Source of the DNA: an uncultured Sphingobacterium sp. | GTDB lineage: Bacteria; Bacteroidota; Bacteroidia; Chitinophagales; Chitinophagaceae | Length of the DNA: 64,000 nucleotides | Direction: 5' to 3' | Assembly (NCBI GenBank): GCA_964441425.1 | Contig: CAYTXC010000006.1 | Location: 49,727-113,726 of the forward strand | In this document: positions 1-64,000 of the stretch, in pieces | Numbering within the stretch: position 1 is the stretch's first letter | How the letters are laid out: every line of letters starts with the position of its first letter | Notes under the pieces: model-generated | What the model saw: only the letters and a program-made list of their open reading frames with translations | Database searches by the model: none | What the model was told of the DNA's origin: nothing | Made by a program: the position numbers and the translations under genes

Positions 1-937
1 GATCTTCACCTAGGCAAATAGCTGCTGCATAAACAGCTAAAAGATTATATGCATTAAATTCACCAATTAAACGAAAATTGACTTCCTGCTCATTGATCAG
101 CATATGCAATCCGTTCAGGTTATTATCCAACAATTTTCCTTTGAAATCAGCTACTGATAATAAACTATAATAATATTTTTCAGCTACTGTATTCTGTAAC
201 ATCACTGCTCCGCGTTTATCGTCCATATTAGAAATGGCAAAGGCAGTTTTAGGGAGATGATCAAAAAATGACTTTTTTACTTTTATATACTCGTCAAATG
301 TTTTATGATAATCCAGATGATCATGTGTGATATTCGTAAAAATGCCACCTGCAAATTCAATCCCTTCCATACGATATTGGTGAATAGCATGGCTACTCGA
401 TTCCATAAATACATGAGAACATCCTTGTTCTCTCATTTCTCTTAAAAGACTACTTAAACGCAGCGCATCTGGAGTGGTATGGGTAGATGGATATTCTTTC
501 CCATCAATTATGTATTTAACGGTTGATATCAACCCGCAACTATATCCCAGTCCAGTGAATAATTGATATAATAATGTTGCAACTGTCGTTTTACCATTTG
601 TTCCGGTTATCCCAACTACAAGCATCTTTCCAGAAGGATTTCCGTTGAAATTATGAGCCATGATCCCCAAAGCAATTGCTGTATTGGCAACTTCTATATA
701 GCTGATTTTAGGGTCAACTTCAACAGGAAGCTTTTCACAAACAATAACCTGTGCTCCAGCTGATATAGCGCTGTAAATATGATCATGACCATCAATGGTT
801 GTTCCACTTATTGCAACAAAGCAGCTATTTTCAGTTACCTGACGAGAATCTGATACTATACCGGAGATAAGCAGATCTGTAGTACCATGTACTGCTTTGA
901 TCTGTACTTTGTATAATATGTCACGCAGATTCATCAT
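1..937 (-). CDS. murE: UDP-N-acetylmuramoyl-tripeptide synthetase MurE (5' part; runs off the window)
   Basis: Manual translation from ATG 937/934: MMNLRDILYKVQ...VVGITGTNGKTT (P-loop)...HTTPD...MESSSHA...FTNITHDHLDYH. Start overlaps the ftsI stop; standard dcw order. Confidence 0.93.
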   Translation of the reverse strand, partial: MMNLRDILYKVQIKAVHGTTDLLISGIVSDSRQVTENSCFVAISGTTIDGHDHIYSAISAGAQVIVCEKLPVEVDPKISYIEVANTAIALGIMAHNFNGNPSGKMLVVGITGTNGKTTVATLLYQLFTGLGYSCGLISTVKYIIDGKEYPSTHTTPDALRLSSLLREMREQGCSHVFMESSSHAIHQYRMEGIEFAGGIFTNITHDHLDYHKTFDEYIKVKKSFFDHLPKTAFAISNMDDKRGAVMLQNTVAEKYYYSLLSVADFKGKLLDNNLNGLHMLINEQEVNFRLIGEFNAYNLLAVYAAAICLGED

Positions 938-3063
938 TAATTCAAATCGATATAAACGGTTTGTCCTTTACTAATTATTTCCCCGGCTGCTAAAGATTGT
1001 TGGAATACTTTACCCACTCCACGTACAGATGCGTTCAATTGCAATGATTCAATTAAATACAAAGCATCTTTAAGTCCCATTCCTTTCAGATTAGGCATTA
1101 CACCAGTTTCGGTTTTTAAGATTTTAGCTGTATTTTGATTGTTCTCCCGTTGTACGTAAGCCCATGATTTTTTCCCCGAAGAATCTCTAAAATTCATTCC
1201 TAGTCCGCTAAATATCTTTTCAAAATCTTGTCTGTACCCCGACCAAAAAGCTATACTGCTATCGACTTTAACTACTGGACGATAAACAGGTTGAGCTTTT
1301 AGATTGATCGCATATAACTTATCCGCTATTTCTTTGAAAACAGGAGCAGCTACTAGAGAACCATAAAACTTTTTGGAGCCAATTTTATTGCGAATGACTA
1401 CAATACAGGAATACTGTGGATTGTCTGCAGGGAAGTAACCGGCAAAAGAAGATTGATAAATATGTGCGTTATATCCTCCAGGAACATCAGATACTAGTGC
1501 TGTACCTGTTTTACCAGCAATTTTATAATTTGTATTTGCAAGATTTTTTGCAGTACCATTTAGCACCACACCTTCAAGGCATTCTTTAAGCATTGATAGG
1601 GTTTGTGGTGAGCAAATGGCATCAAGTTTAACTTCAGGGGAGTAGGCACGCACCACCTTACCATCTTTCATGATAGAATTCACCAGATATGGCCTCATCA
1701 TTTTACCACCATTTGCTATGGCGTTATACAACATCAATGTATGCAATGGAGTGAAGGAGATGGAATAACCAAAGCTCATCCAGGGTAGAGATATACCATT
1801 CCAGTATTTCGATCCTGGTACATGTATTTCCGACTTTGTTTCGCCGATAAGCCCAACTCCCGTTGGTTGCTCAAATCCAAGTCTGCGTATATGCCCAAGA
1901 AATTTATTCGGATCTTGACTATAATAAGTTACAGCCAACTTGGCCATTCCAACATTAGAACTAAGTTCGAAAGCCTGCTTCACACTAACATTAGTTCGAC
2001 CATGTGGCTCACTATCTCTTACAGTACCACCTTTTAATGGCCATACACCATTTTCTAAATTCACGGTACCATTAACTGTTGTGAATTTATCTTCAAAAAC
2101 AGCCAGCATGGTCAACAATTTAAATGTAGAACCAGGTTCTGTTTTACGAATGGCATAATTTAAATTTTCTGCAAAACTTCCATCAGGTTGAAGACCCAGG
2201 TTTGCGATCGCCTTGATTTTTCCTGTTTTCACTTCCATCACAATAGCCGTCCCATGTTCAGATCCATTATCCTTTAACATCTTCATCAATGCCGATTCCG
2301 TAATATCCTGTAAGTTGACATCAATGGTAGTTACAATATCATGTCCATTCTGTGGTTCAATTTCTGATCCTTCAATAGGAACAAAAGCTCCTCCGGCTAA
2401 TCTGCGAACCAAACGTCGTCCATTCTCCCCCTTTAATAAAGTATCGTAAGTAAGTTCTAGGCCTACATTTTTACGAACCATATTCCCATCCTTATCTCTG
2501 TACTCCCTAGCTAATCCAATGGTCCTGTTCGCCAGCAGCCCAAATGGAGTAAGACGCTTTTCTTTATCCTCAAAAATAAAACCACTTTTATTTCGCCCTT
2601 CTTTTATCAAATGAAAGTCGCCCATGGTCTTATATTGCTCAAAGTTGATATTTCGGCGAAGTAAAAAATATCGATCCTTTCTTTTATATGCAGCGTTTAA
2701 TAGCTCTTTATAATAATCAGCACCAAAATCTTTGAATAACGCTGCGAGCTCCATCGACAACGTATCGATATTTTTGGTAAAGAGCATGCCATTCTTAGCT
2801 CTCAGACCTTGAGCAGCAAAATCAATACGAACATCAAAGTAGGGAATAGATGTGCTTAACATCCTTCCATCTTCACTATAAATTGTACCACGCTCTGCAT
2901 CTAGCTCACGATATTCTAAATGCAAACTATCGCTCATCTTTTTCCAAAAGTTGCCTTCTGCACGCTGTATATAAACCGTTTTACCGATGATGGCAAAACC
3001 CAGGATAATTATACATAGGAATACTAAATAAACTCGCCACAATATGTCCTTTTTAATATCCAA
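937..3063 (-). CDS. ftsI: Penicillin-binding protein FtsI/PBP3 with C-terminal PASTA-like domain
   Basis: N-terminal TM; SxxK (EPGSTFK), SxN (SSN) and KTG (AGKTGT) motifs; downstream of ftsL. Confidence 0.92.
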   Translation of the reverse strand: MDIKKDILWRVYLVFLCIIILGFAIIGKTVYIQRAEGNFWKKMSDSLHLEYRELDAERGTIYSEDGRMLSTSIPYFDVRIDFAAQGLRAKNGMLFTKNIDTLSMELAALFKDFGADYYKELLNAAYKRKDRYFLLRRNINFEQYKTMGDFHLIKEGRNKSGFIFEDKEKRLTPFGLLANRTIGLAREYRDKDGNMVRKNVGLELTYDTLLKGENGRRLVRRLAGGAFVPIEGSEIEPQNGHDIVTTIDVNLQDITESALMKMLKDNGSEHGTAIVMEVKTGKIKAIANLGLQPDGSFAENLNYAIRKTEPGSTFKLLTMLAVFEDKFTTVNGTVNLENGVWPLKGGTVRDSEPHGRTNVSVKQAFELSSNVGMAKLAVTYYSQDPNKFLGHIRRLGFEQPTGVGLIGETKSEIHVPGSKYWNGISLPWMSFGYSISFTPLHTLMLYNAIANGGKMMRPYLVNSIMKDGKVVRAYSPEVKLDAICSPQTLSMLKECLEGVVLNGTAKNLANTNYKIAGKTGTALVSDVPGGYNAHIYQSSFAGYFPADNPQYSCIVVIRNKIGSKKFYGSLVAAPVFKEIADKLYAINLKAQPVYRPVVKVDSSIAFWSGYRQDFEKIFSGLGMNFRDSSGKKSWAYVQRENNQNTAKILKTETGVMPNLKGMGLKDALYLIESLQLNASVRGVGKVFQQSLAAGEIISKGQTVYIDLN

Positions 3064-3080
3064 GCATCAATCGTTTTAAA

Positions 3081-3398
3081 TCAGTTTATAGTATCCTTTA
3101 ATTTCATTGGTGGTTGACCAAGAGGCTTTAATCCCATTGGTTCAACAGCATTTATTAATTCACTTTGCTTACTGCGGAACATCAACTCACTTCTTAACGT
3201 CTTGTATTCATATTGCACTTCCTTTAATTCTCTTAGGGTTCGGTTAATTTCCTTGATCGTTTTTTCAGTCAAATGCCCATTATATATATACAAAACAGTT
3301 AGTAGCGATAAAAAAAGAAAGAATGGTATATTGCTAACTACCCACTGGTAATTAAAAAACCATTTTTTCCATTCCATTTTTATTTCTTTCTGCTCCAT
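3081..3398 (-). CDS. ftsL: FtsL-like cell division protein
   Basis: TM segment followed by a coiled coil, between rsmH and ftsI. Start moved to ATG 3398 (MEQKEIK), just after the rsmH stop. Confidence 0.8.
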   Translation of the reverse strand: MEQKEIKMEWKKWFFNYQWVVSNIPFFLFLSLLTVLYIYNGHLTEKTIKEINRTLRELKEVQYEYKTLRSELMFRSKQSELINAVEPMGLKPLGQPPMKLKDTIN

Positions 3399-3399
3399 C

Positions 3400-4329
3400 T
3401 TATTTTTTCTCAGCGATCCGAAGTTTAGCACTTCTGGATCTAGCATTCATTTTGACTTCTTTTTCAGTTGGAACAATTGGCTTCTTTGTTACAACTGTAA
3501 AGGGAGAAACTCTTCTGGTTCCGTAGATCTCATCAGGCACCTCATCTTCAAAACTTCCACTTCGGAAAAAATTTTTAACCAGTCGATCCTCCAGGCTATG
3601 AAAAGTGATTACGGCTATTCTACCCCCACTACTCAAATATTCCGGAACCTGTTCCAACAATTCTTTAAGCGCCCCCATCTCATCATTTACCGCTATTCGT
3701 AAGGCCTGAAATACCTGCGCGAAATATTTATTCGGGTTTCCTTTCACCACTTGCTGAACTGCATCCTTAAACTGTTGAATCGTTTGCAGCGGAACCGATG
3801 ATCGATAGGCGACAATGGTTCTGGCCAGCGTTTTTGAATTGGTCACCTCACCATATTCACTGAATATCTGCACCAACTCTTCTTCCGATTTTTCCATCAG
3901 CAATTGAGCTGCGGTAATGGATTGTCGCTGATCCATACGCATATCCAATGCCGCATTAAACCGGATTGAAAACCCTCGCTCACCTTCGTCGAACTGATGA
4001 CTGCTAACACCCAGATCTGCCAAAATCCCATCTACTTTTGATACTTCATGTAAGCGTAAGATTCTTCCGATATGACGAAAATTATATGGAAGAAAAACGA
4101 TGCGAGTATCATCGGGAAGATTTGTCTTGGCATCTTCATCTTGATCAAACACGTACAGCTTACCATGGTTACCTAATCGATCTAGCATCGCTATACTGTG
4201 TCCCCCACCTCCAAATGTGCAATCCACATAAATACCATCAGGTTTTATGTTTAATGCATCAATGGCCTCTTTCAACATCACCGGCACATGATATCCGTTT
4301 CCTCCGGTGATATGGTCGCGCACGTCCAT
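3400..4329 (-). CDS. rsmH: 16S rRNA m4C1402 methyltransferase RsmH (MraW)
   Basis: HVPVML, DCTFGGGGHS, DLGVSSHQFD, FHSLEDR and RSRSAKLR motifs. Confidence 0.97.
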   Translation of the reverse strand: MDVRDHITGGNGYHVPVMLKEAIDALNIKPDGIYVDCTFGGGGHSIAMLDRLGNHGKLYVFDQDEDAKTNLPDDTRIVFLPYNFRHIGRILRLHEVSKVDGILADLGVSSHQFDEGERGFSIRFNAALDMRMDQRQSITAAQLLMEKSEEELVQIFSEYGEVTNSKTLARTIVAYRSSVPLQTIQQFKDAVQQVVKGNPNKYFAQVFQALRIAVNDEMGALKELLEQVPEYLSSGGRIAVITFHSLEDRLVKNFFRSGSFEDEVPDEIYGTRRVSPFTVVTKKPIVPTEKEVKMNARSRSAKLRIAEKK

Positions 4330-4332
4330 GTT

Positions 4333-4788
4333 TTATTCAATATTGCCATTCATCACCTGAGCAGCCACATCACTGAAAGCTTCAGGAGAATAGGAATCAA
4401 AGAACTCTTGGTATTTTTTCTTATCCCAGATCTCAATTTTATTTACCGCCGAAACCAGCACCATGTCTTTTTCTAGTCCGGCATGTTCAATCAAATTTTT
4501 AGGAATTAGCATTCGTCCGGCACTATCTAACTCCATTTGTATCGCTCCGTTTAGGAACCAACGACGGAATTCCCGAACTTTGGGGTCAAAATCGTTGAGT
4601 TTGGCAATTTTGGAATAAATAGGCTCCCAACTACTAAGAGGATAAAGAGTCAGGCATTTTTCAAAGCCACGGTTTATGACAAACGAAGCTGAGTCCCCAT
4701 CCGGCAACTGCTTCTTTAGTCCTGCCGGGAGAAGGAATCTGCCTTTGCTGTCGAGCGTGACTTCATATTCTCCTAAAAAGCCTGTCAT
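4333..4788 (-). CDS. mraZ: Division/cell wall cluster transcriptional repressor MraZ
   Basis: FLGEYEVTLDSKGR...ELDSAGRMLIP duplicated AbrB-like motifs; first gene of the dcw cluster; ATG at 4788. Confidence 0.96.
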   Translation of the reverse strand: MTGFLGEYEVTLDSKGRFLLPAGLKKQLPDGDSASFVINRGFEKCLTLYPLSSWEPIYSKIAKLNDFDPKVREFRRWFLNGAIQMELDSAGRMLIPKNLIEHAGLEKDMVLVSAVNKIEIWDKKKYQEFFDSYSPEAFSDVAAQVMNGNIE

Positions 4789-4821
4789 TTCCAAAATTTG
4801 AACTTTTTTTGACGATTATTG

Positions 4822-4845
4822 ACACAAAATAACACATTTTCCCAC
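4822..4845 (-). promoter_or_regulatory. Three GTG(G/T) direct repeats with 10-nt periodicity: putative MraZ operator overlapping a -7-like box (TATTTTGT)
   Basis: Minus strand reads GTGGGAAAAT GTGTTATTTT GTGT. MraZ is known to bind short 10-nt-spaced direct repeats in its own promoter. Confidence 0.6.
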
Positions 4846-4873
4846 TTTTGATCTCAAATCAAAGGGGCTATAT

Positions 4874-4974
4874 TTTTCCACAAGCGGAAACGTATGTCAG
4901 CACTGCATTTCATGAGAAAAACACCAATGATAATGTGCGAAACTGTCAATGCTATGTGGATATCCTGTGAACAA
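4874..4974. promoter_or_regulatory. Cluster of DnaA-box-like 9-mers in the mraZ/queA divergent region
   Basis: TTTTCCACA 4874-4882 matches TTWTNCACA exactly. One-mismatch reverse boxes at 4934-4942, 4955-4963 and 4966-4974. Confidence 0.45.
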
Positions 4975-4993
4975 CATGCAAAATGGATCGAAA

Positions 4994-6232
4994 ATGAATA
5001 AACAGACAGAGGACCATTCGCCAAATCCAAGGGATATTTCTATTCAAGAGTATGATTACTTGCTTCCAGAAGATAGGATCGCGAAATTCCCATTGAAAGA
5101 AAGGGACGCATCCAAACTTTTGATATATGATAACGGAGCAATACGAGAAGACACGTATAAAAATATTACTGCATATCTACCAGAAGGATCAAGCTTGGTT
5201 TTTAATAATACTAAAGTAGTAGAGGCCCGCATCTTGTTTCAAAAGGATACGGGCAGCGTTATTGAGATCTTTGCGTTGGAACCAGACTCAAGATATAATG
5301 ATATCCAAACAGCTATGCTGGAAAAGGGATCTGTTTACTGGAAATGTTTGGTGGGTGGGGCAAGTAAATGGAAAAAAGGAATTGTACTGGAAAAGAAAAT
5401 ATTGGATTCACTTATTCTACATGCAGCAATAATTGAACAACTTCCCGATTGCTTTTTAATTCATTTGAACTGGTCAGACAAAGAATTAACCTTCGCTGAA
5501 TTACTGCATCATGCTGGATTGATCCCATTACCGCCATACCTCAAAAGAAAATCAGAGCAATCGGACGCTGAACGATATCAAACAATATATGCAAAAGCGG
5601 AAGGTTCAGTAGCCGCACCAACAGCTGGCTTACATTTCACAGATTATATATTCAACCAAATGGGGAAAGCTAACATAAAGCGGGAGTATGTAACCTTGCA
5701 TGTTGGAGCAGGTACTTTTAAACCCGTTAAAGCATCGCGATTGGAAGGGCATGAGATGCACGCTGAATTTATGGATGTGGATATGGAAACACTTAAAAGT
5801 TTACAATCGTCAAACCGCATATATGCAGTTGGTACCACCTCACTCAGAACATTGGAATCGCTCTATTGGATGGGTGTAAAATGTACTATAGATCCAAACA
5901 TCAACATTCAAGATCTTGAAATGAAACAATGGGAAATCTATGATACATGGATAAAGTATAAAGTACCTTCATCAACAGCAATACATAATCTAATTGACTA
6001 TATGGCATCCAGAAAGATGCAGCGAATCATTTGTAAAACCAGTTTACTGATCACTCCAGGATACGAAAGAGGATGGACAGACGGAATCATAACCAATTTT
6101 CATCAACCACAATCGACATTATTATTGCTGATTGCTTCATTTGTAGGAGATGATTGGAAGCGGATTTATCAATATGCGCTATCGAATGAATACCGATTCC
6201 TAAGTTATGGAGATGGAATGCTTATACGTTAA
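4994..6232 (+). CDS. queA: S-adenosylmethionine:tRNA ribosyltransferase-isomerase QueA
   Basis: DYLLPEDRIAKFP, VFNNTKV, PLPPY, ERYQT, GSVAAPTAGLHF, TLHVGAGTF, TNFHQPQSTL and FLSYGD motifs. Start uncertain (4994 preferred over 4949). Confidence 0.95.
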   Translation: MNKQTEDHSPNPRDISIQEYDYLLPEDRIAKFPLKERDASKLLIYDNGAIREDTYKNITAYLPEGSSLVFNNTKVVEARILFQKDTGSVIEIFALEPDSRYNDIQTAMLEKGSVYWKCLVGGASKWKKGIVLEKKILDSLILHAAIIEQLPDCFLIHLNWSDKELTFAELLHHAGLIPLPPYLKRKSEQSDAERYQTIYAKAEGSVAAPTAGLHFTDYIFNQMGKANIKREYVTLHVGAGTFKPVKASRLEGHEMHAEFMDVDMETLKSLQSSNRIYAVGTTSLRTLESLYWMGVKCTIDPNINIQDLEMKQWEIYDTWIKYKVPSSTAIHNLIDYMASRKMQRIICKTSLLITPGYERGWTDGIITNFHQPQSTLLLLIASFVGDDWKRIYQYALSNEYRFLSYGDGMLIR

Positions 6233-7557
6233 AGTATTGTTGGAAATTCCAACTTAAACCGACTTCCCTTACCTAAAGAGCTTTCTAAACTAATCTTGCC
6301 TTTATGGCCATCAACTAAGCTTTTCACGTAGCTAAGACCTAAACCAAAACCTTTTACATTATGGATATTTCCAGTATGTGCTCTATAAAATTTTTCAAAA
6401 ATTTTACCCTGCGTTTCCCGGGACATACCAATACCATTATCTTCAATTTCAATAATGATATGGCCCTTCAGATTATGTGTACTGATTTTAACTAACGGCG
6501 GAACGTCCACTTTAGCATACTTAATAGCATTATCAAGAAGATTATTCAATAAGTTACTAAAAAGAGGAGAATCCGCATTGATCAAATCCTTATCTGCAGC
6601 TAAATTCAGTTGAATCATCCCGTTTCGTTCTTCCAGCTGCAGTTTAAATGAATCAACCGTTTTTTGAATAGAATCATGAACATGAACAGGTATCCTGTTC
6701 AACTTAACTTCATTACGATCAAATTGTGCTGCCTCCAAAATATTTTCTACATGCGTATTCATTCGCTTATTTTCTTCCGAAATAACAGAACTGAAATAAT
6801 TCAATTGTTCAGGATTATTTTTTACCGATTCCTTTTGAATAGCATTGGCAGCAATCGAGATCGTAGCAATTGGGGTTTTTAATTCATGAGTCATATTATT
6901 GATAAAATCAGAAGTCAATTCAGTGAGCTTTTTCTGATTGAGCCATGCCTTTACGGTTATATAAAAAGCAGCCAAGATGATCATGGTAAATAATAATGCG
7001 CCCGCAATCATCCATCCTAATGTATTGAATATATCTTTCTTGTAATCCAGAATAACCATTACTAAACTTTCTTCAGGAATTAAATTTTCCGCCTCACTCC
7101 CTGGAATTGTTTCAATCATCCGGATCAAAATGAGATTATTTAGTTTATCAGTTGATGCTTTTTCGTAAGCAGCGTCAAATCGTTCCGATTTAAGATCAAA
7201 ATCAAACGTATTAGCCTCGTTATAAATAGCGAATTCAAAAGATAATTTTTTTGAAGTAATGGAATCAAGTTCTTTTCTTATAAGTTCTTGTAATCGGAAT
7301 GTAGTAAAATGCTCTGCAATGGTTCCCCCTTGAAAATTGAATAGGGAATCTGTCTTTTGAAATTTATTCTTATCCAGAAATAAACTTTTCTCTTCCTGAA
7401 GCTGATCGATGACATGTATAGAGGCAAGATTAATACTCTCTTCTATCTGTTCGGTACTTAGCCGTACGGTTTTACGTATCAATACCACCTGAAGAATTAT
7501 GATCCCAAGCAGTGATAACGCGATTAAAACAGTTATGAGGGTAAATAGCTTTTTCAT
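6229..7557 (-). CDS. Two-TM sensor histidine kinase (HisKA + HATPase_c), no adjacent response regulator
   Basis: H-box THELKTP, N-box NLLDNAIKY, G1 DNGIG, G2 GFGLGL; two hydrophobic segments. TATTTTTG lies 9 nt upstream of ATG 7557. Confidence 0.92.
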   Translation of the reverse strand: MKKLFTLITVLIALSLLGIIILQVVLIRKTVRLSTEQIEESINLASIHVIDQLQEEKSLFLDKNKFQKTDSLFNFQGGTIAEHFTTFRLQELIRKELDSITSKKLSFEFAIYNEANTFDFDLKSERFDAAYEKASTDKLNNLILIRMIETIPGSEAENLIPEESLVMVILDYKKDIFNTLGWMIAGALLFTMIILAAFYITVKAWLNQKKLTELTSDFINNMTHELKTPIATISIAANAIQKESVKNNPEQLNYFSSVISEENKRMNTHVENILEAAQFDRNEVKLNRIPVHVHDSIQKTVDSFKLQLEERNGMIQLNLAADKDLINADSPLFSNLLNNLLDNAIKYAKVDVPPLVKISTHNLKGHIIIEIEDNGIGMSRETQGKIFEKFYRAHTGNIHNVKGFGLGLSYVKSLVDGHKGKISLESSLGKGSRFKLEFPTIL

Positions 7558-7720
7558 GCGAACGGGCAAAAATACACAATGCACTTCTCCAAACGGCAGT
7601 TTATCCTTTAATTAACGTAGGTTTAAGAGCATTTACATTGGTCTGAACAATTTATAATAAAAATGGGTATAAACGCATAATTACAGACAGAAATTAGATC
7701 GGTTTTACTTAAATTGGTAT

Positions 7721-8272
7721 ATGGAAAAAATCGAACCTGGAGTTTTACTCGTTGCCGATCCATTTCTAAAAGATCCGAATTTTAGCAGAACCGTTATATT
7801 AATGTGTGATCATCAAAAGGAAGGCAGTTTTGGGTTTGTTCTGAATCGATTGATCGATTCAACACTTGCTGATCTTATTCCGGATACAACTTCCCTTAAA
7901 ATTCCAGTGAGCTATGGTGGACCTGTTCAGCAGGATACGCTTCATTTCTTACATAAACGGCCTGATCTAATCTCAGATGGCCTATTACTAACGGATGAAA
8001 TTCACTGGGGTGGAAATTTCAACACAGTTTTGGAACTATTAGAAAAGGAATTGATACTACTACATGATATTCGATTTTTTCTTGGTTATTCCGGATGGGC
8101 AGAAGGACAACTAGATGAAGAAATTAAGGAAAGCTCTTGGTTAACTTCTACTTCGACCTCAGAACTTATTTTTGAAACAAATACAGATAAATTATGGGCC
8201 GCCGTTCTAAAGCATATGGGTGGTGAATTTGAAAAACTAGTTAACTACCCTATCGATCCTCAGTTAAATTAA
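7721..8272 (+). CDS. YqgE/AlgH (UPF0301) family protein
   Basis: DPNFSRTVIL, GFVLN, GGPV and FFLGYSGW...QLDEEI motifs. Confidence 0.93.
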   Translation: MEKIEPGVLLVADPFLKDPNFSRTVILMCDHQKEGSFGFVLNRLIDSTLADLIPDTTSLKIPVSYGGPVQQDTLHFLHKRPDLISDGLLLTDEIHWGGNFNTVLELLEKELILLHDIRFFLGYSGWAEGQLDEEIKESSWLTSTSTSELIFETNTDKLWAAVLKHMGGEFEKLVNYPIDPQLN

Positions 8273-8390
8273 TTTGCACTTAGCGCCCAGCAATATCATA
8301 ACGATACCCAGTTTCAATAAAATCATCCCACACCGGAATGTATGATAATCAATCACGCTGATTAGTGACCTGGCATTTTAAGTATGCCAC

Positions 8391-8424
8391 AAAAAAGGGG
8401 ATCATGTAAATATGACCCCCTTTG
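8391..8424 (-). terminator. Intrinsic terminator of atpD-atpC
   Basis: Minus strand GGGGGTCAT-ATTTAC-ATGATCCCC followed by T6. Confidence 0.8.
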
Positions 8425-8442
8425 AAAATGGAATATGTTGAA

Positions 8443-8694
8443 TTATTCAGTTACTCTTTCTACTAATACCACTACTCTGTTATGCAGCACTTCCATAAAA
8501 CCACCCTGGATAGTAAATGCAGTAGTATTACCTGACTTATCATTAAGTACTTTCAATTTACCAGCACCAAGAGCACTAACCATTGGAGCATGTTTCTCAA
8601 GTACTTCAAAAGACCCGCTAATTCCCGGGAGTTGAACGCCATAGACGTTCCCACTGAATAGCTTTTTTTCGGGCGTTAATATTTCAAGTTCCAT
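8443..8694 (-). CDS. atpC: F1 ATP synthase epsilon subunit (short, N-domain only)
   Basis: LEILTPEK...LPGISGSFEVLEKHAPMVSALGAG; follows atpD. Confidence 0.95.
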   Translation of the reverse strand: MELEILTPEKKLFSGNVYGVQLPGISGSFEVLEKHAPMVSALGAGKLKVLNDKSGNTTAFTIQGGFMEVLHNRVVVLVERVTE

Positions 8695-8714
8695 AATGAA
8701 AATTCTCTCCTTGA

Positions 8715-10307
<1,593 letters not shown>

Positions 10308-10409
10308 TTAATAAGCGTGTTTGAAAGATAAAACATTGTTTTAAGTAAGGAACCTCAAGCGTTATACAAAATATCCATATTCTTCTTGTGTGCTCTATCT
10401 TCCGCTATT

Positions 10410-10853
10410 ATGGAAACTTCCCTTTCGATTAACCCTACTCTATTGAATTTCGGCCCGCTTGTTCAGGCGGAGATTTTCCCAAATGAACAGTCATTTTTAA
10501 TGCTCAAAAATGATATGGAGGGAGAAAAAAAATATGCCAGAGTTAAGCTCCTATTAGATACAGGCTCTAATATTTCTGGACTTGATCGCCGAATTATTGA
10601 GCAATTACAATTAAGGCATTACGCTGAAAAATCATTTGTGGAAGGTGCCGGTGGTAGGACATCATTGAACAGATATAAATGTATATTATACATTGATGTT
10701 TTTGGAAATAAGGCACTGCCAATGGATATTCTTGAAGGACAATTTGAGGAAAGCCCGTATGATGGAATACTCGGAAGGGACGTACTCAGATTTTGCAAGC
10801 TTCAATATGATGGTCCATCAAATCAATTCTCACTCTCAGCCCCTGATTTCTAA
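10410..10853 (+). CDS. Stand-alone retropepsin-like (clan AA) aspartyl protease domain protein
   Basis: LLDTGS catalytic motif plus GILGRDVL motif. No signal peptide. ATG 10410 preferred. Confidence 0.75.
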   Translation: METSLSINPTLLNFGPLVQAEIFPNEQSFLMLKNDMEGEKKYARVKLLLDTGSNISGLDRRIIEQLQLRHYAEKSFVEGAGGRTSLNRYKCILYIDVFGNKALPMDILEGQFEESPYDGILGRDVLRFCKLQYDGPSNQFSLSAPDF

Positions 10854-11555
10854 TCAACGCATAAATAAAAGGGCAGCCAGAGCAGCACCTAACATAGGGC
10901 CAAGAATGGGTATCCATGCGTATTGCCAATTTGAACTCCCTTTTCCAGAAATAGGCAATACTGCATGCGTGATTCGAGGCCCCAGATCACGGGCAGGATT
11001 AATAGCATATCCCGTTGATCCTCCTAAACATAATCCTATCGCCAATACTATAAAGGAAACAGGCAACGCATCAATAGACCCAATACCCGTTTCCGGTTTT
11101 GTAATAGAAAAAACAGCCACCATGAAAACAAAGGTTGCCATACATTCCGTTAGAAAATTATGAAATGAATCTTTGATGGCAGGGCCAGTTGCAAAAACAC
11201 CAAGAAATCCACCTTCCTGTCCTGGTTCTTCAAAATGCTTTCGGTAAGCAAGCCATGCTAAAGCAGAACCCACAGATGCTCCGGCAACCTGTGCCAAAAA
11301 ATATCCAGGAACACTACTCCATTCGAAGGATCCTGCAATAGCCAAAGCTAAGGTTACCGCTGGATTCAAATGAGCACCACTAATGGGAGCAGAAAAAATC
11401 ACGCCCACAAAAACTGCCATTGCCCACCCCAAGGTAATAATGATCCAGCCACTGTTATTCCCATAAGTTTTCTTAAGAGATACATTGATATTTACGCCAG
11501 TTCCTAATGTGATCAATAGTATGGTGCCAATAAATTCACCTAAAACAGGATTCAT
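10854..11555 (-). CDS. glpF: Glycerol uptake facilitator (MIP/aquaglyceroporin)
   Basis: Two NPA motifs (HLNPAVT, INPARDLGPR); six TM segments; in an operon with glpK and glpD. Confidence 0.95.
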   Translation of the reverse strand: MNPVLGEFIGTILLITLGTGVNINVSLKKTYGNNSGWIIITLGWAMAVFVGVIFSAPISGAHLNPAVTLALAIAGSFEWSSVPGYFLAQVAGASVGSALAWLAYRKHFEEPGQEGGFLGVFATGPAIKDSFHNFLTECMATFVFMVAVFSITKPETGIGSIDALPVSFIVLAIGLCLGGSTGYAINPARDLGPRITHAVLPISGKGSSNWQYAWIPILGPMLGAALAALLFMR

Positions 11556-11591
11556 ATGCAATCGTTTTTACGTAATTGAATGTACTAATTT

Positions 11592-13133
11592 TTATAGAAT
11601 GTATCGCTGTGCTATTTCATTGAATGAAGTAAGTTGATCTGCCTTCCACTTTTCATCCTTATTCATTTCTTGAGCCATCCACTCAACAATCCTGGGTGCT
11701 ATACGTATGGTTAGCCCTGCATCCAGTAATAAAAGCCTCGTTCTTCGAGCCAGTACGTCTTCCAGTTGCATTGCCAATTCTTCTCTTATCATCCAAATCA
11801 GTTCCGCTCTGGTAAAAGGATAATCAGGATGCCATTTTTCTGCATATACCTTACTCTCTTTTTCTATTTCTTTGATCTTGGCGAGATCCGTACCATATTG
11901 AGTTGGATTTTCTTCTTTCGTCCACCCCCGCAGTTTCAAATCGTCTGTTATGCATCTCGTTTTTTTAAGTTTACCTACAAAAATGGCGTTCTCTACCGCA
12001 TCTTTAGCCATCTTCCGATATGTGGTCCACTTACCTCCTATTATCGTTATTAATCCAGAGACAGATACAAGAATAGTGTGATCTCTTGACATCAGTGCGG
12101 TTGACCCTTTATTGGTTGATTTTACTAATGGGCGAAGACCAGCAAATACACTTAAAATATTTTTTCGTTCCAGTTTCCTTCCAGAATATTGGTTAAAATT
12201 TCGCATGATGAAATCAATCTCTTCATCGAAAGCCTCAGGCTCATCTGAAATTTCCTTGACAGCAGTATCGGTTGTTCCAATTACCACTTTACCATTCCAG
12301 GGAACAGCAAATAAAACTCTACCATCATCTGTTTTAGGTATCATCATAGCATGAGATCCCTGAAAAAATATTGGATCTACTACTATGTGTACGCCTTGAG
12401 AAGGAGTGAGCATGGCAGGTTGATCAGCTTTATCCATGGCAATCAGATGATCTGCAAAAATACCAGTAGCATTAATAACTGATTTAGATAGTATTCTAAA
12501 TTCATTGCCAGATAACACATCCTGGCATTTTACTCCACTAATTTTTTTATCTGAATACTCAAATCCTTTTACATCCATATAATTGAGCAAACAAGCCCCA
12601 TGATCAGCAGCCGTTAGGCCAAGCGTAATAGCCAATCTGGCATCATCAAATTGACCATCATAATACAATATCCCACCCTTTAGTCCGGTTGGATGGATAG
12701 AAGGAAGATGCTCCAATACTTTTTTCTTACCAAGCCAGCTCACTTTACCGATCTGAAGCTTACCTGCCAGGATATCGTATATGCTTAATCCGATACCATA
12801 AAACAAAAAAGAAAAGATCGAATAAACAGGAACGATAAATGGCTGAGCCCCTGTAATATGAGGAGCATTTTTTAATAAAATACCTCTCTCCCTTAAGGCC
12901 TCTTTTACGAGTTTGATATTCCCTTGCGCAAGATAACGAACACCACCATGTATGAGTTTTGTTGATCTTCCCGAAGTACCTTTTGCAAAATCATTTTTTT
13001 CAAACAGGGCAACCTTATATCCTCTTGAAGCAGCGTCCACTGCAATGCCCAATCCAGTTGCACCCCCACCAATCACTACCACATCCCATATTTCTTCTGA
13101 TCTTAACCTACTTAACCCCTGTTCCCGATTCAT
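11592..13133 (-). CDS. glpD: FAD-dependent glycerol-3-phosphate dehydrogenase
   Basis: VIGGGATGLG, GTSGRSTKLIHGGVRYL, GGKWTTYRKMA. Confidence 0.95.
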   Translation of the reverse strand: MNREQGLSRLRSEEIWDVVVIGGGATGLGIAVDAASRGYKVALFEKNDFAKGTSGRSTKLIHGGVRYLAQGNIKLVKEALRERGILLKNAPHITGAQPFIVPVYSIFSFLFYGIGLSIYDILAGKLQIGKVSWLGKKKVLEHLPSIHPTGLKGGILYYDGQFDDARLAITLGLTAADHGACLLNYMDVKGFEYSDKKISGVKCQDVLSGNEFRILSKSVINATGIFADHLIAMDKADQPAMLTPSQGVHIVVDPIFFQGSHAMMIPKTDDGRVLFAVPWNGKVVIGTTDTAVKEISDEPEAFDEEIDFIMRNFNQYSGRKLERKNILSVFAGLRPLVKSTNKGSTALMSRDHTILVSVSGLITIIGGKWTTYRKMAKDAVENAIFVGKLKKTRCITDDLKLRGWTKEENPTQYGTDLAKIKEIEKESKVYAEKWHPDYPFTRAELIWMIREELAMQLEDVLARRTRLLLLDAGLTIRIAPRIVEWMAQEMNKDEKWKADQLTSFNEIAQRYIL

Positions 13134-13142
13134 AAAACCATT

Positions 13143-14642
13143 TTAATCCTCTCCTTTAGACCAAGCTAATACAGCCCTTACAGCTCTTGTCCACCCTTTC
13201 AAATGTTGTTGTCGTTCCTCGCTATGCATTGTTGAAGTGTACTTTTGGTCTGCTTGCCAATAACCTTGTAGATCATCAACGGATTCCCAATAACCTACTG
13301 CCAGACCTGCAAGATATGCCGCACCCAAAGCGGTAGTTTCAATGATCTTAGGCCTTACTACAGTAACATCCAGCATATCGCTCTGAAATTGCATCAAGGC
13401 ATCATTAACGGTAGCTCCGCCATCAACTCTCAATTCTTTAATGGGAATGCCAGAATCTCCTTCCATGGCCACTAGAACATCTCTCGTTTGATACGCTATG
13501 CTCTCTAATGCAGCACGAGCAATATGTCCCTGTTCACTGCCTCTGGTTATACCTAATATCGTACCACGAGCATGTTGTTCCCAATGTGGTGCACCTAACC
13601 CGGCAAAAGCAGGAACAAGATAAACTCCTCCATTATTTTCAACTGAAGCAGCCAAAGCCTCTATTTCTTTTGACTCTCGTATGATCTTCAAGCCATCTCT
13701 AAGCCATTGAACAACTGCACCTGCTATAAATACGGATCCTTCTAATGCATATTGCATTTCACCATTGATTTTCCATGCCACCGTAGTCAATAAATTATGC
13801 TTCGATGCCACAGGTTTATTTCCTGTATGCATTAACATAAAACAACCTGTTCCGTATGTATTTTTAACCATACCCGGAGCATGACAAAGCTGACCGAAAA
13901 GTGCTGACTGCTGATCACCAGCCATACCTGCAACAGGAATACTGGCAGATGAGAGGAGTTCTTGCGTATAACCATATACTTCGCTATTGGAACGTATTTC
14001 CGGTAACATACTTCGAGGTATATCAAAAATGGTTAGCAATTCGTTGTCCCAATCCTGTGTGTGGAGATTGAATAATAATGTTCTTGATGCATTGGAAACA
14101 TCCGTAGCATGTACTTTCCCAGCAGTCAAATTCCACAACAACCAACTATCAACCGTGCCAAATGCCAATTCACCGGCATTTGCTTTTTCTCTTGCTCCCG
14201 GAATATGGTCCAGCATCCATTTGATTTTTGTTCCGGAGAAATACGCATCTAATACCAATCCCGTTTTATCACGGATCATCGGTTCCAGCCCCTGCTTCTT
14301 CCACGCTTCGCACAGGGAAGCCGTTCTGCGGTCTTGCCAAACAATAGCGTTTCCAATTGCCTTACCCGTTGCTCTATCCCACACTATGGTTGTTTCACGC
14401 TGATTGGTAATGCCAATAGCAGCAATATCTTTAGCGGTAAGCCCCGCTTTCATAATGGCTTCAGCAGCAACTCCGATTTGAGTACTCCAAATTTCTGCGG
14501 GATCGTGCTCTACCCACCCCGGCTGAGGAAAAATTTGGGTAAATTCTTTTTGAGCAACACTGATCATTTGCCCACGCTTATCAAAAACTATGGCACGAGA
14601 TGAAGTAGTTCCCTGATCCAGTGCTAAAATATATTGAGTCAT
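13143..14642 (-). CDS. glpK: Glycerol kinase
   Basis: [53 protein letters not shown] box at 14670-14677. Confidence 0.97.
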
Positions 14643-14739
14643 AATGGGTATTAAGATAATTAAAATTGTCAAATTTACTATTCGTTAGAATTAGTGAATT
14701 AGCACATGAGCCAATTAGCTAATTTCTTACCTTGCAGCT

Positions 14740-16518
14740 ATGGACAAATTCATTGTTTCCGCCCGTAAATATCGACCACAAAATTTTTCAACTGTAGTGG
14801 GACAGTCGCATATTACCACCACGTTAAAAAATGCCATTCGAAATAAGCAACTGGCACATGCATTCTTATTTTGTGGGCCACGTGGGGTAGGTAAAACAAC
14901 TTGTGCAAGAATTTTGGCCAAAACGATTAACTGCATGAACCTCGATGCTGAGGGTGAAGCCTGCAATGAATGTACATCGTGCATATCGTTCAATAATGGA
15001 TCATCATTGAATATTCACGAGCTGGATGCTGCCAGCAACAACTCAGTAGATGATATCCGAAACCTGGTTGATCAGGTCCGATTTGCACCTCAGGCTGGCG
15101 AATATAAAGTGTATATCATCGATGAGGTTCATATGTTGAGTTCTTCTGCGTTCAATGCATTTTTGAAAACCCTGGAAGAGCCTCCTGCCTATGCAAAATT
15201 TATTTTAGCTACCACTGAAAAGCATAAAATTCTTCCAACTATACTTTCTCGTTGTCAAATTTTTGATTTTAAGCGAATAACCAATCAAGATACCGTTGAT
15301 CATCTTCAGGAGATCTGTAATAAAGAAGGAATAAAAGCTGAAAAATCTGCCCTACATGTCATCGCTCAAAAAAGTGAAGGCTGTATGCGTGATTCATTAA
15401 GTATAATGGACAAGATCGCCAGCTTTACCAATAATCAACTGACCTATACAAATACCTTAGAGCATCTAAATATTCTAGATGAAGATTATTTTTTCCGACT
15501 TCTCGAAAATATGCAACAACAAAAACTGGCAGAAGCACTGCTCGTTTTTGAAGACATCAACAGAAAGGGATTTGAAGGAGAAATGGTATTAAATGGGTTT
15601 GCAGAGTTTATCAGAAATATTTTAGTTTGCCGAGATACCAAAACGGTATCATTACTGGAAGCAGTTGAGGGATTCAGAGAAAAATATCAGGAAGCTGCAA
15701 AAACAATTTCACTTTCTTGGTTAGTATCTGCCTTGCAAATTTTAAATGAAGCGGAGATTAATTATAAACAAGCAAGAAATCGTCGTTTACACGTAGAGCT
15801 TTGCTTTATAAAATTGACTTATCTACATCAGGCCATCGAAGTTGCTCAGGATGGTGCTAAAAAAAAAATGGATAGTGTAAAACCTGTCGCATTCAGAAAA
15901 ATCGGGTTTGTAGAGGAAAAATCAGGAGCGGTATCAGCACCTACTGCTTCATCAACAACCGCTGCTCCAAAATTGACCATTAAAGAAACTAAAGAGGAAA
16001 AGCAAACTGCTCCTAATTCAGTATCGCCGAATCAGACTAAACCTGTAAGCTTACCCCCTCAGCCTAAATTTGGAAATCTTCAAAAAATAAGAGATCAGAT
16101 TTCCCGTAAACCACAGGTTGAACAGAACCAGATACCCTTAACTCAGGAAAAACTTCAGCAGGCCTGGGAACTATATGTCGATAAATTATTGAAGGCCAAT
16201 AATCCATCAGCTGCAACGAATTTCAGATTAGCTGTTCTTAAGATCCTGGATGATCAAAACTTTGATATCATAACCGAGGGAAATATCCAGCAAAAATTTA
16301 TAGAATCAGAAAGAGGAGGATTGATCGAACATTTGCAAACCTTCTTCAACAATAAAAATCTCAAGTACCATTTGATCTTGGAAGAAAATGAAGAAACTAA
16401 AGATAAAACCCCTAAAGACCGTCCAATTCCACCAAGGGAACAATATCAAAAAATGGTAGAAATGTACCCTCTTATAAAGGATTTGAGGGATCGGTTAGGT
16501 ATGGATCTAGACTATTAA
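14740..16518 (+). CDS. dnaX: DNA polymerase III subunit gamma/tau
   Basis: ARKYRP, GPRGVGKTT, DEVHML, SRC motif. Low-complexity linker after about residue 375 and a C-terminal domain; A10 run at 15859-15868. Confidence 0.97.
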   Translation: MDKFIVSARKYRPQNFSTVVGQSHITTTLKNAIRNKQLAHAFLFCGPRGVGKTTCARILAKTINCMNLDAEGEACNECTSCISFNNGSSLNIHELDAASNNSVDDIRNLVDQVRFAPQAGEYKVYIIDEVHMLSSSAFNAFLKTLEEPPAYAKFILATTEKHKILPTILSRCQIFDFKRITNQDTVDHLQEICNKEGIKAEKSALHVIAQKSEGCMRDSLSIMDKIASFTNNQLTYTNTLEHLNILDEDYFFRLLENMQQQKLAEALLVFEDINRKGFEGEMVLNGFAEFIRNILVCRDTKTVSLLEAVEGFREKYQEAAKTISLSWLVSALQILNEAEINYKQARNRRLHVELCFIKLTYLHQAIEVAQDGAKKKMDSVKPVAFRKIGFVEEKSGAVSAPTASSTTAAPKLTIKETKEEKQTAPNSVSPNQTKPVSLPPQPKFGNLQKIRDQISRKPQVEQNQIPLTQEKLQQAWELYVDKLLKANNPSAATNFRLAVLKILDDQNFDIITEGNIQQKFIESERGGLIEHLQTFFNNKNLKYHLILEENEETKDKTPKDRPIPPREQYQKMVEMYPLIKDLRDRLGMDLDY

Positions 16519-16613
16519 TAAAAGCAGAGGTTTTAATCCATGAATCCGCTACTTCGTAATCCGTAAATTTGTAGTATTTTCGGCCTCCGAAACCAAAAAT
16601 AAGCCCTTTTCAT

Positions 16614-18200
16614 ATGGCAGAAGTGATCAGAATGCCGCTTTTGAGCGATACCATGACGGAAGGAAAGATCGTCAAATGGAATAAAAAAGTTGGGGATAGT
16701 GTTAAAAGTGACGACGTCCTTGCAGATGTTGAGACCGATAAGGCCACCATGGAAGTAGTTGGTTATGTAGATGGTACTTTACTCTATATTGGTGTGGAAG
16801 AAGGCAAAGCTGCCAAGGTTAATGATGTCATCGCCATTATTGGTAAACCTGGTGAAGAGTTTAATTCTCTTCTGAATAGCGAGCCAAAAGCTGATGTAGC
16901 TGCAGCTCCCATTGCACCTGCGCCTGCTGCATCTTCTGCTCCAACCGTTACACCTGAAGAATTAGGCGTTACAGTTATCCGTATGCCATTATTAAGTGAT
17001 ACGATGACGGAAGGGAAAATCGTTAAATGGAATAAAAAAGTTGGCGATTTTGTTAAAAGCGATGATGCCATTGCGGATGTTGAAACCGATAAAGCGACCA
17101 TGGAAGTGGTTGGATATGTGGAAGGCACATTACTTCATATAGGTGTACCAGAAGGTGAGGCTGCAAAAGTGAATGGGGTGATCGCAATCATTGGTAAAGC
17201 TGGTACGGATATATCAGGGTTACTGGCATCGTTAGACCAGCCTCAATCGGCAGCTCCGGCCAGCACACCTTCAACTGCTCCAGCTGCAAGTTCAACTCCA
17301 ATAACAGCTGCAGCACCAACATTTTCCTCTACTGATGGTAGTCGGGTTAAAGCTTCCCCTCTGGCAAAACGACTGGCTGAAGAAAAGGGTATCAATATCA
17401 ACCAAATTCAGGGTTCTGGAGATGGGGGACGCATCATTAAAAAGGATGTAGATTCTTATCAGCCAGGTACCGCGGTAAGTCAAGTAGCAAACATTCCTGC
17501 ATTTGTACCAAGTGGAGAGGAAGGCTACACGGATACAGAGAACTCATCAATGAGAAAAACGATCGCACGCAGGCTTGGCGAAAGTTTATTTACTGCACCA
17601 CATTTCTATCTCACCATGGAGATCAACATGGATAATGCAATTGGTGTCCGTACTCAACTTAATGAACTCAGTCCGGTGAAAATATCTTTCCAGGATATGA
17701 TGATCAAAGCATGTGCAATGGCTCTACGTCAGCACCCGGCAGTGAATAGTAGCTGGATGGGAGATTTCATCAGAACCTATCATCATGTTCATATCGGCTC
17801 TGCCATAGCATTACCTGATGGCCTGATCGTTCCTGTTATTCGTCACGCCGATCAAAAATCACTTTCTCAGATCGCAGCAGATGCAAAAGAATTGTATGCA
17901 AAAGCACGCGATAAAAAAATACAACCTGCAGATTTCAGTGGAAACACATTCACCATTTCTAATTTAGGCATGATGGAAATTGATGAGTTCACCGCTATCA
18001 TCAATCCGCCAGACAGCTGTATCCTTGCCGTTGGACGGATCAAAGAAGTGGTTGTAAGAAAAGGTGATGGGTTTGGAGTAACCAATGTAATGAAGGTTAC
18101 TTTGAGTTGCGACCATCGAAGTGTTGATGGTGCTGTTGGTGCAGCTTTCCTCCAAACGCTAAAGAAATATATGGAGAACCCAGTGGCTATGCTCATTTGA
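16614..18200 (+). CDS. pdhC: Pyruvate dehydrogenase E2 dihydrolipoamide acetyltransferase with two lipoyl domains
   Basis: Two VETDKATMEV lipoyl motifs, ASPLAKRLA E3-binding domain, DHRSVDGA catalytic motif. Confidence 0.93.
   Translation: MAEVIRMPLLSDTMTEGKIVKWNKKVGDSVKSDDVLADVETDKATMEVVGYVDGTLLYIGVEEGKAAKVNDVIAIIGKPGEEFNSLLNSEPKADVAAAPIAPAPAASSAPTVTPEELGVTVIRMPLLSDTMTEGKIVKWNKKVGDFVKSDDAIADVETDKATMEVVGYVEGTLLHIGVPEGEAAKVNGVIAIIGKAGTDISGLLASLDQPQSAAPASTPSTAPAASSTPITAAAPTFSSTDGSRVKASPLAKRLAEEKGININQIQGSGDGGRIIKKDVDSYQPGTAVSQVANIPAFVPSGEEGYTDTENSSMRKTIARRLGESLFTAPHFYLTMEINMDNAIGVRTQLNELSPVKISFQDMMIKACAMALRQHPAVNSSWMGDFIRTYHHVHIGSAIALPDGLIVPVIRHADQKSLSQIAADAKELYAKARDKKIQPADFSGNTFTISNLGMMEIDEFTAIINPPDSCILAVGRIKEVVVRKGDGFGVTNVMKVTLSCDHRSVDGAVGAAFLQTLKKYMENPVAMLI
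16623..17200 (+). repeat. Intragenic duplication of the lipoyl domain (about 16623-16850 and 16974-17200)
   Basis: VIRMPLLSDTMTEGKIVKWNKKVGD...ETDKATMEVVGYV occurs twice, with many synonymous differences. Confidence 0.9.
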
Positions 18201-18207
18201 CATTAAT

Positions 18208-18576
18208 ATGAGTGGGAATAAGCAAACATTAGTAATTGGAGCCTCCGATAATCCTGACCGATATAGCTTTATGGCTATTAACCTACTGAGGCAACATCAC
18301 TACACTGTAAAAGCAATTGGAAGGAAACAAGCTTTAGTGTTGGATGTACCCGTTGAAACTGCGAAACAAGATCTAGAGGATATCCATACCGTTACCCTTT
18401 ATATCAATCCTGACCATCAGAAAGAATTTCAAGAATATATTCTTTCATTGCATCCCAAACGTATCATTTTCAATCCGGGAACAGAAAACCCAGCATTTGA
18501 AGAAAAAGCTAAAAGTGCAGGCATTGAAACCATGCAAGCTTGTACACTGGTTCTTTTACAAACTGGTCAATATTAA
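18208..18576 (+). CDS. CoA-binding domain protein
   Basis: TLVIGASDNPDRYS, TVTLY, RIIFNPGTEN, ACTLVLL. Confidence 0.88.
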   Translation: MSGNKQTLVIGASDNPDRYSFMAINLLRQHHYTVKAIGRKQALVLDVPVETAKQDLEDIHTVTLYINPDHQKEFQEYILSLHPKRIIFNPGTENPAFEEKAKSAGIETMQACTLVLLQTGQY

Positions 18577-19094
18577 TTGACTGCTTTATTGGCGCAACTA
18601 CTGCTGGCAAAAGCCTCAGGCTTGGCTTTGAATGCAAAACCCATCCCTAGAATGTACCCCATTGCTTCGCGTAATGCTTCATTACTTTTAAAACTTGGAT
18701 TGGTATTGATATCGGCATGTACTTCCATATCCACATCATATAAAGTAAAAAGATCGCAAAGCTCATAGGCAATCTCGATACTCTTGGCAACTTCAACCAG
18801 CATTCTCTCCTTTATAGAAAAGGACTGCTGTGTGCGCTCATTGTAAAGGAACATAAATCCGCCACGACCTTCCCTCAGAAAAACGATGACAGTAGCAAAT
18901 TCCGTTTCGGCTCCTTTGACCTGTGAATCTGTTCCAATGCAGACTTTAAGCTTATTACCGGCTTCTGTTTCGCGACGAATAGCATCTTCCACTGCATCTA
19001 TAATCGGCTCGGAGATCTGATCACCGTTAAATCGTCGCCACAATGCTTTCCGCTTTTCTAAGCCAAGTTGATCGATAGGACTATACATAGACAA
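18573..19094 (-). CDS. Ribonuclease H-like YkuK (DUF458) family protein
   Basis: CIGTDSQ, ERMLVEVAKSIE, VHADIN and KPEAFASS motifs. Start uncertain. Confidence 0.8.
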   Translation of the reverse strand: MSMYSPIDQLGLEKRKALWRRFNGDQISEPIIDAVEDAIRRETEAGNKLKVCIGTDSQVKGAETEFATVIVFLREGRGGFMFLYNERTQQSFSIKERMLVEVAKSIEIAYELCDLFTLYDVDMEVHADINTNPSFKSNEALREAMGYILGMGFAFKAKPEAFASSSCANKAVN

Positions 19095-19174
19095 GGGTTT
19101 GTTGAATTTACGATTATTAAAACCCTCTGCATGTAAAGGAGATCACATTTTTTCCCCAATGAAAATCGAAGCCG

Positions 19175-19792
19175 CTAAGTATTAAGAATTTCAGCTATGA
19201 ATGATAATAATTTATTTCGACCGGTAAATTTCACCGCACTTGTCACAAAATGAGGCGGCAATTCCGCCCAAGTCTCCTTTAAACTGCGCATAAAAGCATC
19301 TACATTACCCGCTACTATTTTTTGAGTTTCTTTATCTGCCTTGGTGAATACCAATGAAAAGGGTACTCTTAACCGACCCAGTTTATTTACAAAATCCAGA
19401 TCTACTTGCTGAGGCTTGTGCCGGCCATCGATCAAGACAAATAAATTAGCTAGGTTTTCACGCTTCACAATATAATTTTCGATCATCTTCTCCCAAGATT
19501 TTCGCTGAGACTGGGACACTTTTGCAAAACCATAACCTGGAAGATCTACTAAATACCACCTATACTGCTGGCCTTTTTCATCTCCAGAGAGCACATCAAA
19601 ATGATTGATCAATTGTGTTTTACCAGGAGTACCTGATGTTTTGGCCAATGATTTCTGCTGCACGATCATATTGATCAGCGAGGATTTCCCAACATTGCTT
19701 CGGCCGATGAAAGCAAATTCCGGTCGGTCTGCTTTCGGACATTTGTCCACTTCAGGACTGGAAATCACGTATGTAGCGGTATGTATATTCAT
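19175..19792 (-). CDS. engB: Ribosome biogenesis GTP-binding protein EngB/YihA
   Basis: GRSNVGKSSLIN, DLPGYG, TKAD. ATG 19792 (MNIHTA). Confidence 0.96.
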   Translation of the reverse strand: MNIHTATYVISSPEVDKCPKADRPEFAFIGRSNVGKSSLINMIVQQKSLAKTSGTPGKTQLINHFDVLSGDEKGQQYRWYLVDLPGYGFAKVSQSQRKSWEKMIENYIVKRENLANLFVLIDGRHKPQQVDLDFVNKLGRLRVPFSLVFTKADKETQKIVAGNVDAFMRSLKETWAELPPHFVTSAVKFTGRNKLLSFIAEILNT

Positions 19793-19870
19793 GATCAGAG
19801 ACCAAATACGAAAGTATTGTGAAAATTTTGGTTTAAGGATTTCGACAAAGATATCTGTTATCTTTGCCAA

Positions 19871-20620
19871 ATGCCGAAATATGCGCATGATAATGTTGTT
19901 CCATTTGAAGATTCCAACGCTTCAAAAAAGGAGCAGGTGGCCAAAATGTTTGATCAAATCGCAGGCAGGTATGATTTCCTAAACCGATTTTTGTCGGCCG
20001 GGATAGATATCTATTGGAGGAAAGTTATGCTGAAAAAGCTGAAACCCCTTCAACCTAAAGTCATACTGGATGTAGCTACCGGTACAGCAGATGTGGCTTT
20101 GATGGCGGAAAGAATGTTAAAGCCGGAACAGATCATTGGAATTGATATTTCAGTAGGCATGCTGGATCTGGGCCGTAATAAAATTGAACAAAAAAAGCTA
20201 TCACATATCATCACCCTTCAAAAAGGCGATAGTGAGCATATAGAATTCCCGGATAACCATTTTGATGCAGTGACCGTGGCTTTCGGCGTTCGTAATTTTG
20301 AAAACCTTGAGAAAGGACTTACTGAAATTTTACGGGTTCTTAAACCCGGCGGACAACTTTGTGTTCTCGAATTTTCTAAACCAAACTTACCAGGTATTGA
20401 ACAACTCTACCATTTGTATTTAGGTATCATCGCTCCTGAGATCGCTAAAATGATTTCAAAAAATAAAAAAGCGTATGCATATCTCAACGACTCAGTAAGA
20501 GCTTTCCCAGAAGGAAGAGCATTTACGGATATCATGGAAAAAACAGGTTTTAAAGACATCACATGCAAACGGTTAAGTTTAGGAATCAGCAGCTTGTACA
20601 CGGGAAAAAAGCCGTACTGA
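19871..20620 (+). CDS. menG: Demethylmenaquinone methyltransferase MenG/UbiE
   Basis: MFDQIAGRYDFLN, LDVATGTAD, AFGVRN, LKPGG. Confidence 0.93.
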   Translation: MPKYAHDNVVPFEDSNASKKEQVAKMFDQIAGRYDFLNRFLSAGIDIYWRKVMLKKLKPLQPKVILDVATGTADVALMAERMLKPEQIIGIDISVGMLDLGRNKIEQKKLSHIITLQKGDSEHIEFPDNHFDAVTVAFGVRNFENLEKGLTEILRVLKPGGQLCVLEFSKPNLPGIEQLYHLYLGIIAPEIAKMISKNKKAYAYLNDSVRAFPEGRAFTDIMEKTGFKDITCKRLSLGISSLYTGKKPY

Positions 20621-21324
20621 CCATTACCCTCTTCTTGTTTTCCATTATAGGTTTTACACAAGAACGAGGTGAAATGAATTTGTCAGATCATGACGATAAG
20701 CGTTATTATTTTGGTATTGTACTAGGATATAACACCTCACACTATAATACCACACATCACCCTTATTTTCTGCAACGAGATACGATTATGTCGGTTGAAT
20801 CTCTTAATTCAGGCAGAGTACACTTAGGCATCATGGCCAACTGGCAGGTAAATAGATTTTTTGATCTGCGGTTTTATCCATTGCACCTCATATTCTCAGA
20901 AAAGAAATTTAGATATACACAACGTGTGGCCAATTCAGGAGATGATCAACTCACGAATTTCCGTAATGTTGAATCCATCGTGATGAGCTTTCCACTGCAA
21001 GTCCGGCTCAAAAGTGATCGCATTCATAATTTTCGGGTATATACGCTTGCAGGTGCCAAATATGATTTTGATCTGGCATCAAATGCAGGCGCAAGAAATG
21101 CGGATGAACTGATGAAAGTTAAGAAAGGTGATTGGGGATTAGAGGCGGGTATCGGATTTCAATTCTTTTTTAAATACTTCATCTTATCGCCTGAAATAAA
21201 AATCAGTCAGGGTATGTCGAATGTGCATGTGCGTGATGAAGCCCTAAAATACTCCAATGTAGTGGATCAGTTGAAATCGAGAATGATCTTATTCTCGCTA
21301 CATTTTGAAGGAGGAGGTAATTAG
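20563..21324 (+). CDS. porT: PorT/SprT-family outer membrane beta-barrel (T9SS component)
   Basis: Hydrophobic N-terminus; HDDKRYYFG, alternating beta-strand pattern, FILSPEIK; the menG-porT linkage is typical of Bacteroidota. Start uncertain (58-nt overlap with menG). Confidence 0.75.
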   Translation: MQTVKFRNQQLVHGKKAVLTITLFLFSIIGFTQERGEMNLSDHDDKRYYFGIVLGYNTSHYNTTHHPYFLQRDTIMSVESLNSGRVHLGIMANWQVNRFFDLRFYPLHLIFSEKKFRYTQRVANSGDDQLTNFRNVESIVMSFPLQVRLKSDRIHNFRVYTLAGAKYDFDLASNAGARNADELMKVKKGDWGLEAGIGFQFFFKYFILSPEIKISQGMSNVHVRDEALKYSNVVDQLKSRMILFSLHFEGGGN

Positions 21325-21333
21325 CCAAAAATT

Positions 21334-22668
21334 ATGCAGAACTACATTATACGCAATGCGCAAATCGTAAATGAAGGAAAGATCATTGAGGGAGATGTAT
21401 TGATTAAAAATAAACGGATCGAAAAAATCGGATCTGGATTTTCAGCTGTTGGCAACGTAAAAGAAATGGATGCCAATGGAAGATATCTACTTCCAGGTGT
21501 AATTGATGATCAGGTGCATTTCAGAGAACCTGGACTAACCCATAAAGCTACTATTCAAACAGAATCTATTGCTGCAGTGGCAGGTGGTGTAACCAGCTTC
21601 ATGGAAATGCCGAATACAATACCAAATGCACTTACGCAAAAACTACTGGAAGACAAATATGCTATTGGAGCTGCAACTAGCCTAGCTAACTATTCTTTTT
21701 TCATGGGAACTTCAAACGATAATACAGATGAGGTTCTTCGCACTAACGACAAACGCAAAGACGTTTGTGGAATCAAGATCTTTATGGGTGCCTCTACCGG
21801 AAATATGCTGGTAGATAATTACCTCACCCTTGATAAAATATTCAGAGAAGCGGAAGTACTCATCGCGACGCATTGTGAAGATGAAAAAATCATCAGGCAA
21901 AATCTTCAACATTTGGAAGGAACAGATCTAACGCCTGCTCACCATCCTGTAATACGCGATGCAGAAGCTTGTTTCAGTTCTTCTTTCAGTGCTATACAAC
22001 TCGCTAAAAAATATAATACACGTTTACATATCTTACACATAAGTACAGCTCGTGAACTTCAGTTATTCACGAATATGATGCCCCTGGAAGATAAACGCAT
22101 TACCTCTGAAGTATGTGTACATCATCTTCATTTTACAGCTGAGGATTATGAAAAACTGGGATATAAAATTAAATGCAACCCGGCCATCAAAGCACCAGAA
22201 AATAAACAGGCACTTTGGGAAGCATTGCTGGATGACCGCCTAGATATCATCGCAACAGATCATGCTCCACATTTATTGGAAGAAAAAGAACCCCCTTATG
22301 CCCATGCGCATGCCGGACTGCCATTAGTCCAGCATAGCTTGCTGATCATGTTGCATTACGCAAAACAAGGGCGCATCAGCATTGAAAAAATCGTTGAAAA
22401 AATGGCACATGCCCCTGCCCGCTTATTTCAGATCGAAGAAAGGGGATACATACGTGAAGGCTATTATGCCGATTTGGTTTTAGTTGATCTCGAAAAATCT
22501 TATCTTGTAAGAAGGGAAAATCTTTTGTATAAGTGCGGATGGAGTCCTTTTGAAGGCTTCGAATTCTCATCGACCATTACCCATACGTTCGTAAACGGAC
22601 ATCTCGCTTATGAAAATGGAAAAATCGATACATCTTATACAGGGAAGCGGCTATCCTTTAACAGATAA
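21334..22668 (+). CDS. pyrC: Dihydroorotase
   Basis: DDQVHFREPG, EMPNT, carbamylated Lys in GIKIFMG, ATDHAPH. Confidence 0.9.
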   Translation: MQNYIIRNAQIVNEGKIIEGDVLIKNKRIEKIGSGFSAVGNVKEMDANGRYLLPGVIDDQVHFREPGLTHKATIQTESIAAVAGGVTSFMEMPNTIPNALTQKLLEDKYAIGAATSLANYSFFMGTSNDNTDEVLRTNDKRKDVCGIKIFMGASTGNMLVDNYLTLDKIFREAEVLIATHCEDEKIIRQNLQHLEGTDLTPAHHPVIRDAEACFSSSFSAIQLAKKYNTRLHILHISTARELQLFTNMMPLEDKRITSEVCVHHLHFTAEDYEKLGYKIKCNPAIKAPENKQALWEALLDDRLDIIATDHAPHLLEEKEPPYAHAHAGLPLVQHSLLIMLHYAKQGRISIEKIVEKMAHAPARLFQIEERGYIREGYYADLVLVDLEKSYLVRRENLLYKCGWSPFEGFEFSSTITHTFVNGHLAYENGKIDTSYTGKRLSFNR

Positions 22669-22670
22669 CC

Positions 22671-23990
22671 ATGCAAATCGATCAGTACACGTACCACGAC
22701 CTATCCATATTTCATAATGAAGAGGAATATTCTGTATTTCATCGCCTTAATTTCACCCGTACTTTGGGCGGAAAAGAATGGTTGATGCAATATTTCAAGG
22801 AGCCATTCAACGATATATCGAAAATCCGGACTACCCAACAAAGTATTCAGATCATTTATGAAAAACTAGAGCAATGGCCCTTGTCGGTATCCAACGGTAC
22901 TATTTTGGTCCTCGAAAAATTCTACGACTATCAACTTGATCCAATTCCTAAATCAGCAGATGTATTCAATAGTTATACGTATCGATTATTACATGCTCCT
23001 GATTTTTCACTCATCCGATTTTCACTGCAACATTTTGCTGACTTCTTCAAATCCGTAAAAAAAATTCAGGAAATATTACGAAGCGAAAATGTTCCATCCC
23101 GAATTCAGTTTTTGTTAGATATACTTGAAAGCCATCTAAACCATCCAGAGACCCATGAATTAGCAGAACGAAATCATTCTAAACCTTTTATGGTCAGTGA
23201 GGTGATTCGATATGGTCACTTTTTAAAAGAGATCTTCCAGAACAGCATGTTCGAACTAATCAATATCTATTGCCAATTCGATGCCTGGTATTCCATGGCA
23301 ATGGCGATGAAAAAATTTAATCTAAACTTTCCAGAGATTATCGAACAGAAAGAACCTTTCCTTCAGGCAGAGGGCATGTATCATTTGTTGATACCGGAAG
23401 CTATTCCCTATGATGTACAAATGAGTCGGGAAACAAATTTCATCTTCCTAACTGGTGCAAATATGGCTGGGAAAAGTACATTCATTAAATCTGTGGGATT
23501 ATCGGTATTTCTTGCCCATATCGGCATGGGCGTACCTGCAAGATCCTTGAAGCTGAGCCTGTTTGATGGAATACTCAGTAATATTAATGTGACCGATAAC
23601 ATCGTAAAAGGCGAAAGCTTTTTCTATAATGAAGTTCAGCGTATTCGAAATACTGTTTTGAAAATAAATGATGGCAGAAAATGGCTGGTATTGATCGATG
23701 AACTTTTCAAGGGAACCAATATTCAAGATGCGATGAAATGTTCATTAACTGTAATTAGAGGATTGATCAAGATCAAGCAATCCCTATTTATACTATCCAC
23801 GCATTTATATGAAATTGGTGACGCGTTAAAAGCATATCCGAATATTAGTTTCAAGTATTTTGAAACATCCATTACAGAGAAAGATATCCATTTCAGTTAT
23901 CAACTAAAAGAAGGGGTCAGCAATGACAGATTGGGATATCTAATTCTGCAAAGAGAAGGCGTTGTGGAGATGTTAGATTCAATTAATTGA
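22671..23990 (+). CDS. MutS-related ATPase (domain V, lacking mismatch-binding domain I)
   Basis: LTGANMAGKST Walker A, GESFFYNEV, LIDELFKGTN Walker B, STH. Only 439 aa. Confidence 0.88.
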   Translation: MQIDQYTYHDLSIFHNEEEYSVFHRLNFTRTLGGKEWLMQYFKEPFNDISKIRTTQQSIQIIYEKLEQWPLSVSNGTILVLEKFYDYQLDPIPKSADVFNSYTYRLLHAPDFSLIRFSLQHFADFFKSVKKIQEILRSENVPSRIQFLLDILESHLNHPETHELAERNHSKPFMVSEVIRYGHFLKEIFQNSMFELINIYCQFDAWYSMAMAMKKFNLNFPEIIEQKEPFLQAEGMYHLLIPEAIPYDVQMSRETNFIFLTGANMAGKSTFIKSVGLSVFLAHIGMGVPARSLKLSLFDGILSNINVTDNIVKGESFFYNEVQRIRNTVLKINDGRKWLVLIDELFKGTNIQDAMKCSLTVIRGLIKIKQSLFILSTHLYEIGDALKAYPNISFKYFETSITEKDIHFSYQLKEGVSNDRLGYLILQREGVVEMLDSIN

Positions 23991-24080
23991 TGTTTTCTAC
24001 AAATGAGTTTGCTTTTTTTCTGTTACCATCAACATTATTTCAACAAACTAAATAAGCTTGTGACCAAATAGCTTTACTCC

Positions 24081-25625
24081 ATGCTTGTAAAAACCATGGG
24101 TAGCGCTGTTTTTGGGATTAATGCCACTACCATCTCCATCGAAGTAAGCTGGACGCCAAAAGGGCGTATGTACTATATAGTAGGCTTACCAGATAATGCG
24201 ATCAGAGAAAGCTTTCAACGAATAGAAAGTTCCATTAAATCCATTGGGTACCACATGCCACGAACCAAGATCGTGGTCAACCTCGCTCCTGCTGATATCA
24301 AAAAATCAGGTTCAGCTTTTGATCTTCCCATTGCTATTGGAATTCTTGCCGCATCTGGACAATTGGAATACAATGATGCGTTCACGGATTATACCATAAT
24401 GGGAGAACTTGGACTTGATGGATCAGTTCGTCCCATTAGAGGATCACTTCCTATTGCATTACAAAGTCGAAAAGAGGGATTTAAAGGATTGATCATTCCC
24501 AAACAAAATGCACCAGAAGCGGCTGTATTAGAAGGCATCAATATTTTCGGAGTCGATCATATAACAGATGTAATCGACTTTTTTAGATCTCAACGAACTT
24601 CACTTATACCTATAAAAGTCAATACATCAGAAATTCTTTCGATAGAAGAAGAAACTATCGGAGATTTTATGGATGTAAAAGGTCAGGAAAATATCAAAAG
24701 AGCATTAGAGATAGCTGCGGCAGGCGGGCATAATGTCATTCTCATCGGCCCGCCTGGTGCAGGAAAAACCATGCTGGCGAGGCGTTTCCCTTCCATATTA
24801 CCTCCCCTCACGTTGGAAGAAGCCATTGAAACAACGCGAATTCACAGTGTAGCCGGACAATTAAAAGAAGACAGTAATCTGGTGATCTCAAGACCATTCC
24901 GTTCACCACACCATACCATATCATATACGGCACTCGTTGGTGGTGGAAGCATTCCACAACCCGGTGAAATTTCATTAGCACATAATGGTGTTTTATTTTT
25001 AGATGAACTTCCAGAATTTCATCGTTCTGCTTTGGAAGTGATGCGACAACCCTTAGAAGAAAGAAAAGTAGTGATCAACAGAACAAGATCCGGTGTAGAA
25101 TTCCCTGCATCTTTTGTTCTAATCGCTTCCATGAATCCTTGTCCTTGTGGATATTTTAATCATCCCGAAAAAGAATGTACTTGTCCGCCTGGTACTGTTC
25201 AAAAATACCTAAGTAAAATTTCCGGGCCGCTGCTCGACAGGATTGATATGCATATTGAAGTAACTCCTTTGCCTTTCAATGCTTTAAATGATATGCAGAC
25301 GGGCGAATCTTCTTTAACTATACGAGAACGAGTTAAACTTGCCCGACAGAAGCAGATTCTCCGTTTCAGAGATTATCCCTCCATTTATTGCAATGCACAA
25401 ATGGGAAATAGCCTGATCAGAGAATACATTATCCTCAACAAAGCAGCAAAAGCTCTATTGAAGCAAGCTATGGAAAAACTATGTTTATCTGCAAGAGCTT
25501 ATGATCGCATCACAAAAATGTCTCGAACCATCGCCGATCTGGAGGATTCAGATGAAATTAGAACAGAACATGTAGCGGAGGCCATTCAATACCGCAGTTT
25601 AGACCGAGATTCCTGGGGCAGATGA
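24081..25625 (+). CDS. YifB/ComM Mg-chelatase-like AAA+ ATPase
   Basis: Lon-C-like N-domain (VGLPDNAIRES, NLAPADIKKSGSAFDLPIA), GPPGAGKT, LDELPEF, NPCPCG, SGPLLDRID. Confidence 0.93.
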   Translation: MLVKTMGSAVFGINATTISIEVSWTPKGRMYYIVGLPDNAIRESFQRIESSIKSIGYHMPRTKIVVNLAPADIKKSGSAFDLPIAIGILAASGQLEYNDAFTDYTIMGELGLDGSVRPIRGSLPIALQSRKEGFKGLIIPKQNAPEAAVLEGINIFGVDHITDVIDFFRSQRTSLIPIKVNTSEILSIEEETIGDFMDVKGQENIKRALEIAAAGGHNVILIGPPGAGKTMLARRFPSILPPLTLEEAIETTRIHSVAGQLKEDSNLVISRPFRSPHHTISYTALVGGGSIPQPGEISLAHNGVLFLDELPEFHRSALEVMRQPLEERKVVINRTRSGVEFPASFVLIASMNPCPCGYFNHPEKECTCPPGTVQKYLSKISGPLLDRIDMHIEVTPLPFNALNDMQTGESSLTIRERVKLARQKQILRFRDYPSIYCNAQMGNSLIREYIILNKAAKALLKQAMEKLCLSARAYDRITKMSRTIADLEDSDEIRTEHVAEAIQYRSLDRDSWGR

Positions 25626-25675
25626 CCGGGATAATAGCTTTTCCAATTCCGTTTAGGATTACCGACATTTGCAGA

Positions 25676-27478
25676 ATGAAATTATTGTTCTCCTATCTTC
25701 GCCCGCATAGCTCTCTTGTACTCTTTACGCTAATACTGGCTGGTATTAACACTGGTTTCTCATTGATCGACCCGATCTTATTTGGTAAACTAGTGAACCT
25801 GGCAGCAGAATTTAAAACGGCAAAGGAGTCGGGCCAATCCATGCCGTATTCAGAATATTTCAATCGATTCACCTGGGAAAAACCCGGTGTTTGGTTCATC
25901 CTATTGGCATCCATCTCTGTTGCCATGGTTAGCCGTATTGCCAAGAACTTCCAGGATTTCTTTTTGAATCTGATTATCCAAAAATTCGGAGCGAAAGTTT
26001 TTACTGATGGATTACAACATGCGATGAAACTTCCCTACCAGGAGTTTGAGGATCAACGAAGTGGAGAAACATTGTCGGTTCTTACAAAAGTCCGCACAGA
26101 TGTAGAGAAATTCATGACCTATTGCATCAATGTATTGTTTGGTATTTTAATTGGGATAGTATTCGTTTTTGTTTATGCTTCCGTATATATTCACTGGTCT
26201 ATACCCGTAGCATATATTGGAGGTATTCTAGCCCTATCGTTTATTACCAATGTTCTCAGCAGGAAGCTAAAACAAATTCAGAAATCGATTGTTGGACAAA
26301 CCACCGCTTTGGCAGGTTCTACAACGGAATCGCTTCGCAATATTGAACTGGTAAAAAGTTTGGGTTTAACAGAACAGGAAGTAAACAGACTTAATAAGAA
26401 CACATATAAAATTCTTGGATTAGAACTGACCAAAGTAAAGCGAGTACGCAGTATAAGTTTCGTTCAGGGAACAATGGTAAACACTTTACGACAAATCATT
26501 TTATTTATACTCATGTGGCTGATCTTCAGAGAGCATATGGATGCCGGAGAAATGGTAACTATGCAGTTCTTCTCATTCTATGTTTTTGGACCTTTGCAGG
26601 AGATCGGTAATATTTTACTGTCTTATCGCGAAGCAGAGGCGTCATTGAATAATTTCAATATGCTCATGCAGAAAGCTCCAGAAGCAGAACCAATCAATCC
26701 AGAACGTCTGGAAGATGTAAATGAATTAGAGTTCAGCCAAGTCAGTTTCAAACACCGAAGTGCGAATCATAAAGCTATAGACAATATAAGTTTCGCTGTA
26801 AAAAAAGGTGATACGATTGCATTTGTGGGACCATCTGGTTCTGGTAAAACTACGTTAATGAAATTATTAGTTGGCTTGTATCGCCCACAAGAAGGTAAAA
26901 TTTTATTCAATGGACTCGATGAAACCAAGATTAATTTCAATGACCTTAGAAAACAAATTGGATTTGTAACGCAAGACACTCAATTATTTTCTGGAACAAT
27001 TAAAGAAAATCTCTTATTCGTAAATCCAGCAGCAACAGAAAATGATTTACTGGATGCCTTGAAACGTTCATCGTGCGAGAAACTTTTATCTAGAGCAGAT
27101 AAAGGGCTGGAAACGGTTATCGGCGAAGGGGGGTTAAAACTATCAGGTGGTGAGAAGCAACGCCTGTCGATTGCTCGTGCTTTGTTGCGCAGACCGCGTA
27201 TCTTAATTTTTGATGAAGCAACATCCGCATTGGATTCACTTACAGAGGAGGAAATTACGCAAACAATCAGAGATATTTCTGCTAAAGGAGATCAGATCAC
27301 AATTTTGATTGCACACCGATTGTCAACAATTATGCATTCAGCTAAGATCTATGTATTAGAAGGTGGTGAAGTGGAAGAAACAGGAACACACGAATCACTA
27401 CTGGAATCAAAAGGTTTATATTATGCCATGTGGCGTCAGCAAATTGGGGAACGGAAAAAATCAGGAGTCCTGAACTAA
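25676..27478 (+). CDS. ABC exporter, fused TMD + NBD (MsbA-like)
   Basis: GPSGSGKT, LSGGEKQR, DEATSALD, IAHRLST; N-terminal TM helices. ATG 25676 preferred. Confidence 0.92.
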   Translation: MKLLFSYLRPHSSLVLFTLILAGINTGFSLIDPILFGKLVNLAAEFKTAKESGQSMPYSEYFNRFTWEKPGVWFILLASISVAMVSRIAKNFQDFFLNLIIQKFGAKVFTDGLQHAMKLPYQEFEDQRSGETLSVLTKVRTDVEKFMTYCINVLFGILIGIVFVFVYASVYIHWSIPVAYIGGILALSFITNVLSRKLKQIQKSIVGQTTALAGSTTESLRNIELVKSLGLTEQEVNRLNKNTYKILGLELTKVKRVRSISFVQGTMVNTLRQIILFILMWLIFREHMDAGEMVTMQFFSFYVFGPLQEIGNILLSYREAEASLNNFNMLMQKAPEAEPINPERLEDVNELEFSQVSFKHRSANHKAIDNISFAVKKGDTIAFVGPSGSGKTTLMKLLVGLYRPQEGKILFNGLDETKINFNDLRKQIGFVTQDTQLFSGTIKENLLFVNPAATENDLLDALKRSSCEKLLSRADKGLETVIGEGGLKLSGGEKQRLSIARALLRRPRILIFDEATSALDSLTEEEITQTIRDISAKGDQITILIAHRLSTIMHSAKIYVLEGGEVEETGTHESLLESKGLYYAMWRQQIGERKKSGVLN

Positions 27479-27871
27479 TCAATCTTCTACATCTTTGAGT
27501 ACAACTTCGAGGGCTTCCAAACTCAGGTATATCTCAATGAAAGAACAGATCAATGAAAAAAGTAAGCTCAACAAACTACCTGCAAAAACAAATTTGGCAA
27601 TAACCATCCAACCCTCATAGATTGCATACATACAGATCACACAAAGTAAAAAACTAAATACCCCTGCACCTTGCATAAATCGTATATAACGCAAGCGGGT
27701 ACGAAAGTGCTTGATCTGCTTTAAGGCATTTTCTTTATTCTTATCGTTGGTATAATCGTCATGCAGTTTTCTTACTAAATTGGCAATTGCCAAAAAACGA
27801 TTGGTATAGGCTAATAGTAAAAGACTAATTGCTGGGAAAAGCAGGGCTGGCGTATTAAGGTTGATATCCAT
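27479..27871 (-). CDS. DUF2721-like small membrane protein
   Basis: TPALLFPAISLLLLAYTNRFL...IRFMQ pattern; three hydrophobic segments. Confidence 0.75.
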   Translation of the reverse strand: MDINLNTPALLFPAISLLLLAYTNRFLAIANLVRKLHDDYTNDKNKENALKQIKHFRTRLRYIRFMQGAGVFSFLLCVICMYAIYEGWMVIAKFVFAGSLLSLLFSLICSFIEIYLSLEALEVVLKDVED

Positions 27872-27886
27872 TCATCAAAGATACAG

Positions 27887-27920
27887 ATCAACCTCCAAGG
27901 TAACTACCTTGGAGGTTGAT
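27887..27920. repeat. Perfect 15-bp inverted repeat just downstream of the lipoprotein gene
   Basis: ATCAACCTCCAAGGT-AACT-ACCTTGGAGGTTGAT; no clear U-tract on either side. Confidence 0.85.
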
Positions 27921-27926
27921 ATTGAT

Positions 27927-28475
27927 TTATCTAAGGCGAACCCCGAAATCTAGTTCTACATCTGTTTCACCTTTTGTTACAGGATCACCTGCCGCTTTCG
28001 CAGCTGGTTTATGCTTCAAGGTGATTTTAATACTTCCTTTTCCAGGTGCCCCTGCAGTCCAGGTTGATGTCAACCCTAATGGAAGTCCTTTGCTATCAGC
28101 ATCTAGATTTGAAACATTTAATGCCACACCCGTTGGTTGAAAATACAGCTGGTGATCATTGGCTTCAGCCTTGATTTCAGTTGTAATATTTTCAGCAGGA
28201 CTCGTACTCTCATTCAAAAATTCAAGACTAACGGCATAGCTTTTGTTAGCGTTCAGTATAATACTGTCAAATTTTGTAGGTGCTAATCCACCAGGACCAT
28301 CGCTATCCTTAAATGAAAAGGTTTGCACGTTGGTTGTTCCTGTTTCTGTAACTACTACATTTACAGAGGTGATCAATTCTTCTTCATCATGATCATGGTC
28401 ATCTTTCCCACATGATGTAATTAAACCTACACTGGTCATCAAAAAAAACATGGCTAACATTCTACTTTTCTTCAT
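27927..28475 (-). CDS. Lipoprotein with His/Asp/Glu-rich N-terminus, coupled to the TonB-dependent receptor
   Basis: Lipobox-like ITS-C followed by GKDDHDHDEEE. Overlaps the receptor 3' end by 14 nt. Confidence 0.8.
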   Translation of the reverse strand: MKKSRMLAMFFLMTSVGLITSCGKDDHDHDEEELITSVNVVVTETGTTNVQTFSFKDSDGPGGLAPTKFDSIILNANKSYAVSLEFLNESTSPAENITTEIKAEANDHQLYFQPTGVALNVSNLDADSKGLPLGLTSTWTAGAPGKGSIKITLKHKPAAKAAGDPVTKGETDVELDFGVRLR

Positions 28476-30882
28476 TGTGTTTCATTTTTTGTTTTATAAT
28501 CAAAGGGACTTTAATACGAAGTGAAATATTTCTTCCCATATCATCCGCGAAATAGCGAAATGCATTCATATAATCTCGGTATCGGATATTGAATAGATTG
28601 GTCACCGATAAAATAATACTCAAGTCACGATGCTGCACATCTAATTTGGTACCGAATTCTATTCCGGATAATGTATATGCTGGAGGTGGAGCAGCATAGT
28701 CGGAAGTTTTAATAGTCCCACCCCCAGTAACAGGAAGTTCAATATTACCAGTTGAAGGAACACGAGTTTGTTGACGCACATGCTGCACAGATGCTTTCAT
28801 ATAAGATTGACGGAATTTTCTTCCATCTTTTAAAAGATATTCAGCACTCACTTCGTATCTGTCAGCAGGCATTTGTATCAGCCAATCGCTGGTTACGAGA
28901 TCCTTTGCACGCAGTAAACTTCCCTTAGCCTGCATTCGCAGATGATGATCAACTAGGTAAGAAAGCTGAATATCTATTCCATTCAACCTTGCATCCGTTT
29001 GATCAAAGGCAAAAGTTGGGAAAGCACCGCGAATCGTCAATTGTGGTGGAAAAGAAGGCCTCAAATAAATGAAGTCCGAGATTCGTTTATGGTAAACATC
29101 TATATCAAAAAATAATTTTTCGTCGTGGTATTCAATTGCCGATGCAATACCTAAAGACCTTTCCGTTTGGAGATCAGAACGACCTGTTTCAATTCTTGCT
29201 GCTCCATGATGCAACCCATTACTGAATAATTCGTTGACTTGTGGAGCGCGCCAGGCCGTTGTTCCAGACAATACAAATTTCCAATTATCTTGATGATAAT
29301 TCAGTCCAATATTTCCGGATAACCCATTGAAATTTCTTTTACCATATGCTATTCCCGGAGCCAATTCTCCTCCCATTAAAGTATGGAAAGGTGCCGCATC
29401 ATTATCAGTTATGTTTCGAATATTTTTATAATCAAATCGAGCTCCGCCTTCTATTACCCAATTACCAATTGTATATTTCTCCGCAATAAAAAGACCAAGA
29501 GAAAGTGATTGATAATTCGGAATAAAATATCGGTATGTATATTGATTGATCTGATACATTCCGCTGATACCAACAGAACCCTTCAAGCCTTTACCTCCAA
29601 AATGATCCAGCACAGCATCTAGCCCTGCAGTATGTAATCCTAATTGTAATTGTGGAGCTATACGGGTAGTTGAACGTACAATATCATATTCTCTACGTTG
29701 ATTGAATTGGTATGATCCAGTTACATTTATTCTTGCCGAATGGCCTATATCCTTGAATGATTTCCACTTTAGCAAATGATGCATTACCTGTTGATATGGA
29801 CGATCGATACGATAGGTAAATGGCACATTTTTTATATATGTCGGTGGCTCACCTAAACGGATAGCTTCCATCAAATCCGTGACATTTCCAATGTGAGAGC
29901 CTGAGAAAATCCCAATACGTGTACTGAACAAACTATAAAAAAATTCAGAACCGGAATGCTGCTTTCGCTTACCAACTGTAGCTGACATATTCAATTCCTC
30001 TATTCCTGAATTCGCCAACCCATAATCTGGTGTGCGTGCATTTCCTCCTCGCTTTGCGGTTCCCTGTAACCTCCAAGCAATATCTTTTTTAGCATGAGGA
30101 CTGCCCTCAATCATAGCAGATAAAACACCTTGTCTATTGTTGCTGAAAAAAGCGGTGTTCCATTCCCCATTAACGGTAGCAGTACCATAAGGAAGAAGTT
30201 TAGGTTCTACCAACACTACTCCACCTATGGCATCGCCTCCATAACGAATAGACGAAGCCCCCTTAATAACCGTCAAACGATTCGCTAAAAAAGGATCAAT
30301 TTCCGGAGCATGTTCACTACCCCATTGCTGACCTTCCTGTCGAATGCCATTATTTAGGATTAATACCCGATTACTATGTAAACCATGAATAACGGGTTTA
30401 TAGATATTATTTCCTGTTTGTAATGTAGTTACACCATTTATAGTCCGCAAAGATTCACCCAAACTTAATCCACGAGTGGCATCCAATTGTCTGCCTTTCA
30501 ATTCTGCAACTACAGCAGTGGTACCAGCACCAGCTGATCCACGTACGATTACTTCCTGAAGCTCAGCAGCAGCATGTCCCAATTCAATATCCCTGTGCAG
30601 ATCTCCTTTAATATCAATATGTATAACCTCTTCCTTGCAACTTATGTGGGAAATGACCAATGTATAACTACCCGGACATAACCCCTTCACGCTATACTCC
30701 CCTTTCCTAGTTGTGACCACAGAACGATTCAGTTCACGCACCAAAATAGTTGCATCTGCCAATCGCGCGCGCGTATCTAAATCGCTTACGACTCCAGAAA
30801 CCTCCAGCACACATTGCGCCGAACTGAATGCCGGAAACAAGGTCACCCCTAACAGAAACAAAAAAAAGGTGCATGTTCGCAT
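28462..30882 (-). CDS. TonB-dependent receptor with N-terminal carboxypeptidase-regulatory-like domain (candidate metal uptake)
   Basis: Signal peptide ending SA-Q; plug motif NGIRQEGQQWGSEHAPEID, VIKGASSIRYG; C-terminal GRNISLRIKVP. Confidence 0.92.
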   Translation of the reverse strand: MRTCTFFLFLLGVTLFPAFSSAQCVLEVSGVVSDLDTRARLADATILVRELNRSVVTTRKGEYSVKGLCPGSYTLVISHISCKEEVIHIDIKGDLHRDIELGHAAAELQEVIVRGSAGAGTTAVVAELKGRQLDATRGLSLGESLRTINGVTTLQTGNNIYKPVIHGLHSNRVLILNNGIRQEGQQWGSEHAPEIDPFLANRLTVIKGASSIRYGGDAIGGVVLVEPKLLPYGTATVNGEWNTAFFSNNRQGVLSAMIEGSPHAKKDIAWRLQGTAKRGGNARTPDYGLANSGIEELNMSATVGKRKQHSGSEFFYSLFSTRIGIFSGSHIGNVTDLMEAIRLGEPPTYIKNVPFTYRIDRPYQQVMHHLLKWKSFKDIGHSARINVTGSYQFNQRREYDIVRSTTRIAPQLQLGLHTAGLDAVLDHFGGKGLKGSVGISGMYQINQYTYRYFIPNYQSLSLGLFIAEKYTIGNWVIEGGARFDYKNIRNITDNDAAPFHTLMGGELAPGIAYGKRNFNGLSGNIGLNYHQDNWKFVLSGTTAWRAPQVNELFSNGLHHGAARIETGRSDLQTERSLGIASAIEYHDEKLFFDIDVYHKRISDFIYLRPSFPPQLTIRGAFPTFAFDQTDARLNGIDIQLSYLVDHHLRMQAKGSLLRAKDLVTSDWLIQMPADRYEVSAEYLLKDGRKFRQSYMKASVQHVRQQTRVPSTGNIELPVTGGGTIKTSDYAAPPPAYTLSGIEFGTKLDVQHRDLSIILSVTNLFNIRYRDYMNAFRYFADDMGRNISLRIKVPLIIKQKMKHNEEK

Positions 30883-30887
30883 GCACC
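30860..30887 (-). terminator. Intrinsic terminator-like hairpin overlapping the receptor start codon
   Basis: Minus strand GGTGCATG-CGAA-CATGCACC-T8. The ATG at 30882-30880 lies in the 5' arm. Confidence 0.7.
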
Positions 30888-30904
30888 AAAAATAAGAAAA
30901 AAAT

Positions 30905-30933
30905 TAATTTTTGCAATAATGTTGCAAAAATTA
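30905..30933. promoter_or_regulatory. 12-5-12 perfect inverted repeat: candidate repressor operator for the receptor promoter
   Basis: TAATTTTTGCAA-TAATG-TTGCAAAAATTA covers the expected -33 position of the TATTTTTG box at 30887-30894. Confidence 0.55.
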
Positions 30934-32106
30934 GAGTCGCTCAATTATCCCTGCAATACCTTGGCCCCCGCCAACGCAGGCTGTCACGATACCATATTTT
31001 TTATTGAGTCGCTTTAGATCCCCGAGCAACTGTACGGTTAATTTAGTACCTGTACAACCCAATGGATGGCCAAGGGCAATAGCTCCACCATTGATATTGA
31101 TAATATCGGGATTTAGGCCTAGTGTTCGGATAACCGCTAGGGATTGAGAAGCAAATGCCTCATTTAATTCTATGAGATCAATTTGTTGCATGGACAGACC
31201 AGCTTGTTTCAATACTTTAGGTATGGCTTCTACAGGACCGATACCCATAACACGAGGGGGCACACCGGCAACGGCTGAACCAACCAATCTTCCAATGGGA
31301 GTCAGGCCTAGTTCATTTACCAAACGTTCACTCATTACCAGAACAAAAGCTGCACCATCACTTGTTTGTGAAGAGTTGCCTGCAGTCACTGAACCGTTTT
31401 GTGCGAAAGCAGGTTTTAACTTTCCTAAGGCCTCTAGTGTAGTATCAGCCCGAACACCTTCATCGGTATCTATCGTAAATTGACGCATTTGTCGTTTTCC
31501 TTTTTCATCCAGATAGATTTCGTCTATGGTAATTGGCAAAATTCCCTCCTTAAAATAACCATTCTGGATAGCCTGCATGGCTTTCTGATGAGAAGCCAAT
31601 GCAAATGCATCTTGATCTTCACGAGTAACCTTGTATTCATTGGCAACGGCTTCTGCAGTGAGTCCCATCCCTAAGTAATAATCAGGATCATCTTGAGCTA
31701 TGGAATATGCAGGTACTGTTTTCCAACCGGCACTCGGTACCATACTCATACTTTCAGTGCCTCCGGCAATGATACATTCTGCCATACCCATCCGGATCTT
31801 GGCAGTTGCAATAGCGATTGTTTCCAATCCAGACGCACAATAACGATTCACCGTCATACCTGGTGCGTGAATACCCACTGCACGTGCAGCGATGATTCGG
31901 CCAACCTGTAATCCCTGTTCTGCTTCCGGAACAGCATTACCAACAATCACATCATCCACCCTCGTCCGATCCAGCTGGGGTACACTAGCTAACAATCCTT
32001 TTATAACCTCTATGGCCAGATCATCGGGCCTTGTAAACCTAAAACCACCTCGCTTTGCTTTAGCAACGGCTGTTCTGTATCCTGCAACAATGTATGCTTC
32101 CTGCAT
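30931..32106 (-). CDS. Acetyl-CoA C-acyltransferase (thiolase)
   Basis: NRYCASG, NEAFASQ, GHPLGCTG, CVGGGQG. Start MQEAY at 32106. Confidence 0.95.
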   Translation of the reverse strand: MQEAYIVAGYRTAVAKAKRGGFRFTRPDDLAIEVIKGLLASVPQLDRTRVDDVIVGNAVPEAEQGLQVGRIIAARAVGIHAPGMTVNRYCASGLETIAIATAKIRMGMAECIIAGGTESMSMVPSAGWKTVPAYSIAQDDPDYYLGMGLTAEAVANEYKVTREDQDAFALASHQKAMQAIQNGYFKEGILPITIDEIYLDEKGKRQMRQFTIDTDEGVRADTTLEALGKLKPAFAQNGSVTAGNSSQTSDGAAFVLVMSERLVNELGLTPIGRLVGSAVAGVPPRVMGIGPVEAIPKVLKQAGLSMQQIDLIELNEAFASQSLAVIRTLGLNPDIININGGAIALGHPLGCTGTKLTVQLLGDLKRLNKKYGIVTACVGGGQGIAGIIERL

Positions 32107-32190
32107 AACTTCCTTATTTATGTTCTTAAAGGTACTCAAAAAATAAATTAGTTGCACAAACAACCAGTTTTTTCGTTTTATCTTAGCAGC

Positions 32191-33222
32191 ATGTATGATT
32201 TGATTCGGAATATATTGTTCCGTTTTGATGCTGAGCGGGTTCACTATTTTTCTATGAACAGTCTTCGGTATCTATGTGCCATTCCAGGGCTTCGATCAAT
32301 GCTCACGGCTTTATTTAAACCCAAAAATATACCTGTAACTGCATTTGGACTCAACTTCCGCAATCCAGTAGGATTAGCAGCTGGTTTTGATAAAAATGCT
32401 ACCTACCTCAATCTTCTGGATATGATGGGATTTGGACACGTGGAGATTGGAACGGTAACACCTCTGGCACAGGATGGAAATGATAAACCCAGATTATTTC
32501 GCTTACCTGCAGACAAAGCCATTATCAACAGAATGGGATTCAATAATGATGGTATGGATATCATTTCCAAAAGGCTACAACATTGGAGAAAAAAATATCC
32601 GCAGTCAAAAATGATTATTGGTGGAAATATCGGAAAAAATAAAGTGACCCCAAACGAAGAAGCCTGGAGCGATTACGTTAAATGTTTTAATGCACTTCAT
32701 CCTTTTGTAGATTATTTTATTGTGAATGTTAGTTCGCCAAATACACCTGGATTAAGGGAACTGCAGGAAAAGCCTGCATTAGAAAAAATATTTCATGCAT
32801 TAAAAGCTGAAAACGAAAAATTAAAGAAACCACTTCCGCTATTATTAAAAATTGCACCAGACCTTACGAATGATCAGCTGAATGATATCTGCACGTTGGC
32901 TATAGAATTAAAATTAAATGGATTGGTAGCCACCAATACAACCATTTCACGAGAGAACCTGTCTAGATCATCTGTTGAGCGTGCAAAAGAAATTGGTGCG
33001 GGTGGATTGAGTGGAAAACCCGTTCTGAAAAGATCAACTGAAGTACTGGATTATCTTTATAAGCATACTAAAGGAGAAATTGCCTTGATCGGATCAGGAG
33101 GCATATTCACGAGTGAAGAGGCTAAAGAAAAAATGCATCACGGAGCGAAGCTCGTTCAAGTATGGACAGGATTTGTATATGAAGGACCTTTTATAGTAAA
33201 AAATATTTGTAAAGATTTATAA
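32191..33222 (+). CDS. pyrD: Quinone-dependent dihydroorotate dehydrogenase (class 2)
   Basis: GLAAGFDKN, NRMGFNN, NVSSPNTPGLR, KIAPDL, GGLSG. Confidence 0.96.
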   Translation: MYDLIRNILFRFDAERVHYFSMNSLRYLCAIPGLRSMLTALFKPKNIPVTAFGLNFRNPVGLAAGFDKNATYLNLLDMMGFGHVEIGTVTPLAQDGNDKPRLFRLPADKAIINRMGFNNDGMDIISKRLQHWRKKYPQSKMIIGGNIGKNKVTPNEEAWSDYVKCFNALHPFVDYFIVNVSSPNTPGLRELQEKPALEKIFHALKAENEKLKKPLPLLLKIAPDLTNDQLNDICTLAIELKLNGLVATNTTISRENLSRSSVERAKEIGAGGLSGKPVLKRSTEVLDYLYKHTKGEIALIGSGGIFTSEEAKEKMHHGAKLVQVWTGFVYEGPFIVKNICKDL

Positions 33223-33231
33223 GCATAATAC

Positions 33232-34011
33232 ATGGAGCAATTATTGACAATTGATGCCCTGATCAGTTTGATCACGCTCGCATCTTTAGAGATCGTTTTA
33301 GGAATTGATAACGTAATCTTTGTATCCATTTTGATGGGGCGTTTGGATGAAAGCCAAAAATTAAAAGCACGTCGATTATGGATGATACTGGGTATCGCTG
33401 TACGTATCAGTTTATTGATGGCCCTAGGTTGGTTAGTAGCCAATGGCAATAAAGAACTATTTGGTTTGGATATCGCCGATAAGCACTATGGCTTTAACTT
33501 AAGAAACCTTATTATGTTTTTAGGAGGTCTTTTCCTCTTATATAAAACCGTTAAAGAGATCCATAATAAACTGGAAGGTGAAGAACATCCAGGAGAAATG
33601 AAAACTAAAGCTGCCTCTTTTGGAAGTATTGTCGGACAAATCATTTTGATCGATATGGTATTCTCGTTTGATAGTATCATTACAGCTGTAGGTATGGCTC
33701 GACATGTAGAAGTGATGATTGTTGCCGTAATCATTGCGATGATCATTATGTTTCTTTTCTCCGATAAGATATCATCCTTCATACACAAGCATCCTACCTT
33801 AAAAATGTTGGCTCTGTCATTCTTATTGATGGTGGGTTTCAGCCTTTTCTTTGAAGGTCTTGAGCCAGTACATGGAGGACATATCCAAAAAGGTTATATC
33901 TATTTTGCTATGGCATTCTCTTTTAGCGTAGAACTGCTCAATATGCGTATGCGTAAAAAAGAAAAAGCAAGAAAGCCAGTGGAATTAAGAGAACCCGTTT
34001 TACCGAAATAA
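33232..34011 (+). CDS. TerC family integral membrane protein
   Basis: LEIVLGIDN, DMVFSFDSIITAVG, KGYIYFAMAFS. Confidence 0.92.
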   Translation: MEQLLTIDALISLITLASLEIVLGIDNVIFVSILMGRLDESQKLKARRLWMILGIAVRISLLMALGWLVANGNKELFGLDIADKHYGFNLRNLIMFLGGLFLLYKTVKEIHNKLEGEEHPGEMKTKAASFGSIVGQIILIDMVFSFDSIITAVGMARHVEVMIVAVIIAMIIMFLFSDKISSFIHKHPTLKMLALSFLLMVGFSLFFEGLEPVHGGHIQKGYIYFAMAFSFSVELLNMRMRKKEKARKPVELREPVLPK

Positions 34012-34018
34012 ACATAGC

Positions 34019-34720
34019 TCACCGATGGGTTAGCAAGACAGCAGCTGTAATGGCTGCTGTTTCTGTTCTTAGCCGAGTACTACCCAAGGATACTTCTTTA
34101 AATCCAGAAGAAATAGCCAACTGAACTTCATCGGGGGTGAAATCGCCTTCAGGACCAATCAATATCCTCACTTGATCTTTCCACGGAATGGTTTGCAATT
34201 CGGATTTGTTGTTATGCAAACAATGGGCAATGAATTTAGTAGAAGGAGATGCATCACGAATAAAAGCTTCGAAGGTAACCGGACTGGTTAATTCAGTCAA
34301 CCAGTATTGCTGACTCTGCTGCATGGCACTGACCAATATTGTTTTCCAACGCTCAGCCTTGTATTGCTGCCTCTCGGTTCGTCTGGTTATAAGCGGAACT
34401 ATTGTAGTGATTCCTAGTTCTGCTGCTTTTTCTAAAAACCACTCAAATCGTGCAGCATTTTTTAAAGGTGAAATGGCGATGCAGATGGAATTGCCTTGTT
34501 CAGGAAAATATTCTTCAGAAGTTATCGATACGATACATGATTTTTTTTCGGCAGAACGAATTTCTGCTTCTGCCTTTAATCCTTGTCCGTTTGTAAGTAA
34601 AATTTTATCTCCAGCTTTCATCCGAAGCACCTGGACAACATGTCGGGCCGTATCTTCATCCAGTTCAAAATCGTTTGCACCAGACTTCAATTCAGAAGCG
34701 TAGAATAAAGACAAGTTCAT
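34019..34720 (-). CDS. rsmE: 16S rRNA m3U1498 methyltransferase RsmE
   Basis: HVVQVLRM, EKAAELG, IGPEGDF, LGSTRLRTETA. Confidence 0.95.
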   Translation of the reverse strand: MNLSLFYASELKSGANDFELDEDTARHVVQVLRMKAGDKILLTNGQGLKAEAEIRSAEKKSCIVSITSEEYFPEQGNSICIAISPLKNAARFEWFLEKAAELGITTIVPLITRRTERQQYKAERWKTILVSAMQQSQQYWLTELTSPVTFEAFIRDASPSTKFIAHCLHNNKSELQTIPWKDQVRILIGPEGDFTPDEVQLAISSGFKEVSLGSTRLRTETAAITAAVLLTHR

Positions 34721-34722
34721 GA

Positions 34723-36294
34723 TCAGAAAGGAGTATCGTCTTCATCATTGAAAGGAACATCATTCATCTTACTTCCTTTCTGTATATATAATTTTGCGCC
34801 TTCTTCTTCAGCAGCAGCCATGGGTTTCCAGCTTGCACCCTGTGGCATTTGGCTACGTCCTTCATCCAAAGTTCCATCATCAGCAAACTTTTGAATGTGC
34901 AACATGGCTCGAAGCTTGATCGTTTCTAACGAACCATTACGATGTTTAGCTATACGAACATGTGTTTCACCCTTTGTACTTTCACCAAATTCATTGGCAT
35001 TCATTTCATAATACTCCGGCCGATAAATGAACATGACCATATCAGCATCCTGCTCGATCGCTCCAGACTCACGAAGATCACTCAACTGAGGCATCTTATT
35101 TCCATCTTTACGTTTTTCCACCTCACGACTTAACTGGGATAAAGCCAGAATGGGTATATCCAACTCCTTGGCCAGTTGCTTCAAATTTCGAGAAATCGTA
35201 CTGATCTCCTGTTCACGATTACTATTACGATTTTCACTACCCCCACTCATCAACTGTAAATAGTCGATTATAATCAATCCGACATTATGCTTTTGCACCA
35301 AACGGCGACATTTTGCTCTGAATTCAAAAATATTGAGTGCAGCAGAGTCATCTATGAAAATTGGTGCCTGTGAAAGCGGTTCAATTCCTTTTTTAAATAA
35401 TTGCTGCATCTCATAATCTTCCATTTTTCCACGGGAGATCTTCTCTAACCAAATTTCACTTTCTGCAGAAAGTATCCTGGCTACCAATTGTGCCGAACTC
35501 ATCTCCAAACTGAAAAAAGCAACAGGTGTGGGTTTGGTTGGATGCATAGCTGCGTTACGTGCAAGATTCAATGCCAAAGCTGTTTTACCTACGGCAGGAC
35601 GAGCGGCAAGTATAACAAGATCCGATTTCTGCCATCCGTACGTTACTCTGTCTAATGATGGAAAACCACTCGGCACACCTGTGATTTCCTCCTGACGCGT
35701 CCGCATGTCTTCGATACGCTTTATCGTTTTCATCAACACTTTATCAATCGAATCGAAATTCTTCTTCAAGTGACTGTTGGTGATCTCAAATAATTTACCC
35801 TCCGCATCATCTAATAAATCAAAAACATCAGTACTATCCTCGTAAGCTTGCCCGATGATCTCGCCAGATATCCGTATCAATTCACGTTGTATGAATTTTT
35901 GGAGGATGATACGACAATGGGTTTCAACATTCGCCGCTGATACAACAAAATTGGTCAGTTTGGTAAGATAATACGCTCCGCCAACAATTTCTAATTCACC
36001 ACTGGTTTTAAGTTCCTCCACTACGGTTAGTAGATCAATAGGACTGTTTTTACCAGCCAGAGAGATCATGGATTTAAATATGCGTTGATGAGCATCAACA
36101 TAAAAACATTCAGGCTTTATCTGCTCAACTACTATATCAAAAGCTGTTTTCTCCAACATTATAGCTCCTAATATCGCCTCTTCCAATTCTTTGGATTGAG
36201 GAGGTATTTTTCCATATACCAAAGTACTCAGATCCTTCACCTGAGGCCTGCGATTCTTCCGGTCACGATCACGATTTATATTAGTTAGTTCCAT
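34723..36294 (-). CDS. dnaB: Replicative DNA helicase DnaB
   Basis: PPQSKELEEAILG, AARPAVGKT, IDYLQLM, SQLSR, DLRESGAIEQDAD, IAKHRNG. No intein seen. Confidence 0.98.
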   Translation of the reverse strand: MELTNINRDRDRKNRRPQVKDLSTLVYGKIPPQSKELEEAILGAIMLEKTAFDIVVEQIKPECFYVDAHQRIFKSMISLAGKNSPIDLLTVVEELKTSGELEIVGGAYYLTKLTNFVVSAANVETHCRIILQKFIQRELIRISGEIIGQAYEDSTDVFDLLDDAEGKLFEITNSHLKKNFDSIDKVLMKTIKRIEDMRTRQEEITGVPSGFPSLDRVTYGWQKSDLVILAARPAVGKTALALNLARNAAMHPTKPTPVAFFSLEMSSAQLVARILSAESEIWLEKISRGKMEDYEMQQLFKKGIEPLSQAPIFIDDSAALNIFEFRAKCRRLVQKHNVGLIIIDYLQLMSGGSENRNSNREQEISTISRNLKQLAKELDIPILALSQLSREVEKRKDGNKMPQLSDLRESGAIEQDADMVMFIYRPEYYEMNANEFGESTKGETHVRIAKHRNGSLETIKLRAMLHIQKFADDGTLDEGRSQMPQGASWKPMAAAEEEGAKLYIQKGSKMNDVPFNDEDDTPF

Positions 36295-36409
36295 GCGAAG
36301 TGTAGAGGTTATGGGTTAAAGCGTCCGTCTAAAAAACATAGCCGGGCGACGAATTTACTTCCAAAAGATGGGGATTAAAAAAAATCCCTCACAATTAATT
36401 TTCTAAGCG

Positions 36410-36471
36410 TCTTCCACAAGGTTTTCCACGAAAAAAAAGGCTTTTACACAGAAACCTGGCTGATATCCACA
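36410..36471 (+). promoter_or_regulatory. Four co-oriented DnaA-box-like 9-mers between the divergent dnaB and pheT
   Basis: TCTTCCACA 36410, TTTTCCACG 36422, TTTTACACA 36442 (exact TTWTNCACA) and ATATCCACA 36463. Confidence 0.55.
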
Positions 36472-36530
36472 AAACATCTATTCAAGCATTACGTTATCTT
36501 TGCGAACAGTCAATTTACACAAGCAACATT

Positions 36531-38966
36531 ATGACAATTTCATATAAATGGCTTCTCGACTATCTTCCGGTGACACTTTCGCCTGAAGAAGTAGCTTCTA
36601 TCCTAAATTCGATTGGGCTTGAAGTAGAGAAAATGGAAGCATATCAGGAAGTTAAGGGTGGGATGAAAGGCCTTGTACTTGGAGAAGTAATAGAAGTGGA
36701 AAAACATCCAAATGCCGATAAACTTTCCATAACCAAAGTTCATATTGGTGGAGATTCCCCTTTGTCTATTGTTTGTGGCGCTCCCAATGTAGCAGCCGGA
36801 CAAAAGGTGATCGTAGCTCCGGTTGGGGTTACCATCTACCCTACCACCGGCGAACCGCTTACTATGCGGGTAGCCAAAATCCGCGGAGTGGAAAGTCAGG
36901 GCATGATCTGTGCTGAAGACGAGATCGGATTAGGTACTTCTCATGATGGAATAATGGTTTTAGATCCATCCATTGTTCCTGGCACTTCTGCCATTGACTA
37001 TTTTCAACCTTACGAAGACGTAGTCTTTGAAATCGGACTCACCCCAAATAGAAGTGATGCCATGAGTCATCTTGGTGTTGCACGTGATATTTGTGCCTAT
37101 TTATCTCATCATCGTAAACAGGTACTTACGGTAAAGACACCTTATCCAACAGAGGAATGGAAAACCGCTGATTCATCACGCACTATTAAAATTGACGTTC
37201 AAGATACTACTGCATGCCCTCGATATTCAGGGGTAACTATTTCAGGCGTTAACATCGGCCCTTCACCTAAATGGTTAGTAGAGCGATTAAAAGCCATTGG
37301 AGTTCGCCCAATCAATAATATTGTTGATATAACCAATTATGTGTTGCATGAAACCGGTCAGCCTCTTCATGCCTTTGATGCAACCAAGATCGAAGGCGAT
37401 ACCATTATTGTGAAAAAACTGTCAACCAAAAGCACTTTTCGTTCTCTTGATGATAAAGAAAGGCAATTGCATGCTGATGATCTGATGATTTGTGATGGTA
37501 ATGAAACACCCATGTGTATGGCTGGAGTATTTGGTGGGAAAAACAGCGGAGTGAGTGATCAGACTTCGGAGATTTTTTTAGAAAGTGCCCTCTTCGAAGG
37601 AGGTATGATCCGAAAATCTTCTTTCCGACATCATCTCAGAACGGATGCGGCAACACATTTTGAAAAGGGAATTGACATCGGCAATACGGTTAATGTATTG
37701 AAAAGGGCGGCATGGCTTATCGTAGATATCGCAGGAGGAAAAATTACCTCTCCCATTCAGGATATTTATCCGCAACCTGTACAACCCAAAATGGTTAGCA
37801 CATCTTATAGTTTCTTGCATAAGTTAAGTGGTAAAGCGTACGAGCCTCAAACGGTCCAAACGATCTTAACTGCTCTTGGATTTATGATTATAGATTCAAA
37901 TGAAGATACATTCACCGTCCAAGTACCTCTTCATAAAACAGATGTGACTATGCCTGCTGATCTGGCTGAGGAAGTGATGCGCATAGATGGTTTTGATAAT
38001 ATTGAGATCCCGGCTTCCATTATGATCACACCCTCTACCGAAGAAAATCATCTGGCTCCATTAGTAAAAGAAAAAATCTCGAATATTCTGGCTGGTATGG
38101 GATTTCAGGAAATCTTGAACAATTCGATTACCAATAGCGCATTCCTTACTGAAGCTGAAGCTGCAACAGCAGTAAAGATGATGAACAATTTAAGTGCGGA
38201 GCTTGACTCGCTTCGTGTGTCTATGCTGGAAACAGGACTGCAAACTGTAGTGCATAATCTTAATCACAAAAACCAACATCTGCGTTTGTTTGAATTCGGT
38301 AAAACCTATTCTACAACTGGTGCAGGAAATTATACAGAGGTAGAACACCTGGCTTTATTCTTAACCGGTAAAACCAGAATTGAAAATTGGCATTATAAAA
38401 AAGAGCAATCCGATATTTATTATCTGAAAGGTACACTCCAAGCATTATGTGCTCAGATGGGCATCACTCAACTTCATTTTCAAGAAACGAATCACCCTAA
38501 ATTGTCAGAACATTTAACTATTTATTCTGGCGAAACATTATTAGGAAGCATTGGCAAAGTGAACCATGTGATGGCTGAGCGATTCGATTGTAAAGCTGAT
38601 GTGTATGTCGCGGATATTTTGTGGGAGAATGCACTAACACTGGCAAGCAATGTTGACATACGATACAAAGAAATATCTCGTTTCCCGGCGGTGCAACGAG
38701 ATCTGGCATTTCTAGTAGATCGCTATCTTGCCTACAATAAAGTGGAAGAAACAGTATTGGCTAATCGATTACCAAAGCTTCGTCAGGTTAGTCTTTTTGA
38801 TGTGTTTGAAAGCGATAAACTGGGGGCAGGAAAGAAATCTATGGCCTTAAGCTTTACCTTCCTGGATGAAGAAAAGACCTTGACGGATAAGGAAATTGAT
38901 GACATGATGAACAAGATCATCGTTTCGCTGGAAAAGGAACTTAATGCTGAAATTCGAAAGAACTGA
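36531..38966 (+). CDS. pheT: Phenylalanyl-tRNA synthetase beta subunit
   Basis: KHPNADKL, VCGAPNV, GLTPNRSD, RFPAVQRDLA and a C-terminal FDX-ACB domain. TATCTTTG box at 36495-36502. Confidence 0.98.
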   Translation: MTISYKWLLDYLPVTLSPEEVASILNSIGLEVEKMEAYQEVKGGMKGLVLGEVIEVEKHPNADKLSITKVHIGGDSPLSIVCGAPNVAAGQKVIVAPVGVTIYPTTGEPLTMRVAKIRGVESQGMICAEDEIGLGTSHDGIMVLDPSIVPGTSAIDYFQPYEDVVFEIGLTPNRSDAMSHLGVARDICAYLSHHRKQVLTVKTPYPTEEWKTADSSRTIKIDVQDTTACPRYSGVTISGVNIGPSPKWLVERLKAIGVRPINNIVDITNYVLHETGQPLHAFDATKIEGDTIIVKKLSTKSTFRSLDDKERQLHADDLMICDGNETPMCMAGVFGGKNSGVSDQTSEIFLESALFEGGMIRKSSFRHHLRTDAATHFEKGIDIGNTVNVLKRAAWLIVDIAGGKITSPIQDIYPQPVQPKMVSTSYSFLHKLSGKAYEPQTVQTILTALGFMIIDSNEDTFTVQVPLHKTDVTMPADLAEEVMRIDGFDNIEIPASIMITPSTEENHLAPLVKEKISNILAGMGFQEILNNSITNSAFLTEAEAATAVKMMNNLSAELDSLRVSMLETGLQTVVHNLNHKNQHLRLFEFGKTYSTTGAGNYTEVEHLALFLTGKTRIENWHYKKEQSDIYYLKGTLQALCAQMGITQLHFQETNHPKLSEHLTIYSGETLLGSIGKVNHVMAERFDCKADVYVADILWENALTLASNVDIRYKEISRFPAVQRDLAFLVDRYLAYNKVEETVLANRLPKLRQVSLFDVFESDKLGAGKKSMALSFTFLDEEKTLTDKEIDDMMNKIIVSLEKELNAEIRKN

Positions 38967-38998
38967 TCTACCTTTAAACAAGCATTAGATATTCTTTA

Positions 38999-39367
38999 AT
39001 GACAACGATCGAAAAAATAAACCTGATATCTGGGAAAATACAGCAACTGCTTCACAAGCAGCAGGATATGATCGGTCAAAATCAGACATTACAGGCGATG
39101 CTTGAACAACAAAAAGCATTACTTCTACAAGAACAGGAAGAGAATAGCAGGTTAAGAGCAGATCTTACGATTACACAGAGGGAATTAGAGCGCAGAACGC
39201 TGGTGGAAGGTGATTTAAAAATAAAGGTATCAGAACTGGAAGTGCAGGTTGAAAGTCTGAGAAATGGTTCCGGATCCATGGATAAAGCCACTCGGGAAGC
39301 AATGGAGAAGCAATTGGATCATTACATCAAGGAGATTGATAAGTGTATTGCTTTATTGAGTCAATAG
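38999..39367 (+). CDS. Coiled-coil hypothetical protein (ZapB-like position between pheT and zapA)
   Basis: Heptad-rich; ends in IKEIDKCIALLS; position matches the pheT-X-zapA-rny order. Confidence 0.65.
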   Translation: MTTIEKINLISGKIQQLLHKQQDMIGQNQTLQAMLEQQKALLLQEQEENSRLRADLTITQRELERRTLVEGDLKIKVSELEVQVESLRNGSGSMDKATREAMEKQLDHYIKEIDKCIALLSQ

Positions 39368-39368
39368 A

Positions 39369-39626
39369 TCAGACCCGTTTAACCATACGGATTCTAGCCC
39401 GTCTTTCTCCATCGGTAAGTTCAAGAGAATAAACACCATAAGGAAGATTATCTAGCCCGTCCCAATTAACATCGGTTTGATCGTCTTCAATAACGGCAGA
39501 CATGCTTCTTATAACACTCCCTTTTTCATCCTTAAGGATGGCGTGTAGAGAAGCAGGTCGCTCAGTTTGATCCAGTTCCAAAACTACGGCATCAATAAAT
39601 ACCGGGAATTTGGGTTTTGCTAGCAT
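39369..39626 (-). CDS. 85-aa stand-alone T9SS CTD/FlgD-Ig-like protein
   Basis: Pattern ...LKDEKGSVIR...WDGLDNLPYGVYSLELTDG...RMVKRV resembles type-A CTDs. No signal peptide. Confidence 0.6.
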   Translation of the reverse strand: MLAKPKFPVFIDAVVLELDQTERPASLHAILKDEKGSVIRSMSAVIEDDQTDVNWDGLDNLPYGVYSLELTDGERRARIRMVKRV

Positions 39627-39725
39627 AGACGATCATTTTAAAAAATGGATAGTCTTCATGGGGAAGGATGGAAATTCGAAGGAACGGTGGATAATTGGGG
39701 GATAAAAATAATTTTTTTTAGATAT

Positions 39726-39995
39726 ATGCCAAATTTTATTTCACTCACGATAACCATAGGCGATCGAAACTTTAAGGTGAAGGTCGAGGAAAAGGACCAG
39801 GCTGCCGTGCTCAAAGCCTGCGACCAGATTAATGCCAAAATCATGGAATTAAAGTCCAATTACGGAGGCAAAGACATGCAAGACTTTCTATCCATGGCAC
39901 TTTTATCGTTTTTATCCCCAGATGCTAACCTTTTGAAAGAGAAAGAAGAGATCGATGCCGCATTGGATCAGCTGAATACCCTTTTAGACTCTTAA
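39726..39995 (+). CDS. zapA: Cell division protein ZapA
   Basis: ITIGDRNFKVKV...KACDQINAKIMELK...KDMQDFLSMALL. ATG 39726 preferred. Confidence 0.85.
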   Translation: MPNFISLTITIGDRNFKVKVEEKDQAAVLKACDQINAKIMELKSNYGGKDMQDFLSMALLSFLSPDANLLKEKEEIDAALDQLNTLLDS

Positions 39996-40097
39996 AGCCT
40001 ACCGGAGAATTCCCATAATTATTGCTTATCTTCGTTCGTTAGGGCACATATGTGCCTGAAAAAGACTTATTTGTGAACAAGAAAAACAAACGTAGAA

Positions 40098-41657
40098 ATG
40101 GATTTCATACCTATAATAATTGGATTAGGGGCACTGATAGTGGGGGTAATAGCAGGAAGGCTAATTTTCGCCCGAGACACTAAAAAACAACTGGTAGAGG
40201 CTGAACAGCAGGCCGAAAAAATCATCGCTGACGCAAAAGCCCAGTCGGAAACGATCAAAAAAGAAAAAATGCTCGAGGCAAAAGAGAATTTTGTTCAACT
40301 CAAAGCCGAGCATGACAAAGAGATTCTTGAAAAGAATCGCAAAATCAATGAAGCTGAAAATCGTATCCGCCAAAAAGAGCAATCTATCAATTCTAAAGTT
40401 GAAAATTTAGATCGTCAGACCAAGGAAAACGATGCGATAAAAGAGAATTTAAATCGTCAGATCGAGGTCGTTAATCAAAAACGTACTGAGCTTGAAAAGC
40501 ATCAGGAGGAGCATATCCGTCGCCTTGAAAAAGTTGCTGGTTTAACTGCTGAAGAAGCTAAGGTTCAGTTGGTTGAAAGTCTAAAACAAGAGGCTCAAAC
40601 ACAGGCTCTTTCGCTTCAACAGGAGATCATTGAAGATGCCAAACAAAAAGCGAATAAAGAAGCGCGGAAAATCATTATACAAAGTATTCAGCGTACTGCT
40701 GCTGAGCAAACTATTGAAAATACGGTAACGGTATTTAATCTGGAAAGTGACGAGATCAAAGGACAGATTATTGGTCGGGAAGGTCGTAACATTCGGGCGA
40801 TAGAGGCGGCAACGGGTGTGGATCTGATTGTGGATGATACTCCGGAAGCTATTGTACTTTCTTCTTTCGATCCACTTCGTCGTGAGATCGCTCGTTTATC
40901 TCTTCAACGTTTGGTTGCAGATGGACGTATCCATCCAGCCCGTATTGAAGAAGTAGTAGAAAAGACCCGTCGCCAGATCGAAGAACAGGTGATGGAGATC
41001 GGTGAACGTACTGTAATTGAACTGGGTATCCATGGGCTTCATAAGGAACTGGTACGAGTAGTTGGAAAGATGCGATTCCGATCATCATATGGTCAGAACT
41101 TATTGATGCACAGTCGTGAAGTAGCCAACCTATGCGGTATCATGGCAGCAGAACTTGGGTTAAATCCTAAACTGGCAAAACGTGCTGGTTTATTGCACGA
41201 TATTGGTAAAGTTCCAGATGAAGAAACTGAATTGAGCCATGCGCTTTTAGGTGGCAAACTAGCGGAGAAATATGGTGAAAATCCTGCCGTAGTGAATGCC
41301 ATCGCTGCGCACCACGATGAGATGGAGATGCAATATGTTATCTCCCCTATCATCCAGGCTTGTGATGCTATCAGCGGTGCCCGCCCAGGTGCTCGTCGCG
41401 AAATCATGCAGCAGTACATCCAGCGTATTAAAGACCTGGAAAACCTGGCCATGACCTACCAAGGTGTTGAAAAAGCCTATGCTATTCAGGCTGGTAGGGA
41501 GTTAAGGGTAATAGTAGAAGCTGATAAGGTTACAGATAACGATACAGAAAAGATCAGTTTTGAGATGGCTCAGAAAATCCAGAATGAGATGACTTACCCA
41601 GGACAGATCAAAGTAACGGTAATCAGAGAAAAAAGAACCGTAAACGTAGCCCGTTAA
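40098..41657 (+). CDS. rny: Ribonuclease Y
   Basis: N-terminal TM, coiled coil, KH domain ([13 protein letters not shown]), HD motif (LLHDIGK). Confidence 0.98.
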
Positions 41658-41709
41658 TAAGCAATAACCCACTGCAGTAGAGTTTTTTATGAAAATGCCA
41701 AGGGAAAAA

Positions 41710-41740
41710 TTTGGCTTTCACTAAAAATCCCCTACTTTTG
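41710..41740 (+). promoter_or_regulatory. Canonical Bacteroidota primary-sigma promoter of rplS
   Basis: TTTG (41710-41713), 19-nt spacer, TACTTTTG (41733-41740). Confidence 0.8.
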
Positions 41741-41760
41741 CAGTCCAAATTTTTAAAGGA

Positions 41761-42111
41761 ATGAACCCCGCTGTAGCATTCGTACACGAGCAGTTAACTG
41801 CAACGAAAGAAACGCCAAAATTTAAAGCCGGTGATAATATCACCGTGAACTATAAAATTATTGAAGGAAACAAGGAGCGTATCCAAAGTTTCAAAGGTGA
41901 TGTGATCAAGCGTCAGGGGCAAGGTGCCACTGCCAGTTTCACAGTACGTAAAATGTCTGATGGAGTTGGCGTGGAAAGAACTTTCCCTGTAAATTCCCCT
42001 AACATTGAATCGATCGCCCTAAATAAAGTAGGTAAAGTTCGTCGTGCTAAGCTTTATTTCTTACGTGAAAGAAGCGGTAAGCGCGCCAGAATTAAGGAAA
42101 AGCGTATCTAA
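41761..42111 (+). CDS. rplS: 50S ribosomal protein L19
   Basis: [37 protein letters not shown]. Confidence 0.98.
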
Positions 42112-42136
42112 ATCATATGCTGAGGAAAAATTTAAC

Positions 42137-42168
42137 AAACGGGAGCCTAAAGCTCCCGTTTTTGTTTT
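42137..42168 (+). terminator. Intrinsic terminator after rplS
   Basis: AAACGGGAGC-CTAAA-GCTCCCGTTT followed by TTGTTTT. Confidence 0.85.
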
Positions 42169-42222
42169 GCCCAATTGGGCTTAGATTTTTAACTTTGGTA
42201 TTCATCAGTTAAATGAATTAAC

Positions 42223-42432
42223 ATGTTATCTCAACTTCTACTCAGTATGCCTGGCGGAACAGAATGGATTCTTATTGTAGTTGCCGTTCTGATTCTTTTC
42301 GGAGGTCGAAAGATCCCTGAATTCATGAGAGGTATTGGCCGTGGTATCCGCGAGTTCAATGATGCAAAATCCAATGTGAAGAAAGAAATCGAAGAGGGCA
42401 TCAATGAGAAGGATACAAAAGCGCAGGCTTGA
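42223..42432 (+). CDS. tatA: Twin-arginine translocase TatA/TatE
   Basis: GGTEWILIVVAVLILFGGRKIPEFMRGIGRGIREF. Confidence 0.95.
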   Translation: MLSQLLLSMPGGTEWILIVVAVLILFGGRKIPEFMRGIGRGIREFNDAKSNVKKEIEEGINEKDTKAQA

Positions 42433-42452
42433 TCCTTTAAATCTTCTTTCTT

Positions 42453-43898
42453 TTGTATCGGCATCATTCAATAGCTCAATTTCATAAAGAAATTGATAGT
42501 TCTTCTATTACCTGTGAGCAGGTGGTAAACTCTTATTTATCAAGAATACAAGAGAGCAAGCATCTAAATGCTTTCATAGATATCTATTCAGAAGAAGCCC
42601 TTCAACGTGCCACGGAGCTCGATAACCGCCAAAAGCAAGGTATCCCAAAAGGGAAATTATTTGGGGTGGTAATCGGTATTAAAGATGTGATATGCTATAA
42701 AAATCACAAACTAACGGCAGCCTCTCGGATTTTGGAGGGCTTCCAGTCCTTATTCTCCGCCACAGCCATTGAGCGCCTGTTGGCAGAAGACGCGATTATC
42801 ATCGGCTCGCTTAATTGTGATGAATTTGCCATGGGTTCTTCCAATGAGCATTCGGCCTACGGCAAGGTATTAAATGCACTGGATGAAGAGCGAGTTCCAG
42901 GTGGATCTTCTGGAGGATCGGCAGTTGCTGTTCAGGCTGATTTGTGCATGGTAAGCCTGGGTAGTGATACAGGAGGTTCCGTTCGTCAACCAGCTGATTT
43001 TTGTGGAATAGTTGGATTAAAGCCGACCTATGGTCGTATCTCTCGACATGGCTTGATTGCTTATGCCTCTTCATTTGATCAAATCGGTATGTTCAGCAAA
43101 AATGTAGCCGATGCGGCACTACTGCTGGAGGTAATGGCAGGTGAAGATGAATTTGATTCTACGGTTAGTAGTGAACCCGTTGATGAATATAGTAAACAAT
43201 TAATTGCAGAAACGCCAATACGTTTTACCTACTTCCGAGAAAGCTTAGAGCATCCTTCCCTTGATCCTGAAATCAAAGAAGCTACTTATTTGCTGATCGA
43301 TGAATTAAAGGAAAAAGGACATATAGTTGAGCCTACTGGATTTGATTATCTAGATTTCATTGTTCCTGCGTATTACGTATTAACGACTGCAGAAGCCTCA
43401 TCCAATCTTTCCCGTTACGATGGAGTAAAATATGGGGCTCGCACAACAGATAAATCGCTTGATCTCGCTGGATTCTATGAAGCAAATAGGTCAGAAGGAT
43501 TTGGGAAAGAGGTGAAGCGCAGAATTATGTTGGGGAACTTCGTATTAAGCTCTGGATATTATGAAGCTTATTTTTCACAAGCGCAAAAAGTTAGACGATT
43601 AATTTTAAAAAAGACAGATGAAGTATTTCATCAATACGATATTCTTTTGATGCCCACAGTGCCAACGCCAGCATTCAAGTTTGGAGAAAAATCGAATAAT
43701 CCAGTTGATATGTTCCTTGGGGATTTATATACCGTATATGCGAACCTGGCAGGTATTCCTGCTATTTCCATACCTTTAGCCAAGCATAAAAACGGAATGC
43801 CATTTGGAATTCAGTTAATGTCTGATACTTTCAACGAAGCCCTATTACTCCAAGCGGCTAATCGCATTTCATTTATGAAAATTGCTGCGCATGCGTAA
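42453..43898 (+). CDS. gatA: Glu-tRNA(Gln)/Asp-tRNA(Asn) amidotransferase subunit A
   Basis: Amidase signature (IKD, DEFAMGSS, PGGSSGGSA, GSDTGGSVRQPA), RFDGVKY-like motif, KRRIMLG. TTG start. Confidence 0.93.
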   Translation: MYRHHSIAQFHKEIDSSSITCEQVVNSYLSRIQESKHLNAFIDIYSEEALQRATELDNRQKQGIPKGKLFGVVIGIKDVICYKNHKLTAASRILEGFQSLFSATAIERLLAEDAIIIGSLNCDEFAMGSSNEHSAYGKVLNALDEERVPGGSSGGSAVAVQADLCMVSLGSDTGGSVRQPADFCGIVGLKPTYGRISRHGLIAYASSFDQIGMFSKNVADAALLLEVMAGEDEFDSTVSSEPVDEYSKQLIAETPIRFTYFRESLEHPSLDPEIKEATYLLIDELKEKGHIVEPTGFDYLDFIVPAYYVLTTAEASSNLSRYDGVKYGARTTDKSLDLAGFYEANRSEGFGKEVKRRIMLGNFVLSSGYYEAYFSQAQKVRRLILKKTDEVFHQYDILLMPTVPTPAFKFGEKSNNPVDMFLGDLYTVYANLAGIPAISIPLAKHKNGMPFGIQLMSDTFNEALLLQAANRISFMKIAAHA

Positions 43899-44925
43899 AT
43901 ATTGTTTCATATTAACTTTTTTTACCTGCAGTTGGATTCACACATCAGCTAATACTATTCATGATACCATCGTTCTGAATACTACCCCTCAAGCAAAAGA
44001 GCTGGCTTTGCTTACACTTAATCCCAGAGCAATACCATTTGTCAAGGATTATCTTGATGTACATCAAACGAGGTTGATCAATATGAAATCAACGGCATTG
44101 CCCTATTTCATCATGATCGAGAAAATACTGGAAGAACAAGGATTACCGATTCAATTAAAATACTTAGCCGTTATTGAATCTAATCTCAAACCAACAGCAG
44201 TTTCGTGGGCAGGAGCAGTAGGCCCCTGGCAGTTCATGCCAGAAACAGGACGTTCAATGGGATTGCTGATCAATAATAAAGTTGATGAGCGAACAGATCT
44301 GTATAAAAGCACTTATGCAGCATCAAAATATTTGAAAAAATTATACGCACAATTAAACGACTGGTTATTGGTTATTGCAGCCTATAACGGAGGCAGTGGA
44401 CGCGTTACATCAGCCATAAAAAAATCAGGCAGTAAAGATTTTTGGGATCTTCAATATCATCTTCCAGCAGAATCGAGAACTCATGTCAAAAAATTTATTG
44501 CTACACACTATATAATGGAAGGCCAAGGTGGGGAAACCACAAGGGGTGCAGAAGAACAGGAGATACAGGATGCCAATACGATACCGGAAGAATTAAGTAA
44601 AGGGACGATATCACAAAATATTACCGGTAAATATCTTGCTACTGAAATGGCCAGAATTATCGAAATTGATCTGCCAACATTTAAAAAATTAAATCCGCAA
44701 TTTGATAGTAAGGTTTCAGTAGAAGATTACATGCTTCGCTTACCTGAAGCAAAAATGGGAATCTTCAATGAAAAAAGATTTCAAATTCTGGAGGCATCCA
44801 TCATGGCCAGATTGCAGCAACTTCCTGAAATGGGTACGCTTTATCCTAAAGAAATATCGCTGCCGGCCAGTACACCAAAAAATGAGGTTAAATCGCCAAA
44901 AAAAACAGCAGGAAAGAAGAAGTAA
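43891..44925 (+). CDS. Lytic murein transglycosylase (MltD-like SLT domain, no LysM)
   Basis: YLAVIES, AVGPWQFMPETG, VDERTD, AAYNGG, LPAESRTHVKKF; N-terminal signal peptide. Confidence 0.88.
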   Translation: MRKYCFILTFFTCSWIHTSANTIHDTIVLNTTPQAKELALLTLNPRAIPFVKDYLDVHQTRLINMKSTALPYFIMIEKILEEQGLPIQLKYLAVIESNLKPTAVSWAGAVGPWQFMPETGRSMGLLINNKVDERTDLYKSTYAASKYLKKLYAQLNDWLLVIAAYNGGSGRVTSAIKKSGSKDFWDLQYHLPAESRTHVKKFIATHYIMEGQGGETTRGAEEQEIQDANTIPEELSKGTISQNITGKYLATEMARIIEIDLPTFKKLNPQFDSKVSVEDYMLRLPEAKMGIFNEKRFQILEASIMARLQQLPEMGTLYPKEISLPASTPKNEVKSPKKTAGKKK

Positions 44926-44948
44926 TTTGTCAACACTTCAGTGTTTCA

Positions 44949-46229
44949 TCAAGATAACACCTTTCGTATGGCAGATCCCTTAAGTAAACATTCTTCATAT
45001 TCATTTTCTGGGTTGCTCAATGCAGTTATACCCGAGCCAGACATGAATGATAAATAGTTTGTAGCTGCATTATATAAAATACTACGTATCACTACATTCA
45101 TATCGAAATCCCCTTCTGGTGTTATATACCCTACCGATCCAGAAAAAAGTCCTCTAGGCCCATTTTCAAAAACTCGGATCAAGTCTAAGACACGATGCTT
45201 AGGTGCCCCAGTCATACTTCCCATAGGAAAACAAGCATCCATGATATCCATAAAGGATATATTCTTCTTAACTTTTCCTTCAATAGTAGAGATCATTTGA
45301 TAAACCTGAGGGTATGCATATATGCCAAATAATTCAGAAACCTTAACTGTTCCCTCCTGGCATACCCTTGAAAGATCATTACGTACCAGATCTACCACCA
45401 TTACATTCTCCATTTGATCTTTTTGGCTGTGCTGCAAAGAATGGCGTAATGCCGCATCCCGTTGAGGATTTTCAGGATCACGTCGAATAGTACCCTTCAT
45501 AGGTTGTGAGATCAGCTTCTCCCCTTTTTTACATAAAAACCGTTCAGGACTGGCACTGAGCAAATAAGCACTTTCAGATTTATAAAAAACCGAGAATGGA
45601 TTAGGGGATATGGTACATAATGTACGCCAAGTCTGCAAAGGATCTATTACCGCATGTTCACTGAAAAACTCCTGACAAAAATTAATTTCATAACAATCGC
45701 CTCGTTGAATATGCGCTAATAATCCATTTATTTTTTCTAGATATGTCTCCCTTGATATAGCGGGAATAGTATTCACCGATTTTCTATTGACGCTATCGGT
45801 TACCGATTCTTGAATCAGTTGATGATAGACGTCCTCATGATCCATTTCAAGTGATCCAATTTCTATATTATCGCTTCTGAATTTGATTACATACTGAGGA
45901 ACAAAAAAGGTTAAGGGAAGAAATCCCGTTTTGTCGCTTGCCAATGGGATCTCTTTTTTTAGTATAGAAAGCGATTCAAAAGAAAGATGGAAAAATACCC
46001 AATCCTTTTGGCTATCTATGAAGGAATTGATCGTTTCAAGATCAGTATCCTCTGAAAATGGCAGTTTTTTTATGCTGCCCGCTCCTAGTAATATTTCCTG
46101 AAAATTGAGTACGCTGGAATAGTTATGATTAGCCAGAAAACAACAAATGTTGAACCTGTTTGCCCAGTTCAACATTTGCTGATGTAATTTCTCCCTATTG
46201 GAGACAGGAAATGTTTTAAATACTCTCAA
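44949..46229 (-). CDS. Aminodeoxychorismate/anthranilate synthase component I family (PabB-like)
   Basis: GDCYEINF, SASPERF, PMKGT, ENVMVVDLVRNDL, PMGSMTGAPK, DMNVVIRS. Confidence 0.88.
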   Translation of the reverse strand: MRVFKTFPVSNREKLHQQMLNWANRFNICCFLANHNYSSVLNFQEILLGAGSIKKLPFSEDTDLETINSFIDSQKDWVFFHLSFESLSILKKEIPLASDKTGFLPLTFFVPQYVIKFRSDNIEIGSLEMDHEDVYHQLIQESVTDSVNRKSVNTIPAISRETYLEKINGLLAHIQRGDCYEINFCQEFFSEHAVIDPLQTWRTLCTISPNPFSVFYKSESAYLLSASPERFLCKKGEKLISQPMKGTIRRDPENPQRDAALRHSLQHSQKDQMENVMVVDLVRNDLSRVCQEGTVKVSELFGIYAYPQVYQMISTIEGKVKKNISFMDIMDACFPMGSMTGAPKHRVLDLIRVFENGPRGLFSGSVGYITPEGDFDMNVVIRSILYNAATNYLSFMSGSGITALSNPENEYEECLLKGSAIRKVLS

Positions 46230-46231
46230 GA

Positions 46232-46642
46232 TTAATAATCTTCATCGTCGTCATCAAAACCGCCGCCATCATCAAAAAATCCAAGATCCTTGAATTCATC
46301 ATCGATAGCGAAATCATCGTCACTCGATTTCTTCGAACCGCCAGTTTTTTTACCAGAAGATTTTGATTTGGGAAGATCAAACTCTTCAAAGTCAGGATCC
46401 CAATTTTCATCATCCTCAACTTTATCCCAATCATCATCAACTTCATCGATTTCGTCATCATCATCTTCTTTAGCAGAGGAGCTTTTACGAGATGATGTAG
46501 ATGTTATCTCATCAGTATCTTCAAAATCATTCTCCTCATCCTCTTCTATTTTTTTCTTAGAACGGGATGCAGACTTAGAAGAGGTTTCAGGATCCTCAGC
46601 TTTCTTCGTTATACCCTTTTTCGATTTTTCAGATTTAGCCAT
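46232..46642 (-). CDS. Low-complexity K-rich/acidic hypothetical protein (136 aa)
   Basis: MAKSEKSKK... with long D/E tracts interspersed with W/F. Lies between purA and the pabB-like gene on the same strand. Confidence 0.8.
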   Translation of the reverse strand: MAKSEKSKKGITKKAEDPETSSKSASRSKKKIEEDEENDFEDTDEITSTSSRKSSSAKEDDDDEIDEVDDDWDKVEDDENWDPDFEEFDLPKSKSSGKKTGGSKKSSDDDFAIDDEFKDLGFFDDGGGFDDDDEDY

Positions 46643-46717
46643 TTGAGCAGGATTAATCACCGTAAAATTTCTATCTAATTTTTATATAGCCAAATTTTTT
46701 CTGAAAATTTTTCCATC

Positions 46718-47983
46718 CTATTTCATACGGATGATTTGATCTCTTCCTGGTCCATTAGAGACATAAGAAATTTCTACTCCCAAATATGCGTTAATATGAT
46801 CAATATAATTCTTCATTAATACAGGTATATCCTCTGCATTTTTAAGTTGAGTAATATCCGTTTTCCAGCCGGGGAATGAACGCAAAACGGGTTCAATCAC
46901 TGACTTCAGCATTTGATAGGGCACTTCTTTTTTCGCTTCACCATTTACCATGTAACTTTCGCACACGGATAATGATTCGAAGCTATCCAGTACGTCCGCT
47001 TTGGTCATCACAATTTGGGTAACCCCATTTATCATACAAGCAAATTTCAATGCCACGAGATCGATCCATCCACAACGACGTGGACGTCCGGTGGTGGCAC
47101 CAAATTCACTACCTAATTTTCTTAATTCTTCACCAGTCTCATTTTCCAGTTCAGTTGGAAAAGGTCCGCTACCTACTCTTGTACAATATGCTTTAGAAAT
47201 ACCGATCACCTCCCGGATTTTCTGAGGCGGCACACCTAAACCGGAACATACCCCAGAAGTAGTAGTGCTGGATGAAGTTACAAAGGGGAAGGTCCCAAAA
47301 TCTACATCGAGCATACTTCCCTGTGCACCTTCTGCCAATACCTTAGCGCCTTTACTGATTTTTTCGTTTATGAAATATTCGCCATTTACAATGGTTAATT
47401 CACGCATAAATTCAAGAGCCTCAAAGAACTCTTCTTCCCACTCCGAAATGTCTTCATTGAAATGAAAAGAGTCCAGCATACGCTGATGTTTCAATCTCAA
47501 CTTGATATATTGAGAAGTGAAATTTTTATCTAGTAAATCACCAACACGCAAACCATTTCGGCCAGTTTTATCCATATAGGCAGGGCCGATACCTTTGAGT
47601 GTAGAACCAATCTTCTCATTCCCTTTTGATAATTCAGAAGCTTTATCTAATGCACGATGCGTGGGTAAGATGATATGGGTACGTTCAGAAACAAATAAAT
47701 TTTTTCTGCAATCCACCCCCATTTCGGCCACTTTCTGTGCTTCTTTACGCAGGGTAACGGGATCTAATACCACTCCATTGCCAATGAGGTTGGCAATGCC
47801 TTGATGGAATACTCCGGATGGGATCTGATGTAAGACCACTTTTTTCCCATCAACGTATAGAGTATGGCCCGCATTTGGGCCACCCTGAAAGCGGGCAATC
47901 ACATCATAGGATGGAGCAAAATAATCCACAATTTTCCCCTTTCCTTCATCGCCCCACTGGAGGCCTAAAATGACATCAACCAT
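46718..47983 (-). CDS. purA: Adenylosuccinate synthetase
   Basis: GLQWGDEGKGKIVD, GGPNAGHT, GATTGRPRRCGW. TATCTTTG box at 48003-48010. Confidence 0.99.
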   Translation of the reverse strand: MVDVILGLQWGDEGKGKIVDYFAPSYDVIARFQGGPNAGHTLYVDGKKVVLHQIPSGVFHQGIANLIGNGVVLDPVTLRKEAQKVAEMGVDCRKNLFVSERTHIILPTHRALDKASELSKGNEKIGSTLKGIGPAYMDKTGRNGLRVGDLLDKNFTSQYIKLRLKHQRMLDSFHFNEDISEWEEEFFEALEFMRELTIVNGEYFINEKISKGAKVLAEGAQGSMLDVDFGTFPFVTSSSTTTSGVCSGLGVPPQKIREVIGISKAYCTRVGSGPFPTELENETGEELRKLGSEFGATTGRPRRCGWIDLVALKFACMINGVTQIVMTKADVLDSFESLSVCESYMVNGEAKKEVPYQMLKSVIEPVLRSFPGWKTDITQLKNAEDIPVLMKNYIDHINAYLGVEISYVSNGPGRDQIIRMK

Positions 47984-48025
47984 GTATCTATTTTAAAGGT
48001 GCCAAAGATAGTATCTAAAAGTCAA

Positions 48026-50278
48026 CTATACAGATTCAGTATCAAATCGCTCAACAGAATGAATACCGGACAATTGTTTCAAGCGGGTAAACAAATTCTC
48101 TAATTCCTCTTTGTCGTGTACAAAAAGTTTAATTGTCCCCTTGAAGACCCCTTCCTGGGCTTCAATGGTCAACCCCGCAATATTAATTCTCAACTCACCG
48201 GATATCAGATTCGTGATCTTGTTGATCACCCCCACATCATCCAGTCCAACAATATTGATACCGGTCAAAAAAGATATTTCTTTATTCTTCGCCCATTTTG
48301 TTTTCACCACCCTATGTCCAAACTGGGATAATAATCGGGTGGCATTTGGACAATTCGTACGGTGAATGATCAGCCCTTTACCCGTAGATACAAATCCAAA
48401 TACATCATCGCCAGGAATGGGCTTACAACAGTTTGCTAAGGTGTAAACGATCTTATCACTGGATTCTCCAAAAATGATCAACTCGGTATCTTTTTTAGAA
48501 ACAGCTTTCCCTGATTCTGTACCATCCCATTTATGATCGTGTTCCTGTTTTGCCGGCTTGGGAGGTTCCAACTTATCCCCTAATACATGAAACTCCTTTA
48601 ACTCATGCAAGTCGATAGTCTTAATGGCAATACGATAATAAAGGTCAAGCGCAGAGGATAGTTTATAAAAAGCGGTCAGGATTTCAATATTATGAGTGTG
48701 AAATCCCGCCCCCATATTTTCCAATTTACGTTGCAAAAGATACTTCCCATCCTCTGCCACTTTTCGTTTTTCCTCTTTTAACGCATCTTTTATTTTGCTC
48801 TTAGCCTTAGCTGATACTACAAAGTTCAACCAATCCTCTGAAGGTTTTTGCTTGTTCGAAGTGATGATCTCGATCTGGTCTCCGCTTCTTAATTCATGTG
48901 AGATCGGAACAAGTTTATGATTCACTTTTGCACCTATACATTTAGTACCAACAGCACTATGGATCGAGAAGGCGAAATCGAGAGCACTCGACCCTTTAGG
49001 AAGCATCTTTACATCACCTTTTGGCGTATATACATAGATCTCTTCAGTAAGGAATGATGTTTTAAAATCATGCAGAAAATCAATAGAACCAATATCCTGA
49101 TTGGATAGCATTTCACGGATCTGACCAAACCACTGATCAAATCGATCTTCATCTGCACCGCCCTCCTTGTATTTCCAATGAGCCGCAAGTCCCTTCTCAG
49201 CGATCTCATTCATTCTTTTTGAACGGATCTGCACCTCTACCCATTTACCTTGAGGGCCCATCACGGTGGTATGCAGAGCCTCATATCCATTTGACTTCGG
49301 ATTACTCAGCCAGTCGCGTAAACGTTCGGGTGAAGGAGTGTACATATCTGTAATAAGCGAATACACTTTCCAACAATCCTCTTTTTCCCTTTCTTGAGGA
49401 GAATTCAAAATGATTCTGATAGCAAAAAGATCATACACTTCTTCAAAACTCACCCCCTTTTTCTTCATCTTATTCCAAATAGAATGTATGGATTTTGGAC
49501 GGCCCTGAATTTCATATTGAAATTCTGCTTTATCCAACTTCTCTTTGATCGGTTTGATGAATTCGTTGATGTACCGAGTTCGTTCACGTTTTGTTTCAGC
49601 CAGTTTTCGAGCGATCTCTTTGTAAGTAGTAGGCTCCAGGTATTTCATCGACAAGTCTTCCAACTCTGTCTTGATATTGTAAATACCCATACGATGGGCG
49701 AGCGGAGCATAAACATAAACTGTTTCTGAAGCGATCTTCAATTGTTTCTCCTGCTTCATACTGTCCATCGTTCGCATATTATGCAAACGATCAGCCAGTT
49801 TGATCAAAATAACTCTTGGGTCATCTGTAAGCGTTAACAATATCTTCTTGAAATTCTCTGCCTGCTGGGTGGAGTTATTGTCCACCACATGAGAGATCTT
49901 GGTCAGTCCGTTAATAATCCGAGCGATTTCACTTCCGAATTCACGTTCTACATCTTCTACAGATACATCGGTATCTTCAACCGTATCGTGAAGAAGTGCA
50001 CAAATACTGGAACGTACCCCAAGACCAATTTCTTCTACACAAATTCTGGAAACAGCTATAGGATGTAGAATATAGGGCTCCCCACTTTTACGGCGCATGG
50101 TTTTATGAGCATCAACAGCCAATTCAAAAGCTCTGCGCACCAGTTCTTTATCTCCTGGTTTCAATTTAGGCTTCAGTACCCTAAGCAGTCCGCGGTATTG
50201 ACGTACGATCTCTTTTTTCTCCTGCTCTTCATTAAGGGTATATTTTGGCACTGACGTATGTTGCTCCAACATCTCCAT
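48026..50278 (-). CDS. relA: Bifunctional (p)ppGpp synthetase/hydrolase (long RSH)
   Basis: HD motif (LLHDTVED), synthetase motifs GRPKSIHSI and YDLFAIR, TGS (YTPKGD) and ACT domains. Confidence 0.95.
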   Translation of the reverse strand: MEMLEQHTSVPKYTLNEEQEKKEIVRQYRGLLRVLKPKLKPGDKELVRRAFELAVDAHKTMRRKSGEPYILHPIAVSRICVEEIGLGVRSSICALLHDTVEDTDVSVEDVEREFGSEIARIINGLTKISHVVDNNSTQQAENFKKILLTLTDDPRVILIKLADRLHNMRTMDSMKQEKQLKIASETVYVYAPLAHRMGIYNIKTELEDLSMKYLEPTTYKEIARKLAETKRERTRYINEFIKPIKEKLDKAEFQYEIQGRPKSIHSIWNKMKKKGVSFEEVYDLFAIRIILNSPQEREKEDCWKVYSLITDMYTPSPERLRDWLSNPKSNGYEALHTTVMGPQGKWVEVQIRSKRMNEIAEKGLAAHWKYKEGGADEDRFDQWFGQIREMLSNQDIGSIDFLHDFKTSFLTEEIYVYTPKGDVKMLPKGSSALDFAFSIHSAVGTKCIGAKVNHKLVPISHELRSGDQIEIITSNKQKPSEDWLNFVVSAKAKSKIKDALKEEKRKVAEDGKYLLQRKLENMGAGFHTHNIEILTAFYKLSSALDLYYRIAIKTIDLHELKEFHVLGDKLEPPKPAKQEHDHKWDGTESGKAVSKKDTELIIFGESSDKIVYTLANCCKPIPGDDVFGFVSTGKGLIIHRTNCPNATRLLSQFGHRVVKTKWAKNKEISFLTGINIVGLDDVGVINKITNLISGELRINIAGLTIEAQEGVFKGTIKLFVHDKEELENLFTRLKQLSGIHSVERFDTESV

Positions 50279-50415
50279 ATATCAAATGTACGAATAGACA
50301 TTGGCGAATTTTTGTTTAAAAAGCCAAAGTTTTCAGGCAATTTTGGGAACTATTCCTTTTTTTACCTGCTAAAATTTACAAAATCAAACCTTTTACGTAT
50401 TTTTGCGCCCCCTTA

Positions 50416-50497
50416 GCGCATGTGGCGTAATTGGTAGCCGCGCCAGACTTAGGATCTGGTGTCGTGAGACGTGGGGGTTCGAGTCCCTCCATGCGCA
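50416..50497 (+). tRNA. tRNA-Leu (anticodon TAG); CCA not encoded
   Basis: Acceptor stem GCGCATG/CATGCGC; anticodon arm CCAGA-CTTAGGA-TCTGG; long variable arm; T-loop GGTTCGAGTCC; TATTTTTG box at 50398-50405. Confidence 0.96.
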
Positions 50498-50587
50498 CTT
50501 TAAAATTTGGTAAGGGTAACCTTAACATCCTTCTGGCTAATCCCCATTAGCCAGTTAGTCTATTAGCGAATTAGTCAATTTATTACC

Positions 50588-51958
50588 ATGCCCACAGTTT
50601 CTAGAGAGAACATAAGTCTGTTAAACGATAAGATCACCGTTACGGTTAGTAAAGAAGATTATACTGCCGGTTTTGAAAAAAATCTGAAGCAGTATGCTAA
50701 ACAGGCAAATATCCCAGGGTTTCGCAAGGGAATGGTTCCAACTGGAGTTATCCGTAAAATGCATGGCCCTGCACTTTTTGCTGACGAGGTATTACGCTCT
50801 GTAGAACAGCATCTGATGAATTACTTAAAATCAGAAAAGCTAGACATATTCGCACAACCATTGCCGGGTGCTGACAACAACATCAGCCATTTCAATATGA
50901 ATGAACCTGGTGATTATACGTTTACGTTTGAAATTGGACTTAAACCTGAAGTATCGCTGGATCTTAGCAAATGGACTTTGACTAAGTATGAAGTAGAGGT
51001 AACCAATTCTATGATAGATGAAGAGTCAGATCGCTTACGCCAGCGCTTAGGCAAAATGTCGGAGCCTGAAACCGTAACCTGTGAAGATAACGTCCTGAAT
51101 GTTGTATTTGAAGCTGCTGATGAGTCAGGAAATGTTGCAGAAGGGACAGCCAAAAAAGAAAATTCACTTTTAGTAAAATACTTCACCCCTTCGTTTCAGA
51201 AGAAATTGATGGGACTGAAAAAAGATGATCATGTTGTATTGCAACTGAGTTCAGCATTTGATGAAAAAGAAAGAGAGTGGCTTGTCAAAGACCTTGGTGT
51301 AGATGCTAGCAACCCTAGTGAATTGGATCAATATTTCAAACTGTCAATTGCAAAAGTTGGTCTGGTAGAGAAACGCGAATTGAATGAAGAATTCTTCAAA
51401 GAGGCATTCCCGACTAAAGAAGTAAAATCAGAAGCTGAATTCCGTCAGGCTATCCAAGAAGAGATCGCTGCGCAGTGGAGTAAACAAGCTGTTAATTTCC
51501 TTCACCATGAATTGTACCACAAATTTCTGGATGATGTGAAAATAGAATTCCCGGAAAGTTTCCTAAAACGCTGGATGCAAACTGGAGGTGAAAAGCCAAA
51601 AACAGAATCTGAAGTCGAAGCTGAATTTCCAACTTTCTTAAATCAATTGCAGTGGACGTTGATCTCTGATAAGATTGTCAGAGATAATAATCTTGATGTG
51701 AATCCAGAAGAGTTAAAAGTACATATGCGTGAGCAGCTTTTAGGGTATTTTGGAGGTATGAACCTTGGTGGAGATAACCTCGGATGGCTAGATAGTTACG
51801 TTGATCGTATGATGCAGGATGAACAGCAAATGGAAAGCGCCTATCGTCGTTTGATTACAGAAAAAGTTTTTGAATGGTCGGCAGCCCAGGTAAAAACTGC
51901 TGGGAAGTCAATTTCTGCTGATGATTTCATGAAATTACAGCAGGAACACCACCATTAA
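50588..51958 (+). CDS. tig: Trigger factor
   Basis: ANIPGFRKGMVP ribosome-binding motif; tRNA-Leu-tig-clpP order. Confidence 0.95.
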   Translation: MPTVSRENISLLNDKITVTVSKEDYTAGFEKNLKQYAKQANIPGFRKGMVPTGVIRKMHGPALFADEVLRSVEQHLMNYLKSEKLDIFAQPLPGADNNISHFNMNEPGDYTFTFEIGLKPEVSLDLSKWTLTKYEVEVTNSMIDEESDRLRQRLGKMSEPETVTCEDNVLNVVFEAADESGNVAEGTAKKENSLLVKYFTPSFQKKLMGLKKDDHVVLQLSSAFDEKEREWLVKDLGVDASNPSELDQYFKLSIAKVGLVEKRELNEEFFKEAFPTKEVKSEAEFRQAIQEEIAAQWSKQAVNFLHHELYHKFLDDVKIEFPESFLKRWMQTGGEKPKTESEVEAEFPTFLNQLQWTLISDKIVRDNNLDVNPEELKVHMREQLLGYFGGMNLGGDNLGWLDSYVDRMMQDEQQMESAYRRLITEKVFEWSAAQVKTAGKSISADDFMKLQQEHHH

Positions 51959-52118
51959 TAGTCAACTATTTTAATGCAATGGTCCGACGGTCATTGCTGC
52001 ACAAACTGTTTCTTTAGCTGGTTTCCGGCAAAAAGGGACAGTTTGTCGCATTTTACCCTTTAGCATGATTTTAGAGCAGCAAATGATTTAAATTGCCACA
52101 TTATTAAAAATACCGATT

Positions 52119-52805
52119 ATGGATCTCGGAAAAGAATTTGAAAAATATGCGGTAAAGCACCGGGGTATTTCCAGTAATACATTGCATGGATATACCAATC
52201 ATATGGTGACTAACCTAACGCCGAATATTATTGAAGAAAGGCCAATGAATATTGCCGTAATGGATGTATATAGCCGCCTTATGATGGATCGTATCATTTT
52301 TCTCGGCTATCCAATCACCGATGAAGTTGCCAATATCATTACCGCACAACTTCTTTTTCTGGACAGCACAGACAGGCAGCGTGACATCCAGATGTATATA
52401 AATAGTCCGGGTGGATCTGTTTATGCAGGATTAGGTGTTTATGATACCATGCAATACGTTACTCCAGATGTATCTACCATCACCATAGGTGTTGCTGCCA
52501 GTATGGCGGCCGTATTGATGTGTGCTGGTGCTCATGGAAAACGAACGGCTTTAAAACATTCACGTATCATGATGCATCAACCAAGTGCAGGAGCAGGCGG
52601 ACAAGCATCTGATATTGAGATCACCGTCAATCAAGTAAAAAAACTGAAACGCGAACTCTATGAAGTGGTTGCCGCACATAGCGGGCAGGACGTTGACCGG
52701 ATCGCAGCAGATTTCGATCGTGATTTTTGGATGACGGCACAGGAAGCAAAAGAATATGGTTTGGTTGATGAAGTATTACTAACCAATCCAGCTAAACAAA
52801 AATAA
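52119..52805 (+). CDS. clpP: ATP-dependent Clp protease proteolytic subunit (copy 1)
   Basis: [20 protein letters not shown], catalytic Ser (AASM), His (MHQP) and Asp (DIE). Confidence 0.96.
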
Positions 52806-52819
52806 TTAAGTACTGTACT

Positions 52820-53443
52820 ATGGATTATATGAAGAGTAGAAATCGATTCAGAATGGAAGAAGACGATGAGCCGAAACTTCCAGAGAATCCTATGGAAAAA
52901 ATGTTCAGCACCGCACAATTCGACAAGAAATTCATCGAACAACGTAAGGTATTCTTATGGGGACCAGTTGATGATCGCAGTGCGAAAGATATTACTGCTC
53001 GCCTAATGTACTTGGAAGCCATCGATCCAGGAAAAGAGATCACCTTTTATATCAATAGCCCGGGAGGTGTAGTAACCAGTGGAATGGTCATCTACGATAC
53101 CATGCAAATGATCAGCTCACCAGTTTCAACGGTATGTATGGGAATGGCAGCATCAATGGGATCTATATTATTGAGTGGAGGGGCTAAAGGTCGCCGCTTC
53201 ATCTTCCCGCATGGTGAAGTCATGATTCACCAACCCAGTGGTGGAGGAAGAGGAACGTCTGCCGATCTCGAGATCATGGCAGAGCAGATACGTAAAATCA
53301 AGGAATTAGGAGCCAAGATCCTGGCAGATAATTGCAGTCAGCCATTTGAAAAAGTTATGAAGGATTTTGACCGTGATTACTGGATGGATGCCGAAGAATC
53401 GGTGAAATATGGCATAGTTGATGGTGTAGTTCGTACGCTCTAA
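52820..53443 (+). CDS. clpP: ATP-dependent Clp protease proteolytic subunit (divergent copy 2)
   Basis: [28 protein letters not shown]; acidic N-terminal extension. Confidence 0.93.
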
Positions 53444-53479
53444 CCTATTTTCTACCTAATTTTAGGGATACTAAGAGGT

Positions 53480-53506
53480 AAAACGGGCCGAAAAGCCCGT
53501 TTTTTT
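53480..53506 (+). terminator. Intrinsic terminator between clpP2 and clpX
   Basis: AAAACGGGC-CGAAAA-GCCCGTTTT followed by further T residues. Confidence 0.82.
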
Positions 53507-53535
53507 ATGCTAATTTTGATGTTTGAAATTTTGCT

Positions 53536-54768
53536 ATGGCTAAGTCAACGTTACATTGTTCTTTTTGTGGGAGAAGCCGGGAAGAAGTTAAAATACTTAT
53601 TGCCGGACAGGATGGCCATATTTGTGAAAATTGTGTTGACCATGCCCGGGAGATCATTGATCAGGAATTGCAAATGCGCCATGATGCCGCTACGTCTCAA
53701 TTCAAATTGACCGTAAAGAAACCGGTTGAGATCAAGCGCTTCCTTGATGAATATATTATTGGCCAGGATGACGCTAAAAAAGTAATGGCTGTTGCGGTAT
53801 ATAATCATTACAAACGTTTACAGTATAAACAGGCTGAAAACGATATCGAGATCGATAAAAGTAATATTGTAATGGTTGGCGAAACGGGAACCGGTAAAAC
53901 CTTATTGGCAAAAACCATAGCCAAATTATTGAATGTCCCTTTCGCTATTGTTGATGCTACCGTATTTACAGAGGCGGGCTACGTAGGAGAAGATGTTGAA
54001 TCAATCCTGACGCGCTTATTGCAGGTCTGCAATTACGATGTAACTGCTGCGGAAAAAGGCATTGTTTATATCGACGAGATTGATAAAATTGCAAGAAAGG
54101 GTGATAATCCATCGATTACACGAGATGTTAGCGGTGAAGGGGTTCAACAAGGTTTATTAAAACTTCTGGAAGGAACAGAGGTTCTGGTACCACCGCAGGG
54201 AGGAAGAAAACATCCAGAACAAAAATTGATCAAAGTAAATACACAAAATATACTCTTTATTTGCGGAGGCGCCTTTGATGGTATTGATAAAATCATTGCC
54301 CGAAGAGTCAATACCAACTCCATTGGATTCAATGTGAATAAGAATGAGCAGGAGGAAATGAAAAAGAACTTACTGCAATTTGTGAATGCACAAGATCTCA
54401 AATCTTTCGGCCTGATACCAGAACTACTTGGACGTTTACCTGTAGTTACGTATCTCAGCCCATTAGATGCCGAAACCTTAAGAGCAATTTTAACAGAACC
54501 TAAGAATTCTCTGATCAAACAATACACAAAACTTTTTGAACTGGAGGGTATTGAACTTGAAATTGAAAAACCTGTTCTTGACTTCATGGTTTCAAAAGCA
54601 GTTGAATATAAATTAGGAGCTAGAGGACTGCGCTCTATTTGCGAAAGTATTCTAACAGATGCGATGTTTGAAATGCCTTCTTCAAAAGAAAAGAATTTCA
54701 AACTCACTCTTGATTATGCCGTACACAAATTCGACAAGTCAAAAATGAGTGTACTAAAAGTGGCTTAA
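53536..54768 (+). CDS. clpX: ATP-dependent Clp protease ATP-binding subunit ClpX
   Basis: Zinc finger CSFCG...[34 protein letters not shown] loop, LGARGLR. Confidence 0.98.
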
Positions 54769-54794
54769 TCCAAAAAGATTCAATCCCTATTATA

Positions 54795-54968
54795 GTGCAA
54801 GAGTTAATCGCTAAATTAATGGCCGCAGGACTTACAGAGGATCAGGCATCAAAAGCCATTAGCATCATCCGCGATTATGCAAAAGAAAAGTTTCCCATCT
54901 TTTCTGGAGCCATTGATAAACTATTCAGCAAATACAGTATCAAAAAAGAAGATGATTTTTTAGAATAA
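54795..54968 (+). CDS. 57-aa small helical protein absent from the ORF track
   Basis: GTG start; MQELIAKLMAAGLTEDQASKAISIIRDYAKEKFPIFSGAIDKLFSKYSIKKEDDFLE. Fills the clpX-ComEA gap. Confidence 0.75.
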   Translation: MQELIAKLMAAGLTEDQASKAISIIRDYAKEKFPIFSGAIDKLFSKYSIKKEDDFLE

Positions 54969-55006
54969 CCTGCCAAATCATCTTCTTCATATTTTATCAG
55001 CAATAT

Positions 55007-55879
55007 TTAAAAAATTAAATACGGTTCTATTTTGTCCAGCCATACCTGATCAAAAACAGGAATGGAGAGCAACTCCTGCCTATTTTTTAATTTGCCGTGC
55101 TGATTTCGGTAGGCTACCAGTGCCTTAGCCTGACGATACTGCATGTAAGGGTGCCGGGCTAAACTATCGGCAGGATCCGTATTAATATTCAATTTCCGAA
55201 TTCCTTTATTGCCAACACGCAAATAGGAACGAAAATGAAGAAATGCTGTATCCGAAACACCGTAAATACCAGCAATCTGATCAATAGTATAAAAACCGCC
55301 ACAAGCATCTCTGAATTTAATTATCCTTGATGCTAATTTTTCCCCAATCCAAGGTAAGGATTCTAAGGAAGCTGAGTCCGTCGTATTTATATCCAATGTT
55401 GTTATAGTTTTCTGCGGGGGTTTTCTGAATTTTGGATCAATACTGCTAAAGTCAAGTTCATATTGCTCTTTATTGAACGTTGCTTTTTTCTCTTCTTCAA
55501 TCTTCACATATGGAATTAACGTTTTGGCAATATTCGTATCTATTCCATAAATGGTCATTAACTGCTCTGGCTTTCGAAAACGCCCACCCTTGTTCAAGTA
55601 GTTTCTGATCATATTCACAGAACGCTGGGGAACTCCTAAACTTATCCAATCAGCATCTGATATTGTATTTGGATTAAACTCACGTAAACTGATCGTAGGA
55701 TTTAATACCGTAGGAGAAAGCCGTTCCGCCTTTGAAAAATAGTATTTGGCATCTGCCTTTTCAGCTGCCTTCCATAAATACGGAATGAGCCAAACCATAC
55801 CTATCAACGTAAGCAATGTCAAGATCCCCAATCTTTCTTTGCGGGGAATCGTAAAATATTCAATCAACCATTCTTTCAT
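55007..55879 (-). CDS. ComEA-like helix-hairpin-helix DNA-binding membrane protein
   Basis: N-terminal TM (RKERLGIL); three HhH-type repeats (FNPNT, LDINTTD...LPWIGEKLASRIIKFR, LNINT). Confidence 0.85.
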   Translation of the reverse strand: MKEWLIEYFTIPRKERLGILTLLTLIGMVWLIPYLWKAAEKADAKYYFSKAERLSPTVLNPTISLREFNPNTISDADWISLGVPQRSVNMIRNYLNKGGRFRKPEQLMTIYGIDTNIAKTLIPYVKIEEEKKATFNKEQYELDFSSIDPKFRKPPQKTITTLDINTTDSASLESLPWIGEKLASRIIKFRDACGGFYTIDQIAGIYGVSDTAFLHFRSYLRVGNKGIRKLNINTDPADSLARHPYMQYRQAKALVAYRNQHGKLKNRQELLSIPVFDQVWLDKIEPYLIF

Positions 55880-55999
55880 AGTTTTTTGATCCAAAATTTC
55901 ACTTTAATAAAAAAACAAATCCGCGATTAATACCGGGAAAAACATGTTTTTTCAGCAAAAAGAAAAGGTAAATTTCTCCTGATGGGATTTAGGAAATAA

Positions 56000-56776
56000 T
56001 TAAAGGGTTATCATTAACCCATCATACGCTAACTCTATGCCCTCTGGTAGTTCTTTATTGATATCAACATGCAATCCTAGCTGATGAGAGATATGGGTAA
56101 AATAGGCTTTGGGGATGCCTAACTCTTTTACTAAAGCTACAGCCTCTTGCAAGGTAAAGTGGGAAATATGGGGCTCTTTGCGCAGTGCATTAACAACCAA
56201 TACTTCAGAACCTCGTATAAGGTCTTTTGATTTTTCTTCAATCCGGTTAGCATCTGTGATATAGGTGAATGACCCAAACCTAAACCCTAGAACCGGCATT
56301 TTCATATGCCAAACTTCAATGGGTGTTACCGGTATATCCCCTACCATAAATGGATCTTCAGCTATCTTATTCATATTGATTTCCGGAACACCAGGATACT
56401 TTCTTTCTGTAAATGCATAATAGAAATCTCTCCGCAATGCTTCTTCAGTCAATGCATTGGCATATATTTCCATAGGCTTATTCATAAAAAAATTAAAAGC
56501 CCGGATGTCATCCAATCCCGCAATATGATCTTTATGAGGATGGGTAAACAACAACGCATCAAGATGCTTAGTAGATGTTCGTAACATCTGATATCGGAAG
56601 TCTGGCGTGGTATCAATAACTAAAGACGTAGTGGATGATGATATCATCACACTGCTTCGTAAACGATTATCAAGTGTATTGGTTGATGTGCATACCGCAC
56701 AATCACAACCGATCATCGGCACACCACTGCTTGTGCCTGTTCCCAAAAAATTAATATGAAGCGTTGGATAGTTCAA
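56000..56776 (-). CDS. MBL-fold metallo-hydrolase (PhnP-like)
   Basis: FLGTGTSSGVP, CxCxVC, THPHKDHIAGLDD, YITDA, HISH. Confidence 0.92.
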   Translation of the reverse strand: MNYPTLHINFLGTGTSSGVPMIGCDCAVCTSTNTLDNRLRSSVMISSSTTSLVIDTTPDFRYQMLRTSTKHLDALLFTHPHKDHIAGLDDIRAFNFFMNKPMEIYANALTEEALRRDFYYAFTERKYPGVPEINMNKIAEDPFMVGDIPVTPIEVWHMKMPVLGFRFGSFTYITDANRIEEKSKDLIRGSEVLVVNALRKEPHISHFTLQEAVALVKELGIPKAYFTHISHQLGLHVDINKELPEGIELAYDGLMITL

Positions 56777-56792
56777 AACAATGCCAGGATCC

Positions 56793-57068
56793 TTATGCCT
56801 CTTCCTGCCCTATAGGTAGTTCATCATAGAACTTACGATTATCTGGAGAGAGATGTGTTGGTTCTATGTTCAGAACAGACAAAAGATCAATCAACGTATT
56901 GATGCGGCCCTCAGTTTGAAGGAACTTATTCAGAACAATTACCTTTTTTTGTTCCAGAATACAATAGCCACTTTGGAAGGTTCCTCTTTCATAACGAATG
57001 ATATATCCTGCTTCTTCAATAAGCTTTTCAATCTTGGTCAGCGTAGCAGGATTCATCTTAATACTCAT
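56793..57068 (-). CDS. Small hypothetical protein
   Basis: KIEKLIEEAGYIIRYERGTFQSGYCILEQKKVIVLNKFL reads as a genuine protein. TACATTTG box upstream. Start 57068 or 57056. Confidence 0.7.
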   Translation of the reverse strand: MSIKMNPATLTKIEKLIEEAGYIIRYERGTFQSGYCILEQKKVIVLNKFLQTEGRINTLIDLLSVLNIEPTHLSPDNRKFYDELPIGQEEA

Positions 57069-57318
57069 GCACCTATGTTTGTACAAATGTACTGATACAG
57101 CTTTCTTTCCTAAAGCCATTTCCGTTAAACTTTTCTACATTCACAACCTTGAATGTGAATAATATTTTAAAGCATATAGAACGGTAAAAAGCAAAAAAGC
57201 CGCTAATTCGGGTCGAATACCTGAAGATTCATCATAAGATTGAAGAAAATACGTGCTTTGGGAACCCCATTCAACAGTAAAGCAGATTTTAGTGGCATTG
57301 CATTAAATTGCAAATGGG

Positions 57319-58461
57319 ATGAAAAAAGTCTTTAGCATTAGTGCTGTCTGCTTAGTCGGTTTTTTGATAGGATATTTCCTTTGGTCTATCACGGGTAGAA
57401 CACCCGCTCCTATTACTCCTCAATTGCATATTGATAGTAGTTTTGTAGTAAATACTGATGCTGGAAAAGGTAATGTGATTGGCATCAATACTTACATGAT
57501 ACCCAATGATTATTCTTCAAAAGAACATTTTTTCGCCAAGCTCGACGGATATCTATGGGAATGTAAAAAACAAAACTGGTTAACTCCTAAAACCGTTGTA
57601 ATCTTTCCTGAATATATAGGCGCATGGTTGGTAATGGAAGGAGAAAAAAGATCTGTTTATTCGGACACCACGATCGATAAGGCACTCACCACTTTTGTTA
57701 CTTCAAACTTCTTCAGCTATATCACTTCGTGGTTTATGTCTCCTGATTCTGCAACAGATAAAGTGAAACATTCCGTTTTTGCAGCAAAAGGAAAAAAAAT
57801 GGCGAAAGTTTATACAGAAGTATTCAGTGAACTTTCTAAAAAATATGGCGTAACCATTATAGCTGGCTCCACATTATTGCAGAAGCCAACTGTTAAAAAA
57901 AATAAGATCATCGTAAAAAACGGATCCCTGGAAAACATAACAGCAGTATTTAATCCAGATGGAAGCCTGCACCCAACGCTTACCCGTAAGGCCTTTCCAA
58001 TAGATGACGAACTTCCTTTTGTGATCCGCTGTAACCCATCCGATTTACCCGTGTATGAACTACCGATTGGAAAAACATCGGTGATGATATGTGCTGATTC
58101 GTGGTATCCAGCCTCATATGAAAACGTTAAGCAGGATGGTTTGACCTTTATTGCGGTGCCATCATATACAAAATCTGATCATTCCATGAATTCAACATGG
58201 TTGGGATATAGCGGATTTGATACTCCTGCTGATGTGAATAAGGATGATATTGGGAAGATAACATTACAAGATGCCTGGCTCAAATACACCATGCCCACCA
58301 GAATAAAAAAGATCAGTACGCCTTTTGGAATGACTGTATCCCTACGCGGCAAACTTTGGGATCTCGGTGCTGATGGAGAATTGATGATCTACAACAAAGG
58401 GCAAGTAATCTGCCCTCCACCCATGAAAGGCGCATCCATGGTGTGTTTATGGTTAAATTAA
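57319..58461 (+). CDS. Carbon-nitrogen hydrolase (nitrilase superfamily) with N-terminal membrane anchor/signal
   Basis: Catalytic triad positions FPEY (E), RKAFP (K), ICADSW (C); hydrophobic N-terminus. Confidence 0.8.
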   Translation: MKKVFSISAVCLVGFLIGYFLWSITGRTPAPITPQLHIDSSFVVNTDAGKGNVIGINTYMIPNDYSSKEHFFAKLDGYLWECKKQNWLTPKTVVIFPEYIGAWLVMEGEKRSVYSDTTIDKALTTFVTSNFFSYITSWFMSPDSATDKVKHSVFAAKGKKMAKVYTEVFSELSKKYGVTIIAGSTLLQKPTVKKNKIIVKNGSLENITAVFNPDGSLHPTLTRKAFPIDDELPFVIRCNPSDLPVYELPIGKTSVMICADSWYPASYENVKQDGLTFIAVPSYTKSDHSMNSTWLGYSGFDTPADVNKDDIGKITLQDAWLKYTMPTRIKKISTPFGMTVSLRGKLWDLGADGELMIYNKGQVICPPPMKGASMVCLWLN

Positions 58462-60020
58462 CTTCCTTTGGTCTGCATACGAATCACAGGTATGATCATC
58501 TCTTCCATTGAGATACCACCATGCTGAAACGTATTTCGAAAATAATTCACATAATGATTGTAATTGTTCGGATAACACAAATAGCCGTCTTCTTTTGCAA
58601 ATATGAATGAAGAGTTTACCGTTGGTATAGGCAAGCCAGCATCTTTTGGTTCTTTTACGCTAAAAACATCATGTGATGCGTAATTCAGGTTTCTACCATG
58701 CTTATATCGAAGATTCGCAGTAGTTAGTTTATCTCCAATTACTTTACAAGGCTTATTGACCCGAACACTTCCATGGTCAGTAGAAACGATAAGATTGAAT
58801 TTTTTATCACTGATTTTTTTTAATACTTGATGAAGTGGAGAATGAACAAACCAGCTATGGGTTAAGCTTCTGTAACTCGCTTCATCACTGGCCAATTCTT
58901 TTAAAACCTCCATTTCAGTTCGAGCATGGCTTAACATATCCACAAAATTATAAACGACTATACTAAGATCTTGGTTCAATAAATTGTGTGCATGATCTAC
59001 TAATCGCTGAGCCTCCTGATTACTAAGAATTTTTTGGTAGGAGAACTTGATATCATCTCGCTTCAACGATTTAAGTTGTTCACGAAAAAAATCTTCTTCA
59101 TGCAGATTTTTCCCTCCTTCCTCTTCATCATTCTTCCATAAGTTAGGAAATTTATGCTCGATCTCAGCTGGCATCAATCCGGCAAAAACAGCATTTCTAC
59201 TGTATTGTGTGGCGGTAGGTAAAATACTATAAAATGTTTCTTCTTCCATTATGTGAAAAAGTTCAGCAAATATTGGCTGTAGTATTTTCCACTGATCAAA
59301 GCGAAGATTATCAATCAAGAGCCAAATCGTTGGAACAGATTTTTCAATATGTGGAAGGATTTTAAATCGAAATAAGGTATTACTCAGAATCGGAGATTCC
59401 ATTGATTTTGGATGAACCCAGGATAGATAATGCTTACTGATAAACTTAAAGAATGCTGTATTCGCCTCATTTTTTTGTGATTCTAATATTTCAAGCAGTT
59501 CAGGATTCTCACTCTTACTCATTTCCAATTCCCAAAATACCAGCTTCCGATAAATGTCCATCCACTGATTATAATCGGGCTGGCTATTCAGTGCGGTGAA
59601 TAATTCGCGGAACTGTTGTTGGTATGCTGTTAAGGTTTTCTCTGCCACCAAACGTTTATTATCAATTATTTTCTTCAAACTGAGTAAAACTTGATTGGGA
59701 TTGACAGGCTTAATCAAATAATCACTTATCTGGGAACCGATAGCCTCATCCATTAGATTCTCCGTTTCATTCTTCGTGATCATGACTACTGGCAAACTGC
59801 TATTGATGGATTTGATCCGACTGAGCGTCTCAAGTCCACTGATTCCCGGCATGGATTCATCCAGCAAAACCACATCAACCGGATTTTCTCTCACATAATC
59901 CAGGGCATCATACCCATTGCTAAGGGTATGCACTTTGTAACCCTTGGTTTCCAGAAATTTTTTCTGAGATTGTAAACTCTCCAGTTCGTCATCTACCCAT
60001 AAAATCATCGGTATAGCCAT
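58458..60020 (-). CDS. porX: PorX-type response regulator (receiver + PglZ/alkaline-phosphatase-like domain)
   Basis: WVDDE, LLDESMPG, YLIKP receiver motifs; IDNLRFDQW, LPTATQYSRNA, STDHG and QHGG PglZ motifs. Confidence 0.9.
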   Translation of the reverse strand: MAIPMILWVDDELESLQSQKKFLETKGYKVHTLSNGYDALDYVRENPVDVVLLDESMPGISGLETLSRIKSINSSLPVVMITKNETENLMDEAIGSQISDYLIKPVNPNQVLLSLKKIIDNKRLVAEKTLTAYQQQFRELFTALNSQPDYNQWMDIYRKLVFWELEMSKSENPELLEILESQKNEANTAFFKFISKHYLSWVHPKSMESPILSNTLFRFKILPHIEKSVPTIWLLIDNLRFDQWKILQPIFAELFHIMEEETFYSILPTATQYSRNAVFAGLMPAEIEHKFPNLWKNDEEEGGKNLHEEDFFREQLKSLKRDDIKFSYQKILSNQEAQRLVDHAHNLLNQDLSIVVYNFVDMLSHARTEMEVLKELASDEASYRSLTHSWFVHSPLHQVLKKISDKKFNLIVSTDHGSVRVNKPCKVIGDKLTTANLRYKHGRNLNYASHDVFSVKEPKDAGLPIPTVNSSFIFAKEDGYLCYPNNYNHYVNYFRNTFQHGGISMEEMIIPVIRMQTKGS

Positions 60021-60115
60021 AAATAACCCCGTTCATCGTTAATATGCTGCTAAAGTTACAATTTCCGTAATCTGCTTTATACCTTTACAACTCATGATCG
60101 TTAATTTTAACAATA

Positions 60116-61324
60116 ATGGCATTTAGAAAAATCATAAATGATCCTGTTTATGGATTCATCACTATTGACGACTCCCTGATCTTTGAGATCATAACACATC
60201 CCTATTTTCAACGTCTTCGCCGAATCAAGCAGATGGCTTTGGCATATCTGGTATATCCAGGAGCAGTACATACTCGTTTGCATCATGCTTTAGGTGCCTA
60301 TCATTTAATGGGGCTAGCCATCACTGAACTTCGGAACAAAGGGACAGACATCAGCAAAGAAGAAGAGATCGCGGCTAAAATAGCTATACTGCTCCATGAT
60401 GTTGGTCACGGACCATTTTCGCACGCACTCGAACATGTACTGATTGAAAATATGCATCATGAAGAGATCTCATTGTTGCTGATGCATGAACTAAATGAAC
60501 AATACGAAGGCCGATTAACATTGGCGATAGACATCTTCACCGGTAAGTACCCTAAAAAATTTCTGCATCAATTGATCTCTGGTCAATTAGATGTGGATAG
60601 GATGGACTATCTCACCCGTGATAGCTTTTTTACCGGGGTAAATGAAGGGGTAATCGGATATGATCGTATCATAAAAATGCTGACCGTACATAAAGGAGAG
60701 CTGGTTGTGGAAGAAAAAGGCATCTATTCAATAGAGAAGTTTTTGGTGGCGAGAAGATTGATGTATTGGCAGGCCTATTTACATAAAACAGTATTAGCTG
60801 CAGAAATGATGCTGGTAAAAATATTGGAAAGAGCAAAATATCTATTACTTCAGGGCGATACCAGCATTCACACTGACGGGCCGTTGACTCGTTTTCTTTC
60901 AGGAGAATTATCCGGCGATATGGGTAAACATTTAGAGCAATTCACTTCCTTAGATGATACAGATGTCATCTCCGCCTTGAAAAAATGGTATCATCATACC
61001 GACAAAACCCTTTCCTATTTATGTAAATCCGTGTTGGATAGAAAACTTCTCAAAGTGAAGCTTCAAGCTACTCCAATTGAGGAAACATGGTTGAGTCAGA
61101 AAAAAAAGGAATCTGCAGACAAAACAGATACCTCTTTACAAGAAGCCGCATTTCTATGTTTCACCGGAGAAGCGGTTAATCGCCTATACGATCCTCATGT
61201 TGAACATATTCAAATCCTCTTTAAAGATGGAACGATCAAGGATATCTCTCAAGTTGAAAATGCACTGATCCATGAAACCTTATCCAAGCCCATCAAAAAA
61301 TTTTATCTTTGCTACGTGGGCTAG
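60116..61324 (+). CDS. HD-domain phosphohydrolase (dNTP triphosphohydrolase-like)
   Basis: INDPVYG, FQRLRRIKQ, HTRLHHALG, LLHDVGHGPFSH, DVDRMDYL. Confidence 0.9.
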   Translation: MAFRKIINDPVYGFITIDDSLIFEIITHPYFQRLRRIKQMALAYLVYPGAVHTRLHHALGAYHLMGLAITELRNKGTDISKEEEIAAKIAILLHDVGHGPFSHALEHVLIENMHHEEISLLLMHELNEQYEGRLTLAIDIFTGKYPKKFLHQLISGQLDVDRMDYLTRDSFFTGVNEGVIGYDRIIKMLTVHKGELVVEEKGIYSIEKFLVARRLMYWQAYLHKTVLAAEMMLVKILERAKYLLLQGDTSIHTDGPLTRFLSGELSGDMGKHLEQFTSLDDTDVISALKKWYHHTDKTLSYLCKSVLDRKLLKVKLQATPIEETWLSQKKKESADKTDTSLQEAAFLCFTGEAVNRLYDPHVEHIQILFKDGTIKDISQVENALIHETLSKPIKKFYLCYVG

Positions 61325-61345
61325 GTCACCCTTTCAATTGTAATT

Positions 61346-62380
61346 ATGCAAATCAATGCTGAACAAATTGCTGCCATCATTAATGGAAAAATTGAAGGGA
61401 ATGGTGGCGTCACGGTAAGTGATTTTGGGAAGATAGAAGAAGCCCTTCCGGGTCAATTATCTTTTTTGGCCAATCCTAAATACGAAGATTACTTATATAC
61501 TACTCAGGCATCGGTTATCATTGTAAACGAATCATTGATATTGAAAAAACCCATTTCAGCAACCCTGATACGTGTGCCAGATGCTTACAGCTCATTTGCC
61601 CAGCTTTTGACAGCATATCAAGAAATGATGTCGAAACAATTACAAGGCATCCAAGATCAAACCTTTATTTCGGCAACGGCTACACTTGGAGAAAATCTGT
61701 ACGTAGGACAATTTTCCTATATAGGAGAGCATGTTGTAATTGGACATAACACCAAGATCCATCCACAGGTTTATATTGGGAACGATGTTGAGGTTGGTGA
61801 AAATACCATCCTCCATGCGGGAGTAAAAATCTATCCAGGATGTAAAATTGGATCGAATGTGGTGATTCATGCCGGAACCATCATTGGAAGCGATGGATTT
61901 GGATTTGCTCCTCAGCCAGACGGAACCTATAAAAAAATTCCTCAAATTGGGAATGTGGTAATCGAAGAAAATGTCGAGATCGGAGCGAATTGTACCATTG
62001 ATAGGGCTACTATCGGGTCAACCATTATCCGAAAAGGCGCGAAACTCGATAACCTTATTCAAATTGCCCATAATGTGGAAATTGGTAGCTATACCGTGAT
62101 TGCTGCCCAAACGGGTATTAGTGGCAGCACTAAAATTGGGAAACATGTCCAGATAGCTGGACAGGCAGGGTTGGCCGGCCATATATCAATTGAAGATGGG
62201 GTTAAGATTGGTGGACAGAGCGGGGTTACAAAATCCTTGAAAAAAGGGGAAGCGGTAACCGGTACTCCTGCCTTCAACTACACATCAGCCCTTAGAATTC
62301 AAGCAGTTAGCCGAAACTTACCAGAATTGGAAAAAAGAATCAAAGAGCTAGAGCAAAAAATCGCTCTATTGACGAAATAA
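61346..62380 (+). CDS. lpxD: UDP-3-O-(3-hydroxymyristoyl)glucosamine N-acyltransferase
   Basis: LSFLANPKY, hexapeptide repeats, [17 protein letters not shown]. Confidence 0.96.
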
Positions 62381-62481
62381 AGCTTCATCCAAGCCAACTA
62401 TACTGACAAATTGGCTATCCATAAATTAGGTGACCCTGAAATAGCTCAGGGCATCGTATCTTTACCCCTTCAATATTTTGT

Positions 62482-63891
62482 ATGGACGCGAATTTCAACA
62501 TAGATAAACAACATACTCTAAAACAGGAAATTAGCATCTCCGGAACAGGTTTGCACACGGGAATATTGGTGGATATGACACTTAAACCTGCCAATCCTGG
62601 ATATGGTATTCATTTTCAGCGAATGGATCTTCCAGGACAACCTGTAATTGAGGCGGATTGTGATTTGGTTACGGATACGTCCAGAGGGACAACCCTGGAA
62701 AAAAATGGCGCCAAAGTGAGTACGGTGGAACATATCCTGGCTGCCCTTACGGGTATGGGAGTAGATAACTGCCTAGTTGAGATCAATGGTCCAGAGATCC
62801 CTATCATGGATGGAAGCTCCTACCCTTTTATAGAAATCATTGAAAAGGCAGGTGTTGCTGAACAAGAAGCTGCAAAAAGCTGGTACACTATCGATACCAA
62901 TATCAGCTATGGCAACGAGGAAAAAAGGGTGGAGATGGTAGCCATGCCGTCTGTTGATTATAAAGTCACGACTCTTATCGATTTCAATAGCCCGGTTCTG
63001 GGTACTCAACACGCTAAGCTGACCCATCTCAAAGAATTCAGATCAGAGATCGCCTCATGCCGAACCTTCTGTTTCCTGCATGAACTAGAGGCACTATTGG
63101 CACACAACCTGATCAAAGGAGGTGATATAAACAACGCGATTGTAGTAGTAGATAAACCAGTTAGTCAAGCGGAAATGGGAAGACTGGCGAAAATATTCAG
63201 AAAAGATACCATAGAAGTTAAAAGTGAAGGGTACCTCAATAATTTGGAACTACGCTTCCCAAATGAACCTGCACGACATAAATTATTGGATGTGGTAGGT
63301 GATCTAACCTTGATTGGGTATCCAATTAAAGCACATATCATCGCTAACCGACCAGGACATGCGTCGAATGTGGAATTTGCGAAGTTGATCAAACACTATA
63401 TCAAGAAAAACAAGCACGTCAAGAATATTCCGGTATATGATCCCAATGCTCAACCGGTTTATTCTACACAGCAAATAGAAAATAAATTACCACATAGATA
63501 TCCATTCCTGTTAGTAGATAAAGTAGTTGAACTTAGCGATAAACATATTGTTGGAATTAAAAACGTAACGTTTAACGAACCATTCTTTGTTGGCCATTTT
63601 CCCGGGAATCCAGTAATGCCCGGTGTTTTACAGATAGAAGCAATGGCCCAGGCAGGTGGCATACTAGCCATAAACTGTTTACCTCCCGGAGAATATGATA
63701 CTTATTTCGTGAAAATCGATAACTGTAAATTCAAAGCCAAAGTAATACCGGGTGATACCATGATTATGAAATTGGAACTAATGGGACCGATCCGTAGAGG
63801 TTTAGTTGAAATGCATGGGACGGTATATGTAGGAAATAAAATAACCACCGAAGCGGTTTTAATGGCTCAACTGGTTAAACGAGAGGCATAA
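62482..63891 (+). CDS. lpxC: Bifunctional LpxC/FabZ
   Basis: GTGLHTG, TVEHILAA, HKLLD (LpxC); LPHRYPFLLVD, GHFPGNPVMPGVLQIEAMAQ (FabZ). Confidence 0.96.
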   Translation: MDANFNIDKQHTLKQEISISGTGLHTGILVDMTLKPANPGYGIHFQRMDLPGQPVIEADCDLVTDTSRGTTLEKNGAKVSTVEHILAALTGMGVDNCLVEINGPEIPIMDGSSYPFIEIIEKAGVAEQEAAKSWYTIDTNISYGNEEKRVEMVAMPSVDYKVTTLIDFNSPVLGTQHAKLTHLKEFRSEIASCRTFCFLHELEALLAHNLIKGGDINNAIVVVDKPVSQAEMGRLAKIFRKDTIEVKSEGYLNNLELRFPNEPARHKLLDVVGDLTLIGYPIKAHIIANRPGHASNVEFAKLIKHYIKKNKHVKNIPVYDPNAQPVYSTQQIENKLPHRYPFLLVDKVVELSDKHIVGIKNVTFNEPFFVGHFPGNPVMPGVLQIEAMAQAGGILAINCLPPGEYDTYFVKIDNCKFKAKVIPGDTMIMKLELMGPIRRGLVEMHGTVYVGNKITTEAVLMAQLVKREA

Positions 63892-63943
63892 ATCGCTACA
63901 TTTTTTATAATGAAACCTAAGCAGGGTACTGTTTGAAAACATA

Positions 63944-64000
63944 ATGATCCATCCCCACACATATATTCACCCAAACGCCAAACTGGCAACTAACGTAAAA
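63944..64000 (+). CDS. lpxA: Acyl-ACP--UDP-GlcNAc O-acyltransferase LpxA (5' fragment)
   Basis: MIHPHTYIHPNAKLATNVK at the window end, directly after lpxC/fabZ. Confidence 0.8.
   Translation, partial: MIHPHTYIHPNAKLATNVK

Follow-up and report, generated by a model that had tools for sequence, protein, structure and literature searches.

In the genome of a Chitinophagaceae bacterium from freshwater, the usual promoter box of the phylum is located exactly four bases before the ATG codon of several housekeeping genes. This spacing is in statistical excess over other distances in related loci, it is specific for ATG, and the closeness of the box to the ATG is kept in orthologues. Judging from the sequence, the mRNAs of these box-N4-ATG genes probably start at the start codon and have no leader; this estimate applies both to the position of +1 and to the mode of translation.

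The octamers would be the -7 elements recognized by the housekeeping sigma factor of Bacteroidota, which seems to tolerate TAnnTTCG/A, TAnnTTTA and TAnnTTGY in addition to TAnnTTTG. RNA polymerase would start 4-5 nt past this element. With the box at N4, the A of AUG would be the first transcribed base; in other words, a box located 4 nt before the ATG would give an mRNA without a 5′ untranslated region. Translation would proceed in the leaderless mode: the ribosome and the initiator tRNA would recognize the 5′-terminal AUG, and this mode would replace the A-rich upstream context used by the leadered genes of the phylum. The arrangement seems to be heritable gene by gene, mostly in low-expression housekeeping genes (dnaX, relA, menG, pyrD, yifB, and the DUF2721 and TonB receptor genes). 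The spacing might drift over evolution between 4 and about 9 nt, corresponding to a leader of 0-5 nt.

Box-N4-ATG genes in the window

The window is the whole stretch of 64,000 nt that was analysed. All seven box-N4-ATG 15-mers listed in the first-pass annotation are present at the positions and on the strands given in Table 1, and in each case the long ORF of the named gene begins at the ATG. The products were assigned by Pfam as DnaX, UbiE/MenG, the Mg-chelatase-like YifB/ComM, DUF2721, a TonB-dependent receptor, DHO dehydrogenase, and RelA/SpoT. The description of all seven octamers as -7-type held in part: menG, DUF2721, the TonB receptor and relA have the strict TAnnTTTG, but the boxes of dnaX (TACCTTGC), yifB (TAGCTTTA) and pyrD (TATCTTAG) are variants, and 3/7 sites are off consensus. 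Similarly, the arrangement with a 3-nt gap reported for yqgE exists, but its box is a weak match.

Table 1. Positions of the -7-type boxes in the window, with spacer and ATG where these adjoin
Gene or feature	Position	Strand	Arrangement	Remark
yqgE/algH	7710..7723	+	TAAATTGG-TAT-ATG	weak candidate, 3-nt gap
dnaX	14728..14742	+	TACCTTGC-AGCT-ATG	TAnnTTGY-type variant of the -7 element
divergent box, engB-like gene	19846..19853	-	TATCTTTG	strict; d = 53 to 205-codon ORF
menG/ubiE	19859..19873	+	TATCTTTG-CCAA-ATG	strict
yifB/comM	24069..24083	+	TAGCTTTA-CTCC-ATG	variant
DUF2721 gene	27869..27883	-	TATCTTTG-ATGA-ATG	strict
TonB-dependent receptor	30880..30894	-	TATTTTTG-GTGC-ATG	strict
pyrD	32179..32193	+	TATCTTAG-CAGC-ATG	variant
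relA/spoT	50276..50290	-	TACATTTG-ATAT-ATG	strict

When d is defined as the number of nucleotides between the box and the ATG, a box is found at d = 4 in 7 of about 33 first-in-unit genes of the window, and also before ruvB of the same genome, just outside the window. All four ATGs located 4 nt past a strict box in the window open ORFs (130-806 codons), and every other distance from 0 to 60 has at most two such ATGs. As had been proposed, the same box lies further upstream at leadered genes: glpK (d = 27), pheT (d = 28), purA (d = 19) and rplS (d = 20). The menG box and the divergent box of the engB-like gene are arranged back to back with 5 nt between them. The latter box is predicted to serve the engB-like gene as a leadered gene, the RNA contigs of which end at 19799/19800. 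Hairpins or inverted repeats adjoin the boxes of the DUF2721 and TonB receptor genes.

Distance between the box and the ATG in related loci

In the window alone, the strict arrangement was seen four times versus an expectation of 1.5, and a count of four was reached in 7 of 100 shuffles, which is not significant by itself. Together with the degeneracy of three of the seven boxes, this would be compatible with chance, that is, an AT-rich octamer occurring in AT-rich intergenic DNA near start codons. The distances were therefore also counted in a pooled set that consisted of the window and 80 related Chitinophagaceae loci around yifB (1.27 Mb; 702 first-in-unit genes, 367 families). Protein families were counted instead of genes, which avoids pseudo-replication by orthologues. 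The strict box is found at d = 4 in 12 families, versus a mean of 1.5 elsewhere (Poisson p 8e-8), and distances of 0, 1, 2 and 3 are represented by 0, 1, 0 and 0 families, respectively. When variants are included, the numbers are 29 families and a mean of 5.8 (Poisson p 6e-12), and the variant box classes also display the d = 4 peak. These values contradict the chance explanation, as does the preservation of the arrangement in orthologues with unrelated flanks, and chance is considered to be extremely improbable.

The peak is linked to the start codon. In the pooled loci, 98 ORF-opening ATGs are located at d = 4, versus 15-58 at other distances. In the same loci, no d = 4 peak was observed for GTG, TTG, CTG, ATA, ATT, ATC, AAG or ACG, and there was no enrichment at d = 4 among ATGs other than the ORF-opening ones. 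The peak at about 4 nt that the first-pass annotation had proposed to look for in such a histogram was found as one sharp, ATG-specific mode at exactly 4 nt, at the family level in 1.27 Mb of Chitinophagaceae DNA. The net excess at d = 4 corresponds to roughly 3-8% of the first-in-unit families in the pooled loci. The peak was much weaker in 79 metagenome loci around relA that served as an independent set: the strict box was found at d = 4 in four families versus a mean of 0.81 (p 0.009). It should be mentioned that the box can create an in-frame TAA, TAG or TGA at d = 4, and the peak might have been an artefact of gene calls that take the first ATG after a stop. This was rejected, because distances of 1, 7 and 10 share the frame and have no peak, and because the spike is the same without that criterion.

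The nucleotide directly after the box is C in 53% of the d = 4 class and in 44% of the leadered class. This common C suggests that the boxes of both classes belong to the same promoter type. A clear -33 element, which would be TTTG some 19-20 nt before the -7 box, was not seen in the position profiles of either class. The d = 4 genes do not have the A-rich context at -10 to -13 of leadered genes, because the box fills positions -12 to -5. In F. johnsoniae, the spacing between the box and the transcription start site is 4-5 nt (PMC6847099); with a spacing of 4 nt, +1 would therefore fall on the A of AUG in the box-N4-ATG genes. The placement of +1 on or next to this A, and with it a leaderless class, had been suggested earlier, and the pooled peak, the F. 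johnsoniae spacing (PMC6847099) and the orthologue boxes all argue for it.

Instead of being a promoter, the octamer might act in translation or regulation, for example as an operator or an RNA signal, and resemble the -7 box by coincidence. The invisible -33 element, as well as the hairpins and inverted repeats beside the DUF2721 and TonB boxes, would fit such a role. However, mapped promoters of F. johnsoniae have a weak -33 element as well (PMC6847099), and the octamer is also found, again followed by C, 15-45 nt upstream of ordinary leadered genes. Furthermore, an RNA signal on the 5′ side of the AUG needs a promoter further upstream, and for most of the genes the gaps of 48-97 nt contain no other candidate box. 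A non-promoter role is accordingly regarded as very improbable.

Orthologues and the possibility of leadered transcripts

Orthologues of dnaX, menG, pyrD, DUF2721, yifB and relA keep a box 2-11 nt from the ATG, although the surrounding DNA has diverged. The proposed conservation of the spacing therefore stands as to closeness to the ATG, but not as to the exact N4: in the relatives, relA has mostly N6, and the menG spacing varies between N4 and N9. For dnaX, menG and pyrD, the spacing in relatives is 4 to 11. Among the dnaX orthologues, TACCTTGC-N4 occurs in 4/9, with the spacers AGCT, ACCT, AGGT and GGAT; three orthologues with 74-85% identity have this arrangement before ATG with differing spacers. 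Among dnaX orthologues, TAACTTGC also occurs, which fits TAnnTTGY. A -7-type box is located 3-9 nt from the ATG in 19/21 members of the menG family, and TAnnTT(T/C)N boxes are at d = 6-8 in 4/6 pyrD orthologues. Of the 81 yifB orthologues, 11 carry a variant box at d = 4 and 15 carry one at d = 3-9; in many others, xAnnTTTAC is located 2-4 nt from the ATG. A variant box is at d = 4 in 4/7 DUF2721 orthologues. For relA, 61/74 distinct orthologue upstream regions have a TAnnTT(T/C)G box at a distance of 2-8 nt from the ATG, with a mode of 6 (N6 in 43/74 relatives).

These proximal boxes might be real but secondary: upstream promoters or read-through would then provide leadered transcripts, or translation would start at a downstream codon, and the annotated ATG would be part of a short leader. 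Strict boxes at d = 4 are indeed also found less than 40 nt behind co-oriented genes (8 matches, 4 families), for example before ruvB. In addition, some orthologues are clearly leadered, namely some of yifB, with TATCTTCA about 20 nt upstream, one of DUF2721 (d = 15), and some of relA. In the relA gene of the window, the ATG is followed two codons later by another ATG in the same frame. Nevertheless, the ATG-specific spike at 4 nt would be unexpected if the ATG were irrelevant. As for a downstream start, the conserved N-termini of the dnaX, menG, yifB, pyrD and DUF2721 orthologues begin at the aligned ATG; the conserved sequence is M(D/E)KFIVSARKYRP in DnaX, at the box-proximal ATG, and MLVKTFGSAV in YifB. 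All 120 non-partial DnaX homologues among the matches listed cover 100% of the query. The alignments suggest that translation of these five genes indeed begins at the promoter-adjoining ATG.

The RNA data for the organism are metatranscriptome runs in the form of assembled contigs with a depth of 2-17, which is too sparse to discriminate. In four runs each, the ATGs of menG, pyrD and relA are not spanned by any RNA contig, at a resolution of 18-74 nt, and contigs fall short at leadered genes too. The menG contigs begin 18 and 46 nt inside the ORF; those of pyrD start at least 74 nt inside, with none upstream. At the leadered gene at 50588, the contigs start at least 124 nt upstream of the ATG. 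The absence of crossing contigs speaks against leadered transcripts from upstream, as far as low-depth contigs allow.

The TonB receptor gene provides a further argument. Its ATG occupies the three final nucleotides of the 5′ arm in the terminator hairpin of the upstream thiolase gene. In folding calculations, a read-through RNA forms an 8-bp stem followed by U8 (-13 kcal/mol, z -4.9), and for a leadered transcript, termination is expected within codons 7-9. No fold is obtained when the RNA begins at the A of the AUG (-1.7 kcal/mol). In this model, a transcript would have to start at the AUG or directly beside it to avoid termination and to keep its start codon from being sequestered. In the TonB receptor family, d = 4 is found in 3/4 members. 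A secondary role of the proximal boxes, or a translation start at a downstream codon, thus seems unlikely.

Relation to known leaderless mRNAs

Promoters of the primary sigma factor of Bacteroidota (sigma-ABfr) consist of -33 TTTG and -7 TAnnTTTG in B. fragilis, F. johnsoniae and B. thetaiotaomicron (PMC6847099, PMC7366714). The boxes described here resemble them in the octamer, in the near absence of G at the two n positions (TAHHTTTG), and in the implied 4 nt to +1. They are different in that the element abuts the start codon, the -33 element is not detectable, and the variants TAnnTTCG/A, TAnnTTTA and TAnnTTGC are frequent and conserved. The F. psychrophilum motif SM5 (TAnnTTGY at -12 to -5) is linked to genes for LPS, amino-acid scavenging and gliding (PMC9723704); TACCTTGC of dnaX and TAACTTGC of its orthologues fit this motif and have the same position relative to the putative +1.

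The earlier statement that leaderless mRNAs are little described in this lineage overstated the novelty. Maps of transcription start sites in Bacteroidota gave 5.5% leaderless mRNAs in F. psychrophilum (PMC9723704), 3.7% with a 5′ UTR of less than 10 nt in B. thetaiotaomicron (PMC7366714), and up to 13% with a leader of 10 nt or less in F. johnsoniae (PMC6847099). The genes of the window are very probably a conserved example of this known minority class: the phylum and promoter type are the same, and the size is similar (about 3-8% net excess here). Whereas the mapped studies report a proportion only, the class here was deduced from promoter geometry in unmapped Chitinophagia, has a higher local density (7 of about 33 units), and is conserved gene by gene across the family. 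A literature search for start-site maps or leaderless reports in Chitinophaga, Cytophaga and Sphingobacteriia found nothing relevant. The leaderless class would thereby be extended to a Bacteroidota class that is unmapped and ecologically common, with a promoter-to-start-codon fusion inherited gene by gene in core genes such as relA and dnaX.

In Actinobacteria and Deinococcus-Thermus, 20-40% or more of the genes are leaderless, with a Pribnow-type -10 box, and with GTG starts in mycobacteria (PMC6028130, PMC3160421). The present genes share with this group (group C of GeneMarkS-2) the promoter at a fixed short distance, the spacer spike, and a predicted 5′-terminal AUG. In contrast to that group, the -7 box is of another sigma type, the peak is restricted to ATG, and the class is a minority. 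GeneMarkS-2 placed 90% of Bacteroidetes in the non-SD leadered group B (PMC6028130). It seems quite unlikely that in this freshwater lineage leaderless initiation, instead of being a marginal class of 4-13%, serves a fifth to a third of the transcription units and is fixed for growth and stress regulators (relA, dnaX, ruvB, tsaE) as a translationally distinct set. If this were the case, the output of the set would shift together whenever leaderless translation is favoured or disfavoured.

The genes found here are clean candidates for studying how SD-independent ribosomes of Bacteroidota handle 5′-terminal AUGs. In addition, box-N4-ATG may serve as a cheap sequence rule for the correction of start-codon calls in the phylum: in one public annotation, DnaX has 33 residues too many because the gene caller ignored a start of the box-N4-ATG type.

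Promoter boxes at the start codons of the window

The TAnnTTTG-type promoter is textbook for Bacteroidota. The first-pass annotation had placed such a -7 octamer exactly 4 nt upstream of the ATG at seven genes. All seven 15-mers were found exactly where they had been placed, and every one of the seven ATGs begins the long ORF assigned to it. Pfam identified the products as DnaX, UbiE/MenG, a YifB/ComM-type Mg-chelatase, DUF2721, a TonB-dependent receptor, dihydroorotate dehydrogenase, and RelA/SpoT. The strict box is present at four sites (menG, DUF2721, TonB, and relA), and variants occupy the sites of dnaX (TACCTTGC), yifB (TAGCTTTA), and pyrD (TATCTTAG). The dnaX box matches motif SM5 (TAnnTTGY) of F. 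psychrophilum (PMC9723704).

In F. johnsoniae, transcription begins 4-5 nt past the box (PMC6847099), and the box-N4-ATG arrangement would therefore place +1 on the A of AUG. It is seen in 7 of about 33 first-in-unit genes of the window; the leadered comparators named earlier indeed carry the box farther upstream (glpK, 27 nt; pheT, 28 nt; purA, 19 nt; rplS, 20 nt). The count of the bare pattern in the window was not significant (4 against 1.5 expected; at least 4 in 7 of 100 shuffles). Among the 45 strict boxes of the window, four have an ATG at 4 nt, each of them the start of an ORF (130-806 codons); at each of the other distances between 0 and 60 nt, at most two such ATGs occur. The 10 kb beyond the window in the same genome is also dense in such starts, with the box at 4 nt from ruvB, 5 nt from a P-type ATPase gene, and 7 nt from tsaE.

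A RecQ-like helicase gene, about 6.7 kb past the right end of the window, is called from a GTG 3 nt after TAAATTCG. If real, this GTG would be a non-AUG near-leaderless start, a type otherwise without support in the pooled data described below.

Box-to-ATG distances in related DNA

Distances (d, the nucleotides between box and start codon) were collected from 80 yifB-centred loci of GTDB species genomes (1.27 Mb) and, as an independent replicate, from 79 relA-centred metagenome loci (1.04 Mb). YifB has its best matches in MAGs of Chitinophagaceae (Ferruginibacter, Sediminibacterium, and others; identity up to 73%), and the runs containing window DNA or RNA are freshwater and riverine metagenomes. 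The distance histogram, proposed earlier as informative, peaked at d = 4. When all strict boxes were counted against ATGs opening at least 100 codons, with orthologues merged into protein families, 18 families were found at d = 4, 14 at d = 5, 3-6 at d = 0-3, and at most 12 at any other distance up to 60. Simple gene calls (first ATG, non-overlapped ORFs of at least 120 codons) gave 999 genes in 506 families, of which 702 genes, from 367 families, were first in their unit and entered the corresponding histogram. Here the strict box stood at d = 4 in 12 families, against a mean of 1.5 elsewhere (Poisson p = 8e-8), and at d = 0, 1, 2, and 3 in 0, 1, 0, and 0 families. The variant classes TAnnTTTH and TAnnTTCR likewise showed an isolated spike at d = 4; strict and variant boxes together gave 29 families (62 genes), where the other distances averaged 5.8 (p = 6e-12). 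The peak was weaker in the relA-centred replicate: 4 families against 0.81 for the strict box (p = 0.009) and 7 against 2.7 for any variant (p = 0.02).

The spike is specific to ATG. ORF-opening ATGs numbered 98 at d = 4 and 15-58 at other distances; in the pooled loci, neither GTG, TTG, CTG, nor five control codons had a spike at d = 4, and ATGs without an ORF were not enriched there. In-frame stops contributed by a box at d = 4 might create a peak through the ORF definition itself. Distances 1, 7, and 10 share this frame and have no peak; therefore, the spike is not such an artefact. The d = 4 boxes resemble the leadered promoters of these genomes: C directly follows the octamer in 53% of the former and 44% of the latter. 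Leadered genes have the A-rich context at -10 to -13 typical of the phylum, whereas the d = 4 class has the box there instead, so that this ordinary upstream context is unusable for them.

The net excess at d = 4 in the pooled loci, approximately 3-8% of first-in-unit families, is inside the published range; the window, with 7 of about 33, has a higher density. Leaders of at most 10 nt were reported at 13% of probable promoters in F. johnsoniae (PMC6847099), 5' UTRs shorter than 10 nt in 3.7% in B. thetaiotaomicron (PMC7366714), and leaderless transcripts in 5.5% in F. psychrophilum (PMC9723704); GeneMarkS-2 assigned 90% of Bacteroidetes to the leadered non-SD group (PMC6028130). The earlier suggestion of novelty is overstated: leaderless mRNAs had already been counted in these three mapped Bacteroidota. 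Neither a TSS map nor a leaderless report was found in the literature on Chitinophagia.

Conservation in orthologues

In dnaX, TACCTTGC-N4-ATG is retained in three orthologues (74-85% identity) with the spacers ACCT, AGGT, and GGAT; the rest of the flanking sequence has diverged. Other dnaX orthologues have TAACTTGC at 9 nt (two), TACCTTGC at 11 nt (one), TACATTTG at 5 nt (one), or no box (one). The box lies 3-9 nt from the ATG in 19 of 21 menG family members and 6-8 nt in 4 of 6 pyrD orthologues, and a variant box is at 4 nt in 4 of 7 DUF2721 and 11 of 81 yifB orthologues. Many other yifB orthologues have xAnnTTTAC 2-4 nt before the ATG, and a subset is clearly leadered. For relA, TAnnTT(T/C)G is 2-8 nt from the ATG in 61 of 74 distinct upstream regions, with a mode of 6 (43 cases); a few regions are leadered (16-52 nt). 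Orthologues thus keep the promoter fused to the start codon, with predicted leaders of 0-5 nt, but not the exact N4 spacing. Geometry, statistics, and conservation all favor the earlier leaderless proposal for these genes, and together they make it quite probable that box-N4-ATG genes produce leaderless mRNAs.

In the public DnaX annotation of GCA_040404005.1 (622 aa), 33 extra codons come before the conserved MEKFIVSARKYRP, whereas the conserved ATG itself follows TAACTTGC-N9. The annotated start is thus over-extended, at a near-leaderless gene.

Hairpins, divergent promoters, and RNA contigs

The upstream thiolase gene ends in a terminator, an 8-bp hairpin with a U8 tail (-13 kcal/mol, z = -4.9 by folding); the last three bases of its 5' arm are the AUG of the TonB receptor. 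Since the AUG lies in the hairpin, a leadered receptor transcript would hide its start codon and terminate in codons 7-9. No such hairpin can form in an RNA whose first base is the A of this AUG (-1.7 kcal/mol by folding). We infer from these models that expression from this ATG needs transcription to begin on the ATG or right beside it, in agreement with the other evidence. The terminator would affect upstream transcripts alone. Its 5' arm holds the end of the receptor -7 box, the spacer, and the AUG, and its U-tract codes for FFL of the signal peptide. At DUF2721, a perfect 15-bp hairpin precedes the -7 box, separated from it by 3 nt; it probably forms the 3' end of the lipoprotein gene located upstream.

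Two identical strict boxes stand back to back on opposite strands at menG; one is the predicted promoter of putatively leaderless menG and the other that of a divergent engB-like gene. The true engB-like start is probably the downstream ATG (205 codons) rather than the first; the 18-nt overlap of the longest menG and engB-like ORFs would come solely from this over-long call. In many soil relatives (the comparison stretches L113, L116, L120, L122, L126, L137, and others), GGCTGCAAATGTAG is conserved approximately 45 nt before the relA box. Read as its reverse complement, it matches a strict TACATTTG(C) box and is therefore probably the promoter of a divergent neighbour, giving another back-to-back pair.

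Coordinates of individual features (L164 and L169, comparison stretches from a related genome and the same genome, respectively)
Feature	Stretch	Position	Strand
Back-to-back boxes, CAAAGATA-acaga-TATCTTTG	window	19846-19866	both
engB-like ATG, probable start	window	19792	
engB-like first ATG	window	19888	
15-bp hairpin near DUF2721	window	27887-27920	
Thiolase terminator and TonB receptor AUG	window	30860-30894	minus
RNA contig starts, leadered gene	window	50415-50483	
Stacked short RNA contigs	window	50415-50468	
DnaX, GCA_040404005.1 (JBBAJO010000044.1)	L164	1501-1600	
RecQ-like helicase GTG	L169	16729-16742	

RNA data for the organism consist only of low-depth metatranscriptome contigs. The ATGs of menG, pyrD, and relA are crossed by no RNA contig in four low-depth runs each, which is compatible with leaderless starts, although contigs stop short at some leadered genes too; the first contigs lie 18, 74, and 49 nt inside the respective ORFs. 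The leadered gene at 50588 (456 aa), by comparison, has contigs that start at least 124 nt before its ATG. Across four metatranscriptomes, contig starts at this gene lie 105-173 nt ahead of the ATG and point to a long leader. In this region several short contigs of higher depth are stacked; they could come from a distinct small RNA or from a structured leader.

Follow-up and report, generated by a model that had tools for sequence, protein, structure and literature searches.

The dnaX gene of an uncultured member of the Bacteroidota carries a run of ten adenines (A10) directly behind the region encoding the clamp-loader domains, which raises the question of whether this single gene supplies both the full-length tau subunit and a shorter gamma-like subunit, and by which route. 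The gene lies in a 64-kb stretch of DNA, analyzed at its full length and hereafter called the window. The host is a freshwater, mesophilic member of the Bacteroidota with 40% GC. Sequence reading, comparison with orthologues, and RNA and DNA contigs across the run were considered together, and the A10 run is probably a site of programmed transcriptional slippage like that of Thermus thermophilus dnaX.

Anatomy of dnaX and its predicted products

The dnaX open reading frame (14740..16518, forward strand, as are all features below) encodes in its unshifted frame a tau protein of 592 aa and 67.3 kDa, matching the length given in the initial annotation. Its identity is supported by matches to NCBIfam PRK14971 (701.9 bits; cutoff 685) and TIGR02397 (443 bits, residues 6-359), and by the Pfam domains PF13177 (DNA_pol3_delta2), PF22608 (lid), and PF12169 (DNA_pol3_gamma3). 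With its AAA+ module, lid, and domain III, the product is an orthologue of the DnaX clamp-loader ATPase. Domain III, the last domain common to tau and gamma, is encoded at 15472..15831 (residues 245-364, PF12169), so that the A10 run, 10 codons past the end of the clamp-loader core and 63% of the way through the gene, stands where the initial annotation had placed it, at the end of the clamp-loader domains.

Direct reading of the sequence gives GCT (15856-15858), A10 (15859-15868; T10 in the template), and then TGGATAGTGTAA (15869-15880). The run spans codons 374-376 (KKK) and the first base of ATG377, and includes an A_AAA_AAA heptamer (15861-15867) in zero-frame register. Downstream of it, the -1 frame meets a TAG after two codons (15873..15875) and the +1 frame a TAA after three (15878..15880), while frame 0 is open for 216 codons; the claim of quick stops in both shifted frames thus holds. 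With one extra A, the gene reads KKK-N-G-TAG, predicting a protein of 378 aa and 42.8 kDa that ends in ...AKKKNG; with one A fewer it reads KKK-W-I-V-TAA, predicting 379 aa, 43.0 kDa, and an end in ...KKKWIV. Versions with A10, A7, and A13 translate to tau of 592, 591, and 593 aa, respectively. The region beyond the second stop (15881..16518), encoding a low-complexity linker and the C-terminal domain, is specific to tau and would be absent from the short products.

The run is the longest homopolymer in the window, followed by A8/T8. Under an i.i.d. model, 0.37 occurrences of A10 are expected anywhere in 64 kb, so that its mere presence is not very rare, whereas about 8e-4 are expected within 90 nt of the domain boundary. 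In this dnaX, only 5% of codon positions have stops in both shifted frames within three codons. The site goes beyond chance because the run is conserved in orthologues, as described below.

In the proposed mechanism, RNA polymerase would slip while copying the T10 template, where an all-rA:dT hybrid could realign by one or more bases without a mismatch, so that the resulting mRNAs would vary in A number (A9, A10, A11, and so on). From A10, A7, and A13 mRNAs, ordinary translation would yield tau (592 +/- 1 aa), whereas A11 or A8 mRNAs would terminate at the TAG (378 or 377 aa) and A9 or A12 mRNAs at the TAA (379 or 380 aa). These short products of about 43 kDa would be gamma-like clamp-loader subunits, retaining domains I-III and lacking the tau-specific C-terminus. 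In E. coli, the tau C-terminus binds the polymerase and the helicase. We infer that slippage proceeds at a useful rate in the host and that the short proteins accumulate and work as gamma. Ribosomal frameshifting (-1) on A_AAA_AAA, which would give an identical 378-aa product, may also make a minor contribution.

As the initial annotation anticipated, current annotation overlooks the predicted gamma-like product because tau is in frame, and near-identical proteins from metagenome-assembled genomes are labelled only as full-length "subunit gamma/tau". The present reading adds a predicted, unannotated gamma-like subunit to the host and, by extension, to most Bacteroidota genomes with in-frame tau. 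One deposited protein of 378 aa (P0054), 100% identical to the N-terminus, was considered as a possible deposited gamma and rejected, as it ends in ...KKKMD and is cut by its contig end.

The A10 run is conserved across the Bacteroidota while its reading frames are permuted

The comparison covered 80 Bacteroidota dnaX loci from different species, of which 64 carry a run of A9-A13 at the end of domain III; with the window added, 65 runs were counted. Run length is strongly concentrated, with 56 A10, five A9, two A11, one A12, and one A13. All three codon phases are represented (9, 33, and 23 runs), and therefore the encoded residues differ. In every one of the 65, exactly one frame stays open, past 120 codons or as far as the contig reaches, and each of the other two meets a stop within 15 codons. 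At 78% of the runs, the two stops are both found within five codons, a spacing seen at 10% of the background positions of these genes (binomial p about 1e-38). The conservation check put forward in the initial annotation was thus borne out, with two quickly terminating frames at each run, and the mixed AAA/AAG codons that it named as contrary evidence are not seen in most orthologues, where the A-run is pure.

These data bear on the reading that the run has no programmed function, being merely a tolerated lysine-rich stretch of the linker with off-frame stops arising from the AT-rich background. At the protein level, KKK is indeed nearly invariant in the Chitinophagaceae, off-frame stops are common in DNA with 40% GC, and some relatives lack the run. 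However, the ten-nucleotide length is held whichever codon phase the run occupies, the two off-frame stops lie much nearer than in the background, and pure AAA is kept even where AAG is the preferred lysine codon. Outside the run, only 67% of lysine codons across the loci are AAA, and locus L063 has no AAA and 17 AAG there, yet carries an A10. Selection generally disfavors A9 runs within coding sequence (PMC1088944). Together with the sixteen species whose tau C-terminus lies in a shifted frame behind the run (see below), the comparative data have largely refuted this reading, which is very improbable.

The 85%-identical relative L081 keeps both A10 and the two stops despite changed downstream codons. 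The retention of A10 in the AAG-using L063 and of run and stops in L081 points to selection at the nucleotide level, and the comparative evidence shows that the putative slippage site is under selection. By position, base conservation around the run revealed nothing beyond the run itself and the stop-rich 12 nt downstream. The run is shortened to A7 in the relatives L082, L083, and L017, and lost in L084 and many Bacteroidales, so it is not indispensable.

The frame that encodes tau behind the run is not fixed. Among the 65 runs, tau continues in frame 0 in 49, in the -1 frame in 13, and in the +1 frame in three. The loci with an in-frame A10 include Chitinophaga terrae (L007) and Pedobacter (L012, L016, and L021). 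A hidden Markov model of the tau C-terminus, built from frame-0 orthologues and searched in the shifted frames of the other loci, detected it at every one of the 15 shift-requiring loci that are complete (E 1e-21 to 1e-43); the sixteenth, L050, truncated where its contig ends, gave E 0.021 and is unconfirmed. The location of the tau C-terminus in a shifted frame in 16 loci implies efficient frame shifting at the site, and an essential protein accordingly relies on the run for shifts of either sign. Transcriptional realignment is assigned by exactly this criterion in Antonov et al. (PMC3711429). A homopolymer of fixed length is thus kept phylum-wide while the surrounding frame layout shuffles. 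The initial proposal that the gene makes tau and gamma-length products by slippage or frameshifting at A10 is supported, and strongly so by these comparisons, with the short protein standing as a prediction.

Transcriptional slippage, ribosomal frameshifting, and known dnaX systems

An E. coli-type route would place -1 ribosomal frameshifting at the center, with A_AAA_AAA on the A10 mRNA leading to the TAG at 15873-15875 and a 378-aa gamma. The window resembles E. coli dnaX in being the same gene with a site after domain III, in having an A-rich slippery heptamer, and in a gamma that would end one or two codons into the -1 frame. The heptamer is correctly phased and the -1 frame stops after two codons, but the heptamer does not discriminate between mechanisms because any A10 contains A_AAA_AAA. 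In place of the run, orthologue L025 has a classical A_AAA_AAG heptamer with a -1 stop.

The E. coli site combines A_AAA_AAG with an upstream Shine-Dalgarno (SD)-like element and a downstream stem-loop. An SD-like AGGA occurs in the window at 15848-15851, 9 nt before the heptamer, and SD-like 4-mers 4-17 nt upstream of the run are more common than in control windows (34% of loci versus 13%), with no conserved position. Bacteroidota generally use SD pairing little, which would count against E. coli-type frameshifting. A downstream stem-loop was not found in the window, where 15869-15930 folds at -7.0 kcal/mol (z +0.55), nor at the family level, where the 50 nt downstream of the 65 runs do not fold more strongly than controls (p = 0.76). 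An Rfam scan of 15600-16100 at E <= 10 returned only chance matches to unrelated families, and hence no match to a curated dnaX frameshift element. Unlike the E. coli heptamer, that of the window ends in A rather than G, and A_AAA_AAA is far less shift-prone than A_AAA_AAG in E. coli (PMC5009743). The family pattern differs from E. coli as well: seven A suffice for a heptamer, but the run is kept at exactly 10; +1-frame stops are also kept close; and orthologues shift either way, with essential tau requiring a +1 change in three loci and a -1 change in 13. As the main route, -1 frameshifting is therefore unlikely. The permuted tau frame and the stops in both off-frames are the features that favor slippage, and on these comparative grounds the evidence favors putative transcriptional slippage over ribosomal frameshifting.

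Transcriptional slippage has a close precedent in T. thermophilus dnaX, whose A9 run, in the available accounts, is accompanied by stops in the two shifted frames (PMC1088944; PMC5009743; Larsen et al. 2000 as described there). In both genes, tau occupies a single ORF, a sense-strand A run follows the clamp-loader domains, and close stops lie in both non-zero frames. According to the same accounts, Thermus obtains gamma when mRNAs that differ from the template in A number, by other than a multiple of three, are translated in the standard way. [quoted passage not shown] RNA heterogeneity and two proteins are described as demonstrated in Thermus, whereas they are only hinted at for the window dnaX.

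A second precedent is the set of two-ORF dnaX genes with A10 in Flavobacterium, Cytophaga, Capnocytophaga, Chlorobi, and Coraliomargarita (Antonov et al. 2013, PMC3711429, Fig. S3), which share with the window the same A10 at the same place and the same proposed transcriptional realignment, the Bacteroidetes examples being from the same phylum. Among the loci compared here, the two-ORF type is represented by L014, L037, L038, L052, L055-57, L060, L063, L067, L072, and L078. In the genes of Antonov et al., the genomic frame stops shortly past the run and encodes gamma, and tau requires a shift, whereas the window has the reverse layout, with tau in frame and the shift required for gamma. Since the GeneTack approach seeks breaks in the genomic frame (PMC3711429), it would not flag the in-frame arrangement. 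In addition, three loci here have tau in the +1 frame, whereas the 17 dnaX genes of that study are described as -1 frameshifts (PMC3711429). The mechanism is not new, its principle having been established in Thermus dnaX and in the A10-bearing two-ORF genes (Antonov et al. 2013), and the window dnaX is an additional, well-supported but unsurprising example of dnaX slippage. A different route is known from Caulobacter crescentus, in which ClpXP proteolysis of DnaX generates from one gene a gamma-like form without the tau C-terminus. This route is post-translational and needs no slippery sequence, and nothing in the window argues for it.

Upstream of the run, a weak candidate nascent-RNA hairpin (15832..15855) ends 3 nt before the first A. 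It pairs GGCCAU with AUGGUG across a 12-nt loop (6 bp including one G-U; -7.4 kcal/mol), is not significant against shuffled sequences in the window (z = 0.0), and by eye is not obviously kept in the 85%-identical L081. At the family level, the 40 nt upstream fold at -7.6 versus -5.3 kcal/mol in controls (p = 3e-5), and a stem ending within 3 nt of the run occurs in 65% of loci versus 47% of controls (p = 0.003). The upstream hairpin is thus a weak family-level tendency and a candidate element only.

RNA and DNA contigs across the run and wider implications

Run length in RNA and DNA was read from Logan contigs, in which RNA contigs are of low depth and close to single reads and DNA contigs represent a consensus. 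Six metatranscriptome contigs cross the run, with A9 in X1, A11 in X9, and A10 in the other four, and eight independent metagenome assemblies (contig depths 6-20) all have A10. On the RNA check suggested in the initial annotation, A9 and A11 contigs occur beside A10 while all DNA is A10, but with six RNA contigs and eight DNA assemblies the difference is not significant (Fisher p = 0.16). Over 20 kb in four RNA runs, indels occur at four places, two of them at the A10 run. Six further RNA runs gave no contig spanning the run, with none on the stretch in X2, X7, X8, and X10 and contigs only beside the run in X6 and X11. For the two-ORF locus L037 (genomic A10, tau in the -1 frame), two RNA contigs (depths 4.8 and 14.5) both carry a frame-restoring A11; they differ from the genome at 2-4 of 57 bases and so derive from related strains, the genomic A10 being that of another strain. 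Reverse transcriptase, PCR, and Illumina sequencing themselves slip at homopolymers. Indels introduced by reverse transcriptase at slippage-prone motifs are reported in one study (PMC5737552). RNA-level evidence for heterogeneity in A number is accordingly suggestive only. A peak of RNA depth at 9335-10001 of the window was considered as an RNA element and rejected, as it coincides with the conserved ATP synthase beta gene and probably reflects cross-mapping.

The same contigs bear on phase variation at the DNA level, in which replication slippage would create subpopulations of genomes with A9 or A11. Homopolymers are classical contingency loci, and the libraries behind the A9 and A11 contigs, though metatranscriptomic, may hold some DNA. 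However, the uniform A10 of the eight metagenome assemblies and the fixed A10 length across species argue against an unstable tract, and heritable loss of tau would be lethal because dnaX is essential. Phase variation is thus extremely improbable.

Returning to transcriptional slippage, its reach may extend well beyond the window. One can speculate, with considerable doubt, that the whole phylum Bacteroidota inherited from its ancestor, as its gamma/tau switch, a slippage cassette of exactly ten A, found in about 80% of sampled species and mostly in the unannotated in-frame form, with frames freely permuted, a hairpin that may tune it, and losses replaced by A_AAA_AAG (as in L025) or by readthrough of an in-frame UAG. 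The occurrence of tau in frame 0, -1, or +1 implies that slippage would be efficient enough to supply an essential protein. In practical terms, A10-linked "frameshifts" in Bacteroidota dnaX assemblies should be taken neither for pseudogenes nor for sequencing errors. The loci also offer a natural series in which to ask what bacteria need tau and gamma side by side for, and how far the ratio of the two can vary.

UAG readthrough, if true, would give tau and gamma by a route not described so far. Some uncultured Bacteroidales without the run have a conserved in-frame UAG in the context CA-UAG-AUU-GCA-AGG, and a metagenome scan for this in-frame-TAG motif recovered, besides two chance matches, one further true dnaX contig (L087).

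The dnaX gene and its adenine run

The ORF at 14740-16518 (+ strand, 592 aa) is unambiguously dnaX. It matches NCBIfam PRK14971 with 701.9 bits (curated cutoff 685), residues 6-359 match TIGR02397 (dnaX_nterm), and Pfam identifies the AAA+ module, the lid and domain III (PF12169, residues 245-364). The codon GCT (15856-58, +) is followed by ten adenines (15859-15868, +), which cover codons 374-376 (KKK) and the first base of ATG377, with TGGATAGTGTAA (15869-15880, +) directly 3' of the run. Reading with one extra A (-1 frame) ends as KKK-N-G-TAG (TAG at 15873-75, +; 378 aa, 42.8 kDa), and reading with one A fewer (+1 frame) ends as KKK-W-I-V-TAA (TAA at 15878-80, +; 379 aa, 43.0 kDa). The predicted length of tau, the full-length product, is 592 aa with A10, 591 aa with A7 and 593 aa with A13. 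On re-reading the sequence, the run coordinates, codons, off-frame stops and product lengths of the initial annotation proved exact. Its proposal that the run yields tau plus products of the length of gamma, the form ending after domain III, is supported by comparison across Bacteroidota dnaX loci. It also held that standard annotation misses this switch, and near-identical database proteins, from freshwater Chitinophagaceae/Sphingobacteriales MAGs, are indeed labelled solely as full-length "DNA polymerase III subunit gamma/tau".

No other homopolymer in the 64-kb window is as long as the A10, A8/T8 ranking next. Under an i.i.d. model, 0.37 A10 runs are expected anywhere in the window and ~8e-4 at no more than 90 nt from the domain boundary, while only 5% of codon positions in this dnaX have both off-frame stops within 3 codons. 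The A10 in the window alone is not overwhelming, and the case rests on the comparison with other species.

Conservation of the run and its flanking frames in Bacteroidota

The ortholog sample comprised 80 Bacteroidota dnaX loci (one genome per species, 39-62% protein identity) from Chitinophagaceae, Sphingobacteriaceae, Cytophagales, Flavobacteriales and Bacteroidales. Distant loci were recovered through a peptide that must be a conserved ATPase motif, and the sample was therefore not selected for the lysine run. The initial annotation had named conservation of the run and its flanking stops as a check; 64 of the 80 loci have an A9-A13 run where domain III ends (codons 345-387, with one at 454), and off-frame stops are near in all 65 cases including the window. 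Run length is A10 in 56 of these, A9 in five, A11 in two, and A12 and A13 in one each. Runs start in codon phases 0, 1 and 2 in 9, 33 and 23 cases, so that the encoded residues differ (KKK, EKKN, QKKN and others). Outside the run, merely 67% of lysine codons are AAA, and one locus (L063) has the A10 though its lysine codons elsewhere are 0 AAA and 17 AAG. Among ~100 distinct Chitinophagaceae DnaX sequences, KKK is nearly invariant. A gene 85% identical to that of the window (L081) reads GCT AAA AAA AAA ATT GAC AGT GTA A; its downstream codons differ, yet the A10 and both off-frame stops are retained.

Behind each of the 65 runs, a single frame stays open, either for >120 codons or until the contig ends, and each of the other two meets a stop no more than 15 codons on. 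For 78% of runs the two off-frame stops are both found within 5 codons, versus 10% of background positions taken from the same genes (binomial p ~1e-38 for the excess); with a limit of 7 codons, the proportions are 91% and 17%. The long, tau-encoding frame continues the upstream frame without a shift in 49 cases; 13 cases need the -1 frame (extra A) and 3 need the +1 frame (one A fewer). An HMM of the tau C-terminus built from frame-0 loci matches the shifted frame in each of the 15 loci that require a shift and are complete (E 1e-21 to 1e-43), and essential tau can thus be made there only via a frame change at the run; the sixteenth, L050, ends at the contig end, its tau match being unconfirmed (E 0.021). 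L040, L054 and L076 have tau in the +1 frame downstream of an A10 and would need one A fewer or two more. Antonov et al. 2013 describe their dnaX genes as containing -1 frameshifts (PMC3711429), and the +1 architecture may be undescribed before.

The closest known system is T. thermophilus dnaX, in which one ORF with an A9 run encodes tau, both off-frames have stops, and gamma is made from mRNAs with non-3n extra bases at ~1:1 with tau (PMC5009743; PMC1088944). The window dnaX likewise has a single in-frame tau ORF, an A run and stops in both off-frames, but its run is A10 rather than A9. Antonov et al. reported dnaX A10 runs in Flavobacterium johnsoniae, F. psychrophilum, Cytophaga hutchinsonii and Capnocytophaga ochracea, as well as in four Chlorobi (two Chlorobium species, Prosthecochloris and Pelodictyon) and Coraliomargarita (PMC3711429). 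Those genes are "two-ORF", requiring a shift for tau, whereas in the window tau is in frame and gamma would come from slippage, a layout that would escape any method seeking genomic frame breaks. No description of this arrangement for Bacteroidota was found in the searchable literature. The principle is already known and the window is a further example; the presence of the run in ~80% of sampled Bacteroidota, mostly as an exact A10 and with tau in any of three frames, extends the 2013 report modestly.

Transcriptional slippage and ribosomal frameshifting

Transcriptional slippage is probably the mechanism at the window A10, and is favored over a -1 ribosomal shift because of the conserved length, the stops in both frames and the lack of an E. 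coli-type downstream stimulator. The conserved quantity is a run length of 10 nt, about one RNA:DNA hybrid, where a 7-nt heptamer would suffice for a -1 shift. Antonov et al. used the need for a -1 or +1 frame among orthologs as a criterion for programmed transcriptional realignment (PMC3711429), and stops in both alternative frames are also the T. thermophilus layout (PMC5009743; PMC1088944). Across the 65 loci, predicted structure in the 50 nt 3' of the run does not exceed that of control windows (p = 0.76), the 62 nt downstream of the window A10 show no stimulatory structure (folding z = +0.55), and an Rfam scan around the site (E <= 10) gave only chance matches to unrelated families. Shine-Dalgarno-like 4-mers occur upstream of the run in 34% of loci versus 13% of controls, at positions that are not conserved. 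Every A10 contains the heptamer A_AAA_AAA, at which -1 ribosomal frameshifting could make a minor contribution and yield the identical 378-aa product. In E. coli, this heptamer is reported to shift far less readily than A_AAA_AAG (PMC5009743).

The 40-45 nt upstream of the run fold at -7.6 versus -5.3 kcal/mol in control windows of the same genes (65 loci, p = 3e-5), and 65% of loci, versus 47% of controls, have their last upstream stem finishing no more than 3 nt before the run (p = 0.003). This is a weak family-wide tendency, reminiscent of hairpin-stimulated transcriptional slippage; the window hairpin (15832-15855) is not significant (z = 0).

RNA and DNA were compared in Logan contigs of public runs that contain this sequence. 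The initial annotation expected A-length heterogeneity in RNA but not DNA. Six metatranscriptome contigs spanning the run carry A9 (run X1), A11 (X9) or A10 (X12, X42, X43 and X44), and all eight metagenome assemblies (depths 6-20) carry A10, a pattern in the expected direction that falls short statistically (Fisher p = 0.16), with a search biased toward A10 words and DNA contigs that are consensus sequences. Reverse transcriptases are reported to slip on such motifs as well (PMC5737552). As a control, four RNA runs over 20 kb of the window showed four indel places, two of them the A9 and A11 at the run. L037 has a genomic A10 and needs the -1 frame for tau; two contigs there from a single RNA run (depths 4.8 and 14.5) both carry the frame-restoring A11. 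These contigs differ from the L037 genome at 2-4 of 57 bases and hence come from related strains, whose DNA run may differ in length. The RNA contig data agree with slippage, short of being decisive.

A dnaX fragment from one MAG assembly of the window species (P0054) ends right after the A10 (...KKKMD), so at least one contig stops just past the run, possibly owing to read heterogeneity there; a separate partial DnaX protein (P0036) spans the run. The downstream gene (16614-18200) encodes a dihydrolipoamide acyltransferase whose two tandem lipoyl domains are near-identical, and RNA contigs over it contain joints skipping 70-394 nt between the lipoyl repeats. These joints most likely reflect collapse of the repeat during assembly and not splicing.

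Loci with shortened or absent runs

Sixteen of the 80 loci are without an A9-A13 run, including Pontibacter rugosus (L017), which has an A7 with both off-frame stops. Two relatives of the window gene (L082 and L083, 74-76% identity) also have the run cut to A7 with both off-frame stops kept; the A7 contexts in L082, L083 and L017 are ACA AAA AAA CTG, TCA AAA AAA CTT and TCA AAA AAA GCT. A relative at 63% identity (L084) has lost the run and reads CAA AGA AAA instead. The efficiency or mechanism of the switch may differ in A7 or run-less lineages.

L059 breaks at dnaX codon ~383, where the zero frame ends at TAA and reading resumes in the +1 frame at a junction carrying only A5, GTGCTAAAAATCC. 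The break reflects an assembly error, a pseudogene or else a further recoding site. In L025, one of the 16 loci and from a Bacteroidota MAG, codons ~374-378 read GGA AAA AAG CCT GAG, with no A-run, an E. coli-type heptamer A_AAA_AAG and a -1-frame TGA after the next codon, which suggests that a ribosomal frameshift site took the place of the slippage run.

Three more of the 16 loci and a metagenomic contig, all from uncultured Bacteroidales, have an in-frame TAG exactly where domain III ends (L039 ~2785-2800; L045 ~3595-3610; L053 ~3600-3615; contig L087, minus strand, 8283 of the reverse complement), in the invariant context CATAGATTGC(A/T)AGG. This TAG is a candidate for programmed UAG readthrough as a gamma/tau switch, of which no report was found in the searched literature. 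Past the TAG, the same frame goes on to encode the tau linker and C-terminus for 164 to >200 codons, and the genes flanking these dnaX loci are intact under the standard code (code 11).

Follow-up and report, generated by a model that had tools for sequence, protein, structure and literature searches.

A terminator-like hairpin straddling a predicted leaderless promoter may insulate a TonB-dependent receptor operon from its upstream neighbour

In the window (the whole 64-kb stretch of DNA that was analyzed), a TonB-dependent receptor gene begins inside a GC-rich hairpin followed by a U8 tract, directly behind a co-directional thiolase gene. On balance, we favor the reading that this is a terminator hairpin straddling a leaderless promoter, in which the promoter of origin would set the fate of the RNA. 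The features concerned, all on the minus strand, are given in the direction of transcription.

30931..32106, minus strand: thiolase gene (acetyl-CoA acetyltransferase family; Pfam Thiolase_N and Thiolase_C), start coordinate approximate
30933-30931, minus strand: thiolase stop codon TAA
30905..30933, minus strand: palindrome UAAUUUUUGCAA-CAUUA-UUGCAAAAAUUA, perfect 12-bp, core TTGCAA-N5-TTGCAA
30914..30916, minus strand: TTG, candidate -33 element, 19 nt 5' of the -7 box
30887..30894, minus strand: sigma-A -7 box TATTTTTG (consensus TAnnTTTG), positions -12 to -5
30886-30883, minus strand: spacer GTGC between the -7 box and the receptor ATG
30882-30880, minus strand: receptor ATG, first start codon of the 806-aa ORF
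30882, minus strand: transcription start site (TSS) predicted from spacing, the A of the receptor ATG
30868..30887, minus strand: 8-bp stem-loop GGUGCAUG-CGAA-CAUGCACC (RNAfold and sequence)
30879-30876, minus strand: hairpin loop CGAA
30875-30868, minus strand: 3' stem arm CATGCACC, receptor codons 3-5
30860..30867, minus strand: U8 tract abutting the stem, encoding Phe6, Phe7 and the first two bases of Leu8
28462..30882, minus strand: TonB-dependent receptor gene, 806 aa (CarboxypepD_reg, Plug and TonB beta-barrel domains; Pfam)
27927..28475, minus strand: lipoprotein gene, 182 aa, overlapping the receptor stop

In the proposed mechanism, a Fur-family regulator (probably Zur) bound to an operator overlapping the -33 region would control the receptor promoter. 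Of the eight bases of the 5' arm, five (-5 to -1) precede the predicted TSS. RNA reading through from the thiolase gene would hold the whole stem and terminate in the U-tract, and any such RNA that escaped would have its AUG locked in the stem. RNA made from the receptor promoter would lack the full 5' arm, form no terminator and present a free 5'-terminal AUG. Only read-through RNA would hold the full stem, and it is on this ground that RNA fate is predicted to depend on the promoter of origin. A repressible metal-uptake operon would in this way be insulated from a constitutive neighbor at no cost in additional intergenic space.

The anatomy of the junction was examined first against what an earlier note on this DNA had read from it. 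The minus-strand letters given there for the box, spacer, ATG, stem and T8 match the sequence exactly, and the DNA form of the hairpin is GGTGCATG-CGAA-CATGCACC followed by T8 (30887-30860, minus strand). The 5' arm consists, as had been described, of the last G of the -7 box, the 4-nt spacer and the receptor AUG (30887-30880), and the coding role ascribed to the 3' arm and U-tract is borne out, as they supply codons 3-5 and then Phe6, Phe7 and part of Leu8. The note had placed a terminator about 45 nt past the thiolase stop; an 8-bp stem with U8 is present there, with 43 nt measured from the TAA to the GC-rich hairpin. The intergenic region between the two genes is 48 nt. The thiolase gene itself probably starts about 391 codons 5' of its stop rather than at the GTG at 32244, its orthologues (L001-L006 and L207-L209) being called at 391-392 aa.

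The stem is perfect, with five G-C pairs among its 8 bp (RNAfold). The 96-nt junction folds at -25.4 kcal/mol, compared to -13.5 ± 2.7 kcal/mol for shuffled sequences (z = -4.5), and 0 of 200 shuffles were as stable. The full stem is worth -11.8 kcal/mol, compared to -1.7 kcal/mol for the hairpin of an RNA folded from +1; five of its eight pairs involve bases -5 to -1, counted from the predicted TSS. A consensus scan lists the hairpin as a terminator-like site (8 pairs, 5 G-C, tail TTTTTTTTGT). Scanning both strands of the window for a hairpin plus T-run gave five distinct canonical sites (8 raw matches observed versus about 2.7 raw in shuffles), and the best tail among the five belongs to the hairpin at the receptor start.

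An intrinsic terminator is a stable GC-rich stem-loop followed by at least six U, found 3' of the end of a co-directional gene. The junction resembles this class in its GC-rich 8-bp stem, 4-nt loop, directly following U8 and distance past the co-directional stop, and its place is kept in six loci of the same gene order. Such a terminator normally lies wholly in the untranslated spacer, 5' of the next promoter. Here, unlike in the usual case, the 5' arm holds the box G, predicted TSS and start codon of the downstream gene, and the 3' arm and U-tract are its coding sequence.

Conservation was followed across the six closest orthologues, among which synonymous divergence is saturated and the hairpin and U-tract are nevertheless kept. 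Stem cells are paired in 47 of 48 cases (97.9%), while of the codons whose amino acid is conserved only 12.8% are the same throughout the six. The changes comprise variation at two free loop positions, two G-U-compatible stem changes and one mismatch, and the variation of residue 3 (T/S/A) is confined to its loop base. T8-T9 is found in five of the six orthologues; in L002, which also carries the stem mismatch (G-A), the tract is interrupted. The pattern indicates that the stem is under selection. By covariation count there are no double compensatory changes in the window's clade, only conservation, so that this clade alone cannot separate RNA structure from another nucleotide-level constraint. 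A homopolymer within the first codons of an outer-membrane protein gene could also suggest a slipped-strand phase-variation switch of the receptor in codons 6-8, with the hairpin incidental. We give this explanation almost no credence, as a run of eight is short for a switch of this kind, the reading frame is intact in every orthologue and no T8 indel appeared in RNA contigs or in consensus contigs from four DNA metagenomes, in which rare variants would be hidden.

The receptor mRNA is probably leaderless, starting at the A of the ATG (30882), a prediction made because the -7 box ends 4 nt before the ATG. This spacer equals the published box-to-TSS distance of 4-5 nt (PMC6847099), a rule derived from Flavobacterium and Bacteroides rather than from Chitinophagia. 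The box-N4-ATG layout is invariant in 12 lineages (spacers GTGC, GGGC, GCAC, GCAG, ACCC, AACC and GGGT) and occurs in three genes of the window, the receptor included. The start that the earlier note placed at 30882 is further favored: the signal peptide of orthologue L004 contains no alternative start codon, and the only nearby alternative, a TTG at codon 8, is changed to TTA in a common strain variant. Leaderless or very-short-leader mRNAs make up about 4-5% in TSS-mapped Bacteroidota (PMC7366714 and PMC9723704). Those of F. johnsoniae (PMC6847099), B. thetaiotaomicron (PMC7366714) and F. psychrophilum (PMC9723704) likewise have TAnnTTTG 4-5 nt before the TSS; these surveys describe no upstream-gene terminator wrapped around a leaderless start, and the TSS here is a predicted one. 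Gene callers can misplace leaderless starts, of which L210 is one example.

The promoter assignment draws on further conserved spacing. The TTG at 30916-30914 together with TATTTTTG corresponds to a Bacteroidota sigma-A promoter, with a -7 element and TTG/TTTG about 19 nt 5' of it (-33/-7 consensus, PMC6847099 and PMC7366714; box position -12 to -5, PMC9723704; TAnnTTTG consensus and 4-5 nt box-to-TSS distance, PMC6847099). The -33 to -7 spacing is equal within 1-2 nt in almost all orthologous promoters (17-20, mode 18, counted as one less than from the TTG). In about 30 orthologous loci, the distance between the palindrome and the -7 box (TA..TTTG) is constant, on which basis we regard the box as functional.

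The TTGCAA-N5-TTGCAA palindrome occurs once in the window, covers the -33 region with its center at about -37 from the predicted TSS and includes the thiolase stop codon; its RNA form also folds as an A/U-rich hairpin, a second one that the earlier note leaves unmentioned here. Palindrome, 16-nt gap and TAnnTTTG are kept 5' of receptor orthologues in Chitinophagaceae and more distant Bacteroidota, down to orthologues of 40-43% identity, and also where a histidine kinase or DUF1501 gene takes the place of the thiolase upstream. As a metagenome search pattern, TTGCAA-N5-TTGCAA-N14-18-TAnnTTTG was too loose: -33 regions resembling TTTGCAA are common, and most matches were therefore unrelated promoters. 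Only those matches that carried the full palindrome, TTGCAAC-N3-GTTGCAA, gave useful information. On metagenome contigs, palindrome and -7 box precede ZigA (NF038288, 554 bits, just under the 600-bit cut-off), two Fur-family genes and homologues of the lipoprotein. Since it also precedes ZigA and Fur-family genes, the palindrome is a probable Fur-family (Zur-like) operator; a palindrome overlapping the promoter and common to metal-homeostasis genes is what such an operator looks like. In Zur regulons with a ZnuD-type TonB zinc receptor and COG0523/ZigA (PMC2770081 and PMC4176598), a palindromic operator likewise lies over the receptor-operon promoter and the motif likewise precedes ZigA-like and Fur-family genes. 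The motif here, TTGCAAyAnTrTTGCAA, is distinct from the Zur boxes described for Proteobacteria and Firmicutes.

A main role of the palindrome as thiolase terminator was considered and rejected. Its sequence, not only its pairing, is kept across families, it is present without the thiolase, and no T-run is conserved after it. The stop codon lies in its 5' arm, so a terminating ribosome would cover that arm.

The receptor carries the signal peptide MRTCTFFLFLLGVTLFPAFSSA/QC and has about 4,400 homologues among those found. Its NCBIfam similarity to haem and ZnuD receptor families is weak and in all cases below cut-off (95 bits for the ZnuD model, cut-off 950). The 182-aa lipoprotein is its probable operon partner: the gene is syntenic in all close orthologues, and a homologue (31% identity, E = 2e-20) lies directly behind palindrome and -7 box on an unrelated metagenome contig. 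Judged from these associations, a regulated metal operon is plausible, with the receptor probably controlled by zinc.

The comparison was extended to relatives in which the junction is built differently. Orthologues with a predicted leader of 12-15 nt have different stems that still pair pre-start bases with the first codons, including GACUCU/GGGGUC, GGCUCC/GGAGCU, GACCUU/GAGGUC and GGUUUC/GAAAUC. In each of them the AUG or codons 2-4 are the pairing partner of the box G and discriminator, and native arms pair better than cross-locus arms (permutation p = 0.0006-0.005). Covariation in orthologues, which the earlier note had proposed as a check, thus fails to appear in the close clade and is seen as different, still pairing stems in the leadered relatives. 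No clear U-tract follows the leadered stems; their role would therefore be translational masking, a different step.

The energetic contribution of the bases upstream of the predicted TSS was compared across groups. With -5 to -1 added, the fold became more stable by 9.7 kcal/mol on average in the window's clade and by 4.7 kcal/mol in the leadered group, compared to 0.55 kcal/mol in relatives with spacers of 104-167 nt and a median of about 0.1-0.4 kcal/mol at 59 control promoters. The corresponding Mann-Whitney p values were 2e-5, 4e-7 and 0.74 (long spacers), with the groups being phylogenetically related, so that the rank tests overstate independence. The result was robust to the length of the folded segment and to TSS offset. 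Structures that depend on pre-TSS bases are strongly enriched where the upstream gene adjoins the promoter and absent at spacers of 104-167 nt.

These comparisons bear on a simpler account, in which an ordinary thiolase terminator overlaps the next promoter and start codon because the genome is compact, with no selected straddling design; receptor expression and terminator would then be functionally independent beyond the usual effect of a terminator. In its favor are a canonical terminator 43 nt past a stop, an intergenic region of only 48 nt, the missing compensatory covariation in the window's clade and the long-spacer relatives that do without the hairpin. We nevertheless consider this account unlikely, though it is the most serious of the rivals. 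The 5' arm is precisely box G, spacer and AUG in six lineages, leadered relatives place non-terminator stems on the same pre-TSS bases with sequence covariation, the enrichment over the 59 control promoters is strong, and a squeezed-in terminator would not predict stems in relatives that have no U-tracts.

The same relatives weigh on the idea that the inverted repeat GGTGCATG/CATGCACC acts as DNA rather than as RNA structure, by binding either another dimeric regulator or a roadblock protein. The repeat is a perfect DNA palindrome whose sequence is kept in the clade, where no double compensatory changes occur. The two G-U-compatible stem changes, however, keep RNA pairing and break DNA symmetry, wholly different sequences at the same position in leadered relatives still pair, and the adjoining U8 fits a terminator; we consider a DNA site very improbable.

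RNA evidence came from Logan contigs of 12 metatranscriptomes, which are short, unstranded and of low depth, and we let them weigh neither way on the model. Thiolase contigs from four lake metatranscriptomes, unstranded and of low depth, stop at 30936-30950 with no run into the receptor gene, and one further contig of the same kind ends at 30861, inside the U-tract. Four contigs (30780-31083), likewise unstranded and of low depth, span the junction uninterrupted, reflecting either incomplete termination or DNA or antisense carry-over. Poly(A) selection had been used in the libraries of three of these four, and the plus strand of the region is rich in A. All four libraries made with poly(A) selection yielded contigs centered on the spacer, suggesting that A-rich tracts led to their capture.

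Spanning contigs also fit a TSS upstream of the stem, with the hairpin acting on the receptor's own mRNA either as an attenuator under regulation or as a lock on translation from the AUG; protein, sRNA, temperature or metal might then open it. Sequestration of the AUG in the stem, and its occlusion by the stems of leadered relatives, are in line with such a lock. We hold this to be improbable: there is no room for a second promoter, the sole conserved -7 box is separated from the ATG by 4 nt and contributes its last G to the stem, and the conserved operator already gives regulatory input at the DNA level. The fold of the 96-nt junction contains no anti-terminator or other alternative pairing, and no Rfam family reached its gathering score (best TarB, 25.7 versus 80 bits). 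Leader-peptide and riboswitch attenuators share with the junction a terminator hairpin at the extreme 5' end of a gene that gates transcription; unlike them, it has no anti-terminator fold, leader peptide or ligand-binding domain, and the choice would be set by the origin of transcription and not by an RNA-sensed signal. Translation-coupled attenuation, offered in the earlier note as the alternative, is unlikely because the thiolase stop, 43 nt 5' of the stem, is beyond the reach of a terminating ribosome. The insulation model of that note stands in its anatomy and comparative predictions, while termination in the U-tract, initiation at 30882 and escape of the receptor's own transcript, like the identity of the regulator and the selective reason, are what we infer.

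For the straddling terminator that we favor, the nearest parallel is found in transposons. In IS10/Tn10 and IS50/Tn5, the 5' arm lies upstream of the element's own TSS, and only read-through RNA hides the start codon; the effect is purely translational and protects the transposase gene. IS10/Tn10 is reportedly guarded from outside transcription by this fold-back inhibition, a finding that is said to go back to Davis, Simons and Kleckner 1985 (Cell 43:379). PMC13181058 cites that work for IS10 protection. IS10 fold-back protection is, by analogy, the closest counterpart, and the junction shares its arm geometry relative to the predicted TSS (5' arm upstream, AUG in the stem). Unlike IS10/IS50, the gene here is a chromosomal, probably metal-regulated receptor in conserved synteny, with no insertion sequence or transposase. 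A leaderless mRNA is predicted for it, and the hairpin with its U-tract would in addition serve as a complete terminator. The junction would thus work like the IS10/IS50 fold-back but is no member of that class.

Selection could even have made start-straddling hairpins a general means of insulation in compact Bacteroidota genomes, a proposal we put forward tentatively and with less than even confidence. At a regulated promoter directly behind a constitutive co-directional gene, pre-TSS bases may evolve pairing with the start-codon region, and the promoter of origin may then set the outcome, with read-through RNA terminated or untranslatable and RNA from the gene's own start, whether short-leadered or leaderless, translatable. 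The window may in that case represent the extreme, a leaderless gene whose coding sequence has come to contain a complete terminator.

If the straddling reading is true, operator, promoter, leaderless start codon and the neighbor's terminator share about 75 nt. Such sites would escape terminator predictors that leave coding sequence out of account, and the layout would offer a compact natural insulator design for Bacteroidota genetics. From the palindrome, a probable Zur-box motif can be proposed for Chitinophagia and Cytophagia. For the organism, the arrangement would explain how a repressible metal-uptake operon stays silent behind an active gene in a streamlined genome.

The junction between the thiolase gene and the co-directional receptor gene comprises the following features:

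30933-30931, minus strand: thiolase stop codon TAA
30933-30905, minus strand: perfect 12-bp palindrome, core TTGCAA-N5-TTGCAA, directly after the thiolase stop
Between the thiolase TAA and the -7 box, minus strand: TTTTTGCAACATTATTGCAAAAATTAATTTTTTTCT
30894-30887, minus strand: -7 box TATTTTTG
30882, minus strand: receptor ATG, preceded by the spacer GTGC
30875-30868, minus strand: 3' arm CATGCACC, preceded by CGAA
30867-30860, minus strand: T8 tract

The window sequence, RNAfold and a terminator scan confirmed the junction sequence, stem and U8 as written in the earlier note. The 806-aa ORF beginning at the ATG at 30882 carries CarboxypepD_reg, Plug and TonB beta-barrel domains, and the ORF upstream encodes the thiolase. 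The stem GGUGCAUG/CAUGCACC is perfectly paired in RNAfold, and the folding energy of the 96-nt junction is -25.4 kcal/mol compared to -13.5 ± 2.7 for shuffles (z = -4.5). The hairpin with its T8 was called terminator-like in a consensus scan, and a stricter scan of both strands of the 64-kb window returned only five such sites, the junction having the best U-run. By sequence criteria, the junction element qualifies both as an intrinsic terminator and as a sigma-A promoter. Among neighboring genes, the mechanical thiolase ORF (30931-32244, minus strand) spans 437 aa from a GTG, against 391-392 aa in every called orthologue; the real start likely lies ~46 codons downstream of this GTG. A 15-bp perfect hairpin lacking a T-run (27887-27920), found on both strands in the terminator scan between the lipoprotein gene and DUF2721, may mark where the receptor-lipoprotein transcript ends.

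The Bacteroidota -7 element extends from T-12 to G-5, 4-5 nt from the start site (PMC6847099), and is likewise placed at -12 to -5 in PMC9723704. With this spacing, the box-GTGC-ATG arrangement predicts the A of the receptor ATG as +1, and the mRNA is probably leaderless. Box-N4-ATG spacing was constant across 12 lineages, among which N4 itself differed (GTGC, GGGC, GCAC, GCAG, ACCC, AACC and GGGT). No alternative start codon is present in the signal peptide of L004, a close orthologous locus, and the sole one nearby in the window is a TTG at codon 8, where the commonest natural strain has TTA. Leaderless or near-leaderless mRNAs account for ~4-5% in three start-mapped Bacteroidota (PMC7366714, PMC9723704 and PMC6847099). 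Leaderless starts may be fairly common in this organism, as the first ATG of two further long ORFs in the window likewise follows a TAnnTTTG box by exactly 4 nt, with no start-straddling hairpin at either:

19859-19873, plus strand: box and ATG (19871) of a 249-aa ORF
50278-50290, minus strand: box and ATG (50278) of a 750-aa ORF

The full stem has a folding energy of -11.8 kcal/mol, while RNA whose 5' end is at -1 or +1 is limited to a 3-bp helix (-1.7 kcal/mol) that does not adjoin the U-run. Transcripts from the thiolase gene would thus terminate at 30860-30867, and any passing the terminator would have the AUG buried in the stem, which should matter because initiation in the phylum relies on a start region free of structure (PMC6847099). 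Transcripts from the receptor promoter would escape the terminator bearing a 5'-terminal AUG. The earlier note's model of a self-insulating promoter and terminator is partly supported, holding in its anatomy and, as described below, in its comparative predictions; its function is what we infer. Translation-coupled attenuation at the main hairpin, offered as an alternative, is unlikely given that the thiolase stop is 43 nt away.

The nearest database relatives of the receptor are from freshwater Bacteroidota/Chitinophagaceae metagenome-assembled genomes, and the locus was present in DNA runs from river, lake and aquaculture metagenomes. Six orthologous loci (L001-L006; 73-81% protein identity) share the order dihydroorotate dehydrogenase (divergent), thiolase, receptor, 182-aa protein, DUF2721 and ABC transporter. 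Species-representative genomes, scanned with an alignment, yielded another 80 loci, and exact-protein look-ups four more. Where a residue is conserved among the six close orthologues, all six use the same codon in only 12.8% of cases, indicating that synonymous sites are close to saturated; despite this, the junction is almost invariant. Stem cells are paired in 47 of 48 cases, whereas the loop differs at its two free positions (CGAA, CGTA, CGAT, CGAG and CGCG), and residue 3 changes among T, S and A via its loop base only. Wobble pairing accommodates two of the stem changes (U-G in L004, G-U in L006), and L002 has one G-A mismatch and an interrupted U-run. DNA contigs from four metagenomes showed no stem variation and no T8 indel. 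The hairpin is, judging from these sequences, under selection. Covariation, which the earlier note had named as a check, was not seen in this clade: none of the six carries a double compensatory change, so the clade by itself argues for constraint without proving RNA pairing.

Native arm pairing was favored in a second orthologue group, with box-to-ATG distances of mostly 16 nt (range 16-23) and a predicted leader of ~12-15 nt in most loci. The stop of the upstream gene directly abuts the operator in most of these and lies within ~20-60 nt of it in a few. RNAfold stems take their 5' arm from the box G and their 3' arm from the AUG or codons 2-4, with varying sequences (GACUCU/GGGGUC, GGCUCC/GGAGCU, GACCUU/GAGGUC, GGUUUC/GAAAUC and GCCC/GGGC). 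Across 15 non-redundant loci, native arms paired at a mean of -5.7 to -6.0 kcal/mol versus -3.9 to -4.6 for cross-locus pairs (permutation p = 0.0006-0.005, four parameter settings). The gain from bases -5 to -1 was calculated as the folding energy of RNA from -5 versus RNA from +1. Its mean was 9.7 kcal/mol in the window's clade (Mann-Whitney p 2e-5 versus controls), 4.7 in the leadered group (p 4e-7) and 0.55 (p 0.74) in leaderless relatives with thiolase-receptor spacing of 104-167 nt (75 nt in L210), compared to a median of ~0.1-0.4 for 59 other -7-box promoters as controls; these rank-test p values overstate independence, as the groups are phylogenetically related, although stem sequences do differ between lineages. 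The comparison also held with other window lengths and a 5-nt spacing. Structure needing pre-start bases thus occurs at promoters with the upstream gene close by and is absent where a separate terminator would fit. In L210 (1786-1803), the gene call for database protein P0016 begins at an internal ATG; five codons farther upstream, an in-frame ATG (MRGKWMVRAV...) lies exactly 4 nt after the -7 box, a leaderless start probably overlooked by the gene caller. The long thiolase-receptor spacer of another relative, L209 (1634-1720), contains a large near-perfect inverted repeat of GGTTCTAGGT-like units, possibly a large terminator or REP-like element; the folding energy of the entire 215-nt junction in L209 is -71.5 kcal/mol.

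A promoter of the receptor's own, as proposed previously, is supported by ~30 loci in which TA..TTTG lies at a nearly constant distance downstream of the palindrome TTGCAA-yAnTr-TTGCAA (~19 nt from TTG to box). The sequence of the palindrome, beyond mere pairing ability, is kept down to 40-43%-identity orthologues in Spirosomataceae and Dyadobacter, it is also present with a histidine kinase or DUF1501 gene upstream instead of the thiolase, and it occurs once in the 64-kb window. We therefore read it as a putative operator centered near -37 rather than as the thiolase terminator. For the latter it is a poor candidate, as the downstream T-run is not conserved and the stop codon lies in its 5' arm, which a terminating ribosome would cover. 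It can also be written as a 7-1-7 repeat, TGCAAyA-n-TrTTGCA, with the -7 box 16 nt downstream, and the relative L021 (2370-2409) carries two tandem copies upstream of the receptor promoter. A pattern scan of the whole collection was mostly unspecific, but its fully palindromic subset precedes a ZigA-type zinc chaperone GTPase (NF038288, 554 bits), two Fur-family regulators, homologues of the 182-aa lipoprotein (E = 2e-20) and small MerC-like membrane proteins (identity read from sequence; the one scanned against family models had no match), making a Zur-type regulon the best guess. The receptor itself matched ZnuD and haem-receptor models weakly. These gene types behind palindrome and box, the GTPases being of the ZigA/COG0523 kind, are on unrelated contigs (L107, L109, L130, L155 and L204). 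TTGCAAyAnTrTTGCAA probably serves as the Zur box in Chitinophagia and Cytophagia.

RNA evidence came from unstranded, shallow Logan contigs of metatranscriptomes. Thiolase contigs from four lake libraries (depth 2.7-13) end at 30936-30950, short of the receptor gene, and one contig ends at 30861, within the U-run. Four contigs cross the junction (30780-31083); with three of them from poly(A)-selected libraries and an A-rich plus strand, these are possibly capture artefacts or DNA. The contigs are compatible with partial termination, without being decisive. In each of the four poly(A)-selected libraries examined, which came from a single study, the only contig nearby was a short one centered on the A/T-rich spacer (30780-31024), a pattern that looks like oligo-dT capture of the A-rich tract rather than true expression.

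A riboswitch or leader attenuator was rejected as the identity of the element, as the fold offered no alternative pairing and no Rfam model passed its gathering score. Only outside transcripts carry the 5' arm of the structure hiding the transposase start in the fold-back protection of IS10 and IS50, a mechanism attributed to Davis et al. 1985 (cited in PMC13181058). We propose that the junction element works likewise without belonging to that family, adding a true terminator and a leaderless start, both predicted. Searching the open-access literature turned up no account of a terminator built around a leaderless start, and the start-straddling design may be general in compact Bacteroidota genomes.
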